From contig OZ241867.1 in the NCBI GenBank assembly GCA_965203175.1, positions 4,992,001 to 5,056,000 of the forward strand: a DNA stretch of 64,000 nt, written 5' to 3'. Shown here one piece after another: positions 1 through 64,000 of this stretch; position 1 is the stretch's first letter, and each line of letters opens with the position of its first letter. The notes under the pieces are model-generated. The model worked only from the letters and a program-made list of their open reading frames with translations. It ran no database searches and was not told where the DNA came from. This DNA comes from Candidatus Latescibacterota bacterium. GTDB taxonomy: Bacteria > Latescibacterota > UBA2968 > UBA8231. The position numbers and the translations under genes were made by a program.

Positions 1-1
1 C

Positions 2-1105
2 GGCTTCATTCTGCCCACGCACGATTGGTTCCACGTCGACCTGAAATCCCTCGTGTCCCATCTGGCCAAACGCGCTATGAAGGATAGCGGGGAGCAGGCG
101 GCGCAATTGCTGCACCGCTATCTGACGGCCGGAGAGGAAGCCAATCTCCCGGCATACGAGATCACGCTCTTGCACGGCTTGAAACTCGACCGGCGCTTCG
201 ATCTTGGCAGCGAAGCCTATCTGGCTCCCTACGAGGACGCCAAGGCAACCTATGGCCTGCCCGACGAACCCGAGAAGTGGCTCAACGGCGCTGGCCGGAA
301 TCCCCGTCCCGTTAGCACGGCCGCGCTCGTGCGCAGTCTAAGGTGGGGGCCAGGCGTCGCACCTCCTCCAGACGACGGCAATTTTTCCAATAAGTCCTGC
401 CGCGCGTGCGCCCCGAAAGTGAAGTACCGCTTCCCCGGTGACTACGAGCTCGACCTTGCAAACCGCTTTCCAGACGACAGCAAAGTCCTAATTGATCTGC
501 TGTCGATCGCCACGAGAAGTCCGCTGATCTCCCACACGAGCTTCGTCCGCGTCGCCAAGTGGGTCGAGGAGATTGATCCCAACTTTGCTTGCGGTTTTCG
601 CAGCTCCTCTGCCTACTTGTCCGATGCATGGCCCAAGGAACACCAATTCTGCCAGCACGATGCAGCTACTTTCGCTGCATTGGCCAGCCGCTGGTGTACC
701 TATCGCGGCAAGCGCGATGTTATCGACCTGGCGATCCGCCGCCTCGCCGCCTCTTTCGCTCGGGGCGGCGGCCCCTTTAGCGCGGAGGACCGCATCCTCG
801 ATGTCTCCATCGCCTTGGAGATCATGTACGGTCCGATCAAACATAAACTGACCTACCAACTGGCGACCCGGGCGAAACGCCTACTCGGCCAAGGCACCGA
901 CCAACGCGGCTGGATATCCGCTAGAGTAAAGTCCTTCTACGAAGTCCGTTCGGCCATCGTGCACGGGCAAAAGAAGATCAAAGGCGGTCGCCGCGCTATC
1001 GACAAGGCACTGGAGGACGGCCGCGACCTAGCCTGCCTCACGCTCTCGGAATTGCTATCCCGAGGGCCGGTAAGGAATTGGAATAAACCCATGGGGGACA
1101 TATAA
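2..1105 (+). CDS. HEPN-domain protein (Apea-like HEPN), 5'-truncated by the window edge
   Basis: The frame is open from position 2 (GFILPTHDWF...). The C-terminal part has DxxIALExxY and YEVRSAIVHG, the Rx4H HEPN motif. Confidence 0.75.
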   Translation, partial: GFILPTHDWFHVDLKSLVSHLAKRAMKDSGEQAAQLLHRYLTAGEEANLPAYEITLLHGLKLDRRFDLGSEAYLAPYEDAKATYGLPDEPEKWLNGAGRNPRPVSTAALVRSLRWGPGVAPPPDDGNFSNKSCRACAPKVKYRFPGDYELDLANRFPDDSKVLIDLLSIATRSPLISHTSFVRVAKWVEEIDPNFACGFRSSSAYLSDAWPKEHQFCQHDAATFAALASRWCTYRGKRDVIDLAIRRLAASFARGGGPFSAEDRILDVSIALEIMYGPIKHKLTYQLATRAKRLLGQGTDQRGWISARVKSFYEVRSAIVHGQKKIKGGRRAIDKALEDGRDLACLTLSELLSRGPVRNWNKPMGDI

Positions 1106-2602
1106 ATGACAGAATCGACGCAACGCGACTTTGACCCGCGCCGTCTGCAACTGGCGTCGGATCCGTACCGTCCAGCATACCACTTTCTAGCCCCGATCAA
1201 CTGGATGAACGACCCAAACGGGACCATTTTCTGGAAGGGCCGATACCACATCTTTTACCAGTACAATCCCAATGGCGCTTTCCACGGCACGATCCATTGG
1301 GGCCACGCCTCCAGTGCGGATTTGGTTCACTGGACGGACCATCCCATTGCGCTGCCGCCCGGCCCAGAGGGAGCCGACCGGGACCAGTGCTACAGCGGCG
1401 CGGCGTTTATCAACAAAGAAGGGGTACCCACATTCATCTATCACGGCTTGCCGGATGGCATCTGTCTCGCCACCAGCGACGATGATATGCTCATCCATTG
1501 GGAAAAGCACCCGGCGAACCCGATTATACCCAATCCGCAGTCAGGCGATGAATATCGGATTGCTGGTGCCCCGTGCGCTTGGGTCGAAGGAGATACCTAC
1601 TACGCACTGACCGGCAACAGCGGTGCTGCCCCGCCAGACGCGGCGTATCTATTCACCTCCACAGACCTCGCACATTGGGAGTATTTGCATCCCTTCTACG
1701 AGGGCGGCCGTTTCACCGAGTGGGGCGAGGACTGCGGCTGTCCCGATTTTTTTCGTTTGGGGGACAAACATATCCTGTCCTTCACCAGTCACCCGCGCGG
1801 GGCGCAATTCTACATCGGCACGTACGCCAACCACAGGTTCACCCCGGAACGCCACAAGCGATTAGCACTCGGCGAAACAGGTCGTCCCGGTGTGTACAAC
1901 GAGGGCTTGACGCTGCTGGACGACAAGGGCCGACGCATTCTATTCGGCCGCCTCCACGAAGGACGCTATAGTTACGTCCAACGCGCCTCGGGCTGGGCGG
2001 GGATGTTTGCCCTGCCGATGGTGCTGTCGTTGTCCGAGGGCGGAGATTTGCTCGTGGAACCCGTTCCAGAGCTAGAGGCGTTGCGCGGCGAGCACGCGCA
2101 CTCTTCCGACATCCAATTGACCGCGGACGAAGATTGTCACCTCGATGCAATCAAAGGGAACCGGCTGGAAATTCGCGCGGTGTTTGAATGGGAGAGCGCC
2201 GAAGAATTCGGCCTAAAGGTTTGCTGTTCTCCAGACGGCGCAGAGCAAACCCTCATTCGCTTCAACCTCAATCCATGGTCAGCCAACCGCGCGCCGCAAG
2301 AGATTCGCCCGCTCAGGGAGTTGATTTTGGACGTAAGTCGGTCCAGCATCAGTCCAGAGGTGAGCAACCGCGAATCCCAACGGTGTGCGTTTGATCTCCC
2401 TTACGGCGAGCCGCTAGAATTGCGGGTATTCGTGGATCGGAGCGTGGTAGAGGTTTTTGCCAATGACCGCCACTATCTGGCCAAGCGCATCTATCCCGCC
2501 CGCCCAGATAGCCTCGGCGTACAGCTATTTGCCCGAGGCGGCAAGGCGACCGTGCGATCGCTAGACGTGTGGCAGATGGGGGCGGTCTGGCATATTGAAT
2601 AG
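1106..2602 (+). CDS. Glycoside hydrolase family 32 protein with non-canonical catalytic motifs
   Basis: WMNDPNG, HIFYQYNP and WGHASSADLVHW are present, plus the C-terminal LRVFVDRSVVEVFAND beta-sandwich. The RDP and EC motifs are replaced by GAP and GC. Confidence 0.9.
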   Translation: MTESTQRDFDPRRLQLASDPYRPAYHFLAPINWMNDPNGTIFWKGRYHIFYQYNPNGAFHGTIHWGHASSADLVHWTDHPIALPPGPEGADRDQCYSGAAFINKEGVPTFIYHGLPDGICLATSDDDMLIHWEKHPANPIIPNPQSGDEYRIAGAPCAWVEGDTYYALTGNSGAAPPDAAYLFTSTDLAHWEYLHPFYEGGRFTEWGEDCGCPDFFRLGDKHILSFTSHPRGAQFYIGTYANHRFTPERHKRLALGETGRPGVYNEGLTLLDDKGRRILFGRLHEGRYSYVQRASGWAGMFALPMVLSLSEGGDLLVEPVPELEALRGEHAHSSDIQLTADEDCHLDAIKGNRLEIRAVFEWESAEEFGLKVCCSPDGAEQTLIRFNLNPWSANRAPQEIRPLRELILDVSRSSISPEVSNRESQRCAFDLPYGEPLELRVFVDRSVVEVFANDRHYLAKRIYPARPDSLGVQLFARGGKATVRSLDVWQMGAVWHIE

Positions 2603-2636
2603 GGCCGTTTCGCGGTTTTAGCTGTGGAACGCTGAA

Positions 2637-3995
2637 CTAGGTCGGCTCCCAGCCCTTTTGCCGCAGTTCCTCTTCCAACAGGCCCAAACACTCGTCGATA
2701 ATGGCCAGAGACGCGTCGAGTTGTTCTTGCGTAATGATCAACGGCGGATAAAAGCGCAAATCGTCGCCCTCGACCCAATCGGCTCCCCCGCTAGCGCCCG
2801 AAATAGCCAAGCCCCGTTCCAAGGTCAGTTGAGGCACGCGCCGCGACACACCCCACTCGGGGGGAAAGGGCTTGCGGCTGCGGCGATCCTGGACCAGTTC
2901 AATGCCCAACATTAGGCCCTTACCGCGCACTTGGCCGACGCAAGCATGGCGCGTTAAGCCCTGGGCCTTTTCCTGCAAATAGTCCCCGACTTGAGCGGCG
3001 TGTTCTACGATGCCTTCTTCTTTTAGCAACTCCAGTACGGCCAAGCCAGCGCGCATAGACACCGGATTATTGACATAGGTAAAAACGTGCGGCAGAGCTT
3101 GGCCGCTGCGGGTGAGGTCCTGCCGCATCTGTCCGCTCAGTAACACCCCTCCTAAGGGAGCGTACCCGCTGCTGGCCCCTTTGCCGAAAACGATCATATC
3201 GGGCACCACATCCCAGTGCTCAATGGCAAAGAGTTTGCCGGTGCGGCCAAAGCCAGTGATGATCTCGTCGGCGATAAAGAGGACGTCGTGCTCGTCGCAT
3301 ATCTGACGGATGAGAGGGTAGTAGTCGGACGGCGGAACCCCGGCGGCAATCCCGGCCATGACCACCGGCTCGGCGATAAAAGCGGCGATATTATCCGCTC
3401 CTACCTCGCGGATGGTCTCTTCTAACTGACGGGCACATGTCAAATTGCAGTGATCTTCGCAACCGGCAAAAGCACAGCGGTAGGGATAGCACGAGGCTAT
3501 GTGCGGAAAAGTCGGCAGATATGGCTCAAAGGGTGCTCGCAGCCCCGGCATCCCGGTAGCAGCCAAAGCACCCAAGGTAGCACCGTGATAGCCGCGCCAG
3601 CGACCAATGATCTGGTGCTTTTGCGCCTGGCCCCGCTGCACATGGTACAGGCGGGCCAGTTTAATAGCCGTCTCCACGCCTTCAGAGCCGCCCGAGACAA
3701 AGTACGCGTGGTTCAAATCGCCGGGGGCCAATTCGGCCAAGCGGTGGGCGTACTCGAGGGCTGGCTGGTTGGTAAAAAACGTCGAAAAGCAATAGGCCAA
3801 CTCCCGTCCCTGGTCGGCCATGGCCTCGACGATGGCGTGACGACCGTGGCCCAAGGTGACGTTGCCAGCCCCGGCCGTGCCGTCGATATAGCGATTGCCC
3901 GCTTCGTCGTATAAGTAAATCCCCTCGCCCTTGACGAGGACCGGGTAAGTGTAGTGTGGGTCGCGGTGGAGAAGCGCTGGGTCGGTGGTGGTCAT
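2637..3995 (-). CDS. Class III PLP-dependent aminotransferase (omega-amine/BioA-like)
   Basis: Motifs SGGSEGVETA, GYHGAT, AFIAEPV, FIADEIITGFGRTG and PDMIVFGKG (PLP lysine). Confidence 0.9.
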   Translation of the reverse strand: MTTTDPALLHRDPHYTYPVLVKGEGIYLYDEAGNRYIDGTAGAGNVTLGHGRHAIVEAMADQGRELAYCFSTFFTNQPALEYAHRLAELAPGDLNHAYFVSGGSEGVETAIKLARLYHVQRGQAQKHQIIGRWRGYHGATLGALAATGMPGLRAPFEPYLPTFPHIASCYPYRCAFAGCEDHCNLTCARQLEETIREVGADNIAAFIAEPVVMAGIAAGVPPSDYYPLIRQICDEHDVLFIADEIITGFGRTGKLFAIEHWDVVPDMIVFGKGASSGYAPLGGVLLSGQMRQDLTRSGQALPHVFTYVNNPVSMRAGLAVLELLKEEGIVEHAAQVGDYLQEKAQGLTRHACVGQVRGKGLMLGIELVQDRRSRKPFPPEWGVSRRVPQLTLERGLAISGASGGADWVEGDDLRFYPPLIITQEQLDASLAIIDECLGLLEEELRQKGWEPT

Positions 3996-3997
3996 CT

Positions 3998-5101
3998 TTA
4001 TCCATCCTCATCTAATTTTGGCAACACCTCGCGCAACACCTTCGCAAAGGCTTGCCGCTCGGCTGCCGGCCCCACAGTCAGACGGATGCAGCGGTCGAGC
4101 GGGGCCACGCCCGGCATCCGCACGAAAACTCCGTGCTGCAAGAGCACCTGCATCAGGCTCCGCGCACGCTCGCCACTGACCACGTCAAGCGCCACGAAGT
4201 TAGTCGCCGAGGGCACCGTTTTCAGTCCCAATTCCACTGCCAGCGCCTCGTAATCCCGCCGTCCTTCCTCCACTTGCCGCACCACCGAGTGCACAAACTC
4301 ATCGTCGCCCAGCGAAGCCAGCGCCCCAGCTTGGGCAATGCGATTGACGCCAAAGTGATTGCGCACCTTGTCGAGCGCGGCCACCATGTCGCGGTGCGCC
4401 AGCGCGTAGCCGACCCTAGCTCCGGCCATGCCGTGCGCCTTGGAAAACGTCCGCAGCCGCACCACCTGTGCCCGTTCTGTATCCAGCGGCAACAGAGCAT
4501 CCTCCGGCGCGAAGTCGATATACGCCTCGTCGAGCAGCAACACACAATCCGGCGGCAACCCCGCGATAAAATCCCGCAACTCGTCAACCCGCTGATAGGT
4601 GCCCATGGGATTGTCGGGATTGGCCACGTAAATCAGCTTGGGACGCACTTGCCGCGCCTTGTCCAACAGGGCCGGCAAATCCTCCCGGTCCGCGCGATAG
4701 GGCACCTTGTGCAATACCGCCCCGTGCCCCTCGACATGGTAGTTAAACGTCGGATAGGCCCCCAGCGACGTCACCACCGCATCGCCCGGCTCGGCGAAGA
4801 GACGCACTAGTAGCCCCAACAGTTCATCAATCCCCGCGCCCAAGGCGACCTCTTCCCGCGCCACCCCATGCCGCACCGCCAGCGCCGAGCGCAGCTCGTA
4901 TCCCTCTGGATCGTTGTACCAATGCACTTGATCCACCGCCTCCACCATGGCCTGCCGCGCCTTCGGCGAAATCCCAAAATTGCTCTCGTTAGCCCCAACC
5001 CGCAGGGCAAGCGGCTGTCCCTGCTCCCTCTCCAGCGCCTCGGGTGGCACAAAGGGAACGGTCGCTGGCAAAGCGCGGACGATGTGCGTAAACGGCAGCA
5101 C
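3998..5101 (-). CDS. Class I/II PLP aminotransferase, histidinol-phosphate aminotransferase-like
   Basis: Motifs GANES, NPDNPMG, LDEAY and RTFSKAHGMAGARVGY. GTG start, 3 bp after the upstream stop. Confidence 0.85.
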   Translation of the reverse strand: MLPFTHIVRALPATVPFVPPEALEREQGQPLALRVGANESNFGISPKARQAMVEAVDQVHWYNDPEGYELRSALAVRHGVAREEVALGAGIDELLGLLVRLFAEPGDAVVTSLGAYPTFNYHVEGHGAVLHKVPYRADREDLPALLDKARQVRPKLIYVANPDNPMGTYQRVDELRDFIAGLPPDCVLLLDEAYIDFAPEDALLPLDTERAQVVRLRTFSKAHGMAGARVGYALAHRDMVAALDKVRNHFGVNRIAQAGALASLGDDEFVHSVVRQVEEGRRDYEALAVELGLKTVPSATNFVALDVVSGERARSLMQVLLQHGVFVRMPGVAPLDRCIRLTVGPAAERQAFAKVLREVLPKLDEDG

Positions 5102-5104
5102 GAG

Positions 5105-5932
5105 TTAAGACCACACGTAGATTTCGTCGTCGTCTTCGGCATAGCCAATGAAGACGGCGAGCACCACCCGCGGATCGTCCCCCTGTACTGCCGGGACCTC
5201 GTGGATGCAGCGAGTATTGAAGAAATACAAATCGCCCGGCTCAAGCGCGACCTCGCAGTGCTCCACGCCGTGCGCAGCCGCGTACTCGTGAAAACGGCCC
5301 TCGGCGATATACGGCTGTATCTCGTCAGTCCACAGGCAACGGTGCAACACAGCCTGTACTCCGGGACCCGCAGAATCCGCGTTCTGCACGCACAGCACGC
5401 CGGCAAATTGGTGGGTAAAGCGCGCCACCTCGTAATTGAACCGCTTTTCGCGCAGGACTACGTGGTCGATGTGCGGACTATAGGAGTGCCTCTCGTAGTG
5501 GATGCGAAAAATCGCCGGGCCGTACAAGCGCCCGTCGCGCTCACGCGCCGTCTTAACCTCCTTGTTGGAAGTCAACGCCTGCAAGTGCTGATAGAGCAGT
5601 TGCACCGGGTCGATCAAACCCTCAAAAAGGGTAGCAAAAAGCGCGTGCGTCTCCTCCGCATCCGCCAAGAATGCCTCTTGGTCTCCGCCCAAGTTACCGA
5701 GACTAGTACCGATGTCGATGCGCGAGCGCACGTCGCCTGGAGCGCGCAGCAATCCGCGCTCGGCAAAGCGCTCCATCAGCCGCTGACAGTCGGTTGGCAT
5801 GCAGACCTGGGGCAACAGGATCGCCGGTATATCCGCCCGCGCCAAGGCGCGAAGCGGATCGGCGCACTCGTCCGGCCCCACGGGCCGCCACAATGCACTC
5901 GCGGCGTTTTCTTCGTACGTTGTTCTCTGCAA
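5105..5932 (-). CDS. Fe(II)/2-oxoglutarate-dependent oxygenase
   Basis: HxD (PHID), distal His (RCIHEV) and the 2OG-binding Arg (PRVVL). The start is re-called at TTG 5932 with AGGAG 8 nt upstream, because the longer ORF overlaps the divergent gene. Confidence 0.7.
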   Translation of the reverse strand: MQRTTYEENAASALWRPVGPDECADPLRALARADIPAILLPQVCMPTDCQRLMERFAERGLLRAPGDVRSRIDIGTSLGNLGGDQEAFLADAEETHALFATLFEGLIDPVQLLYQHLQALTSNKEVKTARERDGRLYGPAIFRIHYERHSYSPHIDHVVLREKRFNYEVARFTHQFAGVLCVQNADSAGPGVQAVLHRCLWTDEIQPYIAEGRFHEYAAAHGVEHCEVALEPGDLYFFNTRCIHEVPAVQGDDPRVVLAVFIGYAEDDDEIYVWS

Positions 5933-5945
5933 ATCTAAGACTCCT

Positions 5946-6962
5946 ATGGATAGCGTTACGCAAATCGCACTCGGCGCAGCCGTCGGCGAAAAAGTTTTAG
6001 GCAAAAAGGTTGGCAACAAGGCCCCCCTGTGGGGCGCGGCTCTCGGTATCCTCCCAGACCTCGACGTATTGGGCGCGGCCTTTCTGTCGGGGACCGACCA
6101 ATTGGGCTTTCACCGCTGGATGTCGCACTCCCTGCTCTTTGCGGTAGGCGGCGGCCTCGGGATAGGCTGGGCATTGTCTAAGCTACACCGCGACGCGAGC
6201 TGGCGCGAGTGGGCCACACTGGCGTTCTGGGCGATTCTCACGCACGCCCTCCTCGACTGCTTCACCGGGTACGGCACCCAATTGTTCAGCCCGTTCAGCA
6301 ATTACCCAGTCGCCTTCGGTTCCATCTTCGTCATAGACCCGCTCTATACCCTGCCCTTAGCCATTGGCCTCATCGCCGCCCTGTGCCAACGGCAACAGCA
6401 CTGGAGGCGGCGGCTCAACGCGCTGGGACTGTGCTTGAGCACGGCGTACTTGCTCGCCACCGCCGCAATCTGCCTGCACGTGCGCAGCACCTTTGCCCAC
6501 GCCCTTGCGGACCAAGGCATTGCCTACGAGCGCCTGCACGTCGTGCCGACCCCGTTCAACGCCGTGCTGTGGTCAGGCTTGGCTGGCGAGGACGATCACC
6601 TGTGGACCGGACTATATTCCCTGCTCGACGACTCGGCGATCCGCTTCCGCCGCATCGAGCGCAACACCCATCTCATCGCCCCCCAGCGCGACGACCCGCC
6701 AGTCCAGCGCCTGTTCTGGTTTTCTCGCGGGTACTATCGGGTGGAGCGCCGCGCCGACGCGCTCTACTTCTACGACTTGCGCTTTGGCCGCTCTGACTTC
6801 TATCTCGACTCCACCGGGACCTACTTCTTCGCGTTCCACCTGTTGCCGGATCCATCCCATCCTGAGCGCATCGCCGATCTCCAGCGTATCGGCAATCCGT
6901 TCAATGCCCTGCGCACCGATCAATCCCTTACGCGGCTCTGGCACCGCCTAACTGGTATCTAA
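5946..6962 (+). CDS. Membrane-bound metal-dependent hydrolase (YdjM/YfhP-like)
   Basis: MDSVTQIALGAAVG start, with LPDLD, HRWMSHS, THALLD and IFVIDPLYTLPL motifs and several TM helices. Confidence 0.85.
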   Translation: MDSVTQIALGAAVGEKVLGKKVGNKAPLWGAALGILPDLDVLGAAFLSGTDQLGFHRWMSHSLLFAVGGGLGIGWALSKLHRDASWREWATLAFWAILTHALLDCFTGYGTQLFSPFSNYPVAFGSIFVIDPLYTLPLAIGLIAALCQRQQHWRRRLNALGLCLSTAYLLATAAICLHVRSTFAHALADQGIAYERLHVVPTPFNAVLWSGLAGEDDHLWTGLYSLLDDSAIRFRRIERNTHLIAPQRDDPPVQRLFWFSRGYYRVERRADALYFYDLRFGRSDFYLDSTGTYFFAFHLLPDPSHPERIADLQRIGNPFNALRTDQSLTRLWHRLTGI

Positions 6963-7072
6963 GAAGCGATCCTGAAAATTCTCGGCGAGCCGTGTTAAGC
7001 AGGGTCGAGAGACCTTTCGCGGACGAGCCGCCCTTGCTCTAGCACCCAAGGGACGACACCCAGAGCTTTCAA

Positions 7073-7101
7073 TTGCCTGCCTCCCTTAGGCTAAGTATAT
7101 T
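7073..7101 (+). promoter_or_regulatory. Putative sigma70 promoter of the LRR lipoprotein
   Basis: TTGCCT-N17-TATATT, ending 47 bp before ATG 7149. Confidence 0.45.
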
Positions 7102-7148
7102 TTTCTCAACTTGCCTCTTTTTTTTGATAGAGTTATCGAGGCTCCCCC

Positions 7149-9203
7149 ATGCTACGCTTGATCTTCCTCCTCGCCCTATTCGTTAGTCTTTCCTGCTCCA
7201 AGGAGTCGCCGCCGACCGCGCCGGCTGCAAAAAGAACCTGCGAATTGTGCGACTTTTTCGGCTCCTTTCAAGATCAATCGGACGGGGATACTGCGTCCGA
7301 TAGTTCCTCGGTTTCGTCGCCTGACAGTTCCTCGATTTCGCCGCCTGACAGTTCCTCGATTTCGTCGCCTGACAGTTCCTCGGTTTCGTCGCCTGACAGT
7401 TCCTCGGCTTCGTCGCCGTCCGATGGGGTGTTCATCCCGGATGCAAATCTGAGGACGTATATCGAGCAGTTGCTAAATAAGAATCCCGGGGAGCCGATCA
7501 CGCAAGCGGAGATGCTTACGATACAGTACTTTATGGGAGGAATCGGTTTAGGGATTAAAGACCTTAGAGGTTTAGAAACAGCGAAGAATCTGCGATACGT
7601 ATATCTTTCTAACAATCAGATTTCGGATCTGACGCCCTTGGCCAACTTGGACAAGCTGCAAAACTTATTTCTTAACCAGAATAATATTTCAGATATATCG
7701 CCATTGATCGCGTTGCCTCGCTTGAAAACATTAGTGATTGGTGATAACCCTTTAAGTGCAGCTTCTATCCAAGAACATATCCCAGCCATTCAAGGCCGTG
7801 GGGTCAATGTAGATTTTTGGATTCCCTCTTCCTCATCGCCGTCCGATGGGGTGTTCATCCCGGATGCAAATCTGAGGACGCTTATAGAACAGGTGTTAAA
7901 TAAGAGACCCGGAGAGCCGATCACGAAGAGGCCCGGAGAGCCGATCACGCAAGAGGAGATGCTTACGATAGAGTACTTGAGGGGACACAGTAGAAGGATT
8001 AAAGACCTTCGAGGTTTAGAAACAGCGAAGAATCTGCGATCATTAGATCTTGGTTCCAATCAGATTTCGGATCTGACACCCTTGGCCAACTTAAACCAAC
8101 TGACCACCTTAGATCTTGGTTCCAATCAGATTTCGGATCTGACGCCCTTGGCCAACTTAAACCAACTGACCCGCTTAGAGCTTTCTGACAATCGGATTTC
8201 GGATCTGATACCATTAGTGAACTTAGACAAGCTGATATTCTTAAGTATTGGCATGAATGATTTTCTAGATATATCGCCGCTAACCGAGTTGCTTGACTTG
8301 GAAACTTTATCTCTTTGGATGAATGTCTTAAATGAAGTCTCCGTCCAAGAATACATCCCAGCTCTTCAAGGCCGTGGGGTCGATGTAGATTTTTCCCCTG
8401 TATATACAATTCCAAATGTGGAAAGTCCCTTCGATATTGAGTTAGTCTTTCTCGATGATTTCACAGAGTTAGAGCGGGAGCTGTGGCACCTGATTGCGAA
8501 GCGTTGGGAAGCGGTGATACAGATGGAACTTCCCGATTACGAGCTTTCTCGTGAGTTTTTTGCCTCGTTTGCTGGACGCCAGGTTAAAGTACCTGCCGGC
8601 GAATACATAGACGACCTACGAATTTATGTAACGAAGTTTGACCCAGACGAGTATGAGCTAGCATATGGGCGAAGACCAAATGGCATTGCGAGTCCCCTGC
8701 TATTGCGCTCAAGCTCTTTGCCGATTATTGGTCATGTTGGAATTAACCAAGAGAGAGCTACTCGACTCACTGATGCTTGGCATACAGGACGCCATGAAAT
8801 AGGACACGTTTTGGGAATTGGCAGCATCTGGTTCGACAGTGGGATGCTTCCTGATCTAGGTACCGTTATTCATCCTCATTTTGCCGGTCCGCAAGCGATT
8901 GCGGCTTTTGATCGAGCCGGGGGCACCAATTACCAAGGTGCGAAAATCCCAACAGAACTAGGAAGGCATTGGCACGGTGGCGTTTTGTCCGGTGAGCTTA
9001 TGTCAACAACCTCTAATGGATTTCGTCAACTTTCAGCCATAACGCTTGGAGCGCTGAGTGATCTGGGCTACACAGTTGATTTTTCCGCGGCCGATCCCTA
9101 CGAGCTCCACACAGGCGCATACGGATTCGCAAAACCCGTCGCCGACGCGGTGCCCTTATGCTCGTTTGAGGGACTGCCCGCGCCAGTCTATGTGGACGAT
9201 TGA
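7149..9203 (+). CDS. Lipoprotein with internalin-like LRR domains and a C-terminal leishmanolysin-like (M8) zinc metalloprotease
   Basis: Lipobox-like VSLSC, Ser-rich linker, two IPDANLR caps, LDLGSNQISDLTPLANL repeats, HEIGHVLG, a third His (RHW) and the ELM Met-turn. Confidence 0.85.
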   Translation: MLRLIFLLALFVSLSCSKESPPTAPAAKRTCELCDFFGSFQDQSDGDTASDSSSVSSPDSSSISPPDSSSISSPDSSSVSSPDSSSASSPSDGVFIPDANLRTYIEQLLNKNPGEPITQAEMLTIQYFMGGIGLGIKDLRGLETAKNLRYVYLSNNQISDLTPLANLDKLQNLFLNQNNISDISPLIALPRLKTLVIGDNPLSAASIQEHIPAIQGRGVNVDFWIPSSSSPSDGVFIPDANLRTLIEQVLNKRPGEPITKRPGEPITQEEMLTIEYLRGHSRRIKDLRGLETAKNLRSLDLGSNQISDLTPLANLNQLTTLDLGSNQISDLTPLANLNQLTRLELSDNRISDLIPLVNLDKLIFLSIGMNDFLDISPLTELLDLETLSLWMNVLNEVSVQEYIPALQGRGVDVDFSPVYTIPNVESPFDIELVFLDDFTELERELWHLIAKRWEAVIQMELPDYELSREFFASFAGRQVKVPAGEYIDDLRIYVTKFDPDEYELAYGRRPNGIASPLLLRSSSLPIIGHVGINQERATRLTDAWHTGRHEIGHVLGIGSIWFDSGMLPDLGTVIHPHFAGPQAIAAFDRAGGTNYQGAKIPTELGRHWHGGVLSGELMSTTSNGFRQLSAITLGALSDLGYTVDFSAADPYELHTGAYGFAKPVADAVPLCSFEGLPAPVYVDD
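7299..7418 (+). repeat. Five copies of a 24-bp in-frame tandem repeat (DSSSxSSP)
   Basis: Unit gacagttcctcg(g/a)tttcgtcgcct starts at 7299, 7323, 7347, 7371 and 7395. Confidence 0.95.
8043..8174 (+). repeat. Near-identical 66-bp tandem LRR duplication
   Basis: ttagatcttggttccaatcagatttcggatctgac...aaccaactgacc starts at 8043 and again at 8109. Confidence 0.9.
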
Positions 9204-9213
9204 CCAAACAGAA

Positions 9214-9245
9214 GCGGGCGCGAAGGATGCCGCCTCCGCGCCCGC
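9214..9245. terminator. GC-rich hairpin just after the LRR gene
   Basis: gcgggcgcg...cgcgcccgc inverted repeat between convergent genes; no clear U-tract. Confidence 0.4.
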
Positions 9246-9368
9246 ACATGCCATCATCCTTTTGCTATTTTTCTGCTGGCGCGTTGACTGCACAACCAAT
9301 GGCTAGGATCAGCCGATAGCGATTAAAGTAACTAGACCCCAGCTACTCCCCATTCCTAATTCCCAATT

Positions 9369-10580
9369 CTAAAGCCCCCACGCCAGATCGACATCGCGCT
9401 GGTACGCGTCGATTTTGCCTTCCAGTACATCGGCAACCTGTACCACCTGACCAGACTGACCGGATTCATAGATGGCCTCGCTGACGGCCTTGCTGCTCAA
9501 GCCCTCCGCCGCGTCGATTTCCACCGGCCGCCCCTCGCTCAACGCGTCGATAAAATCCCACAACTCCAGCGTCACCCCGCCGGTGATCCCATACGGGAAG
9601 AGCGCGTCCTTTTCCTCCTCGCTCAGGGTCGCCAAATACATCTCTTGCAGCTCGGACATGCTGTGCGTGGTACCGTCGGCTAGCTGGCACTCGCCATTGG
9701 CCTGAAAGGCGGCCGGATGGAAGATGTCCGTGTCGATGATCGACCCCTTCTCGCCGCTCAGCGTCAGTTGGGTAAAGCCCTTGCCCGGCGCGCTGATGGT
9801 CCACGACCACGTGCCGATTAAGCCGCTCTTGAAGTTGAATATGCTGGTCCAAAAGTCCTCGGACGCGCTATTGACGATTTCCTCGCCTTGGCGATGGGGG
9901 CGCGGGTAGATCTGTTCAACTCGGGCGTACACGCTCTCGATCTCGCCAAACCAATAGCGCATGGTGTCAACCCAGTGCGCCCCGCTGTCCATGACCATGC
10001 CGCAGCCGCCTAACTTGCGATCGATGCGCCAGTGCCAATTGGGCACTTGGGCCGGATCGTTCCACCCCGCCTGCACGGCCCACCACATCTTCGGCGCACC
10101 CAACAAACCGTCGTTGAAAGCCCAGTGAATCGTGCGCTGCCCCAGGGCGCGGCGGCACTGCTCGGCCGTGGCGGCGACTCGCCCACAGCGCTGCGCCGTC
10201 TGCGCGATCTTCTTCGAGGCCCGCACCGTGACGCCAATTGGCTTTTCGACCAGCACGTTAACCCCGCCTTCTAGCAGTTCACAGGCCAGCACGTGATGCA
10301 AGCCGTGTGGGCTGCATATATCGGCCCCATCGAGCGCGTCTTCCCCGGCGAGCAATTCGGCCACGCTCGCATAAGCATTTACCTCCCAGCCAGCGAACCC
10401 ATTGATGCGCGCAGCAAAATCCTCGGCGCGCGCTAGCACCGCATCTACCGCCGCGACAATGCGGAACCGCGTCTCGCCTTTTTCCAACAGCTCTTCGTAT
10501 CCCCGCAAGTGCGCTCCGGCCATGCCGCCGCAACCCACCATCGCCAATCGGACGACCTCGCCCTTCTTAGTTTTGCCCAT
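9369..10580 (-). CDS. Gfo/Idh/MocA family oxidoreductase
   Basis: Motifs VGCGGMA, VLVEKPI and DSGAHWVD. ATG 10580 is preceded by GGAGG. Confidence 0.9.
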   Translation of the reverse strand: MGKTKKGEVVRLAMVGCGGMAGAHLRGYEELLEKGETRFRIVAAVDAVLARAEDFAARINGFAGWEVNAYASVAELLAGEDALDGADICSPHGLHHVLACELLEGGVNVLVEKPIGVTVRASKKIAQTAQRCGRVAATAEQCRRALGQRTIHWAFNDGLLGAPKMWWAVQAGWNDPAQVPNWHWRIDRKLGGCGMVMDSGAHWVDTMRYWFGEIESVYARVEQIYPRPHRQGEEIVNSASEDFWTSIFNFKSGLIGTWSWTISAPGKGFTQLTLSGEKGSIIDTDIFHPAAFQANGECQLADGTTHSMSELQEMYLATLSEEEKDALFPYGITGGVTLELWDFIDALSEGRPVEIDAAEGLSSKAVSEAIYESGQSGQVVQVADVLEGKIDAYQRDVDLAWGL

Positions 10581-10638
10581 TTCTACCTCCACAGGTTGTA
10601 TGTAGCCCTATTATATCGCAAAGGAATAAGTCACTCAA

Positions 10639-11490
10639 TCACCACCCCAGCACCTCCGTCAAAAACGCCTCCACCCCAGCCTCATACGTGGCTGCATCCT
10701 CGCTAAAGGCCGAGCTGTGGCCGCCCCGCAGCTTGGTAAACGCCTTGGGGTGACTAGCAGCCTCGTACAGCCGCTGGCCGTGTTTAAATACAATAAACAT
10801 GTCGTCGCGGCTGTGGCTTACTAGCACCGGGCATTGTACCTGCTTTAGGTACTCCAGCGTGGGATACTTATAGCGGGCGAGCAAGCCGACCGGAAAGATC
10901 GGATACAAATCTCGGCCCAACTCGGGTATGGAAGTAAAGGTCTCCTCCAAGAACAGAGCCGCCGGCGTCTTGTCCCGTGCCAGCCGCGCAGCGATTGGCC
11001 CACCCAGCGATCGACCGATAATCGCAATTTGATCTGGGGCTAGCCCGGCTTCTTGCACCAAGTAGTTCCAAGCCGCCTCGGCATCGCGGTGCGTACCTTC
11101 CTCAGAGGGCGTGCCTTCGCTTTGGCCATAGCCGCGATAATCAAACAGCAGAATCCCCAAGCCCAACCGGTGCGCGTCCTCGGCCACTCCGAGCAGATGC
11201 GAGATGTTGCCTGCATTGCCGTGGCAAAAAAGCACCGTGCCTCGCGCATCGGCTAGCGGCAAGTACCACCCGGTCAGCCGCACTCCGTCGCTGGCGACTA
11301 GCGCGACTTCTTCGTAGTGCATTCCAACCGCGGCCGGCGTGGTCTCGATTGCGGCCCCGGGCACGTAGACCAGCTTGCTCTGGAAGATGTAGAGCGCAAT
11401 CCCAGCCAAGACGTAGAGCACCCCAACCAGCAGCACAATTCCCAGCGCAAGGCGTCCTATGCTACAACCAATGAGTGGTATAAAGGACAT
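10639..11490 (-). CDS. Membrane-anchored alpha/beta hydrolase (ABHD13/17-like)
   Basis: N-terminal TM helix, HGNAGN, DYRGYGQSEG, the GRSLG nucleophile elbow, and D/H triad residues (HSRDD, GGH). Confidence 0.9.
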   Translation of the reverse strand: MSFIPLIGCSIGRLALGIVLLVGVLYVLAGIALYIFQSKLVYVPGAAIETTPAAVGMHYEEVALVASDGVRLTGWYLPLADARGTVLFCHGNAGNISHLLGVAEDAHRLGLGILLFDYRGYGQSEGTPSEEGTHRDAEAAWNYLVQEAGLAPDQIAIIGRSLGGPIAARLARDKTPAALFLEETFTSIPELGRDLYPIFPVGLLARYKYPTLEYLKQVQCPVLVSHSRDDMFIVFKHGQRLYEAASHPKAFTKLRGGHSSAFSEDAATYEAGVEAFLTEVLGW

Positions 11491-11569
11491 CAGTATCAGG
11501 TCCTCCGACTAAGTAGAAAGTGAAAAGTGCCCGTCCGCTCCCAATGGGACACTCGCCACTGGCGATTCA

Positions 11570-11578
11570 TGCTATAAT
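11570..11578 (+). promoter_or_regulatory. Putative extended -10 promoter for the 11654-16423 operon
   Basis: TGCTATAAT (TGn-TATAAT) in an AT-rich divergent intergenic region; a TTGACA also lies just downstream. Confidence 0.4.
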
Positions 11579-11653
11579 TAGAATTATTGACATACCTAAG
11601 ACAAAAAATGCTAATTTAGAACCTAAGTACCTATCCCACCCCGAAAGATCCCC

Positions 11654-14086
11654 ATGCCTATCGGCATCTCATTTGCCCTCACCCTTGGTTTTGCCACTGC
11701 TGCCCTCGCCCAAGACGAAGGCTACCCCGACGGGACGCTGGTCCCCGAAGTCGATCTGGGCTTGCAGCCGACTTCACTGATTGTGCCCGAGCCCTTCCGC
11801 GGTGCCATACCCCAAGACTTGGTGCTCAATCTCCCTCCTGGCTTCTCGGCCCACGTCTTCGCCCACGAGGGCCTGCGCAAACCCCGCTTTATGACCTTTG
11901 ACCCCAACGGCGTGTTGCACGTGGCCAACATGGGCGCTAGCCAGATCGTCGCCCTACCCGACCGCAATCGCGATGGCGTCGCTGACGAGCGCATCGTCTC
12001 TCTGCGCGGCCTCGCAGAAGCCCACAGCCTATTGTTCTACAAAGGCGCGCTCTATGTCGCCGAGGAACACCAAGTCATCCGCGTGCGCGACACCGATGGC
12101 GACCTAGTATATGAACAAGAAGAAGTCGTCCTGCCCGACGTTCCTTGGGAGGGTTGGCACGATACCCGCACCCTCGTCGTCGATCGCCTCAACGACAAAA
12201 TGTATCTGTCGGTCGGCTCGCCCTGCGACCTATGCCGCATGGACGAGGGCTTTCAGGCTGTCGGCAACACCAACAGCTCCGTGCCTCACCACCCCGAGCG
12301 CGGCACCATCTTGCAATTTAATCCCGACGGCAGCGGTCGCCGCATATTTGCCACTGGCATCCGCCACGTCATCGGCATGGACTTCCACCCGCAGACCAAT
12401 GCGCTGTGGGCCAATCACAACGGCCACGACCTCGAAGGCCGCACTCGTCCGCCTGAGTGGATTGACATCATCGGCGACCAAGACTTTATGGGCTATCCTT
12501 TGGTCCACAGCCACCAAGTCTGGAGCGACTTTACCATTGATGGCTACGAAAAAGTACTGCCCATCACCCGCCAAGACAGCCTCCTCGCCGCCACCCAAAA
12601 ACGCCCAGTGGCCTTGGTACCAGCTCACTACGCGCCGATGGGCCTTCACTTCTATACCGGCGACCTGTTTCCCCCCCGCTACCACAATGCCGCCTTCGTC
12701 GCCTTCCGCGCCGGCAAAGCCAAGCTCTCGTCGCACCCCGGCTACCTAGTGGCCGCCCTCTTTAGTCAACCCGATGGTAGCGACGCCCGCATGGGCAGCT
12801 TCATCACCGGCTTTCAAGCCGGACAGACGCAAGGCGATGTCTGGGGCTTTCCCGTCGGACTTGCCAGCGACGCCGAGGGCAGTCTATACGTCACCAGCGA
12901 CAACCGCAATCATCTCGTCATTAAGATCACCTATAGCCCCATCGGCGGCTCGTGGGAACACCAGATACCCGACACCCTGTCCATCGGCGACGCGCTCCAA
13001 GTCCACGCCACAGTGCGCGTCGAACGGCTCATCCCCGACGGCGGGCCACCTCGCCTAATCGCAGACCTAACTTCCTTGGGCGGCCCGGCAGCTCTGCCGC
13101 TAGTCGCCCTCGACGACCAGACCTACCAACTCGACACCCGCTTGGAGACCGCCGACCTGCCCAAGGGCTTCTACAAAGTAGTCGTGCGCCTCGAACAGGA
13201 GGTCGATGGCGTCTTCCAAGGCATCGACTTTATCCACCCAATCACCCTCCTGCCGCCGGACTTGTCCGTCTTCGACGAGAGCGTAGCTGCCGACTGGCAA
13301 TTGGTCGGCAACAGCGGTGCCCAAATGCAGGTCACAGGCGATGGTCCCATCTTCTACGGCACCCGCGCCGTCGCTGTCGCAGCGGAGCCCAAAAACTTCT
13401 ATACCCCGTGGACCATTGAATTCCGTCCGACTGCTCCTGTCGATCCCCTCGGTTTTGCTGGTGTGCGCTTCGCCTTCCACCCCGGCGACATCGAACTGCC
13501 CAACTTTCCCATATTCGCCCTCTTCATCGACGGTCTCGGCGTGGATTTGGCGCGCGACCCCGAACAGTTCTACCTCGACTTTGCACGCCGCGAATGGCAG
13601 GTCATAGAAATCCCCTTCACGACTTTCGATCAGCCCAACTACTACGGCCCCGGTCTTCTCGATCAAGTGGACTCGATTGACGCCCTCCGCTTCGGGGGCA
13701 ATATGACGGGCACCTTCTACTTAGACGATGTGCGCCTGGTGACGCGCATTCCGGCCGCGCCGCGCGTGCCGACGGCCATCTCAGAAGTATCCGGCACGGA
13801 CCAACCTGCCGCCTTCGTCCTCGCCCAAAACGTCCCCAACCCCTTCAACAGCAGCACCACCTTCCGCTTCGCACTGCCGCAGGCAGCCAACATCGAATTA
13901 GCCATTTACAACCTCGCTGGCCAAAAGGTCGCCCGCCTCGCACGCGGCTGGCACGCAGCCGGGCACTACACGGCCCACTGGGACGGGCGCAACGACGCTG
14001 GGATGCGCTTGGCTACTGGTGCTTACATTTATCGCCTGCGCGCTGGTGAGCAGGTCCAGGTGCGCAAGTTGCTCTTGTTGCGCTGA
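11654..14086 (+). CDS. Secreted PQQ-dependent sugar (sorbosone-type) dehydrogenase beta-propeller with CBM-like domain and T9SS/FlgD-like C-terminal domain
   Basis: Signal peptide. Propeller motifs YLSVGSPCD, FATGIRH, AHYAPMG and PVGLA...LYVTSD. CBM-like end FYLDDVRLV. C-terminal LAQNVPNPFN...WDGRNDAG...GAYIYRL...RKLLLLR. Confidence 0.8.
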   Translation: MPIGISFALTLGFATAALAQDEGYPDGTLVPEVDLGLQPTSLIVPEPFRGAIPQDLVLNLPPGFSAHVFAHEGLRKPRFMTFDPNGVLHVANMGASQIVALPDRNRDGVADERIVSLRGLAEAHSLLFYKGALYVAEEHQVIRVRDTDGDLVYEQEEVVLPDVPWEGWHDTRTLVVDRLNDKMYLSVGSPCDLCRMDEGFQAVGNTNSSVPHHPERGTILQFNPDGSGRRIFATGIRHVIGMDFHPQTNALWANHNGHDLEGRTRPPEWIDIIGDQDFMGYPLVHSHQVWSDFTIDGYEKVLPITRQDSLLAATQKRPVALVPAHYAPMGLHFYTGDLFPPRYHNAAFVAFRAGKAKLSSHPGYLVAALFSQPDGSDARMGSFITGFQAGQTQGDVWGFPVGLASDAEGSLYVTSDNRNHLVIKITYSPIGGSWEHQIPDTLSIGDALQVHATVRVERLIPDGGPPRLIADLTSLGGPAALPLVALDDQTYQLDTRLETADLPKGFYKVVVRLEQEVDGVFQGIDFIHPITLLPPDLSVFDESVAADWQLVGNSGAQMQVTGDGPIFYGTRAVAVAAEPKNFYTPWTIEFRPTAPVDPLGFAGVRFAFHPGDIELPNFPIFALFIDGLGVDLARDPEQFYLDFARREWQVIEIPFTTFDQPNYYGPGLLDQVDSIDALRFGGNMTGTFYLDDVRLVTRIPAAPRVPTAISEVSGTDQPAAFVLAQNVPNPFNSSTTFRFALPQAANIELAIYNLAGQKVARLARGWHAAGHYTAHWDGRNDAGMRLATGAYIYRLRAGEQVQVRKLLLLR

Positions 14087-14098
14087 GCGTCTAAACCC

Positions 14099-16423
14099 AT
14101 GTTCATCGTCCTTTTGTTGCTCTGCTTGGCCGCCGCTGCTGACGCCGACCAATTGCGCTTTAGTTCGGCGCGCCAGTGGAGCGATTGGCAACTGCCCCTC
14201 GGCGCAGTCGAGGTTGCACCCAATGGCTCGATCCAACCGGTGCGCATCCAAAAGGGTGTAGATGCCGTACTCGATGCCACAGCTTTAGGGGGAGGCATCC
14301 GCCGGGCCGGCTCCAATCCCAGAGCCGCGACCGCGCTCCTCGACGGCGATCCAGCGACCGGCTGGGCACCTAGCCCGGACGACGACCCGGACGACTGGTT
14401 CGTGGAAATCGACCTCGGCCGCAGCGTCTCGGCGCACAGCATCGCGCTCATCTTTGCCGACGACGCGCCCCCTTTTGAGCTATTCGACCTTTTGCTCTCC
14501 TCCGGCGAGCCGCAGCTCGACCAAGTCGCCAGTCCGATCGAAGGCTCCCTGATCTACCGCATTAAGGAACGCTTCAAAGAAAACGCGCGCCACCGCGTCA
14601 CATTCGCCCCGGGCGCTGCGCTCTACCTAACGCCGATCCGCTACCTGCAAATCCGCAACCTCAAGCACATCCCCAACGCCCAGCTCGTCGCCGTCGAGGT
14701 CGAGAGCATTGGTGACAATCTCACCCTCAACCTCATCGAGCGCGGCGGGGCTATCGACATAGTCATCGACCCCTTTGTCCGCGCCGAAGAAGTCACCTTG
14801 GGCAACGCGCTCAACCTAGTCGATGGCTCGATCTTTAATCGCTGGCGCAACGGGCGCGAGCCGCGCAACACCTACGATACTTGGAGCCACATCACCATCG
14901 ACTTAGGGGCCGTCTATCCAGTGGACTTCGTGCGCCTGATTACTGGCATAGCCATCCGCGGTGGCTTTGGCGAACACCTGCTGCGCACCCGGGCCGGAGC
15001 CAGCGGTCCGCGTTCATTCAGCTACAAAAACTACGAGATCCTCACTTCGGACGGCACCATCGCCCCCGACGGCACCCGCCGCTGGACGCGGCACTTTGCC
15101 GGGTTCCCCGACAGCGAAAACCACAGGGCTGGACTAGCCGACCACCAGTTCCCCACCTTGCCAGCCCGCTACGTCCGCATCGCTTGGCTAGTTTGGGACG
15201 CCGCCTGTGCCACAACCGTGCCCGACGCCGCCGCGAGCTGGGGCTGCCGAGCATCTGGCTCGGCCGAAGAGATCCAAGTGTACGGCGAAGGCTATCCCCT
15301 GGCGATCCGTCTCCGTTCGCCGCTCATCGACTTAGGCAACGGCAAGAATCTCAACTCGATTGAGTGGCAGGCCCAGACCCCCTTGGGCACTCACATCGAA
15401 ATCCGCTCGCGCACGGGCAACGAAGTAGTAGAGCAATACACTTTTCACGATAAAAACGGCAAAAAAGTAACTCAGAGGCGCTACGACAAACTGATCCCCA
15501 GTTTTAAGGGCAAAATCGACACCACGCGCATTCCCGGGGCGGACTGGAGCCCCTGGAGCAATATCTACAGCGCTTCGGGCGCGGCCTTCCAGTCGCCCTC
15601 GCCGCGCCGCTTTATGGAACTCGATGTGCGCTTGGTGTCCGACAGCCCGACGCAAGCTCCCCACTTCGACTGGCTGGCCGTCAACTTCAGCGACCCGCTG
15701 GCTTCTGAGGTCGTCGGCGAAGTGTTTCCCCTCCAAGTTGCGCCTGGCCAAGAGACCCTGTTTTCCTACTTCCTGCGACCCGCGATAACCCAAGACGGCT
15801 TCGACCAGATCGCAATTGAAGCCACCACAGCCCCCCGCTTTGACGCCGCCTTTATCGATGGCGAGTCCGTCGAAGTCACCACCGAGTCTCTCGCTCAGGG
15901 CTTCCGCGCCACCTTCCCGCGCCGCATCCGCAGTCGCCAACTCGTCGAACTGCGCTTCACTGCGCCGGTCTATGTACAAGCAACCCGCTTTGATGCCTTC
16001 CTCGAAGACAGCCAAAAGGCGCAGGTGCGGCAGCTTGTTGACCCAGGCGACGCCGCGCCGCAAGTCGAGAGCAGTTCCAACGTCGTGCGCCTGCCCGTAG
16101 CCGATCAGCTCTTTGCCGGCCTCTCGTTCAGCCCCGCGCTCATTACGCCCAACGGCGACGGGATCAACGATCAACTCCTCATCTCCTTCGACCTCATCAA
16201 CGTACTCTCCGCCCGCCCCTTGCACCTGCGGCTCTATGATCTGTCCGGCCGGCTGCTTTTTGCCCAAGAGCAGGACGGCCAAGCCGGCCACATCGCATGG
16301 CACTGGGACGGCCGCGACCAACGCGGCCAGCGCGTGCCGCCCGGCCTCTACATAGTCGAGTTGCACGTCGCTGGCGACGCCGGCGACCGCAGCGCACGAC
16401 GCATCGTGGCCGTGGCCTACTAA
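14099..16423 (+). CDS. Large secreted protein with discoidin-like domains and a TPNGDG/FlgD-like C-terminal domain (subtype II)
   Basis: Signal peptide. Motifs LLDGDP, IDLGR, RSRTGN, SPSPRRF, ITPNGDGIND and WDGRD...PPGLY; ends IVAVAY. Paralogous to 35365 and 58231. Confidence 0.8.
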   Translation: MFIVLLLLCLAAAADADQLRFSSARQWSDWQLPLGAVEVAPNGSIQPVRIQKGVDAVLDATALGGGIRRAGSNPRAATALLDGDPATGWAPSPDDDPDDWFVEIDLGRSVSAHSIALIFADDAPPFELFDLLLSSGEPQLDQVASPIEGSLIYRIKERFKENARHRVTFAPGAALYLTPIRYLQIRNLKHIPNAQLVAVEVESIGDNLTLNLIERGGAIDIVIDPFVRAEEVTLGNALNLVDGSIFNRWRNGREPRNTYDTWSHITIDLGAVYPVDFVRLITGIAIRGGFGEHLLRTRAGASGPRSFSYKNYEILTSDGTIAPDGTRRWTRHFAGFPDSENHRAGLADHQFPTLPARYVRIAWLVWDAACATTVPDAAASWGCRASGSAEEIQVYGEGYPLAIRLRSPLIDLGNGKNLNSIEWQAQTPLGTHIEIRSRTGNEVVEQYTFHDKNGKKVTQRRYDKLIPSFKGKIDTTRIPGADWSPWSNIYSASGAAFQSPSPRRFMELDVRLVSDSPTQAPHFDWLAVNFSDPLASEVVGEVFPLQVAPGQETLFSYFLRPAITQDGFDQIAIEATTAPRFDAAFIDGESVEVTTESLAQGFRATFPRRIRSRQLVELRFTAPVYVQATRFDAFLEDSQKAQVRQLVDPGDAAPQVESSSNVVRLPVADQLFAGLSFSPALITPNGDGINDQLLISFDLINVLSARPLHLRLYDLSGRLLFAQEQDGQAGHIAWHWDGRDQRGQRVPPGLYIVELHVAGDAGDRSARRIVAVAY

Positions 16424-16545
16424 AATGATTTAGGACTGCTATATCCCTATGTTGCCAATGGCGTCGAGAAGGCGAGCCTAGGTCCGTGCGGCTGATATCC
16501 CTTGATGGTTATGCTTTTTGTCGAGGAGTGCGCAAAGTCAACGGC

Positions 16546-17112
16546 TCACCCCCACACCAAGAACGCAGCCAACAGCGCAATCCACACCGCTTCGAGGAAA
16601 TGCCAGTACGCGGCGCAGGCCCGCACGGAGAACAAATGCTCGCTGTCGAGCCGATCCACGCGCGCCTTCCACGCCAGCATCGACAACGGCACCATCCCGC
16701 CCACCACGTGCAATGCGTGAACCACAACCAGCGCGAACGCAATGCCATAGACACTCACCTCCAGCGCCCTATGGCGATCGAGTAGCTGCACTAGCGCCGG
16801 CACTTGCACGGCGATAAACAACGCGCTCGTCACCCATGCCCACGCCAACCACCGCCGCAGAAGCGGGAAGTGCCCGCGCTTGGCGTTCTGCGTCGCCTTG
16901 TACATCGCCACCCCAGCGCCCAACAGCACTGCCGTCGAAACGCCAAGCGCCAGCGGCAGTTCAATGCGCTCGCTCCCCTGCAGCGCTGGGCTGGTCAGCC
17001 GCAGGTAGGCAAAAGCCGCAATGCTGGCCCCAAAGAGCATGCCCAGCGAGATCAAAAACAGGGCCAAGCCCAACTGGCGACGCCCCCGCAGATCGGGTGA
17101 GTTCCAGCTCAT
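16546..17112 (-). CDS. Heme-copper oxidase subunit III-like membrane protein (orphan)
   Basis: Five TM helices with LGLALFLISLGMLFG, HALHVVGG and AYWHFLEAVW. ATGA overlap with the upstream gene. Confidence 0.8.
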   Translation of the reverse strand: MSWNSPDLRGRRQLGLALFLISLGMLFGASIAAFAYLRLTSPALQGSERIELPLALGVSTAVLLGAGVAMYKATQNAKRGHFPLLRRWLAWAWVTSALFIAVQVPALVQLLDRHRALEVSVYGIAFALVVVHALHVVGGMVPLSMLAWKARVDRLDSEHLFSVRACAAYWHFLEAVWIALLAAFLVWG

Positions 17113-17900
17113 CCCCAGCGATACTCAGGCGGGTCGAAGACGAATCCGTGGAAAAAGCGCCGCTGCGCCGGCGAAAGCTCCTGCAAAAAGGCCTGGTCGT
17201 AGCGCCACTGCTCGGCACACGCCAGCATCCACGGATGTTCGTACCCATAGTACAGCATCACCCGCTTGCCCCCGCTGCGCGTAAAGGGACCAGCCGTATG
17301 CCACATCGCGTTGTGGAAGAGCACCGCCGTCCCCGGGCCGCCACATATCTGCACGGCTCCGGGCATACCATTCCCCGTGTCAGGCTCTAGCAGCGCCTTG
17401 TGGCTGCCGGGCACCAAGGTCAGGTTGCCTTGATCGGGCGCGCTCATGTCGCTCAGGTAGTACCCGACCTTGAACTGCAACAGCGGGATGTGCGGCTTGA
17501 GGTTGCGGAAACCATCCTGAATGCCATCGATGTGCCAGCCCTGACCGTGGTAGTCGGCGGGTTCGACCTCGTAGAAGGCGTCCGTCGAGTGCAGGTGCGG
17601 CATCTCGTTAAACAGACCGTGGACGTAGGCCATCATCGGCTCGTAGTCGAGCATTTCCAAAAAGAGGGGATCCTCGGCTAGCAGGTGCATGACTCGCACG
17701 TTGGCCGCGTCGAGCCGATCGGCAAAAGCTGGCTCGTGCGCGCGCTTGAACTGGGAGTCACGCCGACGCTCAATGGTGCGCTCCAGTGCCGCATAGAGGT
17801 CCGCAACCCGATCCGGCACGAGGAAATCTTCCAGCACCAAGTAGCCGTTGTTGTCGAAGAAGAAACGCTCGGCGTCTGTGGGATGGTCGGTCATAATCAA
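17109..17900 (-). CDS. Phytanoyl-CoA dioxygenase (PhyH) family protein
   Basis: Motifs FFDNNGYLV, WHID (HxD), LVPGSH and LFHNAMWH. The start could be ATG 17894. Confidence 0.9.
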   Translation of the reverse strand: MIMTDHPTDAERFFFDNNGYLVLEDFLVPDRVADLYAALERTIERRRDSQFKRAHEPAFADRLDAANVRVMHLLAEDPLFLEMLDYEPMMAYVHGLFNEMPHLHSTDAFYEVEPADYHGQGWHIDGIQDGFRNLKPHIPLLQFKVGYYLSDMSAPDQGNLTLVPGSHKALLEPDTGNGMPGAVQICGGPGTAVLFHNAMWHTAGPFTRSGGKRVMLYYGYEHPWMLACAEQWRYDQAFLQELSPAQRRFFHGFVFDPPEYRWG

Positions 17901-17907
17901 ATCCTTC

Positions 17908-18846
17908 CTAGGGAGTCCACTCTTCCATCATCTCGGCGTACTGGCGCGCTTGATCGGAGATATCCACGCCGACTTCTTCAGACCACGCCGCGAGCAACTG
18001 GCTATACACCGGCCCCACTTGGCCATCGCCCACCGCCTGAAAATTAAAGCGCGTGATTGGCACCATGCAGATCGTGGTGCTGGTAAACCACGCCTCATCG
18101 GCTTCGCGTACATCGTAAGGCTCGATGTCGGCTTCGCACAGGGGAAGGCCGAGTTTACAGGCCAGCTCCATACACGCGCCGCGCGACACGCCGCGCAGGA
18201 CATTGTGTCCTTTGGGCGTTATTACTTGGCCGTCGCGGACCATGAAGAAGTTGTTGCCCGTTCCCTCGGTGATAAAGCCGTGCTCGTCAGTCAGCAGCGC
18301 CTGGGCACCAGCTTCCATCTGCGCGGCCTGCAACTCGGCGATCTTGTAGAAGATGCGGCTGCGGTTTTTGGCCTTGGGATCGATGTAGCGCGAAGGCACC
18401 GACTGTTGGGGCGGGACGACGAAGTGCGCCCCCTCCTGATAGAGATGCGCCATCCCGCCGATGTGCCGCACCAGTGGGAAGACGTTGATGGTGACAATGG
18501 GGGCCGTGCCCTCCTTGACGATGGTATTGTACAGCGGCAGGGCACCGCGCGTGACGTCGTGCATGATCTGGAAGTCCAGCGCGCCGATTGCGGGCAGGTT
18601 GCGGGCAATGGTCTCGTGGGTCGCCTCTTCCATCGCGTCGATGTCCATCCCGCAGTCGATCTGCGCGTATTTGAGCGAGCCGTAGAGCCGCTCCAGATGC
18701 TCGCGCAGTCGGAAGGGCTTTTGCCCAAAGCTCCGCGTCATCTCAAAAACCATGTCCCCATACATCAGGGCGCAGTCGAAAATCGAGATCCGCGCCTCCG
18801 GCTCGGGGACGAACTCGCCGTTGAAATAAACCAGTCGTTTGGCCAT
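17908..18846 (-). CDS. Class IV PLP aminotransferase (branched-chain/D-amino acid type)
   Basis: Motifs YGDMVFE, FRLREHLERL, AKNRSR (PLP lysine), ITEGTGNNFF and LRGVSR. Confidence 0.9.
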   Translation of the reverse strand: MAKRLVYFNGEFVPEPEARISIFDCALMYGDMVFEMTRSFGQKPFRLREHLERLYGSLKYAQIDCGMDIDAMEEATHETIARNLPAIGALDFQIMHDVTRGALPLYNTIVKEGTAPIVTINVFPLVRHIGGMAHLYQEGAHFVVPPQQSVPSRYIDPKAKNRSRIFYKIAELQAAQMEAGAQALLTDEHGFITEGTGNNFFMVRDGQVITPKGHNVLRGVSRGACMELACKLGLPLCEADIEPYDVREADEAWFTSTTICMVPITRFNFQAVGDGQVGPVYSQLLAAWSEEVGVDISDQARQYAEMMEEWTP

Positions 18847-18903
18847 AGCTGCCTCCCTGTGATATGAGCGGTCAATCCGCTACCACCCTCCAGCCGTAAA
18901 GAA

Positions 18904-18947
18904 AGGCCAGATAGCCCTTGCCCGAAAGGTCAAAGACTATCTGGCCT
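18904..18947 (-). terminator. Intrinsic terminator-like hairpin downstream of the ECF sigma gene
   Basis: aggccagatag...ctatctggcct stem with a TTCG-containing loop, followed by TTCTTT on the minus strand. Confidence 0.65.
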
Positions 18948-19034
18948 AAAACGATCTGGTATAATTTGAAATTTGAATATTAAATGGCCGCGCCGGAGAC
19001 AGCGCTTTTCGCTGGAGCCGACCTCAATACCCCG

Positions 19035-20798
19035 TTACCGCCCCTTGCTCCACGCTCGCATGATCCGCGGTGCCCCGTACCACGCATGGCAGCCGAAACC
19101 CTTGGGCGGATCGACCGGATCGGGTATCAGCCCTTCTTCGCGGCAGGCAACCGTCAGTTCCTTACACGCCGCTATGAGGCCCAAAAATCCCAGATAGTGA
19201 GGCTGTCCCAGCAAGTGTGAAAACTCCAACTCATCTACCTTCTCGGCAAAAGCCGTTATCGCACCGTCAAGCACGTTGCAGGCGAGTTCAGCGCAGATCT
19301 CATCGATCGTTCCGATCAGCCTCTCCTCGTCTGCTCCAGTCACAACCGGCATGCCCAACCGCCAGCGCCCGTCTTCTACCTGGACTAAATAGCCTTCTTC
19401 GCTGTATTCCGCCAGTCTCGATCTCGCTCCCTCGTCCACGTCATCAAGCAAATCCTCCTCGTCCGCGTCGCCGAGCAAATCCTCCTCACTTATAGGTCCC
19501 TCGCACAAGCGGCCGACAAATCGATCTAGGTCTTCGAAGCGCAGAATCTTCCTATAATCGCCTCCGACCATAAGGCGAGATTCCGCTACATTACCCATGC
19601 CCATATCGTCCCCTTCCGTCATCATTCCGGCAAACCAGAGAGAAGGCTCCTTTTCGGCACCGCAATTGCCTACCAGATACCAAAAGTCCACCGGCCTGAG
19701 TGGATAGGTCAGAATGCGATGTTTGCCCCAATTGGGCAGTGATGACACTTGCCGCCCCAGACCACGCAAGACAATCCACTGCGGCAACGCGATCCAAGCT
19801 AGTTCCTCCCAAGTAAATCCCTGCCAGCCGCACAGCGAAGTATGGCCTAGAGCCTCTCTGAACTGCGGCAGGCGGCGCTTGAGGATAGCTATGCCCTTCC
19901 GTACAGAATGCACGCTCTCGAAGAGCGGCAAGCACTCTTGGCGCGCCATAAAAAGAAAGGCAGTCTGATAACGACCGGGGAAGGGCTCCTCCAGCATTTC
20001 TCCTTCCACTAAGCCCGGCACGATGTCTTGCACATAGGCCCTGTCGGCGTGCAACAGACGGGCCAGTTCCTCTACGCTTTTTGCACCCTTGCGGCAGAAG
20101 TAGAGCAAGCGCTTGGCCAGTAAGTTGTCCGTCTGCCGCAGCGGATGCAGTGGGTCGTGCTGGTTTGCGCACTCGCCTAGGACCTCGATGTCAAGCGTTT
20201 CAGGTATTTCCATTGGCATCGTCGTCTCGGGTGCCATGTTCTCCAACTCCTTTCTCAATCTTTTGCGCCCTTGGAAGAGTCGGGCCTTCACCGCCCCCAC
20301 CGAAAGCCCCATCTCCTCGGAGATCTCCATGATAGATTTGTCCTCTATGTGAAAGGCAGTGAAAATGCGGCGCGAAGACTCCGACAGATTCTGGGCCGCT
20401 TCTGCGATGGCTGCCCCTATTTCACTCGATAGCAACCGCTGCTCCGGCGTGCGTTCCCCCTCCTTGACCATCGCGTACCGGGCGAGCAACTGATCCCGGT
20501 GCTGCTGCTTATCGCACCGATCGAGTGCCAAGCGATACACCAGGGTGCGCAGCCAAGCGTGAAAAGCGGCCCCCGACTGCAACTCGCCAAGCCGACTCCA
20601 AGCGCGGACAAAGGTCTCCTGCAACAAATCCTGCGCCTCATCGATCTCGCCGCCGCTCAAGGCACAGGCATAGGGCCACAGCCGTGCCGAATGCCGCTCG
20701 AAAAGCCGCGCAAAGGCCCATTCGTGGCCTTCCTGTGCGGCGGCCACCAAATAGGCGTCATCTACTGTCTGGCCATGGATTAGCTGATATTCTCGCAT
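19035..20798 (-). CDS. ECF-type RNA polymerase sigma factor with a ~400-aa C-terminal extension
   Basis: Region 2 AQDLLQETFVRAW...FHAWL and region 4 SIMEISEEMGLSVGAVKARLFQGRKRL. The extension has a second HTH-like segment (SVEELARLLHADRAYVQD). Confidence 0.9.
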   Translation of the reverse strand: MREYQLIHGQTVDDAYLVAAAQEGHEWAFARLFERHSARLWPYACALSGGEIDEAQDLLQETFVRAWSRLGELQSGAAFHAWLRTLVYRLALDRCDKQQHRDQLLARYAMVKEGERTPEQRLLSSEIGAAIAEAAQNLSESSRRIFTAFHIEDKSIMEISEEMGLSVGAVKARLFQGRKRLRKELENMAPETTMPMEIPETLDIEVLGECANQHDPLHPLRQTDNLLAKRLLYFCRKGAKSVEELARLLHADRAYVQDIVPGLVEGEMLEEPFPGRYQTAFLFMARQECLPLFESVHSVRKGIAILKRRLPQFREALGHTSLCGWQGFTWEELAWIALPQWIVLRGLGRQVSSLPNWGKHRILTYPLRPVDFWYLVGNCGAEKEPSLWFAGMMTEGDDMGMGNVAESRLMVGGDYRKILRFEDLDRFVGRLCEGPISEEDLLGDADEEDLLDDVDEGARSRLAEYSEEGYLVQVEDGRWRLGMPVVTGADEERLIGTIDEICAELACNVLDGAITAFAEKVDELEFSHLLGQPHYLGFLGLIAACKELTVACREEGLIPDPVDPPKGFGCHAWYGAPRIMRAWSKGR

Positions 20799-20823
20799 CG
20801 CACTTTACGCCTTTCTGTCTCCT

Positions 20824-20852
20824 AAGACGGGGCAAAGGCGTTAGAGGTTATA
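20824..20852 (-). promoter_or_regulatory. Candidate autoregulatory ECF promoter
   Basis: Minus strand TATAAC-N17-CGTCTT, the AAC...CGT ECF signature, directly upstream of the sigma gene. Confidence 0.55.
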
Positions 20853-21043
20853 TTGGGCGAGAAAATAATGGCAACAACGGGGGGTTCACCTTGCGGTGAT
20901 GGGGGATTGATCTAACTGCAAGAAATTGTAACTACAATTTTAACAAATGCTTAGCACTTACACACTTATTCAGCGATCCCTGCGATAATCGGACTCAGAT
21001 TGGGCGGCGAATAGAGTTCACCTTGCCGTCGGCGCGGTGAATC

Positions 21044-22057
21044 TCACGGCGTCGGTGCCCCCGCCGGCAGCAGCCCTTCCGCCTTCAACTCCGCCCACAG
21101 AGCCGACGGAATCTCCACCTGCATCACGCGCGCGTTGTCCTCCAACTCGGCCACCGACGCCGCACCGGGCACCGCCGAAATCACCGCCTCGTGCCCAAAG
21201 GGAAATTGCAATGCCGCGGCCCGTAACTCAACGCCGTGCCGGTCGCAGACGGCCTTGAGCGCCTTGGCCTGTTGCACCAGATGCTCAGGCGCGGGCAGGT
21301 AATCAAAAGACACCGGCTGGTTCAAATCGCGGGCGAGGATGCCGCTGTTGTACGGCCCGCCCATGGTCAGCTTTACCCCGCGCTCTACGCACAGCGGCAA
21401 AAACTCGGGCAGCGCCGATTGGTCCAGCAGCGTGTAACGCCCGGCCAACAGGATGTAATCCAGATCAAAGCGCTCGACCATCCGTCCGGTGCGCTCCCAC
21501 TCGTTCATGCCCATGCCAATGGCCTTGACCGTGCCCTTTGCCCGCAATTCGACTGCGGCCTCTAGCGCTTCGATAAAGTCTTCGTCGGTATGCTGCCCTT
21601 TGAAATCGCTATCGTGGACAAAGAAAATATCCACCGCCGCCAACCCCAGCCGTTCCAAGCTCGAATCGAGCGAGGCCCGCAGGCCCGCAGCGCTGAAGTC
21701 AAAATCGTAGGTGTAGGGCGGAATCCCATCCTCGCTGTAAGGCTCCAAGTCGTCCGGATTTTCAGGCCGCAACACCCGCGATCCTTTGGTCGAGATAGCA
21801 AATGACTCGCGCGGAAACTCGCCCAGCACCCGCCCATAGCGCACCTCGCTGCGCCCATCGCCGTACATCGGCGCGGTATCAAAATAGCGCACGCCTATTT
21901 CATAGGCCCGGCGGATGATGGCCAATGCCTCGTCGTAGCCGCTCCCCTCAAAAATCCCATCGGCTAAGATCATCCCGCCCAACGGCGCGCCACCCAACCC
22001 CAGCCGCGTAACCTCCACGCCCGTATTGCCAATCGCTACTTTTTCAAAAGGGTCCAT
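21044..22057 (-). CDS. Aldo/keto reductase, D-threo-aldose (L-fucose) 1-dehydrogenase-like
   Basis: Start re-called at MDPFEKV (22057). Motifs LGLGGAPLG, FDTAPMYG, ISTK, SLERLG, LLAGRYTLLDQ and GGPYNSGIL. Confidence 0.85.
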   Translation of the reverse strand: MDPFEKVAIGNTGVEVTRLGLGGAPLGGMILADGIFEGSGYDEALAIIRRAYEIGVRYFDTAPMYGDGRSEVRYGRVLGEFPRESFAISTKGSRVLRPENPDDLEPYSEDGIPPYTYDFDFSAAGLRASLDSSLERLGLAAVDIFFVHDSDFKGQHTDEDFIEALEAAVELRAKGTVKAIGMGMNEWERTGRMVERFDLDYILLAGRYTLLDQSALPEFLPLCVERGVKLTMGGPYNSGILARDLNQPVSFDYLPAPEHLVQQAKALKAVCDRHGVELRAAALQFPFGHEAVISAVPGAASVAELEDNARVMQVEIPSALWAELKAEGLLPAGAPTP

Positions 22058-22059
22058 AC

Positions 22060-22956
22060 TCACTCCAGTCCATAGAGCCGCTCGGCATTGCCGGCGAACA
22101 ATTTGGCCTGCTCTTCCTCTGGGCGCCCGGAGACGATCTCCCGCAGCGCAGCCACCCATGCGCTCAAACTCGCCCCGAAGTTGCACACCGGCCAGTCGCC
22201 GCCAAACACCACCCGGTCCGGCCCAAAGCTGTCCAAACAGTGATTGACCGTCGGTGCCAGCGTGTCGGCGCTCCACCCTGCGGGTGCCCGGGCGATAATC
22301 CCAGATATTTTGCACACTGCGTGATCGCGCTCGGCCAAAGTCGCCATGTCGCGCTGCCACTGCTCTTTGGTATGGCTGAACGGGTTGGCCGGATCGTGCT
22401 CCGCCGCGCCGTTGACGATCTGCGGGTCGGCATTGCCGCAGTGATCGACGATGAAAAGCGTACCTGGACACTGATCCACCAGGCCGACCGCGTCTCCTAA
22501 CTCGCTCGGCCGCAGACACAGATCGAAGCTCATGCCGATCTCTCCTAGGTACTGCACGTCCCGGACGAAACGCTCCTGCAGACAATGGCCCGGCTCGGCG
22601 TCGGGCACGTGCAACACCTGCCGCACGCCCTTAATAGCATCCTCGTCCTTAAAGCGGTCGATATAAGCGCGGAAACCCTCCCCTCCCGGGCTGCCCCCGA
22701 TAACCGCCCCGGCCATTGGATTGTCATCGGCCCTGCACAAGCCAGCAACAAACTCCGCTTCCGCAATGTGCTGCGCAGCGGCGACATCCACTTCCATGTA
22801 AATGGTGCGGGCGATACCAGCCCCAGCACCCGCGACCAAGTAATCGCTCATCAAGTAATTTTTCCGCAGCGGGTCCATTCCCTCGCTCTCCAACCACGGC
22901 AGCGCGAACTGAGCCAAATCCCACATGTGTTGGTGCGTATCGACAATGGGTAGCAT
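22060..22956 (-). CDS. Amidohydrolase family lactonase (L-fuconolactonase/LigI-like)
   Basis: Motifs DTHQHMWD, KGVRQ, VDHCGN, CKISG and FGGDWPVC. Confidence 0.85.
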   Translation of the reverse strand: MLPIVDTHQHMWDLAQFALPWLESEGMDPLRKNYLMSDYLVAGAGAGIARTIYMEVDVAAAQHIAEAEFVAGLCRADDNPMAGAVIGGSPGGEGFRAYIDRFKDEDAIKGVRQVLHVPDAEPGHCLQERFVRDVQYLGEIGMSFDLCLRPSELGDAVGLVDQCPGTLFIVDHCGNADPQIVNGAAEHDPANPFSHTKEQWQRDMATLAERDHAVCKISGIIARAPAGWSADTLAPTVNHCLDSFGPDRVVFGGDWPVCNFGASLSAWVAALREIVSGRPEEEQAKLFAGNAERLYGLE

Positions 22957-22977
22957 GATCTTTCCTCTGTTTAGTGG

Positions 22978-24069
22978 TTAAATCTCAACTCGACACTCGT
23001 ACACTTGGGCATGGCCACTTTGATCCGACGCAAAGACCACGTAGCGCCCATCCGGCGAAAAATTCGGATGCGGATGCGTGTGCTGCGGCGCATAGACCTC
23101 GACCGGGCCGTCGTCGTACGGGCAGTGGTCAATATTCCAGTGTTTGCCCTCGTTGCTCGACTGCGACCGGCAGAGCAGTTGCGGCGCGCCGACCCCGTCG
23201 TTGGGATCGAACACCTGCAACCCGCTATCGGGAAACGTCGTATCCGCCACCATCCGCGCGCCATCCCGGCTGACCATCGGATGCCAAGCGTTGAACGAAC
23301 AGACCTGCCGCACGGCTCCAGTATCGACATCGACGCCGATGACCCCGTGCGGCCAGCGCGTCGTCAGCAGCTCTCGCTTGCGCGGGTGCCAGGTCTCGTG
23401 GACGATCCACTCGTTTCCCTCGCGCGCGTACGCCAGCCGATGGTCGCTTCCATCCCGATTTACCACCCACATCCGCTCGTAATACGGCCCGGCATAGCGC
23501 AACAGCGAACTGTCATTCGGATGAAACTCTGGATGGCCAATCGAATCTCGCTCCACGATCACCTCACTCGCACCGCTACAGGTGTTGATCACCACAAAGC
23601 GCGCCACATCGCCCATCTTCACCGGCACCGCCCACCACTGGTCGTCGTAACTAAGCGCCGTCGTCCCCATCGCCGCTGCAACCATGCCTTTTTCGCGCAT
23701 GGCCTCGGTGGCAAAAGAAGCCAATTGCTCTTCCTCACAGCTCTCGGTATCCACCCGCCAAGCCCCTTGCCCATCGGTGAAATAGACATAGCGGCCATCG
23801 TGCGATGGCGCGATCGAAAACTCGGCTAGTCCCTCGTGCTCGGTTAGCTGCAGCAACTGCCCAGAATCGCGCAATTCCAGAAAAAGTTCCGCGCGGCCCG
23901 TGCGGTACGAGACAAACACCAAATGCCGCATCGCGTCGTCGTACGCGGGAACATAATAGAACGGATGGTGGTGAATGGACGCGTGCGCGGTAATCTGGCG
24001 GACTTCAGCACCCGTCTGTGCGTCGCGCGAGGTCTGCGACTCGGGCGGATAAAGCGTGCCCCGTCCCAC
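22978..24069 (-). CDS. Oligogalacturonate lyase-like beta-propeller protein
   Basis: Motifs DAQTGAEVRQIT, HHHPFYY, GHPEFHP, VHETW and HTHPHPNFSPDG...FASD. Confidence 0.75.
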   Translation of the reverse strand: MGRGTLYPPESQTSRDAQTGAEVRQITAHASIHHHPFYYVPAYDDAMRHLVFVSYRTGRAELFLELRDSGQLLQLTEHEGLAEFSIAPSHDGRYVYFTDGQGAWRVDTESCEEEQLASFATEAMREKGMVAAAMGTTALSYDDQWWAVPVKMGDVARFVVINTCSGASEVIVERDSIGHPEFHPNDSSLLRYAGPYYERMWVVNRDGSDHRLAYAREGNEWIVHETWHPRKRELLTTRWPHGVIGVDVDTGAVRQVCSFNAWHPMVSRDGARMVADTTFPDSGLQVFDPNDGVGAPQLLCRSQSSNEGKHWNIDHCPYDDGPVEVYAPQHTHPHPNFSPDGRYVVFASDQSGHAQVYECRVEI

Positions 24070-24071
24070 GG

Positions 24072-25352
24072 TCAGGGCTGGGCGTAGTTGACCGACATCA
24101 TGCCCTCTACGTCCATTGGATCGATGCCGTATTGTTTGGTGAGGCGCTGGTGCTCCGGCGCGTCCGCGGCCGCCTCATCGCTCAGCGGCAGGGCTACCCG
24201 CTGCCCCTCGTTCTGCGCCGACAAATCGCAAGCCATATTCATCGCCAGCGACATCAACGCGTCTTCTTCGTCGAACTCGCTCAGCTGCACTCCCCGCACG
24301 GCGAGCGCAAAATCGGCAATGTGGCTCATGGCCGACGCGCCGTAGTCCTTGCGCAGATTCGAATACTCATTGGTGCGGAAGGGATTTTCGTATTCGATCC
24401 GGCCCATGCTGGTGTCGGCATAGCTCCGGGTCCAGCTACAGCCGTCGTCCTCGTCAGTGACGTCGATGATCTCGTCGGCAATCGAGCGGATTGTCTCCAC
24501 CCCGTGCTCAGGGTCGATCCCAGCGTCCGAACAGCGCCTAAGCTGCATCTTGGCGACCGTAAAGCCCCCCTTGCTTGCTCCCACTCCCGGGTCCTGCGCC
24601 CTGTAGAGCAGCGTCCCCCGCTCGCCCTGCCATTCGGTGTACCCAGGCCGCGGATGCCGCCCCAACCAACCTTTGCCATTGGCGAGCTGATCGGCAACCA
24701 TCTCGCCATCGGCAAAACCGAAGTAATGTGCCGTGAAGTGCTCGCCGGAGTGAAAGCGGTGCGGCATAGAGCGGAAGGACGGCGTCTCTATCGAATGCCC
24801 GATGGCCTGCGCCCACACAGGATGGCCAAAAAAGCGTATCCAGCGCGAGTTGTTGTGATACCCGGTGTGGTCAGCGTAGCTGAAGATGCGGCCAATGCGG
24901 CCGATAAACCCGCTGTCCTTTACCGTAAGGGCGAAGCGGTCGCAGGCAAAGCGGAAGAAATTTTCCGCCACGCGCACCACCACCCCCTGTTCGCGCGCCA
25001 CCCGGATCATCTCCCGCGCCTGGCTTATCAAGCTGCACCAAGAGGTCTCGCACATATTGTGCATACCGTGGCTCGACAGATAGACCGAATACGCGTAGTG
25101 CGACTGCACCGGCGTGACGACCAATGCCGCCTCGGCGATCCCGTCCTTAACTAACTCGCGGACGTTGTAATAAGCCCGTGCGCCGAGTGCTGCGGCCGCC
25201 CGGTCGCAATGCTCCTGGACTGGATCGACGCAAGCCACCACCTCGACCCAATCTTTAAGCGCCGGCAGCAAGGGCTGGTAAGTGGTGCTGGCGCGATTGC
25301 CCGTGCCGATCAGCGCGACTTGTACTGGATTATCTAACTTGGGAACTTCCAT
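24072..25352 (-). CDS. Gfo/Idh/MocA family oxidoreductase
   Basis: VALIGTGNR Rossmann motif, VVTPVQSH, a CET variant of EKP, and VAENFFR. Confidence 0.8.
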   Translation of the reverse strand: MEVPKLDNPVQVALIGTGNRASTTYQPLLPALKDWVEVVACVDPVQEHCDRAAAALGARAYYNVRELVKDGIAEAALVVTPVQSHYAYSVYLSSHGMHNMCETSWCSLISQAREMIRVAREQGVVVRVAENFFRFACDRFALTVKDSGFIGRIGRIFSYADHTGYHNNSRWIRFFGHPVWAQAIGHSIETPSFRSMPHRFHSGEHFTAHYFGFADGEMVADQLANGKGWLGRHPRPGYTEWQGERGTLLYRAQDPGVGASKGGFTVAKMQLRRCSDAGIDPEHGVETIRSIADEIIDVTDEDDGCSWTRSYADTSMGRIEYENPFRTNEYSNLRKDYGASAMSHIADFALAVRGVQLSEFDEEDALMSLAMNMACDLSAQNEGQRVALPLSDEAAADAPEHQRLTKQYGIDPMDVEGMMSVNYAQP

Positions 25353-25367
25353 GACAGACCTTTCCGT

Positions 25368-26327
25368 CTACTTGCGAACGCACTCGTAACCAAGCGCCTC
25401 CAACCCCTGCCGAATACTCGCGATCTCCGCCGGTGCCAAGTCCCGCAGGGGCCGCCGCATCTTCGGCGAGGGGAACTTGCCCAGCAGCCAGCGGGCGCAC
25501 TTCATGCGCTGATGCGCGCTCGACGATGGCTCGCCAAAAGCATAGACGATGCGGTTGAGCGGCTCGACCTTTTTCTGCACCTCCTTGGCTCCAGCCAAAT
25601 CCCCATCCAACGCCCGCTGCACCAACTCGACGATCAGCTCGGGCACAAAACCGGCAAAGCCGACTAGCGCCCCATCAGCCGCCTCCAGCAAGCTGGGCAA
25701 CAAAAACTCGTCGTGGCAGGTGATGATCGGCACGTCCGCGTTGACCTTTTTCAACTCTTGGTAGTCGTAGAGCCAACGGCTCATATCGCGGGTGCCCATC
25801 TTGATGCACTTGACTCGGGGAATCTGCACCAGCGCCTTCATCTCGTCGAGCGTATAGCCGGCCTTGGTCCACGCTGGATACTGATGCACCACAATGTCGA
25901 TCCCGGCCGAGGCCACATCCTCAAAAAAGCCCACCGCGGTCTGGCTCGACCGACCAAAGCGCAACCAGTGGTGCGGCGGCATCAACAAGATCGCATCGGC
26001 CCCGGCTTCCCTAGCCGCCAGCGCATGGTCGATGCCCTCCAAGCTGCCCTCGACCGACACGCCGGAGATCGTCTTCACCGCGCGCCCAGAAGCCTGGACC
26101 GTCTCGGCCACAATCTGCGTCACCCGATTGCGCTCGGCCGGGCGCAGCGACATGATCTCGCCAGTATGACCGTTGCAGGTCAAGCCATCGACGCCATCGA
26201 CCGCAGCTAATTCGGCGATATAGTCCCGCAGCCCTTCTTCATCAATCGACTCGTCGGCGTGGAAGGGGCACAGGGTCGCGGGAAACACACCCGCCCAGGG
26301 GTGATCCCGCCAACTAGTAGCAGACAT
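25368..26327 (-). CDS. DHDPS/NAL family aldolase or dehydratase
   Basis: Motifs GVFPATLCPF, NGHTGE, AGADAILLMPP and the Schiff-base lysine in CIKMG. Confidence 0.85.
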   Translation of the reverse strand: MSATSWRDHPWAGVFPATLCPFHADESIDEEGLRDYIAELAAVDGVDGLTCNGHTGEIMSLRPAERNRVTQIVAETVQASGRAVKTISGVSVEGSLEGIDHALAAREAGADAILLMPPHHWLRFGRSSQTAVGFFEDVASAGIDIVVHQYPAWTKAGYTLDEMKALVQIPRVKCIKMGTRDMSRWLYDYQELKKVNADVPIITCHDEFLLPSLLEAADGALVGFAGFVPELIVELVQRALDGDLAGAKEVQKKVEPLNRIVYAFGEPSSSAHQRMKCARWLLGKFPSPKMRRPLRDLAPAEIASIRQGLEALGYECVRK

Positions 26328-26456
26328 AGGGCCTTCCTTTGGCTATGTGAGGCCGGGAATTAAGGGAGGCGCGCTTGGCCCGTCAAGCGGCCTTGACACC
26401 GCCATTGCCCCATTCGACACTACTGCCCATCACTCCAAACCAAGGAAGGCCCACCC

Positions 26457-27710
26457 ATGACTGCCACTATCACCCACGTCGAACGCTTCACCCTGCAAGT
26501 GCCGTTTGTCGAGCGCGTCCGCCGCGACATGGAACGCGCCGGCATCCACACTTGGTCCGAGCTTGAAATCACCCGCGTCGAAACCGACGCCGGCGTTGTC
26601 GGCTGGGGCGAGACCATTCAGAACTATACTTGGGGCCGCGTCCAAACCCACGAGCGCGTCCTCGGCCAATCGCCCTTTGCCGTCATGTGGGACGACTCCT
26701 TGGGTGCCGGCCTGCAGATGGCCCTCTTCGACGCCGCGGGCAAACTAGCCGGCGTGCCGCTCTACAAGCTGTTGGGCACCAAGTGCCGCGACTGGTGCGC
26801 CATTTCGTTTTGGGACCACGACATGTCGCCGGAGCGATACGCCATTGAGGCGCAAACCGCGGTCGAACTCGGCTACACCTGTATAAAAATCAAGACCCGG
26901 CCGTGGTTCGACGTCCGCGAGACCATCCTCCAAATCAGTGCCGTCACCCCCGACCACTTCCGCATCGACGCCGACTGGAACGCCTTTTTGAACAACGCCT
27001 CCAACGCCATCCCCCTGCTGCGCGAGTTGGAGCAGACCTTCCCCAAGATCAAAATTTTCGAAGATCCCATCCCGCGCCACGACGCCTCCGGCAACCGCTT
27101 CCTGCGCACCCAGATCAGCACGGCTATCGCCCATCACTACGGCGTAATCCACCCCCGCGAGGCCATGGAGCTAGGCGGCGTCTGCGACGGCTGGATCTTG
27201 GGCGGCGGCGTCAACGGGATCACCAGCCAAGGCCACACATGCGAGGCGCTGCGCATGCCCTTCTTCCTGCAAATGGTCGGTGCCGGGCCAACCACCGCAC
27301 TTTCGCTGCACCTGAGCGCCGTGCTAGTCCAAGCCCAGTGGCCGACCATCACCTGTCACGAGTTGTACGAGCACAGCCTGCTCAAACAGCGAATCGAGGT
27401 CATCGGCGGCCACGCCCAGGTGCCCGAAGCGCCGGGCTTGGGCATTGAGATCGACGAAGAGGCGCTGGCAAAGTACCGCGTCGATCAAGCCGACCACAGC
27501 CTACCCAAACGGCTGGTCAAGGTAGCCCGCGCCGGCGGCATCAACATCTACTTTGCCAACTCCGGGCAGAAGTGGACTTTCTTCCAGGGCGGCAACCATC
27601 CTGTTGACGAATGGGGATCGAGCACCGAGCTACTCGACGACGACGGCAGCGCCGAATTCGCCGACCTCTACGCCCGCGCCGCCGAGTCGCCGGTACTGAC
27701 GACGGAATGA
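26457..27710 (+). CDS. Enolase superfamily (mandelate racemase/muconate lactonizing) enzyme, probable sugar-acid dehydratase
   Basis: Motifs TDAGVVGWGE, MALFDAAGKLAGVPLYKLLG, KIK, IDAD, FEDP and PEAPGLGIEIDE. Confidence 0.85.
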   Translation: MTATITHVERFTLQVPFVERVRRDMERAGIHTWSELEITRVETDAGVVGWGETIQNYTWGRVQTHERVLGQSPFAVMWDDSLGAGLQMALFDAAGKLAGVPLYKLLGTKCRDWCAISFWDHDMSPERYAIEAQTAVELGYTCIKIKTRPWFDVRETILQISAVTPDHFRIDADWNAFLNNASNAIPLLRELEQTFPKIKIFEDPIPRHDASGNRFLRTQISTAIAHHYGVIHPREAMELGGVCDGWILGGGVNGITSQGHTCEALRMPFFLQMVGAGPTTALSLHLSAVLVQAQWPTITCHELYEHSLLKQRIEVIGGHAQVPEAPGLGIEIDEEALAKYRVDQADHSLPKRLVKVARAGGINIYFANSGQKWTFFQGGNHPVDEWGSSTELLDDDGSAEFADLYARAAESPVLTTE

Positions 27711-27736
27711 GGCGGAGCTGAGCGGCTACGCGGTCG

Positions 27737-27769
27737 TCCACGGGCGCAAGATGCTCCTCGTCAAATAGG
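27737..27769 (+). repeat. 33-bp direct repeat, left copy (tail of a CTD gene)
   Basis: tccacgggcgcaagatgctcctcgtcaaatagg is identical to 28507-28539 and encodes HGRKMLLVK*. Confidence 0.95.
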
Positions 27770-27925
27770 AGGCGGTTTGGTAATGTCTGGGCACAGCGTG
27801 CATCTAATTGGCAATACGCTAGAAGAGGACTATTATAAAGTCTGCCGTGGTCACGGGTGTCCTCTTTGGCGTCGGGGCAGTCTGGGTCGGTGGCCCTGCT
27901 GAAGCGGCGTGCAGGGCAAATGCCA

Positions 27926-28213
27926 ATGGGACAACTTTTTGACGTGATTCGACAACTGATCGCCGAGGAGCGTTATATCATCGGCCAGCACGCCTCCGAG
28001 CGCTTGGAAGAGCGTGGTATCATGGAATGGCAGGTGGTTGCAGGAGTGGAGGACGGAGAATTGATCGCCGAGCGACCAGACGCGACGCCTAATCCGGCCG
28101 TCGAGATGCGCGAATCATTGCCCGACGGTATGGAGTACAAGGCCGTTTGGTCTCATCTGCGTCATGTTGGTGTCGCTAAGCTGGTAACTGTGCATTTTTT
28201 CGACGGAGGTTAA
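27926..28213 (+). CDS. DUF4258-like small protein, putative toxin
   Basis: YIIGQHASERLEERGI N-terminus and AKLVTVHF C-terminus, typical of DUF4258. The start is ATG 27920 or 27926. Confidence 0.7.
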   Translation: MGQLFDVIRQLIAEERYIIGQHASERLEERGIMEWQVVAGVEDGELIAERPDATPNPAVEMRESLPDGMEYKAVWSHLRHVGVAKLVTVHFFDGG

Positions 28214-28216
28214 GTC

Positions 28217-28444
28217 ATGCGTATTCCTGGACAGCGAATCAAGCGGACACGACTGATTCAGACCGATAAGTATGTCGTTGCGGTAGAGGTGGAAATGGTC
28301 ATCCCGGCCGATGATCCGAGCGAGCCATGCTATGAATCTGAAACTATTCAGTTCCTCCGGGAGATCGAAGCGCACGCCAAGCGGGAAGATGTGGCTTGGT
28401 TGACCAAAAAGGGTAAGGTCTATGCTGCCGTGGATGCGGCTTAA
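28217..28444 (+). CDS. Small hypothetical protein, putative antitoxin
   Basis: 75 aa, GGAGG RBS, 3 bp after the toxin-like gene. Confidence 0.65.
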   Translation: MRIPGQRIKRTRLIQTDKYVVAVEVEMVIPADDPSEPCYESETIQFLREIEAHAKREDVAWLTKKGKVYAAVDAA

Positions 28445-28463
28445 GAGATGGATCCTTGCACCC

Positions 28464-28539
28464 GCCAGCGGCGTATATGTGTATCAGTTGCAGGCCGGTC
28501 CGATCATCCACGGGCGCAAGATGCTCCTCGTCAAATAGG
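28464..28539 (+). pseudogene. Orphan 3' fragment of a T9SS/FlgD-like CTD gene, containing the right copy of the 33-bp repeat
   Basis: It translates to ASGVYVYQLQAGPIIHGRKMLLVK*, which aligns with the C-terminus of the 11654-14086 protein (ATGAYIYRLRAGEQVQVRKLLLLR*). Confidence 0.8.
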
Positions 28540-28654
28540 TTCTGTTATTCCAAAAATAAATAGTATATATTTCACCTAAGTGTGGAGTCGGCCGAAACTC
28601 TTTCCCGCCTCTGGTAGCACCCCGCAACCCGCCCCTCGATCGGAGAGTCGTCCC

Positions 28655-30091
28655 ATGCACTTCGACGCTTACGATCTCAACGCCGCAATTTACGATGAGA
28701 TGTTTCTGCCCGACGGCACGCCCCGCGAGCACTGCCGTGAGTTATACGACACCCTGCGCCGGCTTTCCGACGAGGAACTCGGCGCAATCCAAGAGCGAGT
28801 AACGCACTCCTTTTCCAGCGAAGGCATCACCTTCACCGTCTATGGCGATGACGAGGCCGACGAGCGCATCATTCCCATCGACTGCGTGCCCCGGCTCCTC
28901 TCGGCTGCCGAATGGAGGCATCTCGAAAGCGGCCTAACCCAGCGCATCAGTGCCCTGAACCGCTTCTTAGAAGACGTGTACGGCGAAGCCCGCATCATCG
29001 CCGATGGCGTGATCCCGGCCGACGTGGTGCGCGGCTGTCCCCAGTACCGCATAGAAATGCGCGGCGTCTCCGTCCCCCACGGCACGTGGGTCGCCGTCTG
29101 CGGCACCGATCTAGTGCGCACCCTCGACGATGGCTTCCTAGTGCTTGAGGACAACCTGCGCGTGCCCTCGGGCGTGTCCTACATGATCGCCAACCGCAAG
29201 GTGGTGAAGACCAGCTTACGCCGCCTCTACCGGAGTTGCCGCGTGCGCGAGGTAGAGCACTACGGACAGGTCCTACTCCAGACTTTGCGCGACCTCGCCC
29301 CCGATGGATGCACCGACCCCTGCATCGTCCTCCTGACGCCCGGAGTCTATAACTCGGCCTTTTACGAACACATGTTCCTAGCGTATGAGATTGGCGCGTC
29401 GCTCGTAGAAGGCCGCGACCTGCTGGTCAACGATGGCTTCGTGTACATGCGCACCACCAAGGGACTGCGGCGCGTCGATGTGATCTATCGCCGAGTAGAT
29501 GACGATTTCCTCGACCCTCTCGTCTTCCGCCCCGACTCCCTGCTCGGGGTGCCTGGGCTACTGCACGCCTTTAAGCTCGGAAACGTAGCTTTGGCAAACG
29601 CACCGGGGACGGGCGTAGCCGACGACAAAAGCGTCTATGCCTACGTCCCCGACATGATCCGCTACTATCTAGGCGAAGAGCCAATCCTCGCCAATGTAGA
29701 AACCCACCTGTGCCGACGGCCGGAGGACCTGGAGTACACTCTCGACAACCTCGAAAACCTAGTGGTGAAGCGCGTGGGCGAATCCGGCGGTTACGGTATG
29801 CTCATCGGCCCGCACGCAACGCCCGCCGAGCGCACAGCCTACGCCGAGGAGCTTCGCGCCGACCCAGCCGATTTCATCTCTCAGCCGGTCCTCTCGCTGT
29901 CAAGCGCACCCTGCTTCATTGAGGGCCGAGCCGAGCCGCGCCACGTTGACCTGCGTCCTTTTGTCCTCCACGGCCGCGAAACCCGCATCGTGCCCGGGGC
30001 CTTCTGCCGCGTGGCACTGCGCCGGGGCAGCCTCGTGGTCAATTCCAGCCAAGGTGGAGGCGGCAAGGACCTTTGGGTACTGGAGGACTGA
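28655..30091 (+). CDS. Circularly permuted type 2 ATP-grasp protein
   Basis: Motifs GITFTVY, VLEDNLRVPSGVSY, VDVIYRRVDDDFLDP, GTGVADDK, RHVDLRPF and VVNSSQGGGGKD. Start re-called at MHFDAY. Confidence 0.92.
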   Translation: MHFDAYDLNAAIYDEMFLPDGTPREHCRELYDTLRRLSDEELGAIQERVTHSFSSEGITFTVYGDDEADERIIPIDCVPRLLSAAEWRHLESGLTQRISALNRFLEDVYGEARIIADGVIPADVVRGCPQYRIEMRGVSVPHGTWVAVCGTDLVRTLDDGFLVLEDNLRVPSGVSYMIANRKVVKTSLRRLYRSCRVREVEHYGQVLLQTLRDLAPDGCTDPCIVLLTPGVYNSAFYEHMFLAYEIGASLVEGRDLLVNDGFVYMRTTKGLRRVDVIYRRVDDDFLDPLVFRPDSLLGVPGLLHAFKLGNVALANAPGTGVADDKSVYAYVPDMIRYYLGEEPILANVETHLCRRPEDLEYTLDNLENLVVKRVGESGGYGMLIGPHATPAERTAYAEELRADPADFISQPVLSLSSAPCFIEGRAEPRHVDLRPFVLHGRETRIVPGAFCRVALRRGSLVVNSSQGGGGKDLWVLED

Positions 30092-31066
30092 ATGCTCTCG
30101 CGCAGTGCTCAAGGGCTGTACTGGATGGGCCGCTACCTTGCGCGGGCGGAATATCTGTGCCGCCTGCTACGCCTGCAAGTAGAAGCGCTGGTGGACCGGC
30201 CAATTGCTGAGATCCATTTTGGCTGGAACCGGATCTACACTACCCTAGGGCGGCAACCACCTTGGGGTAATCTCACGTTCGACGAGAGCGACGACTACAC
30301 CTTGGCCGATTCCTACACCCTAGCGGGCGATCTCACGTTCGAGCGCGACAACCACGATTCGGTGCGGAACTGCTTCGCCCTCGGCCGCGAGAACGCCCGC
30401 CAAGTGCGCCACTGCATCAGCGCCGAGATGTGGACTTGCCTGAACTTGGCTTGGCTGCGTATCCGCGACCTCGACATCGAGGACATCTGGAAGGTCTCCC
30501 CAGAGAGCTTTTACGCGGAGACCTCGCGGGAAATCGACACCTTCGCCGGAGTGGCCGAATCGACCATGTACCGCGACGAGGGCTGGAACTTCATGCGGCT
30601 CGGCCGGTTCATCGAACGCGCCCAGCTTAGAGTCTCCTTGCTCCTCGCGCAGTGCACCGCTAGGCGCGCGCAGAGCGAGACCTCAGATGCGGACTGGACG
30701 AGCCTGTTGCGTTCATGCAAGGCATTCGACGCCTACAAGCGCAACTACAGCGTCGAAATCCAGCCCGATCGGGTGATAGACCTGCTCGTTACCGATCCCC
30801 TGCTGCCCGGCTCGCTGTGCCGCGTGCTCGACGCGCTGGCGACCGAGCTAGCGGCCATTGGCGTGAGCCCCGGCTCACACGCGGGAGAAGCAGCCGAGCG
30901 GCTCGCCGGCCGGCTCGGCACCTTGATCCGCTACGAGTGGCCGGATCGGGAAGATCGAGAAGCAGTCCTCGCGCAGGTGGGCGACGACTGCCGCAAGCTC
31001 CACTCACTCGTGACTACTGCGTATATCGACTACGCCATCGAGGACTCTCCAGTGCAAACGCCATGA
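30092..31066 (+). CDS. Alpha-E domain protein
   Basis: Motifs MLSRSAQGLYWMGRYL, RENARQVR and GWNFMRLGRFIERA (ER motif). Confidence 0.9.
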   Translation: MLSRSAQGLYWMGRYLARAEYLCRLLRLQVEALVDRPIAEIHFGWNRIYTTLGRQPPWGNLTFDESDDYTLADSYTLAGDLTFERDNHDSVRNCFALGRENARQVRHCISAEMWTCLNLAWLRIRDLDIEDIWKVSPESFYAETSREIDTFAGVAESTMYRDEGWNFMRLGRFIERAQLRVSLLLAQCTARRAQSETSDADWTSLLRSCKAFDAYKRNYSVEIQPDRVIDLLVTDPLLPGSLCRVLDALATELAAIGVSPGSHAGEAAERLAGRLGTLIRYEWPDREDREAVLAQVGDDCRKLHSLVTTAYIDYAIEDSPVQTP

Positions 31067-31935
31067 CCGGAGCCGTCCGCTACGAAATCGAACACATTTC
31101 TCACTATTCCTACACGGCCCCAGTACAGCAGTGCGTAATGCTTCTGTGTCTGGAGCCGCGCCAGGACCGAGGGCAGCAGCTCCTCGACTTTGAGATTGAG
31201 ACATCCCCTCCGGCCAACCTAAACCGCGAGACGGACTGTTTCGGCAACACGCGGCACCTCCTCGACCTCCACCAAACGCACCAAATCTTAGAGATCACAA
31301 CCCGCTCCACGGTCGAGGTTGTGTCCGCCCGACCGCTCCCAGCGCGCTTGCACTCCGGTGCCTGGGCAGAGATCCGCTCCCGCAGAGAATCGTGCGCCGA
31401 TTGGGATTTCACGCACCCGAGCGCACTGGTGCGCCCCTCGCCCGCACTCACCGAGTTCGTCGACCGGCACCGCATCGAGCCTGGAGACGACCCACTCGAA
31501 AGTCTGATGCAACTGTCGCACACACTCCACGACTGCCTGCAATACATCCCGGGAAGCACCACGGCGGAATCCCCCGTCGAGCACATCATCGAAACCGGTC
31601 GTGGCGTCTGCCAAGACTACGCCCACCTCATGATCACCATTGCGCGCTCTTGGGGCATCCCCACCCGCTATGTCTCGGGCTACCTGAACCCAACCGATCA
31701 ATCCGGCGAGCAGACACCAAGCAACGCCACGCACGCTTGGGTCGAATGCCGATTGCCAGAGCTTGGCTGGGTCGGCTTCGACCCAACCAACCAGAGTTTC
31801 GCCAGCGAGGGAGGGAAAGTACACATCGCCGTAGGACGCGATTACCGCGACGTGTCGCCGACGCGCGGCGTCCTCCAAGGCGGCGGAGCAACCCGTCTCG
31901 AAGTCGATGTGCGGACGCGTTCTTTTCCTACTTGA
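31063..31935 (+). CDS. Transglutaminase-like protein
   Basis: Catalytic triad in GVCQDYAH, HAW and GFDPTN, plus VGRDYRDVSP. ATGA overlap with the alpha-E gene. Confidence 0.9.
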   Translation: MTGAVRYEIEHISHYSYTAPVQQCVMLLCLEPRQDRGQQLLDFEIETSPPANLNRETDCFGNTRHLLDLHQTHQILEITTRSTVEVVSARPLPARLHSGAWAEIRSRRESCADWDFTHPSALVRPSPALTEFVDRHRIEPGDDPLESLMQLSHTLHDCLQYIPGSTTAESPVEHIIETGRGVCQDYAHLMITIARSWGIPTRYVSGYLNPTDQSGEQTPSNATHAWVECRLPELGWVGFDPTNQSFASEGGKVHIAVGRDYRDVSPTRGVLQGGGATRLEVDVRTRSFPT

Positions 31936-31997
31936 ACCACCCTAGGCATAGTTCTTAACTTGAGGGGAAATTCAACCACATCACATGGGAGGGAATT

Positions 31998-32438
31998 ATG
32001 GATACGCTCAAGCGAATCTGCGGCTTATTTCTCGTCTTGATGGCGGTTGCGGTCGCAGTCCACACCGTAGTCGAACCGCTCTATCACGTCTCTAGCGAAG
32101 GACAGCCGTACAGCCCGCTTTGGTCCACCTTGGATGGGCTGATGGCGCTGGCCATCGCGTTGGGCGTGCTATTCGGCTACCTTCGCAAGAAAGCCTCCGA
32201 CAGCGAGGGGGATGGCGGAACGGTCACGCGTGAGTTTGTTGCCGCCAACGTCCAGTTTTACGGCTTCCTGTGCGTGGGCATCATGTTCTTCTGGAACTGG
32301 TTTATCCTGTACAGTCCTGAATTCACGGCCGTAGGAGCGGAAACAGCCTCCCTCGTGTGGATTCTCATCGACGCCACGCTGCCGCTGCTTATGGGCGCGA
32401 TGGGCGTGTTCCTGCTGCGCGGCGGCAACGACGGCTAG
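31998..32438 (+). CDS. Hypothetical four-TM membrane protein
   Basis: GGAGG RBS and four hydrophobic segments; no recognised motif. Confidence 0.7.
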   Translation: MDTLKRICGLFLVLMAVAVAVHTVVEPLYHVSSEGQPYSPLWSTLDGLMALAIALGVLFGYLRKKASDSEGDGGTVTREFVAANVQFYGFLCVGIMFFWNWFILYSPEFTAVGAETASLVWILIDATLPLLMGAMGVFLLRGGNDG

Positions 32439-32491
32439 ACCGGCGCTTCCAGTACGGCAACGGCACGACCGGAGCCGTGCGGCTGCATCTA

Positions 32492-32614
32492 CGCCCAAGC
32501 GAATTGCCTCTTACAGATAATCCGCAATTCGCTTGGGCTGTCCATCCACCATCGTCTCCATCGCCGCAATCACCAACGCAAAGCTCTGCAAATTATCTTC
32601 AATCCTCGTCGCCG
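32492..32614 (-). repeat. 123-bp direct repeat: displaced copy of the 3' end of the 34307-35332 oxidoreductase
   Basis: Matches 34288-34410 with 5 mismatches; weaker similarity continues to 32646/34444. Confidence 0.95.
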
Positions 32615-32619
32615 CTGCC

Positions 32620-34233
32620 TTACTGTCCTTCAATTTCCACAAACTCTACGATATATATTTCTTCGTCCCGATCTCGCTCAAAGACGATTCTCTGACTATC
32701 AGGATCAGGCGACCACGCAAGGGAGTTTGGCACATTACCATCGTTCCCAGCGCCGTATGTGAGCCTTTTCTCGTTGCGCCCGTCAGCGTCCATGACATAG
32801 ACTTCCATATCGCCATCACGCTCAGACACAAAGGCAATACGTTCCCCATCAGGCGACCACGCTGGCCAGAAATCTGAGCCTTCAGCCCATGTGAGTCGGG
32901 TCTTGTTGCGGCCATCGGCATCCATGACATAGATCTCATGGTTCGCTCCCCAGGCAATATGCCCCTTACCATAATCATCAAATGAAGGAAGTGAATTGCA
33001 AGCAATGCGGCTGCCATCAGGTGACCACGCTGGGTAATAGCTGGGATTCCTGTGCGTGAGTCGGGTCTTGTTGGAACCATCGGCGTCCATGACATAGATC
33101 TCAATGTCGAGATTGCGCAGAGACAAGAATACAATACGTTGACTATCGGGCGACCACGCCGGCAACCAGTCATCCTCAACATGTTGCGTGAGTCGGGTCT
33201 TGTTGGAACCATCGGCATCCATGACATAGATCTCTCTGTTTTGACGATTATTTTCACGATGGGCAGATACGTATGCTATACGCCGACCATCAGGTGACCA
33301 CCTTGGATATTCGTCGTGACGGTCATTTTCTGTTAGTCGAGTTTCATTTGTTCCATCAGAGTCCATGATATGAATACTATCGTGACCGTCGCGGTAAGAC
33401 ACGAAGGCAATTCTGCTACCGTCAGGCGACCACGTCGGAGAAAATCCGCCGGACCCGTGTGCCGTTAGTTGGGCTCCGTTTGTTCCATCAGCATCAATAC
33501 TATATATATCCCACCGGCCGTTGCGACTGGAGTAAAAAACAATGCGTTGACCATCTGATGACCATCTTGGCCCGCGCCCACTATATGTGAGAAGACGAGT
33601 CTCTATACTACCAATTGATGGCGATTCGGAACTTATGGCGTTAAAAGCGTCGAATAGGGAAGCGCCGTCGGAGCTTGTATCTGTGTCCTGCTCACTCACC
33701 GTGATCCTCACAGCCGAGGAGCAGTTGTTATCGGTATTGCTCTCGCCACTGACGCTGTCCACACACGCGCCGTAGAAATATACTCCCGGGCCTCCACTCG
33801 TTGGAGCGATCAACTCAATCGACACCGCACTGCTGTCCGAGGCGTCTAATGCACCTATTTCGTCCGCACCCACTTCCGTGTCACTGGAAGTAATCGTCGC
33901 GTTGTTGGAGCGATAGTAGTGTAGCATCGTCGCCACGGCCTGCTCGTCGCCTTGGTTATGCACGTTGGCATGCAAGGTGAACGCCTGCTCCGGCGTCAGC
34001 ATGGAGTCGCTGACCGAAGGCGATTGAACAATCAAATCCGGTCCCCCCTCGCTGGACGTACTATCCGTTTCCGCCTCTTCTTCCACCGCCTCGTCCTCCT
34101 CTTCTTCCGAGGTCTCGAATGCGCCGAAAAAGCCGAACATGTCGTCGAAGTCGACAGCCTTGCCCGCCGGTGCCGTAGGCTTCTGCTCGCCAGAGCAAGC
34201 GATCACAAGAAAGACAATAAGAACGCAACGCAT
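32620..34233 (-). CDS. Lipoprotein with CARDB domain and TolB-like (PD40) beta-propeller
   Basis: Lipobox VIAC, acidic linker, CARDB-like PDLIVQ...VHNQG...ESNTDNNCS, and repeated PxWSPDGxRI...EIYVMDADGSNKTRLT. Confidence 0.85.
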   Translation of the reverse strand: MRCVLIVFLVIACSGEQKPTAPAGKAVDFDDMFGFFGAFETSEEEEDEAVEEEAETDSTSSEGGPDLIVQSPSVSDSMLTPEQAFTLHANVHNQGDEQAVATMLHYYRSNNATITSSDTEVGADEIGALDASDSSAVSIELIAPTSGGPGVYFYGACVDSVSGESNTDNNCSSAVRITVSEQDTDTSSDGASLFDAFNAISSESPSIGSIETRLLTYSGRGPRWSSDGQRIVFYSSRNGRWDIYSIDADGTNGAQLTAHGSGGFSPTWSPDGSRIAFVSYRDGHDSIHIMDSDGTNETRLTENDRHDEYPRWSPDGRRIAYVSAHRENNRQNREIYVMDADGSNKTRLTQHVEDDWLPAWSPDSQRIVFLSLRNLDIEIYVMDADGSNKTRLTHRNPSYYPAWSPDGSRIACNSLPSFDDYGKGHIAWGANHEIYVMDADGRNKTRLTWAEGSDFWPAWSPDGERIAFVSERDGDMEVYVMDADGRNEKRLTYGAGNDGNVPNSLAWSPDPDSQRIVFERDRDEEIYIVEFVEIEGQ

Positions 34234-34287
34234 GACGATCCTCCTGTGCTAGCGTGAAACAGGCTCAGTTTCTGAAGCTTATCCATG

Positions 34288-34410
34288 CGCCCAAGCGGAT
34301 CGCTTCTTACAGATAATCCGCAATTCGCTTGGGCTGTCCATCTACCGTCGTCTCCATCGCCGCAATCACCAACGCAAAGCTCTGCAAATTATCTTCAATC
34401 CTCGTCGCCG
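34288..34410 (-). repeat. 123-bp direct repeat: in-use 3' end of the oxidoreductase
   Basis: Partner of 32492-32614, at an offset of 1796 bp. Confidence 0.95.
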
Positions 34411-35332
34411 ACGCCTTGCCTCCTTCCAGCCAGTCCACAAACTCCTTGAACAAATAATGGTGTCCTTCCCACTCCATCGTTGGTGCTGCATACACCTCCA
34501 CCTCCTGCTCCACCCGATAAATTCGCACCTCGTCTCCAGCCCCTATCTCCACTGTCCCTTCCTCGAACTCCAAGCGATAGTACTCGCGGTGCCAACAACT
34601 CGTAATCCCCGCCGCCGAACTGTTCCCCTCGTACGCCGTGTGTACTCCATTGTCCATCCTCATCAGATAAAATCCACTCGAATAGTGCTTAAAACTCGAC
34701 CACGCCGGGTTCCACCCAAACCCTTGCAATACCTCGCCATCCCCCCCCGCTAAAAAGCGCATCATATCGAAGTGATGCACCGAGCCTTCAAAGAGCAGGC
34801 TGAAATCCATGTCGTGTCGCCACTCCTTGCCCCACGACTTGTATTTGCGATAGTCGCAGGCGTAGCGGCCGAAGATGTGTTGCAACCGCCCAAGTCGCTC
34901 CTCTTCGCGAATCCGCACCACCTCCTGCTTGTTGGGCTCGTAGCGGTAATTCTGGATAATCGCGCACGGCAACCCTGTCTCCTCGGCCTTGGCGGCCATG
35001 GCCTTGGCCGCTTCTAAGGTATCGGCAATCGGCTTCTCGCAAATAACCGGCATCCCCGCTTCCAGCGCGGCAATCGCCTGCGGGCTGTGGAACTGCGGCG
35101 GAGTGGCAATGCCGCAGAAATCGGCCTGCACCTTGGCGCAAGCCTCTTTGTAATCGGCAAAGAGCTGATCGGCACCCAAGCCGAGCTTCGCCCCTTGTTG
35201 CCCAAGCACTTCCTCGTTGACATCCACTAGCCCGACGATTTGGATCCGGTCGCCGAGACGCTCGGTCATCCGCCCGATCCAACTCCCGGCCATGCCGCTG
35301 ACGCCGATCATTAAACAGGTCTTAACTGCCAT
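34307..35332 (-). CDS. Gfo/Idh/MocA family oxidoreductase
   Basis: Motifs IGVSGMA, ATPPQFH, VICEKPI, QNYRY and VHHFD. Confidence 0.9.
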   Translation of the reverse strand: MAVKTCLMIGVSGMAGSWIGRMTERLGDRIQIVGLVDVNEEVLGQQGAKLGLGADQLFADYKEACAKVQADFCGIATPPQFHSPQAIAALEAGMPVICEKPIADTLEAAKAMAAKAEETGLPCAIIQNYRYEPNKQEVVRIREEERLGRLQHIFGRYACDYRKYKSWGKEWRHDMDFSLLFEGSVHHFDMMRFLAGGDGEVLQGFGWNPAWSSFKHYSSGFYLMRMDNGVHTAYEGNSSAAGITSCWHREYYRLEFEEGTVEIGAGDEVRIYRVEQEVEVYAAPTMEWEGHHYLFKEFVDWLEGGKASATRIEDNLQSFALVIAAMETTVDGQPKRIADYL

Positions 35333-35364
35333 GCCATCTACCTTTGCTTGTTTGGGTTGAGGAA

Positions 35365-37713
35365 CTAATAGGCCACGGCAAGGGGCCGCAAAACCGCCTC
35401 ACCACTACTCGCCGCGCCCGGATCAATTAGGCAAAAATACATCCCCGGCAACGCCAACCCATTGTCCGCAGTCCGCCCCGACCAGCGGAAATGCCAGCGT
35501 CCGGCGACCTTGATGCCCGTCGGCTGAGCCACTAACTGACCGGCGACGTCGAAAATCTGTACTCGCGGCTGGATGCCCTGTGCCTTGAAGACTATAAAGC
35601 TGATCTCTACCGCGTCGTTGACCCCATCGCCGTTGGGCGTAAACGCCACGGGCGCGATCTCCACATCGCCGACGAGTGCAGCCTGGGCGGGCAGGTCGGG
35701 CAACAACACGATATTGGCCCGTCGCTCGCTCGGGACTACCGACTGCCAGATCCCGGGGCGCTCGTCCGCGCCTAGATCGAGCGCGAACAGCGCTGCGTTG
35801 TCCCAAAGCCGCGCCGTAAAATCCACTTCCACCGAATCGGCAACCACGGTGCGCGGCAATAGGACCAAAAGTGAATCGCCGTGCAGTTTCACCGAATCGG
35901 GCGCTACCTCTTCCCCTCCGATCCGCAGTGCCACGTTGCCCGTGGCCGCGCCGGGAATGTGAAAGCGCAAGCGATCGAAGCCGCTGTCCTGCCCGTCGGT
36001 GCTCGACCACAGTGTATAGGTAAAGCGCGTATCCTCGTTGAGCTGAGCTTCCCGAGGCCAGATTTGCCCCTGTGCCTCCTGTACCAGTGCATCGGTAAAT
36101 TCTATCGCCAGTGCATTCACGGCCGGAGCCACCTGCGAATCGTCGGTTGTCAGAATCATCTCCAATTGCACGAAGCGACGCGGGCTCGCCGATTGGAAAG
36201 ACTCTCCCGAAGTCTGGTACACGTTGCTCCAAGCGTCCCAATCTTCTCCGACGACCAAGGTCGTATCAATGGAGCCTTTTAACACCTTGGGCAAGCTGTT
36301 CCACTTCTCCTCGGTGACAATATCGCTTTTGCGATCGAAGAAAGTGTACAATTCCTGTAGTGCATTACCCGAGCGCGAACGCAGCTGGATCTTGGTCTGC
36401 GGCGGCAGGTCCGCCTCCCATGTAATCCGCTCGATCACTTGGGGCCGGCCGTTGCCCGCCTGCGACGCCAAGTCGATAAAGTCCGAGCGCAAGTTCACCT
36501 CGGCTGGATGACCCGAGGAAAAAAGCATCGCCTCCAAGCCCCAACCAAACCCCTGCGGCGTCCCGTCAATTTCGTGCCACAGCAGGTAGCGGACCTTGCG
36601 CGGAGCGAACAGATAGCGCTGGTGAAAGAGCCGGCCGAGACACTGCGGCCGGCAGCGATCTTCGACCAAGACCTCGTAGTCAACTCGCTCGGGCACCGGC
36701 AACCCCGATCCCGCGGCTGGGCGGCCGTCGGACACCAGAAACAACCCGCCGGCCGCCGAGGGATTGCCCCCTTGGACTTGGCTGCGCAACCCTTCGCCCA
36801 ATTGGCTGAAGTAAATGAAAAGTTCGTCGAGGAAGAACACCGCCCCCAGATCCACTCGCCACCACACGCCGGCCTCCACCCAACCTCCCTCGGCACTGGT
36901 CAACAGCGCGAAGCTGTCCATATCGCCGTCGAACATCAGCGCCGCGCCCGTAGTCCGACCGCCTTCGAGAAAACTGCCCCCGCGACCCGCCGTGCCCAAG
37001 CTCACATTGTCCCCCACCGCCAAGACCTCGACCTCCGCTAGCGCCACGCCCGGGCTGTACTCGTCGATTTCGATAATGATATACTGGATCACTTGAAAGC
37101 GCTTCTCGCGCTCTAAATCGAGCTTCAGCCCCTCGTCGAGTACATAGGTGCTGTCGGTCCTTAGATACTCTAGGGGAATCACCAGTTCGGTGGCGGCATT
37201 GGGTCTGGACGTGCGATAGACCGCTTCAAACTTGAATACATCGTTGAGCGCTTGGATGCGGGCACCCGAGGCGACAAAGACGCTAAATTGCCGCAAGGGC
37301 CGCGCGCCCTCGCGGTCGGGAAAGATCAAGCGGATCTGACGCGCCAGCACCGGACGCCCCAAATCTATCTGCACCGACCACTGATCAAGCGCATCGTCGG
37401 GGTCGGGTTGCCAGAAGGTTTCCAGATCGCCATCGATAATCAAGTCTGCTGTCTGCGGATTGCTCTTGGCCTCCCAGATTCCGCCGGTCACCTCGCCGCG
37501 CTCCTGCGTTGGATGGCGAAAATCCCCGGCGTTGGCCACGGCGTTGATCTCCTTGCGGAACTTGGTCAGCCGCAGCCTGCCGTCGGCATCGATCTGCACT
37601 AAGTCGTTGGGCATCTGCCAAGTCCGCCACGCCGCCGCACTGTCGAAGCGGAGCTCGTCGGCCCATACCGCGCCGATTCCCAACAGTAGCGCATAAAACG
37701 AGCGCATCGCCAT
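35365..37713 (-). CDS. Large secreted TPNGDG/FlgD-CTD protein (subtype II)
   Basis: Signal peptide. Motifs DELRFDSAAAWRTWQMP, IIDGDLETFW, IDLGR, RSRSGN, SASPRRF and FTPNGDGVND; ends LAVAY. Confidence 0.8.
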   Translation of the reverse strand: MAMRSFYALLLGIGAVWADELRFDSAAAWRTWQMPNDLVQIDADGRLRLTKFRKEINAVANAGDFRHPTQERGEVTGGIWEAKSNPQTADLIIDGDLETFWQPDPDDALDQWSVQIDLGRPVLARQIRLIFPDREGARPLRQFSVFVASGARIQALNDVFKFEAVYRTSRPNAATELVIPLEYLRTDSTYVLDEGLKLDLEREKRFQVIQYIIIEIDEYSPGVALAEVEVLAVGDNVSLGTAGRGGSFLEGGRTTGAALMFDGDMDSFALLTSAEGGWVEAGVWWRVDLGAVFFLDELFIYFSQLGEGLRSQVQGGNPSAAGGLFLVSDGRPAAGSGLPVPERVDYEVLVEDRCRPQCLGRLFHQRYLFAPRKVRYLLWHEIDGTPQGFGWGLEAMLFSSGHPAEVNLRSDFIDLASQAGNGRPQVIERITWEADLPPQTKIQLRSRSGNALQELYTFFDRKSDIVTEEKWNSLPKVLKGSIDTTLVVGEDWDAWSNVYQTSGESFQSASPRRFVQLEMILTTDDSQVAPAVNALAIEFTDALVQEAQGQIWPREAQLNEDTRFTYTLWSSTDGQDSGFDRLRFHIPGAATGNVALRIGGEEVAPDSVKLHGDSLLVLLPRTVVADSVEVDFTARLWDNAALFALDLGADERPGIWQSVVPSERRANIVLLPDLPAQAALVGDVEIAPVAFTPNGDGVNDAVEISFIVFKAQGIQPRVQIFDVAGQLVAQPTGIKVAGRWHFRWSGRTADNGLALPGMYFCLIDPGAASSGEAVLRPLAVAY

Positions 37714-37717
37714 GCTC

Positions 37718-39736
37718 TCAGTAGATCAGTGTTAAAGGGCGCAACCGACGGCTCCCCGTCCGCTCGGCTTCGGGTGCTATTTCAACTAGGTAGAGACCGG
37801 GCGACAACAAAACTCCGTCCTCATCGCGCCCACCCCAGCGCACTCGCTGCGCACCAAAGCGCTGCACACCTAATGACCGCTTGGCTACTCGCCTTCCGTC
37901 GAGCGAATATACCTTGAACACTACGGGCACATCCTCGGGCAACCCCACCAGCGCATAGCCGATCTCGACCTCGTCGTGGACTCCGTCGCCATTGGGCGTC
38001 AGCACCCTAGTGGAAAAATCCAACCCCACCACCGGCCCATCGCTTTGCCCGGCCGTCCCTAAGACCCGCAGGCTGTTGGTCCCCAGTTCGGCGCTGGCAT
38101 CGCCCGGTTCGACGGGCTGAGGCAGCGCATCGACACCTGCATTATAGACCTCGCCCGAAAACGTCCAAGCCAGTGAGAACACATCGGAGACAAAGACGAC
38201 CCGTGCCTCCTCTGTGGACCCCGGCTCGATCCGCTCCGGCAACACGACCGCTAGTTCCTCGTCGCCTTCAATAACTGCAACCGGCTCGACCTTCCTCGGG
38301 GGATGCCCCATTTCCAGCCTAGTAAACGCAGCCCGCGTCCCGGTGCGAATCCTCAGCGCATCAAAGCCTGCTCCCTCACCGACAAACTCGCCGCGGATGT
38401 CGTAGATCAGTTCCGCCACTTGACCCAACGGCACTTGGGTCAAGCCCCCCGCCGGCTGCACATCGCCAGCCAGAGCCACCTCGCCCACGACCCGGCTGGC
38501 CAGTAGCGGCGCAGTCTCAATCCACAACGAGTCGAGCCGCACGAATGCGGTAAACTCCTCGCTTTTGAGCGTAATCCGCAACTGGAAATGGGTCCCCCCC
38601 TTGAGGTCAATCGCCTGACCTGGTTCGGAAAAGGGCAACGACCAAAAAGACCAATTGTCGCTATCGTACTGAATAGAGGCGCGCATTCCCGGCCGGGGAT
38701 CGCGCAGTAGGCCGGCGCGCCAGCGCGGCTGCAGCACCAAATCGTAGCGCTCGCGCGTCACCACTTCCTCGCCGCCGCGATCCGTGTACTCGTGGTAGAT
38801 ATTCGGATCCCCATCGCGACCGGTGCGCACCTCCACCTCCACCCCCACCTCGGCATCGGGAGCCTCCACCAGTTCGCCATCGATGGCGCGCAACGGCGTC
38901 GCCGCCCAGAACAGGCGACCAAAATTGCGGGACGCGTCCAAGTCGAATATCCGCGAGCGGTACACCACTTTGCGCGGCACCCCCTCGCCGAAGAGTTCAA
39001 AGTCGCCGATTGATCCCTTGAAAGCGGTCCCCGAACGCACGCTGGTATTGCCCCCTCTCCCCGAATCCAACAGCGAGGTCTTCCGCTTGTAGCGCACGAA
39101 GCGCACGTATTGTCTGGGAAATTCGATCTGCACTCGGGTGACAAAATTTTCGGCTACATTGGCAATTAGTGGACCAATGCGTTTATAGGGTTGAGACCCT
39201 TCGAGCCAACTCGGATCGCCTTCCGCTGCGATAGACACCTCGTAGGCTGGCACGGCATCTTGGGCAAAGGGGATACCATCGGAGCGAAAGCCCCTAGGCG
39301 GGGTAAAAAAACCAAAGCGGTGTGCAGGCACCGGTACGGCCAAATCGATGGTGTACCAGACCGATTCGGGATTGGACGAGACCGGCGGATTGAACGACAT
39401 GCTGTCCCCATCGACCATATAGGTGCCATTGTGAGCCGTCGTCTCGTTGCCCTGCGAACCCTTCCAAGCCCGCGGCGTCTCACCCTCGACATAGGACAAC
39501 TCGCGCGGCTCTTTGAGTGGTTCCCAGCCGGTAAAGAGTGCAAGCAAACTTTGGTTGGGGTCGATATAGACAGGTTGGATCGCGCCGGGCACCGAGTCGA
39601 AATCAATGAGCACCACAGCAGAATCGTTTTCGCTCCAGGCTAAGCCCGCACCACCGATCTGCCAACTGTGTCGCTGGGCACCGCTAGCCGTCGCCCAGCA
39701 GACCAGCAGCAGCCATGTGAAAGCCTTAACCGCCAT
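37718..39736 (-). CDS. Large secreted TPNGDG/FlgD-CTD protein (subtype I)
   Basis: Signal peptide. Motifs WQIGG, FGRLFW, RTGRDGDPNIY, NWSFWS, LTPNGDGVHD and WGGRD...PGLY; ends LTLIY. Confidence 0.8.
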   Translation of the reverse strand: MAVKAFTWLLLVCWATASGAQRHSWQIGGAGLAWSENDSAVVLIDFDSVPGAIQPVYIDPNQSLLALFTGWEPLKEPRELSYVEGETPRAWKGSQGNETTAHNGTYMVDGDSMSFNPPVSSNPESVWYTIDLAVPVPAHRFGFFTPPRGFRSDGIPFAQDAVPAYEVSIAAEGDPSWLEGSQPYKRIGPLIANVAENFVTRVQIEFPRQYVRFVRYKRKTSLLDSGRGGNTSVRSGTAFKGSIGDFELFGEGVPRKVVYRSRIFDLDASRNFGRLFWAATPLRAIDGELVEAPDAEVGVEVEVRTGRDGDPNIYHEYTDRGGEEVVTRERYDLVLQPRWRAGLLRDPRPGMRASIQYDSDNWSFWSLPFSEPGQAIDLKGGTHFQLRITLKSEEFTAFVRLDSLWIETAPLLASRVVGEVALAGDVQPAGGLTQVPLGQVAELIYDIRGEFVGEGAGFDALRIRTGTRAAFTRLEMGHPPRKVEPVAVIEGDEELAVVLPERIEPGSTEEARVVFVSDVFSLAWTFSGEVYNAGVDALPQPVEPGDASAELGTNSLRVLGTAGQSDGPVVGLDFSTRVLTPNGDGVHDEVEIGYALVGLPEDVPVVFKVYSLDGRRVAKRSLGVQRFGAQRVRWGGRDEDGVLLSPGLYLVEIAPEAERTGSRRLRPLTLIY

Positions 39737-39873
39737 GACACGTCCTTTTTATTAATTGTAACACAATGGCCACATAAAATTAAGGGCCGACAAACTGTGC
39801 AAAATTCCTTATACTAAGTGTTTCTTTATAAAGAACCTCTCGTGTCCACATCCCCAAATTGAACGGCAAACGC

Positions 39874-41166
39874 ATGCCAAAGCGCGCGATTGAGCAAGGA
39901 ATTTTGGTTTTCCCCGCTGGCGCTGCAACCGATGTGCAGGTCGCTGGCCGCACTCTCCTCCAGCGCGGAATCCGCACCATGGCCAGCGTGGGCATCAAGC
40001 GCGTCTTGGTCGTGCTCCCTCCCGGCCACGCCCCCAGCGACAAATCTCCGGTCCCCGACCTCGATATCCAAGTAGAGCAAACCACCCTGGAGGCCGCCCA
40101 CCTACCCAGCGCGCCCTTCCTATTGCTCAGGGGCGATTGCGTCCACCACCACTCCTCGCTGCAAGCCATCATCGACGCGGGCCTGCAACGAGACGCCCTC
40201 GTCGCGCAAATCAGCGACGACGGTCGCGTCAGCAGCGGAGCGTTTCTCTGCGCGCCGGGCGCGTTGCCCTCGGATGCGCTAACCAGCAACCTCTGGAGTT
40301 GGCTGGCAGCGCGTCCGCACCGCCGCGAAGATATCGCGCCACACCTGTGGCAACGCGTGACCGACAAGCGCAGCGCGCGTACCGCTAAGAACATGCTCTT
40401 CGACCAAGTGAGCAAGGCCACCAGCGGCACGGTAGCGCGCCTGCTCAACGTGCGCATCTCAGTGCCCATCAGCAAACTCATCGTCGATACCGGCATCTCG
40501 CCCAACATGGTGACCTTTTTCATGGTCCTATGTCCGGGCCTGTTCGCCGCCTATTTGGCGACGCAGCCCGACGACTATCTGCGACTTGTATGCGCCGGTG
40601 TCCTCTGGCAGCTCGCCTCCATCCTCGATGGCTGCGACGGCGAGATCGCCCGCGTCAAGCTGGCCGAAACCAAATTCGGCGCTTGGTTCGACACGGTTAC
40701 CGACAACCTCGCCTATCTCTGTGGCTACGCTGCGCTTATGGCTGGTATGTGGCACCTCTATCCCGGCAACTACCTGCCCATCTACGCCGGCATCTCCGCC
40801 ATCGCCTCGCTGGTCCTGACTCTAGTTCTGCTCTACAGCTACGCCCTAAAAACCGGCACCGGCAGCCTGCAATACTACCTCGGAGACTTGGGCAACAAGG
40901 TGCCCTATGGCGAAAAGGACTGGAGCTATCGGTTCCTAGAGCGCGCCGGCTTTATTACCAAGCGGGATTTCCTCTCATTGTTCATTGCCATCGGTTTGGT
41001 GGCCAATCTGTTGCCGGTCGTTTATTGGCTCTTAGTCATCCTGCTGCACGTGGCGGCGCTGGGCGTTTTGACCACCCACTATCGGCTGATGGGCAACCAG
41101 CGCACCGCCGAGCGGCAGATCGCCTCACTTCCGGCCCCGGCCGTCAACCCAGAGGAGGCCGCGTGA
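39874..41166 (+). CDS. CDP-alcohol phosphotransferase with a degenerate N-terminal nucleotidyltransferase-like domain (IPCT/DIPPS-like architecture)
   Basis: ISPNMVT and DGCDGEIAR...FGAWFDTVTD form the CDP-alcohol signature. The N-terminal VAGRTLLQRGI...GIKRVLVV region lacks LAAGxGxR. The start may be TTG 39859. Confidence 0.85.
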   Translation: MPKRAIEQGILVFPAGAATDVQVAGRTLLQRGIRTMASVGIKRVLVVLPPGHAPSDKSPVPDLDIQVEQTTLEAAHLPSAPFLLLRGDCVHHHSSLQAIIDAGLQRDALVAQISDDGRVSSGAFLCAPGALPSDALTSNLWSWLAARPHRREDIAPHLWQRVTDKRSARTAKNMLFDQVSKATSGTVARLLNVRISVPISKLIVDTGISPNMVTFFMVLCPGLFAAYLATQPDDYLRLVCAGVLWQLASILDGCDGEIARVKLAETKFGAWFDTVTDNLAYLCGYAALMAGMWHLYPGNYLPIYAGISAIASLVLTLVLLYSYALKTGTGSLQYYLGDLGNKVPYGEKDWSYRFLERAGFITKRDFLSLFIAIGLVANLLPVVYWLLVILLHVAALGVLTTHYRLMGNQRTAERQIASLPAPAVNPEEAA

Positions 41167-42194
41167 AAGCGCTGCAAATTTCCATGGTCGCCTTTGGCTT
41201 CCTGCTGCTCGGCTATCTCGTCGGTCAGCTCGGGGTCGATGAAGTCCTCCACCATTTGGACGCGATCAAGTGGATGTTCCCCCTGCTGTTGCTGCCCTCG
41301 TGCGTCTGGCATTTCTCCAACACGATCGCCTGGAACTTCGCCTTCCCACCCGACGCCTTCAAACCGAGGCTGCTCACCCTTTTTGCAGCCAAGCTGGCCG
41401 GCGAGGCGGTCAATCAACTCACGCCGCTGGCCAATCTCGGCGGCGAGCCAGTCAAGGCCTATTTGCTCACTCACCGGACACCCGGCCCGCGCGGCATGGC
41501 CTCGGTGGTCGTTGACAAAACCGCGCAAATTGCAGTCGGCCTGTCCTTTACCGTTCTCGGCCTAGGGTTGTTGTTCTACTACCACGACGTATCCGAGCTC
41601 ATCCCCTTGGAATACCGGGTCTTTTTCGCATGCCTGCTCATCGTCAGCTTGGCGGCCTTCTGGGTTTTCTACAAGCGTCAAGAGCACATGTTCACGTCCC
41701 TGCTCAAACTGCTCCGCTCTGCTGGCCTGCGCACCGACATGATCGAGCGCAATATGGGACGCGCAGCGCGCATCGACACCAATATCGGCACCTTTTACCG
41801 CACCCATCGCACCCGCTTCCTGCGCGCCTTGTTCTTTCAGAGTATCGGCTGGTTTATGGGCACCTGTGAGACCTACGCCATCCTCTGGGCACTGGACGCG
41901 GGCGTTGGTTTTTGGTTTTGTTTTTTGCTCAACGCCTTGGGCGCGGTCATCAACGGCCTGTTCTTTTTCATGCCCTCCAATATCGGGGTCATGGAAGGCA
42001 GCCTCGTATTTTTATTCTCCAGTTTGGGGTTAGACCCGTCCCTCGGTCTGTCCTTGGGTCTTACCCGCCGCATGCGCCGCGTGTTCTGGATCTTCATCGG
42101 CTGGACCTGCCTCAGCTACATGAGCAGGACCGCGCTCCAGCGCCGTCCTGCAACGGCTTTAACCATGCTTCAGAAACAAGAAAACCCGCGCTGA
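41163..42194 (+). CDS. Lysylphosphatidylglycerol synthase TM/flippase-like protein (UPF0104)
   Basis: GTG start overlaps the upstream TGA. Motifs GEAVNQLTPLANLGGEPVKAYLL, VVVDK and PSNIGVMEG; many TM helices. Confidence 0.85.
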   Translation: MKALQISMVAFGFLLLGYLVGQLGVDEVLHHLDAIKWMFPLLLLPSCVWHFSNTIAWNFAFPPDAFKPRLLTLFAAKLAGEAVNQLTPLANLGGEPVKAYLLTHRTPGPRGMASVVVDKTAQIAVGLSFTVLGLGLLFYYHDVSELIPLEYRVFFACLLIVSLAAFWVFYKRQEHMFTSLLKLLRSAGLRTDMIERNMGRAARIDTNIGTFYRTHRTRFLRALFFQSIGWFMGTCETYAILWALDAGVGFWFCFLLNALGAVINGLFFFMPSNIGVMEGSLVFLFSSLGLDPSLGLSLGLTRRMRRVFWIFIGWTCLSYMSRTALQRRPATALTMLQKQENPR

Positions 42195-42218
42195 CCCCGA
42201 CCCACAAGAGACAGAGCA

Positions 42219-42968
42219 ATGCGTCGACACATACTCGCTTGCCTAGCGGGCTGCTGCGTCCTCTCTCTCTACACTGCCTCTGCCCAAGACGCGCCGCCGG
42301 CTGGAGGCGAGCACGAAGCCCCTCCTTACATCGTCATTGAAGACTTTACCACCACGCCCCTAGACAGCCTGCCTCGCGGCTGGCGCTGGCGCGGCAAGGA
42401 CGACGACAAACCCAAACTCTACGCCGTCCGCGAGGCCAACGGCCGCCGCTACCTAGCCGCCCAAGATACCGGCCACTCGGTCGTCCTCATGAAGCGATTC
42501 CACTGGGATCCCCGGCAATACCCTATTATGACTTGGTGCTGGCGCGCCGACGCCCTGCCGCCAGGGGGCGACGAGCGCTACACCGAGACCAACGACAGCG
42601 CCGCCGGAGTACACGTCATTTTTTCGCGCAACCTCCTCGGCATCCCGCGACAGATCAAATACGTGTGGAGCACGACCTTGGCTCCAGGCACTGTCTCCCG
42701 CCGCAAAGGCATTGCCCGCCCTTGGTTTGTCGTGCTCCAAAGCGGGCCGGAGAAGTTGGGGCAATGGCTCCAAGAGTGGGTTGATCTAGAAAGAGATCAC
42801 GAGCGCATTTTGTCGTCCAACCTGCCGAAAAAAACCATTGGCATAGCTTTGCTCACCGATGCCAATTCGACCCGGGGGTACGCCGCAGCCGCCTACGCCG
42901 ACTTCCGGGTCTGGCCGCGGTCAGCGCTGGCACACATCCCCAACTACTGCGCCGGCCTCCCCCCATGA
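42219..42968 (+). CDS. Exported DUF3047-like protein
   Basis: Signal peptide. Motifs YPIMTWCWRAD, DSAAGVHVIF, IKYVWS, GQW and GIALLTDANST. Confidence 0.7.
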   Translation: MRRHILACLAGCCVLSLYTASAQDAPPAGGEHEAPPYIVIEDFTTTPLDSLPRGWRWRGKDDDKPKLYAVREANGRRYLAAQDTGHSVVLMKRFHWDPRQYPIMTWCWRADALPPGGDERYTETNDSAAGVHVIFSRNLLGIPRQIKYVWSTTLAPGTVSRRKGIARPWFVVLQSGPEKLGQWLQEWVDLERDHERILSSNLPKKTIGIALLTDANSTRGYAAAAYADFRVWPRSALAHIPNYCAGLPP

Positions 42969-44116
42969 GGATCTGCATCGACGCCCGCTCGCTGCGCGAC
43001 GTGCCCACCAGCCTCGGCCGCTACGCCGCCGACCTCGTCAGCCATATCGCCAAGCTAGACCTCGAAAACGAGTATATCGTCGTCCGTCGCCCCTCGCGCC
43101 ACGGCCCCATCGCCGATCAGGCCAACTTCAGGGAGATTTTCGCACCGCACGACATTTCCTCGCCGCACAACATTCTCGCCGGTGCCCGGGTCATCAACGG
43201 GCTCGACGCCGACGTGTACCACTCCCTGTACCACTTTCTCCCCATCGGCGTGCGCGCCCGGCGCGTCGTCATCACCCTGCACGACCTGATCTGGGTGGAT
43301 CACTCTTACCTCGCCGACGGACGGCGCTGGCGGCAGTGGGTCAAAGGAACTCTGGGCAGCTTCGGTATCCGCCGCGCCATTGCCACAGCGGACCACATCG
43401 TCGCCGTCTCCGCGAGCACGCGCCAAGCTGCGCTCGACCACGGCGTGCCAGCCGACAAAGTAACAGCCATCCTCCACGGCGTGGCTCCCGCCTGGCACTC
43501 GGGCAACGCAGAACCGGCCCAGTTTGACTTGGGCCATGCGACTGACCAAGACCATGCACAGCAGGATAGGCTCACCGGTCTTGCAGAACGGCCTTTTGTC
43601 TTTGGCCTAGGCAACAGCTTGCCGTACAAAAACCTGCCTCGGCTGGTGCGCGCCTTTGCCCAAGTCGCCTCGGACCATCCCGACCTCGCCCTCGTGTTCG
43701 CCGGCCGCGGCGAGGGCAATCCCGCACTCGTGCAGCTAGCGCATCAACTCGGCCTGAGCGACCGGGTGCTCCTCGCCGGCCAGCTCCGCGATGAGCAAAT
43801 CCGCGCCTGTTTTGCCCACGCGCTCTTTTTCGCGTTTCCATCGCTGATAGAGGGATTCGGACTACCCGTACTCGAAGCAATGGCCAGCGGCTGCCCGGTG
43901 CTCACGTCAAACTGTTCGTCGCTCGCCGAAATCGCCGGAGAAGATGCAGTGCTCATCGATCCGCTCGACACCGCAGCCATCGCTGCCGGAATGCAGCGCC
44001 TGCTGAACGATTCCGCGCTCCGCCAACGGCTATCGCACCAGGGACGCCAACGGGCCGCGGCCTTTACGTGGGAAGACGCGGCCCAGCGAACTATTCAACT
44101 GTATAATCAGATATAG
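42965..44116 (+). CDS. Glycosyltransferase family 4
   Basis: Motifs RICIDAR, VITLHDLI, KNLPRL and FPSLIEGFGLPVLEAMASGCPV. Confidence 0.92.
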   Translation: MRICIDARSLRDVPTSLGRYAADLVSHIAKLDLENEYIVVRRPSRHGPIADQANFREIFAPHDISSPHNILAGARVINGLDADVYHSLYHFLPIGVRARRVVITLHDLIWVDHSYLADGRRWRQWVKGTLGSFGIRRAIATADHIVAVSASTRQAALDHGVPADKVTAILHGVAPAWHSGNAEPAQFDLGHATDQDHAQQDRLTGLAERPFVFGLGNSLPYKNLPRLVRAFAQVASDHPDLALVFAGRGEGNPALVQLAHQLGLSDRVLLAGQLRDEQIRACFAHALFFAFPSLIEGFGLPVLEAMASGCPVLTSNCSSLAEIAGEDAVLIDPLDTAAIAAGMQRLLNDSALRQRLSHQGRQRAAAFTWEDAAQRTIQLYNQI

Positions 44117-44135
44117 TCCGTAGCTATTCGTCGCG

Positions 44136-45182
44136 TCATGGGGAGATCTGCGGTCGGATAGCCGGCTTGCCCATGGGATATGGGCCATTGGTCAACGGGT
44201 TGCTGCGGGCGTGGTCGTACACCGCGTCCTGTATTTCGAGGATGCGCACGGCTTGGTCGACATTGGGGGTGAAGGATCGCCCATCTGCCAAAGCGGTCAG
44301 GGCTTGATCGACGATGGTCGTCATGCGCTCGCCGTGCGACAAATCCTCACTGAATTGCACGCCCTCGGTAGTGTGAACTTCGATGAGCGGCTCACCTTCT
44401 TTGCCGTATTGCTGGAACACCATGGCGCGGGTGCCGATAAAGCGGAAGAAGTGGTCGCCGCTGCGCACCCCTGACGGATAGGCGTAGCCGCTTTCGATAA
44501 CGCCGGTCACACCCCCATCCGTGCGCAGCATTCCCAAGCCAATATCCTCCACTACACGGCCGTGCGTGGCGTTGGACATGACGGCACCAACCACGTGTAC
44601 CGTCTGCTCGCCAACGAATTGCAGGAAGGTGTCAATGCCGTGGGCCGCCTCTACGGCCCAACTGCCGCCGCCGGAAATGGCCGGATCATTGTGCCAAGCC
44701 GAGGGCGTCGGGTCGTAGCGCGAGGGCGGGCCGTTATTGAGACGGCAGCTATACTGGACCACATCGCCCAGCGTACCATCAGCCAACAGACGCTCCACAG
44801 TGGCGACGATACGGCTGGCGCGGTTGGGCAGAGTAAGGGCGCTGAAGACCCCGTGTTTGGCCGAAGCTTCGGCCGCAGGCCGGAGCCGAGCAGCGCAATC
44901 GGCAAAGGGTTTGTCGAGCAAGTAGGGAATGCGCCGATCGACGCAGGCCTGCACGTGATCCGGCATTTCAATGTGCTTGCCGGCGACTAGGGCGGCGTCG
45001 GGCTGTGCAGCGTCGAGGCACTCGCCCGCCGTGGCAAAGCCTGGACATTGGAAAATCTCTGCGAATTGTTGGCGCGGGCCTTCTTCCCCATCCATAACCC
45101 CGATTATATCGTGCCTCAAGGAGCGGATGGTCTGGCCGATGCCGCGGCCGTGGTGGCTGTATGACAAGATGACTAGGCGCAT
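44136..45182 (-). CDS. Gfo/Idh/MocA family oxidoreductase
   Basis: Start re-called at MRLVILSY. Motifs LLDKPF and SGGGSWAVEAAHGID. Overlaps the upstream stop. Confidence 0.8.
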   Translation of the reverse strand: MRLVILSYSHHGRGIGQTIRSLRHDIIGVMDGEEGPRQQFAEIFQCPGFATAGECLDAAQPDAALVAGKHIEMPDHVQACVDRRIPYLLDKPFADCAARLRPAAEASAKHGVFSALTLPNRASRIVATVERLLADGTLGDVVQYSCRLNNGPPSRYDPTPSAWHNDPAISGGGSWAVEAAHGIDTFLQFVGEQTVHVVGAVMSNATHGRVVEDIGLGMLRTDGGVTGVIESGYAYPSGVRSGDHFFRFIGTRAMVFQQYGKEGEPLIEVHTTEGVQFSEDLSHGERMTTIVDQALTALADGRSFTPNVDQAVRILEIQDAVYDHARSNPLTNGPYPMGKPAIRPQISP

Positions 45183-46513
45183 AGGTCGGCCTCCTGTTGG
45201 CGGCGCAAGGTGAGCAATTCGGAGTCGGGCAGTTCGACATCGTCGTAGGTGATCAGATCGTCCTCCGAGATGTCGCGGGTGAGCACGGCCCGTTGCGACA
45301 GACCTATGGGCAGCAGGTTGCCAGAGCGGGCGAGGGTAGCTTTTTCCAACAAGCCGTACGCGCAATAACCGCCCTCGCCGTCGAGCACAGTGCCAGCGGA
45401 GAGGGGCTTTTTGGCCGCGGTCACGACTTCGGCGTAATGGCCGATGGGGTGCCCCGATGTCTGGCCATCGAGGGCGATGCGCGCCGCGCTGATGGGCATT
45501 TCGTGGCCTACCCAGTGCTGCGGGCGGTAGATCATGCCGTAGCCACTGCGCTGGCCGATAATCATGCCGATGATTTCGCCGTACGAGCCGAGCGATTCCA
45601 TGGCAAAGGACGTGGCTCCATCGACGACGCAGTACAGGCCGCCGCGCAATCCGCGCTCGACGGCCTGTTCGTTGTCGTCGATGATACTGACCGCCTCGAC
45701 CACGCCTTCCGCGTTGAGCAAACCGCCCTTACTCCGATGGCACAAAATGTCGGGGATCTGGCGCAAGTCAGACTTGGGGAAGTGCATGCCGCGCACATCG
45801 GGCACGAGGCCGCTCATATTGGCCAGACAGGCCATTTCAATGGCGTGCTTAGTGCCGTCTAAAAACGAACCAAACATCTGGGCGTTGTAATCGCGTCCGG
45901 TAAAGCCGTACAGGCGCGGCACGTCGTCGGGATTGGCTTTGCGGAAGGCAGTCTTAAAGCGCGTCCCCTTGCCAGCGGCTATTACCCTAAAGCCGAGGGC
46001 GCGGGCCCAGTCCCACAGTTCCAAGGCGCAGGCCGGCTCGTCGCCGTACGCGGCGCTGTAGAGCACGCCAGCCTCATCGGCCAGTTTTTTCAGTTGACTG
46101 CCAACGACTACATCGGCCTCCACCGTGACCATGACTAGGTGCTTTTTTTGCGCGATGGCATAGCGAGCGTGGGCCGCCCCAGCCTCGACGTTGCCCGTGG
46201 CCTCGATAACTAGGTCGACGCCGCTCTCCATCAGGGCGCGGGCATCGCCGATGACGGCGTAGCGACCCGCCTCCATGGCCGCATCAATGGCCGCAGGGTC
46301 GTCGGTTGTGTCTATCTGGTCGTCGGGGATCTGGCCCCGGCCGTATGCACGCCGGGCTTTGTCTAGATCCAGTTCGGCAATCGCGGCCAAGCGCATGCCG
46401 GGGGCGTGGGCCAGTTGCGAGGCGATTTGGGTGCCAAAGGTGCCGGCCGCGATGAGGCCGATCTGAATGGGTGTGTCCCTTTGGTCGAGTTGGCGCAAGC
46501 GGTGGTACAACAT
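45173..46513 (-). CDS. Homoserine-dehydrogenase-like NAD(P) oxidoreductase with C-terminal SAF domain
   Basis: Motifs IGLIAAGTFG, EATG, VEADVVVG, GDEP, AAGKG, DGTK..IEM and AKKPL...LDGEGGY. Confidence 0.85.
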   Translation of the reverse strand: MLYHRLRQLDQRDTPIQIGLIAAGTFGTQIASQLAHAPGMRLAAIAELDLDKARRAYGRGQIPDDQIDTTDDPAAIDAAMEAGRYAVIGDARALMESGVDLVIEATGNVEAGAAHARYAIAQKKHLVMVTVEADVVVGSQLKKLADEAGVLYSAAYGDEPACALELWDWARALGFRVIAAGKGTRFKTAFRKANPDDVPRLYGFTGRDYNAQMFGSFLDGTKHAIEMACLANMSGLVPDVRGMHFPKSDLRQIPDILCHRSKGGLLNAEGVVEAVSIIDDNEQAVERGLRGGLYCVVDGATSFAMESLGSYGEIIGMIIGQRSGYGMIYRPQHWVGHEMPISAARIALDGQTSGHPIGHYAEVVTAAKKPLSAGTVLDGEGGYCAYGLLEKATLARSGNLLPIGLSQRAVLTRDISEDDLITYDDVELPDSELLTLRRQQEADLCA

Positions 46514-46587
46514 GGTCTGTCCTTTCTCAAGAAGCCGTCTTGAATACTACCACTCGGAAGGGCGACAGCCAAATTTTCCGCTTAGAC

Positions 46588-47169
46588 TCAGGACGACGGA
46601 TTGGCACCTGCCGTCCACTCGGTTTTAGCGATGCGCATATCGCAGATAGAGCGCGCCTTGCTGCCGGGCGGCTGGGCGATGTGAGCCACGACGCGGAAGC
46701 CTACCTTGGCAAACGCCGCGCGGCTGCGGGGATTGTAGTCGGCAACGTCACAGGCGAAGATAAAATCAGCCTTCCCCTCAGCAAAACCGAAATTGACCAA
46801 CGCGCGGATTATTTCCGTCCCCAAGCCTTTGTTCCAGTACTGCTTCTCTCCAATAGACAGATCAATGCGGCGACAGTCGCATCCGGGGTGGGCCTCGATA
46901 ATGCGCGGCAGATTCATGGCCTGCAACCAAGCCTCGGCGATGGGCTGGCCGTCGAGTTCCGCGATAAAGCAGAAGGCGGCTTGCGAGATGCCGCTATAAA
47001 TGCGCTTGATCTCGTCGAGCGTATAGGCCGTCACATCCGAGCCATCGGCGTAATACAACACGTCGGGATCTTGGTTCCAGCGCAGCAAGATGTCCCAATC
47101 GGCATCGGTCATGGGACGCAGGTGCAGGCGGGGCGTGTGCAGGTGGACGGTGTGGCTTTTGATGGGCAT
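46588..47169 (-). CDS. GNAT (RimJ/RimL-type) N-acetyltransferase
   Basis: Start MPIKSH. Motifs TPRLHLRP, YWNKGLGTE and NPRSRAAFAKVGF. Confidence 0.85.
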   Translation of the reverse strand: MPIKSHTVHLHTPRLHLRPMTDADWDILLRWNQDPDVLYYADGSDVTAYTLDEIKRIYSGISQAAFCFIAELDGQPIAEAWLQAMNLPRIIEAHPGCDCRRIDLSIGEKQYWNKGLGTEIIRALVNFGFAEGKADFIFACDVADYNPRSRAAFAKVGFRVVAHIAQPPGSKARSICDMRIAKTEWTAGANPSS

Positions 47170-47180
47170 AGCTGTGTCGC

Positions 47181-47594
47181 CTAATCGAATGCGGTCGGCG
47201 GCCACATCCCCTCGACCGGGTAGGCTTCGTCCTCGCCGGGCCACGGAGGCATGGTAACGGCAATCGCGGCGAGCGGCTCGTCGCCTAGGGCGCGGAATTG
47301 GAAGTGGGTGCCCAGCGGAATGGTCAGGCAGACGCCCGGCTCGACCGCCGCGACTTCCTCGCGGTCGTTCTGTCGCCGCCACATTTGGCCGCGACCGGCG
47401 AAAAAAAACCAGATCTCTTCGACCGTGCGGTGGGCAACGGCCTTCGACGTCTGGCCGGGTTGGAGTTCAAAATGCGCCATGCCGCCGCCTTGCAGGCCCA
47501 ATAGAATGCGGACATCTGAGCCGTCGGGAGCGGTCGCGTCAGGGGTGGCGGACAGTTTTTTAGTGTCGAATTCCAAGGGTGAAGTCTCCTGCAT
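47181..47594 (-). CDS. Cupin domain protein
   Basis: Motifs APDGSDVR, HRTVEEIW, IPLGTHFQFR and TMPPWPG. Confidence 0.85.
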   Translation of the reverse strand: MQETSPLEFDTKKLSATPDATAPDGSDVRILLGLQGGGMAHFELQPGQTSKAVAHRTVEEIWFFFAGRGQMWRRQNDREEVAAVEPGVCLTIPLGTHFQFRALGDEPLAAIAVTMPPWPGEDEAYPVEGMWPPTAFD

Positions 47595-47761
47595 AGTAGA
47601 GGCCGACAGGTTCTCGTCCTAAAAATACCACTCTCAACACCTGCGGGAAGGACTTCCTTCCCCTATTTTCCCGCAAGAAGCAGTTGTGCAAATACTATCG
47701 TCCAGCTTGACCTCTTACCAATAATACCTGTTTATTTGCCCTACGATTCGGAGACGATCCC

Positions 47762-48625
47762 ATGCCAAAGCTAAACATTGTCGGTGCCGGTACGCCCACC
47801 CCCACTCGCGACCGCTGGGGCACCTGTTTCATCCTAGATATCTGCGACCAGCGGCTGATGATCGACTGCGGCCCCGCATCGACCTTTAAGATGCACCGCC
47901 TGGGCATCCCCTGCACCTCGGTACACAACCTGTTTTTCACCCACCTACACTCCGACCACATCTCCGATTATCTCTGCTTCCTGATGACGCGCTTCGACCA
48001 GTGCATCGGCACCGAGCCAGATCTGCACGTTTACGGACCTCCCCCAATCAAACGCATCACCGACGGTATCTGGAGTCCCGATGGCCTCTTCTGGTACGAC
48101 GTGATCGCCCGCACCAATCATCCCATGAGCGTCCACGCCTACCAAATGCGCGGCGGCGTAGGAGAGTCCAGACCGGAACCGGTAGTCCACGCAGTCGAAT
48201 ACACCGAGGGGGAAGTAGCCGCAGGGGAAGGCTGGACCTGCTATGCACGCGAAGTCAAACACGCCCAGCCCTACATCGAATGCTACGGCTTCCGTTTCGA
48301 GACCGAAGAAGGCGTCGTCGCCTTCAGCGGCGATACCGCGCCGATCGAGTCCGTAGTCGAGCTAGCGCGGGATGCAGACCTATTCGTGATGGAGGCCGTG
48401 CATCGGGAGGAGAAGATCCAAACCTTCCCCAGCGTTATCTCCGAAACCGGCACCCTAAATGCCGGGCGCATGGCCGCCGAGGCTGGTGCCAAGCGCTTGG
48501 TAATCAACCACCAGTCAGTAACCCTCGATCCCGCAGAAGAGACCACCCAGGGAATCGCCGAGGTAAAAAGCGTCTTTGACGGGCCTATGTACTGGGCGCG
48601 GGACATGATGGAAGTGGCTTGGTGA
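47762..48625 (+). CDS. Metallo-beta-lactamase fold hydrolase (RNase Z/arylsulfatase-like)
   Basis: Motifs GAGTPTP, IDCG, THLHSDH, FSGDT and LVINH. Confidence 0.85.
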   Translation: MPKLNIVGAGTPTPTRDRWGTCFILDICDQRLMIDCGPASTFKMHRLGIPCTSVHNLFFTHLHSDHISDYLCFLMTRFDQCIGTEPDLHVYGPPPIKRITDGIWSPDGLFWYDVIARTNHPMSVHAYQMRGGVGESRPEPVVHAVEYTEGEVAAGEGWTCYAREVKHAQPYIECYGFRFETEEGVVAFSGDTAPIESVVELARDADLFVMEAVHREEKIQTFPSVISETGTLNAGRMAAEAGAKRLVINHQSVTLDPAEETTQGIAEVKSVFDGPMYWARDMMEVAW

Positions 48626-48638
48626 TCGGTTCAGGGTC

Positions 48639-49682
48639 ATGGCGTCCTTCCGCTTCGTCCGCCTCAACGCCACCATGTACCCAGCCGGCGAGCTGGAACA
48701 ATCGCTGTACGCCAAGTTCGGCATCGAACCTGAATACGTCGAGGAAGAAGACCCGCAGGAACTCATTCGCCATCTATCCGGCTGCGACGTCGTCGCCGTC
48801 ATCTCGACCGGATTGCCCGCGGTCGTGGTCGCATCGCTGGACCGCTGCCGCCTGATCTCTCGCCTCGGCAACGGTACCGATAAAATCGCCGTGGAAAAGG
48901 CCACGGAATGCGGCATCATCGTCTCCAATGCCCCTTTCTTCTGCGCCGAGGAAATGACCGACCACATCATGGCCATGCTGCTGTCCCTGGCCCGTCAACT
49001 GCCGAGGATGGAGCAGCTCATGCGCGCCGGCCGCTTCCGCCAAGCCCGCGCCGAGTCCACCCAATTGCAGCGGCTCTCCACCTGTGCGCTGGGCATTGTC
49101 GGCTTCGGAGCCACCGGCGAGATGGTCGCCCGCCGAGCTAGGGCCTTCGGCCTACGAGTCTTGGCCACGCGCAGGAACCTACAGGCACCCCTGCCAACGG
49201 GCTTAGACATCGAAATGGTGGACTTAGAAACGCTACTTGCCGAGTCCGACTTCGTCTCCTTGCAGGTGCCCCTGAACGCGGACACCTACCACATGTTCGA
49301 TGAAGAACTGTTGCGCAAGATGAAGCCGGGATCCTACCTAATCAACACGTCTCGCGGTGCCTTGGTAGATGAAGATGCGCTGGTGCGAGTACTGCGGGAG
49401 GGGCCATTAGCTGGTGCAGCACTAGATACCTACGAATGGCTCAACGTGTTCACGGACGAGGATCAGACCTTGCAGCATCCCCTCATGGAGTTAGACAACG
49501 TCCTGATGACCTCTCACGTCTCCGCTCACTCAGTGCAGTCGGGCGAAGACGTGGCGCGCACTGGCGTCTGCAATCTGGTCTCCGTCCTCAAGGGCCACTG
49601 GCCAGCGCCGGAAAACATCGTCAACCAAGGTGTGGTGCCGAGGTATCCACTAAAACCGCACGATGCGGAACTATACGCGTAA
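48639..49682 (+). CDS. D-2-hydroxyacid dehydrogenase (CtBP-like)
   Basis: Motifs GIVGFGATG, MKPGSYLINTSRGALVDE, AALD and TSHVS. Confidence 0.9.
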   Translation: MASFRFVRLNATMYPAGELEQSLYAKFGIEPEYVEEEDPQELIRHLSGCDVVAVISTGLPAVVVASLDRCRLISRLGNGTDKIAVEKATECGIIVSNAPFFCAEEMTDHIMAMLLSLARQLPRMEQLMRAGRFRQARAESTQLQRLSTCALGIVGFGATGEMVARRARAFGLRVLATRRNLQAPLPTGLDIEMVDLETLLAESDFVSLQVPLNADTYHMFDEELLRKMKPGSYLINTSRGALVDEDALVRVLREGPLAGAALDTYEWLNVFTDEDQTLQHPLMELDNVLMTSHVSAHSVQSGEDVARTGVCNLVSVLKGHWPAPENIVNQGVVPRYPLKPHDAELYA

Positions 49683-49715
49683 GGCGCGAACACCGTCCCC
49701 AAAGAAAGGAATCCC

Positions 49716-50507
49716 ATGTCTCCACAACGCGTCATCCTCTTTGTCCTCGACGGCCTGCGGCCCGACGGCTTGCAACAGGCCCCCACCCCCCACGTCGATC
49801 GCTTGATCAGCCAGGGTGCCAGCACCTATACGGCCCGCACCGTAATGCCCTCGTCCACCTTGCCCTGCCACACCTCCATGTTTCGCGGCGTGCCCCCACA
49901 ACGGCACGGCATCCTCACCAACACTTGGGTGCCCCAAGTCAGACCCGTGCCCAGCCTCGTCGACGTGCTGCACCAAGCTGGCAAGCGCACGGCCTTCTTC
50001 TACAATTGGGAGCAATTGCGCGATCTGGCCGACCCAGGCTCGTTGGACCGCTCGTACTATATGAACAATTGCCACGAGCCAAACGGAGATTTGGAATTGG
50101 CCAGCTTGGCCGCAGCGACCCTGAGGGAATGGACGCCCGATTTCGCCTTTGTCTATCTAGGCTGCACTGATATAGCCGGCCACAACCACGACTGGATGTC
50201 GGCCGAATATCTGGCCACTATTGGGCGGGCCGATACAGCCATTGGCGCAGTGCTGGAGGCGGTCAACCAAGAAGAGACCGTGGCCATCGTCACCAGCGAC
50301 CACGGGGGACACGAGCGCACCCACGGCACGGAAATGGACGAGGACATGACCATTCCGTGGGTAATCTCCGGTCCTGCGATATCCCCCGGACGGAGCTTAC
50401 AGGAGCCAGTGAGCATCATCGACAACCCGACGACTATTGCCGCTTTGCTCGAAGTGGCACCGGCGGAGGATTGGGCCGGACAAGTGGTGCGGGAAGCCCT
50501 CGCATAA
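49716..50507 (+). CDS. Alkaline phosphatase superfamily protein (nucleotide pyrophosphatase/phosphodiesterase-like)
   Basis: Motifs LDGLRPD, PSSTLPCH (Thr nucleophile), DIAGH, TSDHGG and HG. Confidence 0.85.
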   Translation: MSPQRVILFVLDGLRPDGLQQAPTPHVDRLISQGASTYTARTVMPSSTLPCHTSMFRGVPPQRHGILTNTWVPQVRPVPSLVDVLHQAGKRTAFFYNWEQLRDLADPGSLDRSYYMNNCHEPNGDLELASLAAATLREWTPDFAFVYLGCTDIAGHNHDWMSAEYLATIGRADTAIGAVLEAVNQEETVAIVTSDHGGHERTHGTEMDEDMTIPWVISGPAISPGRSLQEPVSIIDNPTTIAALLEVAPAEDWAGQVVREALA

Positions 50508-50517
50508 CAAACTAATC

Positions 50518-52518
50518 TCAGCGGTAAAAGGGCGGCGGCCTCAGCAGACACTTGATGACGTGGGTGCCGGCACTCATGTAGAGCACGCCGGGATTCCCTT
50601 CGGTCAGGGCGTAGAGCTCGGGCAGGGGCGGATCGTTGAGATAGGTCAGGACGCAGGACGAGCCATCTATGCGAAACAGGTCAAAGCGCGTCAGGCCGTA
50701 GATAAAGCCGTCAGAAGCGCAGATCAGCGGAAACATCTCCACCCCTTCGGGCACGCCCATCAACCGAGTACCCTCCGAGCGCAAAGGACCTATCACTTCT
50801 TCTACGACAAACCGCTCCGGGTCGAAAACGAACAAGCGGCGGTTGTCCGTGGTGCCAAAAACCAGCCCCGAGGGATGGACGGCCAAGCTGGTGATCGTGT
50901 TGGCCCCTTCGACCGGACGCAGTTGGCAAATGCGCTGTTTCGTCTGGGGGTCAAAGACGAATAACAGGCCGTCGCGGGTGGTGATTTCCGAGCCGCGTCC
51001 CCCGTAAATGCTGGTGCCACCGTACACATAGCGCTGATCCGCGGCCACGCACTGCACGCTTTGTTCGGGGTCAAGGTAGATTTCCCTATCGTCGAGACCG
51101 GTTGCGGGATCGTACGAAGCCAAGGAGCCGCCGGGAATGCCATAATTGCTGCGGTTGGCCACGTAAATGCGGCCGTCGGGGCCGGTCACCACCTCAAAGG
51201 GTCGGTTCTGGTTTTGGCCCAACGGACCCCAGTTGCGCGGATTGCTGTCGCCCTCCGAGCCGGGGTTCCATGGCTGACTGGGATCGTACACGCCGATGTT
51301 GGAGCCGCCGTAGCTACCGACGTAGAGCTTGTCTTTGTGAGCGTGGACGTGGTAGAGTTCGCCGCCAGACCAAGTGTACCCCAAATCCGCTATGGCATCG
51401 GTATCGGGATCTATGGCGCACAGATGCATGCCGTAAATATTGGTGCCGTAGATTTTGCCCTCCGGCCCTCTACCCAAGGCGCACACCGCACTCCCACGGC
51501 TGCCTTGATAGGCTTCAAAACTGCGTTCTTCCCGGTCGCCGGTGTCGGGAGCGACGATAGTGGCGCAGCCCTCCTCGACTTGGGCGAAGACCAAATGGCC
51601 GTCTTTGCTCAGCCCCGATATGCCGGTGAAAGGACCTTGGCAAATGGGGCGAATGTCCAATGTATCGGCGTCGATGGCGACCAATTGCTCCTCAGCCCAG
51701 GCGTACACCACCCCGCGATCACTGGCGCGGCTGTTGCGACCCAGGGCTAAGGGCGCGAGCGCCGCGCTAGGGCTGTCGAGTCGGGCCACTTCAGTAAAAT
51801 CGGCGCTGAGGACACGCACTTGCTCGCCAACCGCCAAAAACAGGCGACCCCCTTCGGATACAGCGCCGGCAATCCCCTCGGCTGCGGGCGGTACATCGCT
51901 CAGTTGACCGCTTTCCACATCGTAGATTTTGGCCGGGACGGCCGGATAGCCGCTGAGCAGCAGTCGGCCATCGGGCAGCAATTGGATATTCACTAGGCGA
52001 TCGGTAGGCGGAGCAAACGGGCGGCAGAGTTTGTCAAAGCACCGCTTTTGCGGGTCGTAGCAGAACAGCTCGGCCAGTTCGTGACCGCCCATGTACAACA
52101 GGCCGTCGCGCTCCTCCATGCACAGGAGGCGCTGATCGCCTGGAGCGGGACGCCCCAGACTGCTGAAGGTACGGGACTGGGCGTCAAAGACCATGAGATG
52201 GTGGCCGTGGTCAGCCGACAAGCCGGACATGATCAGGGCGTAAATGGTGCCATCTGCGGCCTGGAAGACGGGGCCGTGCTCGCGGCAGGGCATGGGAAAG
52301 ACTTCCAAGCTGCCAGTGTCGAGGTCATTGCAAAAGTAGTGAGCCCCGTCTTGGGAGAATTCGGCCCCCCAAGCCAAGGTGTGTCCATTGGCAGGGTCGT
52401 AGGTGATGGAAAAGCCGTTCCACACGGCACCGACAAAGGGGATGCCCAAGTCGTAATAGGCAACGCGCGGGTGTAGGGTCGGCGGCAAAGTGGGAGCGCG
52501 GGAGGTGAGCGGTTGCAT
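50518..52518 (-). CDS. Hypothetical (probably double) beta-propeller protein
   Basis: Repeated blades (DGTIY, LFCYDP, GPEGKIYG, GPDGRIY, LFVFDP). GGAG RBS; no signal peptide seen. Confidence 0.7.
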   Translation of the reverse strand: MQPLTSRAPTLPPTLHPRVAYYDLGIPFVGAVWNGFSITYDPANGHTLAWGAEFSQDGAHYFCNDLDTGSLEVFPMPCREHGPVFQAADGTIYALIMSGLSADHGHHLMVFDAQSRTFSSLGRPAPGDQRLLCMEERDGLLYMGGHELAELFCYDPQKRCFDKLCRPFAPPTDRLVNIQLLPDGRLLLSGYPAVPAKIYDVESGQLSDVPPAAEGIAGAVSEGGRLFLAVGEQVRVLSADFTEVARLDSPSAALAPLALGRNSRASDRGVVYAWAEEQLVAIDADTLDIRPICQGPFTGISGLSKDGHLVFAQVEEGCATIVAPDTGDREERSFEAYQGSRGSAVCALGRGPEGKIYGTNIYGMHLCAIDPDTDAIADLGYTWSGGELYHVHAHKDKLYVGSYGGSNIGVYDPSQPWNPGSEGDSNPRNWGPLGQNQNRPFEVVTGPDGRIYVANRSNYGIPGGSLASYDPATGLDDREIYLDPEQSVQCVAADQRYVYGGTSIYGGRGSEITTRDGLLFVFDPQTKQRICQLRPVEGANTITSLAVHPSGLVFGTTDNRRLFVFDPERFVVEEVIGPLRSEGTRLMGVPEGVEMFPLICASDGFIYGLTRFDLFRIDGSSCVLTYLNDPPLPELYALTEGNPGVLYMSAGTHVIKCLLRPPPFYR

Positions 52519-52594
52519 GGAGGCTCCTGCTGTTTGCGGATGGCGAGATTGGTCGGCCTCAAAAAACTGTCAAAATCCCTCACAAGTCCACCCC

Positions 52595-52630
52595 AAAGTC
52601 CGCATTTCCGTGATCGGCACCGGTGGACGA
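52595..52630 (+). pseudogene. Remnant of a Gfo/Idh/MocA N-terminus
   Basis: This intergenic stretch translates to KVRISVIGTGGR, similar to VQVALIGTGNR of 24072-25352. Confidence 0.4.
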
Positions 52631-52760
52631 ACCTCAGCGCCTACTGTTGCAAACGAATGCGAACGAACTTGACCCACGACCAGCAAAGTTCCTTTATTTT
52701 CTTTAGCTATCCCGACCACATGCTGAGCCTTTCCAGCAAAAAGAAGCTAGCGGTAACTGT

Positions 52761-54050
52761 ATGAGAGCAATGACGCGGCGATCGCTGCTCCGTGTCGGCC
52801 TTACCGGTTGCTTGGTCGCCCCTTGGTGGCACGCAGTGCGGGCCTTTGCCGCCCGCCCCGCCGAGCTACCGACGAAATCTGGCGTGACCGATACCGAGAT
52901 CATCCTCGGCACGTCCGCCGCTTTCTCCGGCCCCTCCCGAGGGTTGGGCATCGAACTCTATCGGGGAGCCGGTGCATATTTTACCCACGTCAATCAGCAA
53001 GGTGGCATAGCCGGCCGCACCGTACAGGTCAAAGCCTACGACGATGGCTACCAGCCCGGCCCTTCGGTCAAAAACACCATGAAGCTGATGCTCGACGATC
53101 AGGTGTTTTTGCTGTTCGGTTACGTTGGCACGCCGACGGTGACGCGCGTGTTGCCCATCCTCAAAAAATTCCAAGACCGAAACATCCTGCTGTTCTTCCC
53201 CTTCACTGGCGCGCAACCCCAGCGCGAACCGCCCTATGGTGCCTTCGCCTTTAACCTGCGCGCCTCCTACCGCCAAGAAACGGCTGGGCTAGTCGATAAT
53301 TTCTTGCGCGTCAATCGCCGACGCATTGCCGTGTTCTATCAAGCCGATGCGTACGGCCGCAGCGGCTGGGCCGGCGTGCGCAGCGCCCTGAAAAAGCACG
53401 GCGAGCAAATCGTCGGCGAGGCCACGTACCGGCGCGGCGAACGGTTCACTGGCACGATGCGCAAACAGGTTGAAATCCTCAAGGAAGCCAAGCCCGAAGC
53501 AGTAATCTGCATCGGCGCCTATGCAGCCTGCGCGGCCTTTGCCCGCGATGCAGTCGATCTCGGCCTGCAAGTACCCTTTGCCAACCTGTCCTTTGTCGGC
53601 AGCGAAAACCTCCTCAAGCTGCTCACCGAGGGGCGCGACGACAGCCAGCGCTATACGCAATGGCTGGTAAACTCCCAAGTGGTGCCCAGTTACGAAGACA
53701 CGTCCATACCCGCAGTCCAAGAGTACCGCGACTTGATGACTCGCTACGCCCCACAGCCGCCAGCAGAACTGTTAAAAGACCCCTATACGCCCTTTGACCA
53801 CAGCTTCGTCAGTCTCGAAGGCTTTCTCAACGCCAAGTTGCTAGTCGAAATTTTGCACCGCCTCGGTGCCGAGCCGCAGCGCCACCAACTCGAAGACGCG
53901 GTGTTCTCCGTCGCGGACTTCGATCTGGGCATCGGCGAACAGGTCTCCTTTGGTGCCGACCGCCGCCAAGGTCTCCAGCGAGTGTACTACACGGTGGTCG
54001 ATGCAGGTCGTTTTGTCCCTCTGGACGATTGGCGCGCTAGGTTTGCATGA
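52761..54050 (+). CDS. Tat-exported type I periplasmic binding protein (LIV-BP-like)
   Basis: MTRRSLL twin-arginine signal. Motifs GVTDTEIILG, VNQQGGIAGR, YDDGYQP, GYVGTPT, NLRASY and DAYG. Confidence 0.9.
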   Translation: MRAMTRRSLLRVGLTGCLVAPWWHAVRAFAARPAELPTKSGVTDTEIILGTSAAFSGPSRGLGIELYRGAGAYFTHVNQQGGIAGRTVQVKAYDDGYQPGPSVKNTMKLMLDDQVFLLFGYVGTPTVTRVLPILKKFQDRNILLFFPFTGAQPQREPPYGAFAFNLRASYRQETAGLVDNFLRVNRRRIAVFYQADAYGRSGWAGVRSALKKHGEQIVGEATYRRGERFTGTMRKQVEILKEAKPEAVICIGAYAACAAFARDAVDLGLQVPFANLSFVGSENLLKLLTEGRDDSQRYTQWLVNSQVVPSYEDTSIPAVQEYRDLMTRYAPQPPAELLKDPYTPFDHSFVSLEGFLNAKLLVEILHRLGAEPQRHQLEDAVFSVADFDLGIGEQVSFGADRRQGLQRVYYTVVDAGRFVPLDDWRARFA

Positions 54051-54772
54051 TGGTGATAAAAGTCCAAAAGCTCTTTAAGAAAACGCTGTTCGGCGTCTTT
54101 GCCCTATTTGGCTTGATCGGCCTATCGACCTCCATTCTGTGCGTCTATACGGTCGATACGCACCTGTCGGCCGAATACGAGAGCAACAGCCGCGACATTG
54201 CCAAGACCATCGCCGATTCCAGCGTCGATATTCTCTTAAATCGCGACTTGTCAGCTTTGCAGTCGCTCATTGATCAGTTCGTCGAGATTCAGGGCATCAA
54301 GTACATCTACATCACCGACGAATCCGGCGAGTTCCTCGCCCACACCTTTGTACCGGGCATTCCCGCAGAAATTCGCGCCAGCGATCCGTTTAATATGGAA
54401 ACAGTGGAGCGCAGCCTGCCCGGGATGGGCGATTTTGTCGAAGTGGGCAGCCCGATTCTCGCCGGCGTTGCCGGGACGGTTCACGTGGGCATGGACACCG
54501 GTTTGATTGCGCTAAAAATTCAACGCGCAATCGGCCAGCAGGTGTACCTCTTCTCCATCATCCTCGTCGTCGGCGTTTTTGCCGCCATCTGGTTGGTCAA
54601 TCTGGCGGCTAAGCCAATGGGCGCGCTCTTGGGCTACGCCGTGGGCGTGGCGCGCGATGAGAAGCCCACCGACGACAACCTGCTGGCGCGCGACGACGAA
54701 GCTGGACACCTAGCTCGACTCTTCCTCTACGTTGCCGACAAAGGCCAGCGCACGCCCGAAAGCGCAGAGTAG
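54047..54772 (+). CDS. Two-TM sensor-like membrane protein with a degenerate HAMP and no output domain
   Basis: TM, periplasmic domain (YIYITDESGEFLAHTF...GTVHVGM), TM, then HAMP-like KPMGALL...DEAGHLA and stop. ATGA overlap with the binding protein. Confidence 0.75.
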   Translation: MMVIKVQKLFKKTLFGVFALFGLIGLSTSILCVYTVDTHLSAEYESNSRDIAKTIADSSVDILLNRDLSALQSLIDQFVEIQGIKYIYITDESGEFLAHTFVPGIPAEIRASDPFNMETVERSLPGMGDFVEVGSPILAGVAGTVHVGMDTGLIALKIQRAIGQQVYLFSIILVVGVFAAIWLVNLAAKPMGALLGYAVGVARDEKPTDDNLLARDDEAGHLARLFLYVADKGQRTPESAE

Positions 54773-54820
54773 ATTGCGCAGCGAGACTAGCGAGTGCTTG
54801 GCGATTGAGGTCTAGGGAAC

Positions 54821-56134
54821 ATGGCGCAACAAAGAGTACTAATTCCGCGCTCGCTTATGGCGCTGTTCTGCACGGTCCTGCAGGTCTGTTTTGGGACGGT
54901 GTACGCGTGGAGTTTCTTCCAGACGCTCTTGGTGCGGCAATTGGGTTGGTCGTTCACGGAAACGGCTTGGGCTTTTAGCCTGACGATTCTTTCGCTCGGC
55001 ACTTCGGCGGCTTGGGCGGGCGTGCTGCTGCCGAGGGTCGGACCGCGGTGCTTGGCTGTGACCGGCAGCATCATGTTCTCGGTCGGCTATGTGCTGGCGA
55101 GTCTGGCGCTAAAGTGGGACATGCTCGCGCTGTTCTACGTGGGGTACGGCGTCATCGGAGGAGCGGGCATCGGGCTGGGCTACGTCACGCCCGTGGCGAC
55201 GGTGGCCAAGTGGTTCCCGGACAAGAAGGGCTTGGCCACCGGCATCGTCGTGATGGGGTTCGGAGTAGGTGCCTTTCTGTTGAGCAAGGGTTTGGCACCT
55301 CTGCTCGTATCCCACCTAGCAGGCGATCTGTCCCATGTCTTCCTAGGTCTCGGGGTGGTCTTCGCCTGTGTCCTGATCCCCTGTAGCTTGCTGCTGAGCA
55401 ATCCCCCGGCGGCCGCTGAAGCGGTTGCCGAACAAACGCCCGCCGACGAGTCCGACTCGGCGGCACCGTATCTGCGCTCCTCTGAGTTCGCCCTCATGTG
55501 GATCGTCTTCTTCTTCAACATCGCCGCCGGCATCTCCGTCATCAGCTTTCAGTCGGAACTACTCCAGGAAGTCTGGGGCCTAGCCGATCCAACCGTAGAA
55601 CCGGCGACGCTGGCCGAGTACGGGGCCACGCTGATCGCCATCAGTTCGCTGTGCAATGGCGTGGGCCGGCTGTTTTGGGGATTGCTCTCGGATCGGCTGG
55701 GGCGCGTCAAGGTTTTCAGAATTCTGCTCGCCAGCCAGATGGTCGTGTTTGGCATTTTGATGACCGAGCGCAATCCCTATGTCTTTTCGGTTCTCGTTTG
55801 TTACATCCTCCTGTGCTTTGGCGGCGGCTTTGCCACCATGCCCTCTTTTGTGCTCGATGTTTTTGGCCCGCAAAAGATGTCGACGATCTACGGGACCATT
55901 TTGACGGCTTGGGCAGCAGCGGGGATTTGCGGGCCGCTGTACGTGGGGTATCTGAAGGACCAATACCCCGACCGGGCGTTCATCTATTGCTTCCTGATCG
56001 GCATTCTGATGCTTGGGCTTGGCTACGTATTCTCCTATTTGCTGAGCGACGATCGCATTCGTCTCCGTCGGCCGACCCTAGAGGATACGCTGCGTCAGTA
56101 TGGCATTTTGCCCGTGGAACAAGGTGTACGTTGA
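54821..56134 (+). CDS. OFA (oxalate/formate antiporter) family MFS transporter
   Basis: Motifs GTVYAWS, GLGYVTPVATVAKWFPDKKGLATG, NGVGRLFWG.LSDRLGR and YGTILTAW. Confidence 0.9.
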   Translation: MAQQRVLIPRSLMALFCTVLQVCFGTVYAWSFFQTLLVRQLGWSFTETAWAFSLTILSLGTSAAWAGVLLPRVGPRCLAVTGSIMFSVGYVLASLALKWDMLALFYVGYGVIGGAGIGLGYVTPVATVAKWFPDKKGLATGIVVMGFGVGAFLLSKGLAPLLVSHLAGDLSHVFLGLGVVFACVLIPCSLLLSNPPAAAEAVAEQTPADESDSAAPYLRSSEFALMWIVFFFNIAAGISVISFQSELLQEVWGLADPTVEPATLAEYGATLIAISSLCNGVGRLFWGLLSDRLGRVKVFRILLASQMVVFGILMTERNPYVFSVLVCYILLCFGGGFATMPSFVLDVFGPQKMSTIYGTILTAWAAAGICGPLYVGYLKDQYPDRAFIYCFLIGILMLGLGYVFSYLLSDDRIRLRRPTLEDTLRQYGILPVEQGVR

Positions 56135-56276
56135 TACCTCAATGTGACTGCGTGGTGGCCGCCCGAACTCGCTGTGCGGACTTGCGGTTAGCAGTTGCTC
56201 TTCCCCCCTTTTTTCTATATATCCCATAAGTAAGCCTGTCGAAGATTACTCACACCGCCCGAAGGGGATCGTCCAG

Positions 56277-58214
56277 ATGAGCCGAAGTCTGGTATTGCCG
56301 CTGATAGCCTTGGTATTTTGCGCCATTCTGACCGACGTGAGCCATGCGCTGACCATCTACCGCATCGGCGGCTCCGACCTGCCGCCGCCCGAGCGCGACG
56401 CGCCTTTCGACTTCATCCAACTAGAATGGGCCGATATCGACGCCAAGCAGCACGGCAGTACCCTGCTGACGGAGATCAGCACGACCCTCGCGCCCGAGCA
56501 ACTAGACCCCATAGTCAACCTGACACCGTTGCTGGATGAACGAGGTGGAAAAATCGAAACGCTGCGCTCGATCGTGGGTTGGGCCGATTTTCCCGCCCGC
56601 GACGCACCGATGTTCGACGGCGACCCCACCACTCACTTTCTCGGTGACGGCGATTGGGGCGGAGACTACGGCGCGATAGAAAACAAAGTGCTGGTATTTG
56701 ATATGGGCGGATTATTCAACATCGACCGGGTGCGCTTCTATCCCCGAGAAAAGCACCTTGTAGATCGCTTTATCCAGACCGTTATAGTCGGCATCAACGA
56801 CGGTGACCCGCTCAAGGACGGGACTCGGGAATACCTAGTAGGCGAGGGATGGAGACGGCGGCCGCCAGGCGCGCGGAAAGACTTTGAAATCGTCCTCAAC
56901 GCCACTGAAAACACCCGCTCCGATATCGTCATCGAAATGCCCGACCGGCCGATCCGCAACATCCTATTTGAAGCGCCGGCCAACATCCGCGGCGTCTGGG
57001 AAATCGCCGAATTTGAAATTTACGGCTCCGGTTTTGCACCACAGGCTACCTACGTCTCCAATGTGATCGATCTAGGTCAACCCGTTAGCTTGGGCCGACT
57101 CAACTGGTCTGCGCAGGAGGACGAAGGTGCGGCGATTGATTTGACTATGCGCAGCGGCGACGATTCCGATCCCAACACCTACTGGCGCAAAACGTTCCGC
57201 GGCGACGAGACTACGCGCTATAGCGATGGCAAAGCCTTGGTTTTGTCCACGTACAAGAAACTGGACAAAGGGGAGCGAGCCGGAATCACGCCGGATACCG
57301 AAAACTGGCAAGCTTGGAGTCCCCCGTACGATCTAGCCCTCAGCAGCGGCGACCTCGCCGGCAACAAGCCGCGGCAATTCGTCCAGTTTGCCGTCCAGTT
57401 CTCTTCCACTGCGGAAGCGGGCGGATGGCTGCATTACCTGCAATTTGAAGTATCCAATCCGCCGGTGGCATCCCAAGCCCTGGCCGAGATCGTCCCCGTG
57501 GAGGTGCCGGCGGGCGCAGTAACGCAGTTTACCTACAAGATCCTGCCGCGATTAACCGGCACTGATCTGGGTTTTGACAGCATTGAGATCAAAACGCCAG
57601 CTCGGGTCGCCAGCATCGATCAGGTCCGACTGGAAGGCTTGCCGGTGGATTTCACCGAGGTCCGAGTGGAAGAGAATGGATTTGAGTTGCGAATTCCCCG
57701 CATGGACCTACAGCGCACCAACGAATTGCTGGAAGTGGATTTCCAAGCCCAGGTCTTCCAGTTTGGCACGGTATTCGCGGCGCGGATTTTCGATAGCGAG
57801 CAGCCCCACGAAGTGCATCAGGAGGTCACGGCAGGGGATGCCGATCAACTGGTCGATAGCAACACCTTGAGTGTCGGTCTGATAGCTATCGACAAAAAGG
57901 CGGTCAACGTCCTGCGCCTGCCCACGCGGGCGTTCACCCCGAATGGGGACGGTGCCAACGATCTGCTGCGAATTCAGTACGAATTGCTCAATCTGGGTGC
58001 CGTACCAGTGGCTATTGATCTATACGATCTTTCGGGACGGCGCATCGGCGAGATATATCGTGGCACCGCAGCCAGCGGCAGTTTTGAAGTGACTTGGGAT
58101 GGTCGCGATGCCCAAGCCAACTTGGTGCCGCCGGGCCTCTATATCCTGCGCCTAGAGGTGGATAGCGACGGGGGGATGGAATCGAAGGAACGAGTGGTTT
58201 CGCTGGTTTATTGA
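56277..58214 (+). CDS. Large secreted TPNGDG/FlgD-CTD protein (subtype I)
   Basis: Signal peptide. Motifs YRIGG, MFDGDP, IDLG...LGRLNW, RSGDDSDPNTY, NWQAWS, FTPNGDGAND and WDGRD...PPGLY; ends VSLVY. Confidence 0.8.
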   Translation: MSRSLVLPLIALVFCAILTDVSHALTIYRIGGSDLPPPERDAPFDFIQLEWADIDAKQHGSTLLTEISTTLAPEQLDPIVNLTPLLDERGGKIETLRSIVGWADFPARDAPMFDGDPTTHFLGDGDWGGDYGAIENKVLVFDMGGLFNIDRVRFYPREKHLVDRFIQTVIVGINDGDPLKDGTREYLVGEGWRRRPPGARKDFEIVLNATENTRSDIVIEMPDRPIRNILFEAPANIRGVWEIAEFEIYGSGFAPQATYVSNVIDLGQPVSLGRLNWSAQEDEGAAIDLTMRSGDDSDPNTYWRKTFRGDETTRYSDGKALVLSTYKKLDKGERAGITPDTENWQAWSPPYDLALSSGDLAGNKPRQFVQFAVQFSSTAEAGGWLHYLQFEVSNPPVASQALAEIVPVEVPAGAVTQFTYKILPRLTGTDLGFDSIEIKTPARVASIDQVRLEGLPVDFTEVRVEENGFELRIPRMDLQRTNELLEVDFQAQVFQFGTVFAARIFDSEQPHEVHQEVTAGDADQLVDSNTLSVGLIAIDKKAVNVLRLPTRAFTPNGDGANDLLRIQYELLNLGAVPVAIDLYDLSGRRIGEIYRGTAASGSFEVTWDGRDAQANLVPPGLYILRLEVDSDGGMESKERVVSLVY

Positions 58215-58230
58215 CTTGAGAACTCAGTAG

Positions 58231-60858
58231 GTGGTAAGAGATATGGAACGGATTCTTAAGCGCATAAGCTGGGCGGTCTTGTCGGCGGTTCTGGGTACGG
58301 CGGCGTATGGTCAGGGGGCGGGCCATCAGGTGACGACCAACCAGGTAGTGGTCGACAGAACAGCGCACTGGCGCAACTGGACCTTCCCCCAAGGGGTAGT
58401 GGAAATTTCGCCCAGCGGTGCCTTGACGCCGCACCAGTTGCACCGCGACATCAACGCGGTACAGGACATCGCCGCTTATCTGCAAGCCCGCCCACCCGAA
58501 GGAGTAAAAAAGGCCCCCGAAGAAATTACTGTCTTGGACGGCATCCAGGCCGGAACTGCTGGCAACCGGGCGGACGTGGTCAACCTTTTTGACGGCGACC
58601 TAGAAACGTACTGGCAGCCCGACCCGCCCACGGGTGAGGGCGAGTTGGCCAGCCAATGGTGGTTTATCGTCGATCTGGGTCGGCTAGTGATGGCCAAGAG
58701 CATCGTGCTGAAGTTCGTCGACGAGGAATTGGGCGATCCCTTCCTGCAGTTCGATGTGCTGGTGTCCCAGGGTAACAAGCCCCCGCGCTCGGACTCGTTC
58801 AAATACACCGCTATGTGGCGGACCCTTAAGCCCAACAAGGAACAGCGGCTCTTCGAGATCGACATGAAGTTGGAGCGCGAGTTCGAGGGTGCCGGCATTC
58901 GCTTCCTGCAGGTGGTAGTGACCGGCAGCAATTTCGGCCGGGGTCGAGAAGTCACTCAGGCCGAATACGACCAGCTAGCCGCCAACGAGCGGGGCGAGGT
59001 CGATTATTTCAAGCTCCATGCCGACGGGCGCGAGACCCTAGTGACGCAGGAAGTACACCCCCAACTCGAGCCCGGGCAACAAGGCCCGGTGCGCTATTAC
59101 CGGGCTGAGCGTCCACGGCTGGCCGAGTTGGAAGTGTGGGTGGAAGGCGACGAAATCCTCACCGGGGCGCTGGACAGGGGAGGTTTCGGCACGGCTACCC
59201 AGACGGCATCGATCAATAGCTTGATTGACGGGCAGATCGAAAGCAAAGTGCAATTCATCTACACCTATGGCCGGGGATCGCTCAAGTCGCCCGAAGGGGA
59301 GGTGTTTTTCGACCTAGGTGCCTTTTACTGGATTGACGCCTTCAGGCTGGCCTACGGCGGTTCCAGTTTTTCCGATTACCGACTGGATTTTTCGGACGGC
59401 ACGCTGGCCGCCGACGGCAGCATCAAGTGGAACACCGCCGTTGACCGCGAGCAGCGGAGTGGCTGGGGGCCTTCAGCCTTGGGCCTAGGCTACGGGCGGT
59501 ATGAAGGTAACGATTTCGAGCGGCTTAAAGCCCGTTTTTTTCGCTTTGTCTGGAAGCAGTTCGAAAGCACCAGTTCCACGGGCAAAGGCGGAGCCACCGG
59601 TCAGCCAGCGGAGATGCAGTTATACGGGCGGGGTTTCCTACCCGAAGTAACGCTGACCTCCGATTTGATCCGTTTGCGAGGCAGCCGCAACCTGCTCTCC
59701 GTCGAGTGGGACGCCGACACGCCACCCGGCACGAGCGTGCTGATCCAGACCCGTACTGGCAATGAGTTGAGTGAAACCCTGCATTACTTCAAAAAAGACG
59801 GCACGGAAGTATCCAAGGAAGACTACGACAAGCTGCTGTCGATCTTCCGCGGCGAGATCGTCGCCGAAGAAACCGCCGGTTCCGACTGGGAGCCGTGGAG
59901 CCAGCCGTACGAAGACCCGGCCGGTTCGCCGGTGACTTCGCCCAGCCCGCGCGAGTTTCTGACTTTGCGGGCGACCTTGCTGTCGGACGATCCAGCGGTC
60001 AGTCCGACCTTGCGCTCAATTCGGCTCAACTTTAGCAATCCCGTCGCTCAGGGCCTCACCGGTGAGATCTCGCCGTTTCAGGTGGACCAACTGGGTCAGG
60101 AGCAGATGTTTTCGTTCTATGTGCGTCCAGACTTCGGGAGTCGGGATCCGGGCTTCGACCAGTTGCTGCTGGTGGCACCGCCTGATATGCCGCTGCGCTT
60201 CGTGGGACTATATGCCGGTGCCGAGGATGCCTTCGGTCCCAGCACTGACCTATCCAGTCTAGCCATGGCCGACGTGGAGGTGATGCAGACGCGCGTGGAC
60301 AGCTTGCAACTGGCCTTCCCGCCGGTGGGACCGAGCTCAGGCGTAGAAGTGCTGCGGCTCGATTTTGCGACGGCGTTGTTTTCAACGGGCGCGGTGATGC
60401 GGACGCTGTTAAAAAATAGCGGCGAGGGAGAGGGCAACTGGCAACGCGTCGATGCCGGCAACGCGCTGGACGGCATCGAGAGCAACACCACGACGCTGGT
60501 CGGTGCGGTTCAGAGCACCTCGCTGCTGACAGAGGTAGAGGTGATACCGCGAATCTTCACACCCAACGGCGACGGCGTCAACGACCAAGCTCAATTCGCC
60601 TTCAAGGTGGTGCGGGTGGGCGACGATAGCCCGGCGGAAGTGGAAGTTTTCGATCTGGCGGGCCGTCAGGTGCGTCGGTTGGTCGAGCAGCGAGATTTGA
60701 GTACCGGCTCCTATTCCATCGGCTGGGACGGCAGAGACGACGCAGGGGCTTTGGTGCCGCCTGGAGTGTATTACGCTCGTTTGCGGATCGACACCGACAC
60801 CGAGGGTGCTGGCATCGATGGCGAGCAGGTCCTGAAAACCATTGCCGTCGCGTACTGA
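58231..60858 (+). CDS. Large secreted TPNGDG/FlgD-CTD protein (subtype II)
   Basis: Signal peptide (start may be ATG 58243). Motifs HWRNWTFP, LFDGDLETYW, VDLGR, QTRTGN, SPSPREF and FTPNGDGVND; ends IAVAY. Confidence 0.8.
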   Translation: MVRDMERILKRISWAVLSAVLGTAAYGQGAGHQVTTNQVVVDRTAHWRNWTFPQGVVEISPSGALTPHQLHRDINAVQDIAAYLQARPPEGVKKAPEEITVLDGIQAGTAGNRADVVNLFDGDLETYWQPDPPTGEGELASQWWFIVDLGRLVMAKSIVLKFVDEELGDPFLQFDVLVSQGNKPPRSDSFKYTAMWRTLKPNKEQRLFEIDMKLEREFEGAGIRFLQVVVTGSNFGRGREVTQAEYDQLAANERGEVDYFKLHADGRETLVTQEVHPQLEPGQQGPVRYYRAERPRLAELEVWVEGDEILTGALDRGGFGTATQTASINSLIDGQIESKVQFIYTYGRGSLKSPEGEVFFDLGAFYWIDAFRLAYGGSSFSDYRLDFSDGTLAADGSIKWNTAVDREQRSGWGPSALGLGYGRYEGNDFERLKARFFRFVWKQFESTSSTGKGGATGQPAEMQLYGRGFLPEVTLTSDLIRLRGSRNLLSVEWDADTPPGTSVLIQTRTGNELSETLHYFKKDGTEVSKEDYDKLLSIFRGEIVAEETAGSDWEPWSQPYEDPAGSPVTSPSPREFLTLRATLLSDDPAVSPTLRSIRLNFSNPVAQGLTGEISPFQVDQLGQEQMFSFYVRPDFGSRDPGFDQLLLVAPPDMPLRFVGLYAGAEDAFGPSTDLSSLAMADVEVMQTRVDSLQLAFPPVGPSSGVEVLRLDFATALFSTGAVMRTLLKNSGEGEGNWQRVDAGNALDGIESNTTTLVGAVQSTSLLTEVEVIPRIFTPNGDGVNDQAQFAFKVVRVGDDSPAEVEVFDLAGRQVRRLVEQRDLSTGSYSIGWDGRDDAGALVPPGVYYARLRIDTDTEGAGIDGEQVLKTIAVAY

Positions 60859-60874
60859 GGGAGATTGATCCAAA

Positions 60875-61699
60875 ATGGACGAGGAACAGCGCTTCGCTTT
60901 TGACACGTGGGGTTTTCTCACGGTGGAGGATGCAATTACCCCCGAGCAGGTTGCGGCCCTCAAGACGACCGTCGATGCAAAAGGCCCAGAACTCCACTCA
61001 CAGCACGCGGACCGCGGCGGCTTCTGGTCCCAGACTTTCGTCGATTTACTGGACGTTCCGGTGATTTCGGAAATCCTAGCAGAGATCTACGGCGGCCAAC
61101 AACCCGGAGAGCTCCCGCCCTTCCGCATCGACCATATCAACGTGCACACGCACGGCACTTTCAACAAAAATCTCGCCGGGGGGACCATCCACGGCGGCAA
61201 CGGACTCTTGCTAGATCCCAATCGGCCGCACGAGCTGGTCACGCATTACTTCGAGCGCGACCCCGCAAACGGGACGTTTTCCAACGGTCTGGTCACCGTG
61301 GCGTACGAACTAGAGGATACTGTTTGTAACGGGGGTGGGTTCGGCTGTTTGGCGGGCTCGCACAAAGGGCATTACCCCGTCCCAGAAGCGTGGATCGATT
61401 TGTCCAAGAGCGTGCATCCCATGGTCACGCGCGTGCCGGCCCGCGCTGGCACTGCCATTATCTTCACCGAGGCCCTTTTTCACGTCACACTGCCGTGGAC
61501 AGCTCCGAGCACGCGGACCACGCTCTTTTACAAATACATGGAGCGCGGGGAAACCTATTCCGGCCCAGATAACTTTTTCAGCCCAACGGACGCCGACCAA
61601 TGGGAAGGGATCGACGAACGCAAACGCGCAATCCTCGCTCCCCCACCGCAGGCGTTTGTCGAGCGCAAAGCCGAGCTAGCCAAGGCCGCTGCGCAGTGA
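60875..61699 (+). CDS. PhyH-family Fe(II)/2OG oxygenase, HGG variant
   Basis: FDTWGFL, TIHGG in place of HxD, GGFGCLAGSHK, IFTEALFH and RTTLFYKY. Confidence 0.85.
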   Translation: MDEEQRFAFDTWGFLTVEDAITPEQVAALKTTVDAKGPELHSQHADRGGFWSQTFVDLLDVPVISEILAEIYGGQQPGELPPFRIDHINVHTHGTFNKNLAGGTIHGGNGLLLDPNRPHELVTHYFERDPANGTFSNGLVTVAYELEDTVCNGGGFGCLAGSHKGHYPVPEAWIDLSKSVHPMVTRVPARAGTAIIFTEALFHVTLPWTAPSTRTTLFYKYMERGETYSGPDNFFSPTDADQWEGIDERKRAILAPPPQAFVERKAELAKAAAQ

Positions 61700-61710
61700 T
61701 CTAGGCCACC

Positions 61711-62889
61711 TCACGCCACCGTCTGAAACCGCTCCCACGCCTCGCCAGCGGCAGCCGCTTGGCGCTCCAACTCACTGCGCCAACCCACGACTTCTCCGGC
61801 TTTAATGCGTTGGACATCAAATCCCGCGTACCGATCTTCGAGCGTATCCCCCAACTTCTGAGTTTCGGCCCAACGATCCCACGCGGTCTGCATCCACTCG
61901 TGCGGCAACGCCTCGCGCACCGCGGGATCGAGTTGCCACGCATTGCGCGCATCCGCCACCGCCGGCTCCCCAGTGAACGGACCCGACCACTTCGACCAGC
62001 CGATGGACAAGGTGTTGCGCTCGCGCTCGGGGACGGTGTGCCCGGTGTGGATCGTGACCCCATTGCGGATAAGGGCTTCCCCGGGCTTGAGCCGGATCGC
62101 CACTTGGCCCGGCAATGGGTCCTTCCTATTCCAACTAGGCGTGTACGGCACCCCTTGGTCCTTCATGGATTGCGGCAAGAGTACATCGTGCTCAAACGGC
62201 GTGCGCCAGCGCTCGTGGCTGCCGGGGATGAGTTCGTGGCACTCGTCGTCAACCAGTGCCAAGAACATGCTCACGCCATTCCGCTCGGTGAGCGACTTGG
62301 CGTTGTTGGCGCGGATTTCTGCCCAGCGGACTTTTTCGACTTCCTCGGAATAATCCTCCGGAGTTTCCCCCCGGTCGTCCCGTTGCGAAAAATAGGGTTT
62401 GCCCTCGCCCCACCACGTCGTGTCGCGGTGCCAACTGGGCCCACTCTCGTGATGCCGGGGATTGCACCACAACAGCATACCGCTCAGCGTCATATCCTCA
62501 GGCCCAAGCCCATCGCACCACGAGGCGACGAAATTGAGGAAATCGTCCGAGCCGTGGAACTCGGCAAAGCAAGGCTCCTCAAAGGCGGGATGGATAAGGC
62601 CCCGAATCGCCCACGGCTCATTGCCGCCCGCGCGATGGACGTAGCCCTTTGAGCAGTCGATCTTGCTGTAACCATGCTCGGGCGCGCAGGCTTCGGTGAC
62701 GCGGCGGCCAGCCTCGCGGAGTACGGGGATCCACGGGTTATCGACAAAGTCGGTGATAATGACGAAACCATGCTCCCGCAAGTGTTCCAACCGCTCGGGC
62801 GTGGCCCCAGGAGCGGCGAGTTCGGGCTTGGAATCGGCAAAAGCTGTGGCGCGGTAGGTCTCCTGTGCCGGAGATTGCTCGGTAGTCAT
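61711..62889 (-). CDS. PhyH-family Fe(II)/2OG oxygenase
   Basis: Motifs LREHGFVII, WHRD, LIPGSH and LKPGEA...TIHTG. Confidence 0.8.
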   Translation of the reverse strand: MTTEQSPAQETYRATAFADSKPELAAPGATPERLEHLREHGFVIITDFVDNPWIPVLREAGRRVTEACAPEHGYSKIDCSKGYVHRAGGNEPWAIRGLIHPAFEEPCFAEFHGSDDFLNFVASWCDGLGPEDMTLSGMLLWCNPRHHESGPSWHRDTTWWGEGKPYFSQRDDRGETPEDYSEEVEKVRWAEIRANNAKSLTERNGVSMFLALVDDECHELIPGSHERWRTPFEHDVLLPQSMKDQGVPYTPSWNRKDPLPGQVAIRLKPGEALIRNGVTIHTGHTVPERERNTLSIGWSKWSGPFTGEPAVADARNAWQLDPAVREALPHEWMQTAWDRWAETQKLGDTLEDRYAGFDVQRIKAGEVVGWRSELERQAAAAGEAWERFQTVA

Positions 62890-62940
62890 TTTGCACCCCC
62901 TCTTTCGGCGGATGGGAAGGTTGACCCTGTTGTCGGGGTT

Positions 62941-62970
62941 AAGCTACGTTTGGCCTCATTAGCTTGTCAA
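62941..62970 (-). promoter_or_regulatory. Putative sigma70 promoter of the 61711-62889 gene
   Basis: Minus strand TTGACA-N18-TAGCTT. Confidence 0.4.
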
Positions 62971-63041
62971 TGAATTTTAACCCCTATAAGTTTTTTCGAT
63001 AACTTAGATATATCAAACTGACAAATCGCAAAGGCAACGGA

Positions 63042-64000
63042 ATGTACAAAATCGCCTCGCTATTCCTCCTAATGCTATGCAGTGCGCCGCTCCACAGCGA
63101 CGAGGTTGTGCACCGAGCCGCCGTGGAAACCATGGTCAAAGCGACGCGCTATTTTCGCGGCCAAGTGGCCACCAACGGCGGTTATCTCTGGCTCTACCAA
63201 AGCGACTTTACCCGGCGCGAAGGAGAAGGTATCGCGTCGCCGACCACCATCTGGGTCCAGCCCCCGGGCACCCCGTCGGTCGGCATGGCGTTCCTCCGGG
63301 CTTACGACGCCACTGGCGATACCCTCTTCCTCAACGGCGCGGTCGAGGCAGCGCAAGCCTTGGTCTGGGGGCAACTAGCCTCGGGCGGTTGGGATTACCG
63401 GATCGACTTTGCCCCAGAGAAGAGCAAAAACTGGCACTATCGGCGCGATGTCGAACAGGGCGACCGCACAACCGGTAAACGCCGCAACCGCACCACCTTG
63501 GACGACGACAATACGCAGAGCGCCCTGCGCTTGCTCATGCAGGTCGATCAGCGCCTCGATTTTGCCAATGCGGACGTACACCGCGCCGTCCTCTACGGAC
63601 TGGAGTCCCTGCTCAAAGCCCAATACCCCAACGGCGCTTGGCCCCAGCGCTACAGCGAATGGGCCGATCTCAGCCAATTCCCCGTCCAGCAGGCGCGCTA
63701 TCCAGCAAGTTGGTCCCGCCAGTATCCCAAACAGCGCTACCTTGCTTATTACACCTTTAACGACAACGCCATCGCCGATGTCATTGAGACCATGATCGAG
63801 GCGCACAAAATCTACGGCGACGAGCGCTGGCGACGGGCAGCCGAACGAGGCGGTGATTTCATCATCCTGGCCCAGATGCCCGATCCACAGCCAGCTTGGG
63901 CGCAGCAGTACAATTTGGCGATGGAGCCGGCTTGGGCGCGCAGATTTGAGCCGCCCGCCATCACCGGCGGCGAGAGTTTTGGCGTGATGCAAATCCTGTT
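63042..64000 (+). CDS. Secreted pectate lyase, PL10-like, 3'-truncated by the window edge (absent from the ORF track)
   Basis: Manual translation from ATG 63042 gives an MYKIASLFLL signal, IWVQPPGTP, TTLDDDNT, AQYPNGAWPQ, YTFNDN, WAQQY and ARRFEPPAITGGES. Confidence 0.85.
   Translation, partial: MYKIASLFLLMLCSAPLHSDEVVHRAAVETMVKATRYFRGQVATNGGYLWLYQSDFTRREGEGIASPTTIWVQPPGTPSVGMAFLRAYDATGDTLFLNGAVEAAQALVWGQLASGGWDYRIDFAPEKSKNWHYRRDVEQGDRTTGKRRNRTTLDDDNTQSALRLLMQVDQRLDFANADVHRAVLYGLESLLKAQYPNGAWPQRYSEWADLSQFPVQQARYPASWSRQYPKQRYLAYYTFNDNAIADVIETMIEAHKIYGDERWRRAAERGGDFIILAQMPDPQPAWAQQYNLAMEPAWARRFEPPAITGGESFGVMQIL

Follow-up and report, generated by a model that had tools for sequence, protein, structure and literature searches.

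Candidate T9SS-exported, lectin-like S and L proteins and their cassette partner B in a sponge-associated Latescibacterota bacterium

Described systems closest to the S and L proteins

[quoted passage not shown] The cargo genes adjoin the gene of a dedicated envelope partner, the ~300-aa PorP/SprF, and several diverged cargo/partner sets occur per genome. Passages of two studies describe a genetic and physical link between type-B cargo and cognate outer-membrane shuttles (PMC9143113, PMC12618676), the first of them naming adhesins such as SprB among the known cargo. A second parallel is found in the SusC/SusD loci of Bacteroidota, where many diverged cassettes bring together, in fixed order, surface glycan-binding proteins and a large outer-membrane protein. 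A third is the pair TfsA/TfsB of Tannerella forsythia, whose genes are adjacent and paralogous and whose CTD is of type A. The two proteins are large and work together; passages of PMC8869499 name them as T9SS cargo of an S-layer.

The five genes analysed here lie in a 64,000-nt stretch of a Latescibacterota genome, referred to as the window, and encode large proteins of two subtypes, S and L. They share with the type-B cargo systems a predicted Sec signal with a TPNGDG-type CTD, the adjacency of cargo and partner genes, and the presence of several diverged sets within a genome, which here also encodes SprA, PorU and a PorV-like protein. Unlike in those systems, the partner is B, a protein of ~914 aa without a Pfam match, 164 cargo genes and 62 partners stand against 12, and the organism lies outside Bacteroidota. 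In addition, the NCBIfam type-B model scores below its cut-off here, and PorKLMN-type parts were undetected with the GldM and GldK models. TfsA/TfsB differ in being a single pair, without lectin domains, amplified cassettes or a B-type partner.

The analogy to SusC/SusD drawn in the original prediction survives at most as shared logic, and the recurrent partner proved to be the B family, located outside the window. TonB_dep_Rec and Plug matches are absent from the five proteins (E up to 0.1), from 15 members of B (E up to 1) and from the other neighbour families. No SusD family match was obtained for the five proteins, and the S and L models are all-beta, not helical. The loci also differ from SusC/SusD in that CAZyme genes are missing among the recurrent neighbours and that export would depend on a T9SS-type signal instead of lipidation.

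The reading preferred here, to which we give an even chance, sees S and L as lectin-like modules that T9SS exports to the cell surface and that work with a dedicated outer-membrane partner, B, all encoded in amplified, co-duplicated cassettes. If B is indeed such a partner, the principle of type-B cargo with a dedicated shuttle would extend past Bacteroidota and past PorP/SprF.

Architecture of the five proteins and their predicted secretion

All five open reading frames of the original prediction were recovered with their coordinates, lengths, motifs, gaps and named neighbours. P0001 (14099-16423, + strand, 774 aa) is a solitary L-type gene. The first pair, on the minus strand, consists of the S-type gene P0003 (37718-39736, 672 aa) and, downstream of it across a 4-nt spacer (37714-37717), the L-type gene P0002 (35365-37713, 782 aa). 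In the second pair, on the plus strand, the S-type gene P0004 (56277-58214, 645 aa) is followed after 16 nt (58215-58230) by the L-type gene P0005 (58231-60858, 875 aa). The S class (subtype I) is defined by one CBM32/discoidin-like domain and the L class (subtype II) by two.

The common architecture attributed to these proteins is borne out by the named motifs and by BLASTP homology far above chance. DGD, WxxWS, GFD, TPNGDGxxD, W.GR, PGxY and a terminal Y occur in all five translations, and the five-way alignment has 43 invariant columns, the shared motifs among them. The two S proteins are 27% identical (E 7e-42), while the L proteins share 28-30% identity (E 1e-49 and 2e-86, the latter between P0001 and P0002 at 30%); across the classes, the C-terminal ~430 aa are 25% identical (E 3e-19). 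Subtype I is marked by WQIGG/YRIGG, GRLFW/GRLNW and RTGRDGDPNIY/RSGDDSDPNTY, and subtype II by WxxWxxP, R(S/T)GN and SxSPRxF. In layout, P0003 comprises a predicted signal peptide, one CBM32/discoidin-like domain, a beta-sandwich core, an Ig-like domain and a T9SS type-B-like CTD, and P0002 has two discoidin-like domains followed by the shared core and CTD.

The N-terminal domains resemble CBM32/F5-8 type C domains by sequence in L and by fold in S. Specifically, Pfam PF00754 is matched in P0001 (36.5 bits) and P0002 (28.7 bits; cut-off 28.2), P0002 also matches the NedA-like PF22633 (31.3 bits; cut-off 27.8), and the discoidin scores of P0005, 22.7 and 24.5 bits, lie below the cut-offs. The S-type proteins gave no discoidin match by sequence in Pfam. 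AlphaFold2 models of P0003 (pLDDT 86.1) and P0002 (pLDDT 87.5) are all-beta with only short helices. In VIA-align, residues 58-256 of P0003 resemble CBM32 (4a42_B, Z 12.7, rmsd 2.6 A over 123 residues; aligned 62-251), with many rows for further CBM32 structures at Z 10-12, and residues 412-563 are Ig-like (Z about 10). The P0002 model is matched by Foldseek to CBM32 pairs (CBM32-1/-2) and neuropilin b1b2. The S core (about residues 260-410) found no specific structural match in whole-model Foldseek searches, which for S and L returned, beyond the domain matches, generic beta-sandwich arrays only; enzyme folds were absent among the Foldseek matches of both models. In these proteins the CBM32/F5-8 type C-like domains are carried on a non-catalytic beta-sandwich stalk with a secretion signal at its end, not attached to an enzyme. 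From the sequences and models, the S/L family is best read as non-enzymatic and lectin-like, in a sponge-associated bacterium. Pfam FlgD_ig scores above its cut-off in three of the five proteins. Full FlgD identity was rejected, as the Ig-like domain alone matches and the NCBIfam FlgD/rod-modification equivalogs reach 12-25 bits against cut-offs of 230-383.

Export through a T9SS-like route, as originally proposed for the pair, is plausible, given the CTD matches together with SprA, PorU and the PorV-like gene. All five translations have hydrophobic N-termini, as read from the sequence, and 164 family members genome-wide have a median of one hydrophobic segment per protein and a median of zero beyond residue 60. 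The Pfam T9SS type-B signal domain CHU_C (PF13585; cut-off 27) is reached by four of the five proteins at 33.3, 32.3 (P0002), 27.2 and 28.8 bits, with P0003 under the cut-off at 15.5 bits. The NCBIfam type-B model TIGR04131 stays below its 35-bit cut-off in the four proteins matched (best 23.8), P0003 being unlisted. Residues 565-672 of P0003 resemble the C-terminal domain of PorU in the predicted fold (6za2_B, Z 11.9, rmsd 2.6 A over 99 residues), and tblastn with the CTD alone matched Bacteroidota records at 35-39% identity. Judged by sequence and model, the C-terminal domain is T9SS type-B-like.

The search for T9SS homologs that had been suggested yielded SprA (TIGR04189, 618 bits summed over the frame; cut-off 200) and PorU (NF033707, 632.5 bits; cut-off 420), each over its cut-off, and directly downstream of PorU a PorV-like gene whose 147.5 bits fall short of its cut-off of 250. 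The Flavobacterium-centred model of GldM (TIGR03517) had 0 matches in the genome, and its control matched no genome either; that of GldK (TIGR03525), likewise Flavobacterium-centred, gave only partial matches of <=84 bits against a cut-off of 350. The PorP/SprF family PF11751 had 0 matches in the genome, with a control that matched nowhere. We infer from these features that S and L would leave the cytoplasm by Sec through the N-terminal signal peptide, and that T9SS would carry them across the outer membrane by recognising the C-terminal TPNGDG-type beta-sandwich domain. On the cell surface, S would then present a single CBM32/discoidin-like domain and L two of them, each protein on a beta-sandwich and Ig-like stalk.

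The genome-wide family, protein B and the cassettes

The genome of 6.58 Mb was searched with our own, crude ORF calling (longest ORF, greedy overlap removal). The five window proteins match 211 ORFs at E < 1e-5, and 164 of these carry the core: 96 S, 63 L and 5 unclassed, with 22-70% identity among the copies. S/L genes make up 5.6% of the genome, a share that rises to 10.2% when B and the cassette families A, P and C are added. On a tree of the 164 paralogs built from the shared core and CTD, the 63 L genes fall in one clade with support 0.992, and a single S/L label change is needed compared with a mean of 49 when labels are shuffled. The two predicted subtypes are thus real, and on this tree S and L separate into two ancient clades of paralogs.

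B is a ~914-aa family; of its 62 copies, 60 lie no more than 3 genes away from S/L. The gene immediately upstream of B on the same strand is S in 25 cases, L in 16 and B in 14, together 55/62, and 107/163 S/L genes share a directon with B. Copies near S/L also account for 35/45 of A, 31/40 of P and 14/18 of C; these fractions, and that of B, are partly circular because the families were seeded from S/L neighbours themselves, and the informative figure is the few copies located elsewhere. The divergence of B follows that of its neighbours (S-B r = 0.883, L-B r = 0.877; 0/2000 permutations reach either). Besides S, L and B, the cassettes encode a CBM9-like protein and FG-GAP/ASPIC proteins, along with a small lipoprotein, a periplasmic chaperone resembling SurA and a membrane protein with ~10 TM segments (D). 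The CBM9-like assignment, that of A, is mainly supported by protein-atlas feature scores of 0.93-0.97 to CBM9-bearing clusters; Pfam CBM9_1 was matched in one of seven members (E 0.0011), and the A profile had 0 matches among PDB sequences. Identical cassette orders recur in loci of other genomes, and S + B cassettes without L, such as A-C-S-B-F, are conserved.

The sequence of B has a signal-like N-terminus and a median of zero hydrophobic helices beyond residue 60. Cys makes up 0.1% of the residues, F, Y, N and D are overrepresented, and the C-terminal strand shows alternating hydrophobicity; on these features B is probably an outer-membrane barrel. Searches of Pfam/NCBIfam with representatives, 15 members and 9 distant relatives returned nothing credible, the B profile had 0 matches among PDB sequences at E up to 1, and the relatives of B in a 5.8-billion set have no Pfam domain and are named 'hypothetical' only (39/39). 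The sole named look-alike, DUF6029, with a feature score of 0.89, served as a lead only. Aligned by hhalign with the DUF6029 protein of this genome, the B profile reached a probability of 0.4%, and with the PorV-like protein 0.1%; no tie to a known family emerged.

Among 121 sampled genomes of the phylum, S/L occur in 60 and B in 72, and all 60 S/L-positive genomes have B; families f2 (0/29) and f3 (0/13) have neither. Public-record labels of close relatives are Latescibacterota or 'Gemmatimonadetes'. The original prediction knew of no characterised function for the family, and the literature and database searches likewise found none described. Literature searches returned nothing on Latescibacter* in connection with FlgD, type IX secretion, or sponge and discoidin, and the passages of the sponge-Latescibacterota genome paper PMC12993501 leave secretion, adhesins, FlgD, discoidin and the outer membrane unmentioned. 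A host-associated uncultured bacterium devotes about one tenth of its genome to one cassette type whose S, L and B proteins are without functional annotation in the sources searched.

In the preferred reading, the S and L lineages would have duplicated together many times, mostly inside cassettes, each cassette forming one surface binding module in which S and/or L catch a glycan or glycoprotein ligand. For B, we infer the role of cognate outer-membrane partner, either anchoring or shuttling the cargo, as PorP/SprF do with type-B cargo, or acting as an uptake channel. The ~60 diverged cassettes may then cover a range of specificities for complex polymers, whether to feed on them or to hold on to them. 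A feeding role is weakened because glycoside hydrolase, lyase and sulfatase families are missing from the recurrent neighbour clusters. Since the three loci of the window (S-L, S-L and a lone L) are stripped-down and lack B, the anchor model does not bear on them directly; elsewhere in the genome, 10/12 members of the P0004 subclade are B-linked, as are 9/12 of the P0005 subclade. The cassettes offer sponge symbiont ecology a testable candidate for polymer or host-surface recognition, and 164 natural variants of one lectin scaffold represent a ready library for work on glycan-binding specificity.

An extended version of this proposal would unite S/L, B, the CBM9-like and SurA-like proteins and the 10-TM protein in an undescribed T9SS-coupled outer-membrane capture system, a Sus counterpart outside Bacteroidota. 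B would then be a new class of large barrel, either a cargo-specific anchor or an uptake channel, and ~60 such cassettes would take up ~10% of the genome. This version is possible, if doubtful.

We consider it rather unlikely that the repertoire consists of adhesins for sponge matrix, other cells or particles, used in colonisation or recognition instead of nutrient capture. Discoidin/F5-8C and Ig-like domains are characteristic of proteins involved in adhesion, SprB is a precedent among type-B T9SS cargo in passages of PMC9143113, and the lack of CAZyme families among recurrent neighbours fits the same view. Sponge metagenome runs also contain DNA of the locus (word shares 0.82 and 0.61). However, full-length relatives with the same cassettes are present in many MAG records that bear no host-associated label and carry several phylum labels, so the S/L family is not host-specific. 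The ~10-TM proteins and SurA-like chaperones of the cassettes suggest a transport or envelope machine, and ~60 diverged cassettes are many for adhesion alone.

S-L order and the surroundings of the window pairs

The order S then L, noted in the window as I then II, is the commonest adjacency, accounting for 28 of the 62 adjacent pairs in this genome (12 are L>S, 17 S>S and 3 L>L) and for 24 pairs against 8 L>S in loci of other genomes. Gaps inside pairs are tiny. The partner trees, whose comparison had been proposed, are congruent, the distances of S and L partners correlating with a Mantel r of 0.945 that 0/5000 permutations reach. Orthologous pairs with adjacent locus tags occur in three other MAGs.

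These observations, together with the ancient separation of the two clades, would suit the reading first envisaged, an obligate S-L heterodimer that acts as a receptor or in capture, every S depending on its cognate L. Such a dimer would also fit a relative that lacks exactly the S-L pair as a unit. The sites involved are a 12-nt direct repeat, ATGGCRGTTAAG (encoding MAVK), which stands at the start of the S gene P0003 (39725-39736, - strand), and its second copy at the start of a Gfo/Idh/MocA oxidoreductase gene (35321-35332, - strand). A contig of the relative joins both copies without the 4404-nt S-L pair (joint 35321>39726: run X19, one contig, side 115).

Nevertheless, an obligate heterodimer is unsupported: S>L pairs comprise only 28/96 S and 28/63 L genes, and 59 of the 102 same-strand clusters are single genes (33 S and 26 L). 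The remaining cluster types include SS, SSS, SSL, SLS, LS and LL arrays, and the conserved S + B cassettes dispense with L altogether. Mirrored trees do not imply contact, as operon co-duplication alone yields them. A complex prediction for trimmed chains (S 25-572 with L 240-682, in place of full-length chains) gave a score of 0.00 (mark 0.32), which speaks neither for nor against contact. An obligate dimer is judged improbable, and the surface modules of the preferred reading could act with S, L or both. A further suggestion, that S and L assemble together into a surface layer or coat in the manner of TfsA/TfsB, with copies kept for surface variation, is very improbable: it draws on two large, paralogous genes of T9SS-type cargo that stand in a set order, on the S-layer cargo status of TfsA and TfsB (passages of PMC8869499) and on S-layer proteins among the many generic beta-sandwich arrays in whole-model Foldseek lists, but those matches are generic, multi-domain and of low TM-score (TMq 0.12-0.15), the 22-70% identity and the distinct, conserved cassette types that include B, A, P and F are unlike a single lattice or silent variation cassettes, and the lectin-type domains point to ligand binding.

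Contigs from three RNA libraries, 88-95% alike, span parts of P0003 and P0002, and one of 212 nt crosses the S/L junction (run X18, 37582-37793); these contigs derive from relatives, neither transcription nor a single transcript is proven by them, and stretches they leave uncovered carry no information.

Catabolic neighbours had been expected beside the pairs. The Gfo/Idh/MocA oxidoreductase gene (34307-35332, - strand) does lie directly downstream of P0003-P0002, and a PhyH-type dioxygenase gene (60875-61699, + strand) is downstream of P0004-P0005, but genome-wide enrichment did not follow: 11 of ~131 copies of the PhyH-like family are within 3 genes of S/L (p = 0.70), as are 12/83 enolase-type genes (p = 0.09). 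The lone subtype II gene P0001 does follow a CTD-bearing sugar dehydrogenase, as had been described. This neighbour is a GSDH/DUF7133 beta-propeller protein (11654-14086, + strand) with a type-A T9SS CTD (Por_Secre_tail TIGR04183, 32.4 bits; cut-off 23), which by this signature is another predicted T9SS cargo, outside the S/L family.

Two classes of lectin-like proteins

The original prediction singled out five ORFs of 645-875 aa, and all are present in the ORF list and translations: three of its subtype II, here long or L (14099-16423 +, 35365-37713 - and 58231-60858 +), and two of subtype I, here short or S (37718-39736 - and 56277-58214 +). The 4-nt and 16-nt gaps within the two S-L pairs are borne out by the ORF list, and the translations display the subtype-specific motifs. 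The lone L gene at 14099 starts 12 nt behind a GSDH/DUF7133 protein bearing a type-A T9SS tail. A five-way alignment contains 43 invariant columns, including DGD, WxxWS, GFD, TPNGDG..D, W.GR, PG.Y and a terminal Y. In pairwise BLASTP, identity is 27% between the S proteins (E 7e-42), 28-30% among the L proteins (E 1e-49 and 2e-86) and 25% between S and L across the C-terminal ~430 residues (E 3e-19). By sequence, the five proteins are truly homologous. Among Pfam models, CHU_C, a T9SS type-B signal domain, is above cut-off in four of the five and FlgD_ig in three, and discoidin/NedA-like domains are found in the long forms; neither NCBIfam tail model, type-B or type-A, reaches its cut-off in any of the five. 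A flagellar FlgD identity is ruled out, since NCBIfam FlgD equivalogs reach 12-25 bits against cut-offs of at least 230, and the proteins are therefore unrelated to flagella.

AlphaFold2 models of the first pair (S at 37718, L at 35365), built on alignments of 53-54 relatives, are confident and all-beta, with pLDDT 86.1 for S and 87.5 for L. When the S model is searched against 48,161 PDB representatives, residues ~58-256 match a CBM32/F5-8C jelly roll (4a42_B, Z 12.7, rmsd 2.6 A, 123 residues), followed at Z 10-12 by dozens of CBM32 entries binding galactose, GalNAc, fucose or alginate. Residues 412-563 match an Ig-like sandwich (Z about 10), and residues 565-672 resemble the PorU C-terminal domain (6za2_B, Z 11.9, rmsd 2.6 A, 99 residues), so that this segment has the T9SS C-terminal domain (CTD) fold. 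The L model resembles tandem CBM32 pairs and neuropilin b1b2, and catalytic folds are absent from the fold-search matches of either model. By these domain matches, S carries one lectin-like domain and L two, on a common stalk and secretion tail.

The window occupies positions 4,992,001-5,056,000 of a single 6.58-Mb contig, 93% complete, and is the edge of a far larger system. Genome searches return 187 matches with the first-pair L protein and 156 with its S protein. Among crudely called genome ORFs, 211 match the five window proteins in phmmer, 164 with the common core and 46 with the tail only. When classed by the number of discoidin-like domains ahead of the core, the 164 split cleanly into 96 S members with a median length of 682 aa, 63 L members with a median of 843 aa, and 5 unclassed members. 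A FastTree phylogeny of common core plus CTD places all 63 L genes in a single clade (support 0.992), and the S/L label switches once, against a mean of 49 under shuffled labels. The two subtypes are therefore ancient and real.

Order and co-inheritance of S-L pairs

Same-strand family genes with gaps of at most 400 nt form 102 clusters, of which 33 are a single S and 26 a single L; the others are 14 SL, 5 SSL, 5 SLS, 5 SS and 3 LS, with rarer arrays reaching SLSLSSL. Two of the 62 adjacent pairs include an unclassed member; in the other 60, read in transcription order, S is followed by L in 28 and by S in 17, and L by S in 12 and by L in 3. The proposed S-then-L order is thus preferred, at about twice the share expected from S and L numbers, yet it is far from obligate. 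Obligate pairing is not supported, as L comes next after only 28 of 96 S genes and S stands just before only 28 of 63 L genes. In other genomes S>L occurs 24 times and L>S 8 times (73 loci with labelled genes, of 79 loci), and first-pair orthologues have adjacent locus tags in three other MAGs.

Congruence between the S and L trees, a further expectation, is upheld: for the 28 pairs, the distance matrix of the S genes and that of the L genes are correlated (r = 0.945), a value reached by 0 of 5000 permutations. Existing S-L pairs are inherited as units. A contig from a relative (RNA library, <95% identity) joins position 35321 to 39726, omitting exactly the 4404-nt first pair. The two ends of this join are copies of a 12-nt direct repeat, ATGGCRGTTAAG (MAVK), which opens both the S gene (39725-39736 -) and the downstream Gfo/Idh/MocA oxidoreductase gene (35321-35332 -). 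Judging by this one contig, the first pair is probably gained or lost as a whole, and it resembles an insertion or deletion flanked by short direct repeats. Matching trees and the indel of a whole pair show co-inheritance, not physical contact between S and L.

Partner families and protein B

Partner families were detected by grouping the three genes on either side of each family cluster and searching the genome with profiles of the recurrent groups. Because these profiles were built from S/L neighbours in the first place, what counts is the small number of copies found away from S/L genes; chance would place about 9% near S/L genes. Within three genes of S/L lie 60 of the 62 copies of B (~914 aa, no family assignment), 35 of 45 copies of A (~313 aa, CBM9-like), 31 of 40 of P (~561 aa, SurA-like PPIase) and 14 of 18 of C (~260 aa, lipoprotein). 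The same holds for 56 of 133 FG-GAP plus UnbV_ASPIC ORFs (F) and 14 of 51 DUF6785 plus DUF6784 membrane proteins (D, median 10 hydrophobic segments), both counted genome-wide at E < 1e-10. At that threshold, neighbour-built profiles also return large catabolic paralog sets, about 131 PhyH-like and about 83 enolase-superfamily ORFs. Catabolic neighbours, which the original prediction stressed, show no enrichment: 11 of 131 PhyH-like (p = 0.70) and 12 of 83 enolase-type ORFs (p = 0.09) are nearby.

The gene directly before B on the same strand is S in 25 cases, L in 16 and another B in 14 (55 of 62 copies), and 107 of the 163 S/L genes lie in a directon that also contains B. Gene orders recur over 68 islands, for example P-A-C-S-S-L-B-F-F, A-S-L-S-B-B-P and P-L-B-F-S-S-B-A, and the same orders occur in other genomes, among them L-B-S-B under the label Planctomycetota and S-B-F under the label Ignavibacteriaceae. 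B co-diverges with the upstream S (r = 0.883, 25 pairs) and the upstream L (r = 0.877, 16 pairs); neither value is reached in any of 2000 permutations. Across a phylum sample of 121 genomes, S/L is detected in 60 (single-protein query) and B in 72 (profile query), including all 60 S/L-positive genomes; neither is detected in two sister families (0 of 29 and 0 of 13 genomes). S/L, B, A, P and C together occupy 10.2% of the genome. Full cassettes, that is S/L with B, are also seen on contigs labelled Gemmatimonas phototrophica (MAG), Planctomycetota, Gemmatimonadaceae and Ignavibacteriaceae, which reflects a wide range, horizontal transfer, or binning or labelling error.

B, exemplified by contig OZ241867.1 positions 6514135-6516879 (-), outside the window, has no match in Pfam or NCBIfam (representatives, 15 members and 9 distant relatives), and its profile has none among PDB sequences. 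An exhaustive profile search of 1.84 billion proteins yields 1195 representative clusters at E <=0.001, and all 39 relatives in a 5.8-billion protein set lack a Pfam domain and are unnamed or 'hypothetical'. When language-model features are compared, one named cluster resembles B, a DUF6029 'TonB-dependent-receptor-like barrel' at 0.89, under the counting level. An hhalign comparison of B with the genome's own DUF6029 and PorV-like proteins is negative. Because B has a signal-like N-terminus, no later hydrophobic helix, 0.1% Cys with an excess of F, Y, N and D, acidic DxDxD-type repeats in mid-region, strand-like alternation of hydrophobic residues at the C-terminus and, regularly, a SurA-like chaperone gene nearby, it is indirectly read as a putative outer-membrane barrel.

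Export route, possible role and the window loci

The genome encodes SprA (618 bits, cut-off 200) and PorU (632 bits, cut-off 420), and a PorV-like gene lies directly 3' of porU (contig 2958744-2963109; 147.5 bits, under the cut-off of 250). Three more weak PorV-like ORFs, of 325-353 aa, lie at contig positions 271532, 5493481 and 2978638. In genome searches for GldM, GldK and PF11751 (PorP/SprF), in two of which the controls matched nowhere, GldM and PF11751 gave 0 matches and GldK partial, weak ones, which does not prove that these parts are absent. The GldK matches number twenty and cover its C-terminal half, a formylglycine-generating-enzyme-like region; they score <=84 bits (cut-off 350) and lie in ORFs of roughly 235-440 aa (for example contig 6504842-6505327, 3457670-3458107, 5761785-5762300 and 2914076-2914513); several adjoin edges of S/L islands. 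CTD-only relatives occur in Bacteroidota records at 35-39% identity. PMC11285876 places T9SS in other FCB phyla, including Gemmatimonadetes, and PMC9143113 and PMC12618676 describe type-B cargo that bind, and are genetically linked to, cognate PorP/SprF-like outer-membrane proteins.

In the proposed mechanism, S/L proteins would be exported by Sec, translocated by T9SS under direction of the CTD, and kept on, or passed to, the cassette's own outer-membrane partner B, displaying one or two CBM32-like domains that may bind glycan or glycoprotein. Many diverged cassettes could then provide a repertoire of binding specificities. Domain content, copy numbers, gene order, co-divergence and co-occurrence are observed directly; location, ligand, B's role and any S-L contact are inferred. 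The cassettes may serve adhesion, for which type-B T9SS cargo offer adhesin precedent and with which the absence of CAZyme families among recurrent S/L neighbours agrees. They may instead serve feeding, as a capture or transport machine, in line with the 10-TM protein and SurA-like chaperone in cassettes and with the family's occurrence beyond host-labelled records. Each component is of a known kind, be it the lectin module, the Ig-like domains, the T9SS tail or the placing of cargo beside an outer-membrane partner; what is new is partner family B, the duality of S and L, the composition of the cassettes and how far they have been amplified. The literature searched holds no description of the S/L family, the cassette or B, and supplements, outside that scope, could hold family lists. 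The system could plausibly turn out more novel still, should B be shown to form a new cargo-specific barrel.

B is absent from the directon at all three window loci. For the first pair (35365-39736), the S clade (12 members, support 1.0) includes one member with B and the L clade (11 members, support 1.0) three, so these subclades are largely B-less. In the second pair (56277-60858) the lack of B is exceptional, since 10 of 12 and 9 of 12 members of its subclades are B-linked; the clade of the lone L gene has 13 members, two of them B-linked. If B is the anchor, the window copies must share a partner encoded elsewhere, or use PorV, as PMC12618676 describes for orphan type-B substrates in Flavobacterium. 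A PD40/CARDB beta-propeller protein (32620-34233 -) is encoded two genes downstream of the first pair, and a periplasmic binding protein, a single-Cache protein and an MFS transporter (52761-56134 +) upstream of the second. DNA runs labelled sponge metagenome contain 61-82% of the first pair's sampled words. In three RNA libraries, contigs 88-95% alike cover parts of both first-pair genes, one spanning the S/L junction, which gives a weak hint of transcription in relatives.
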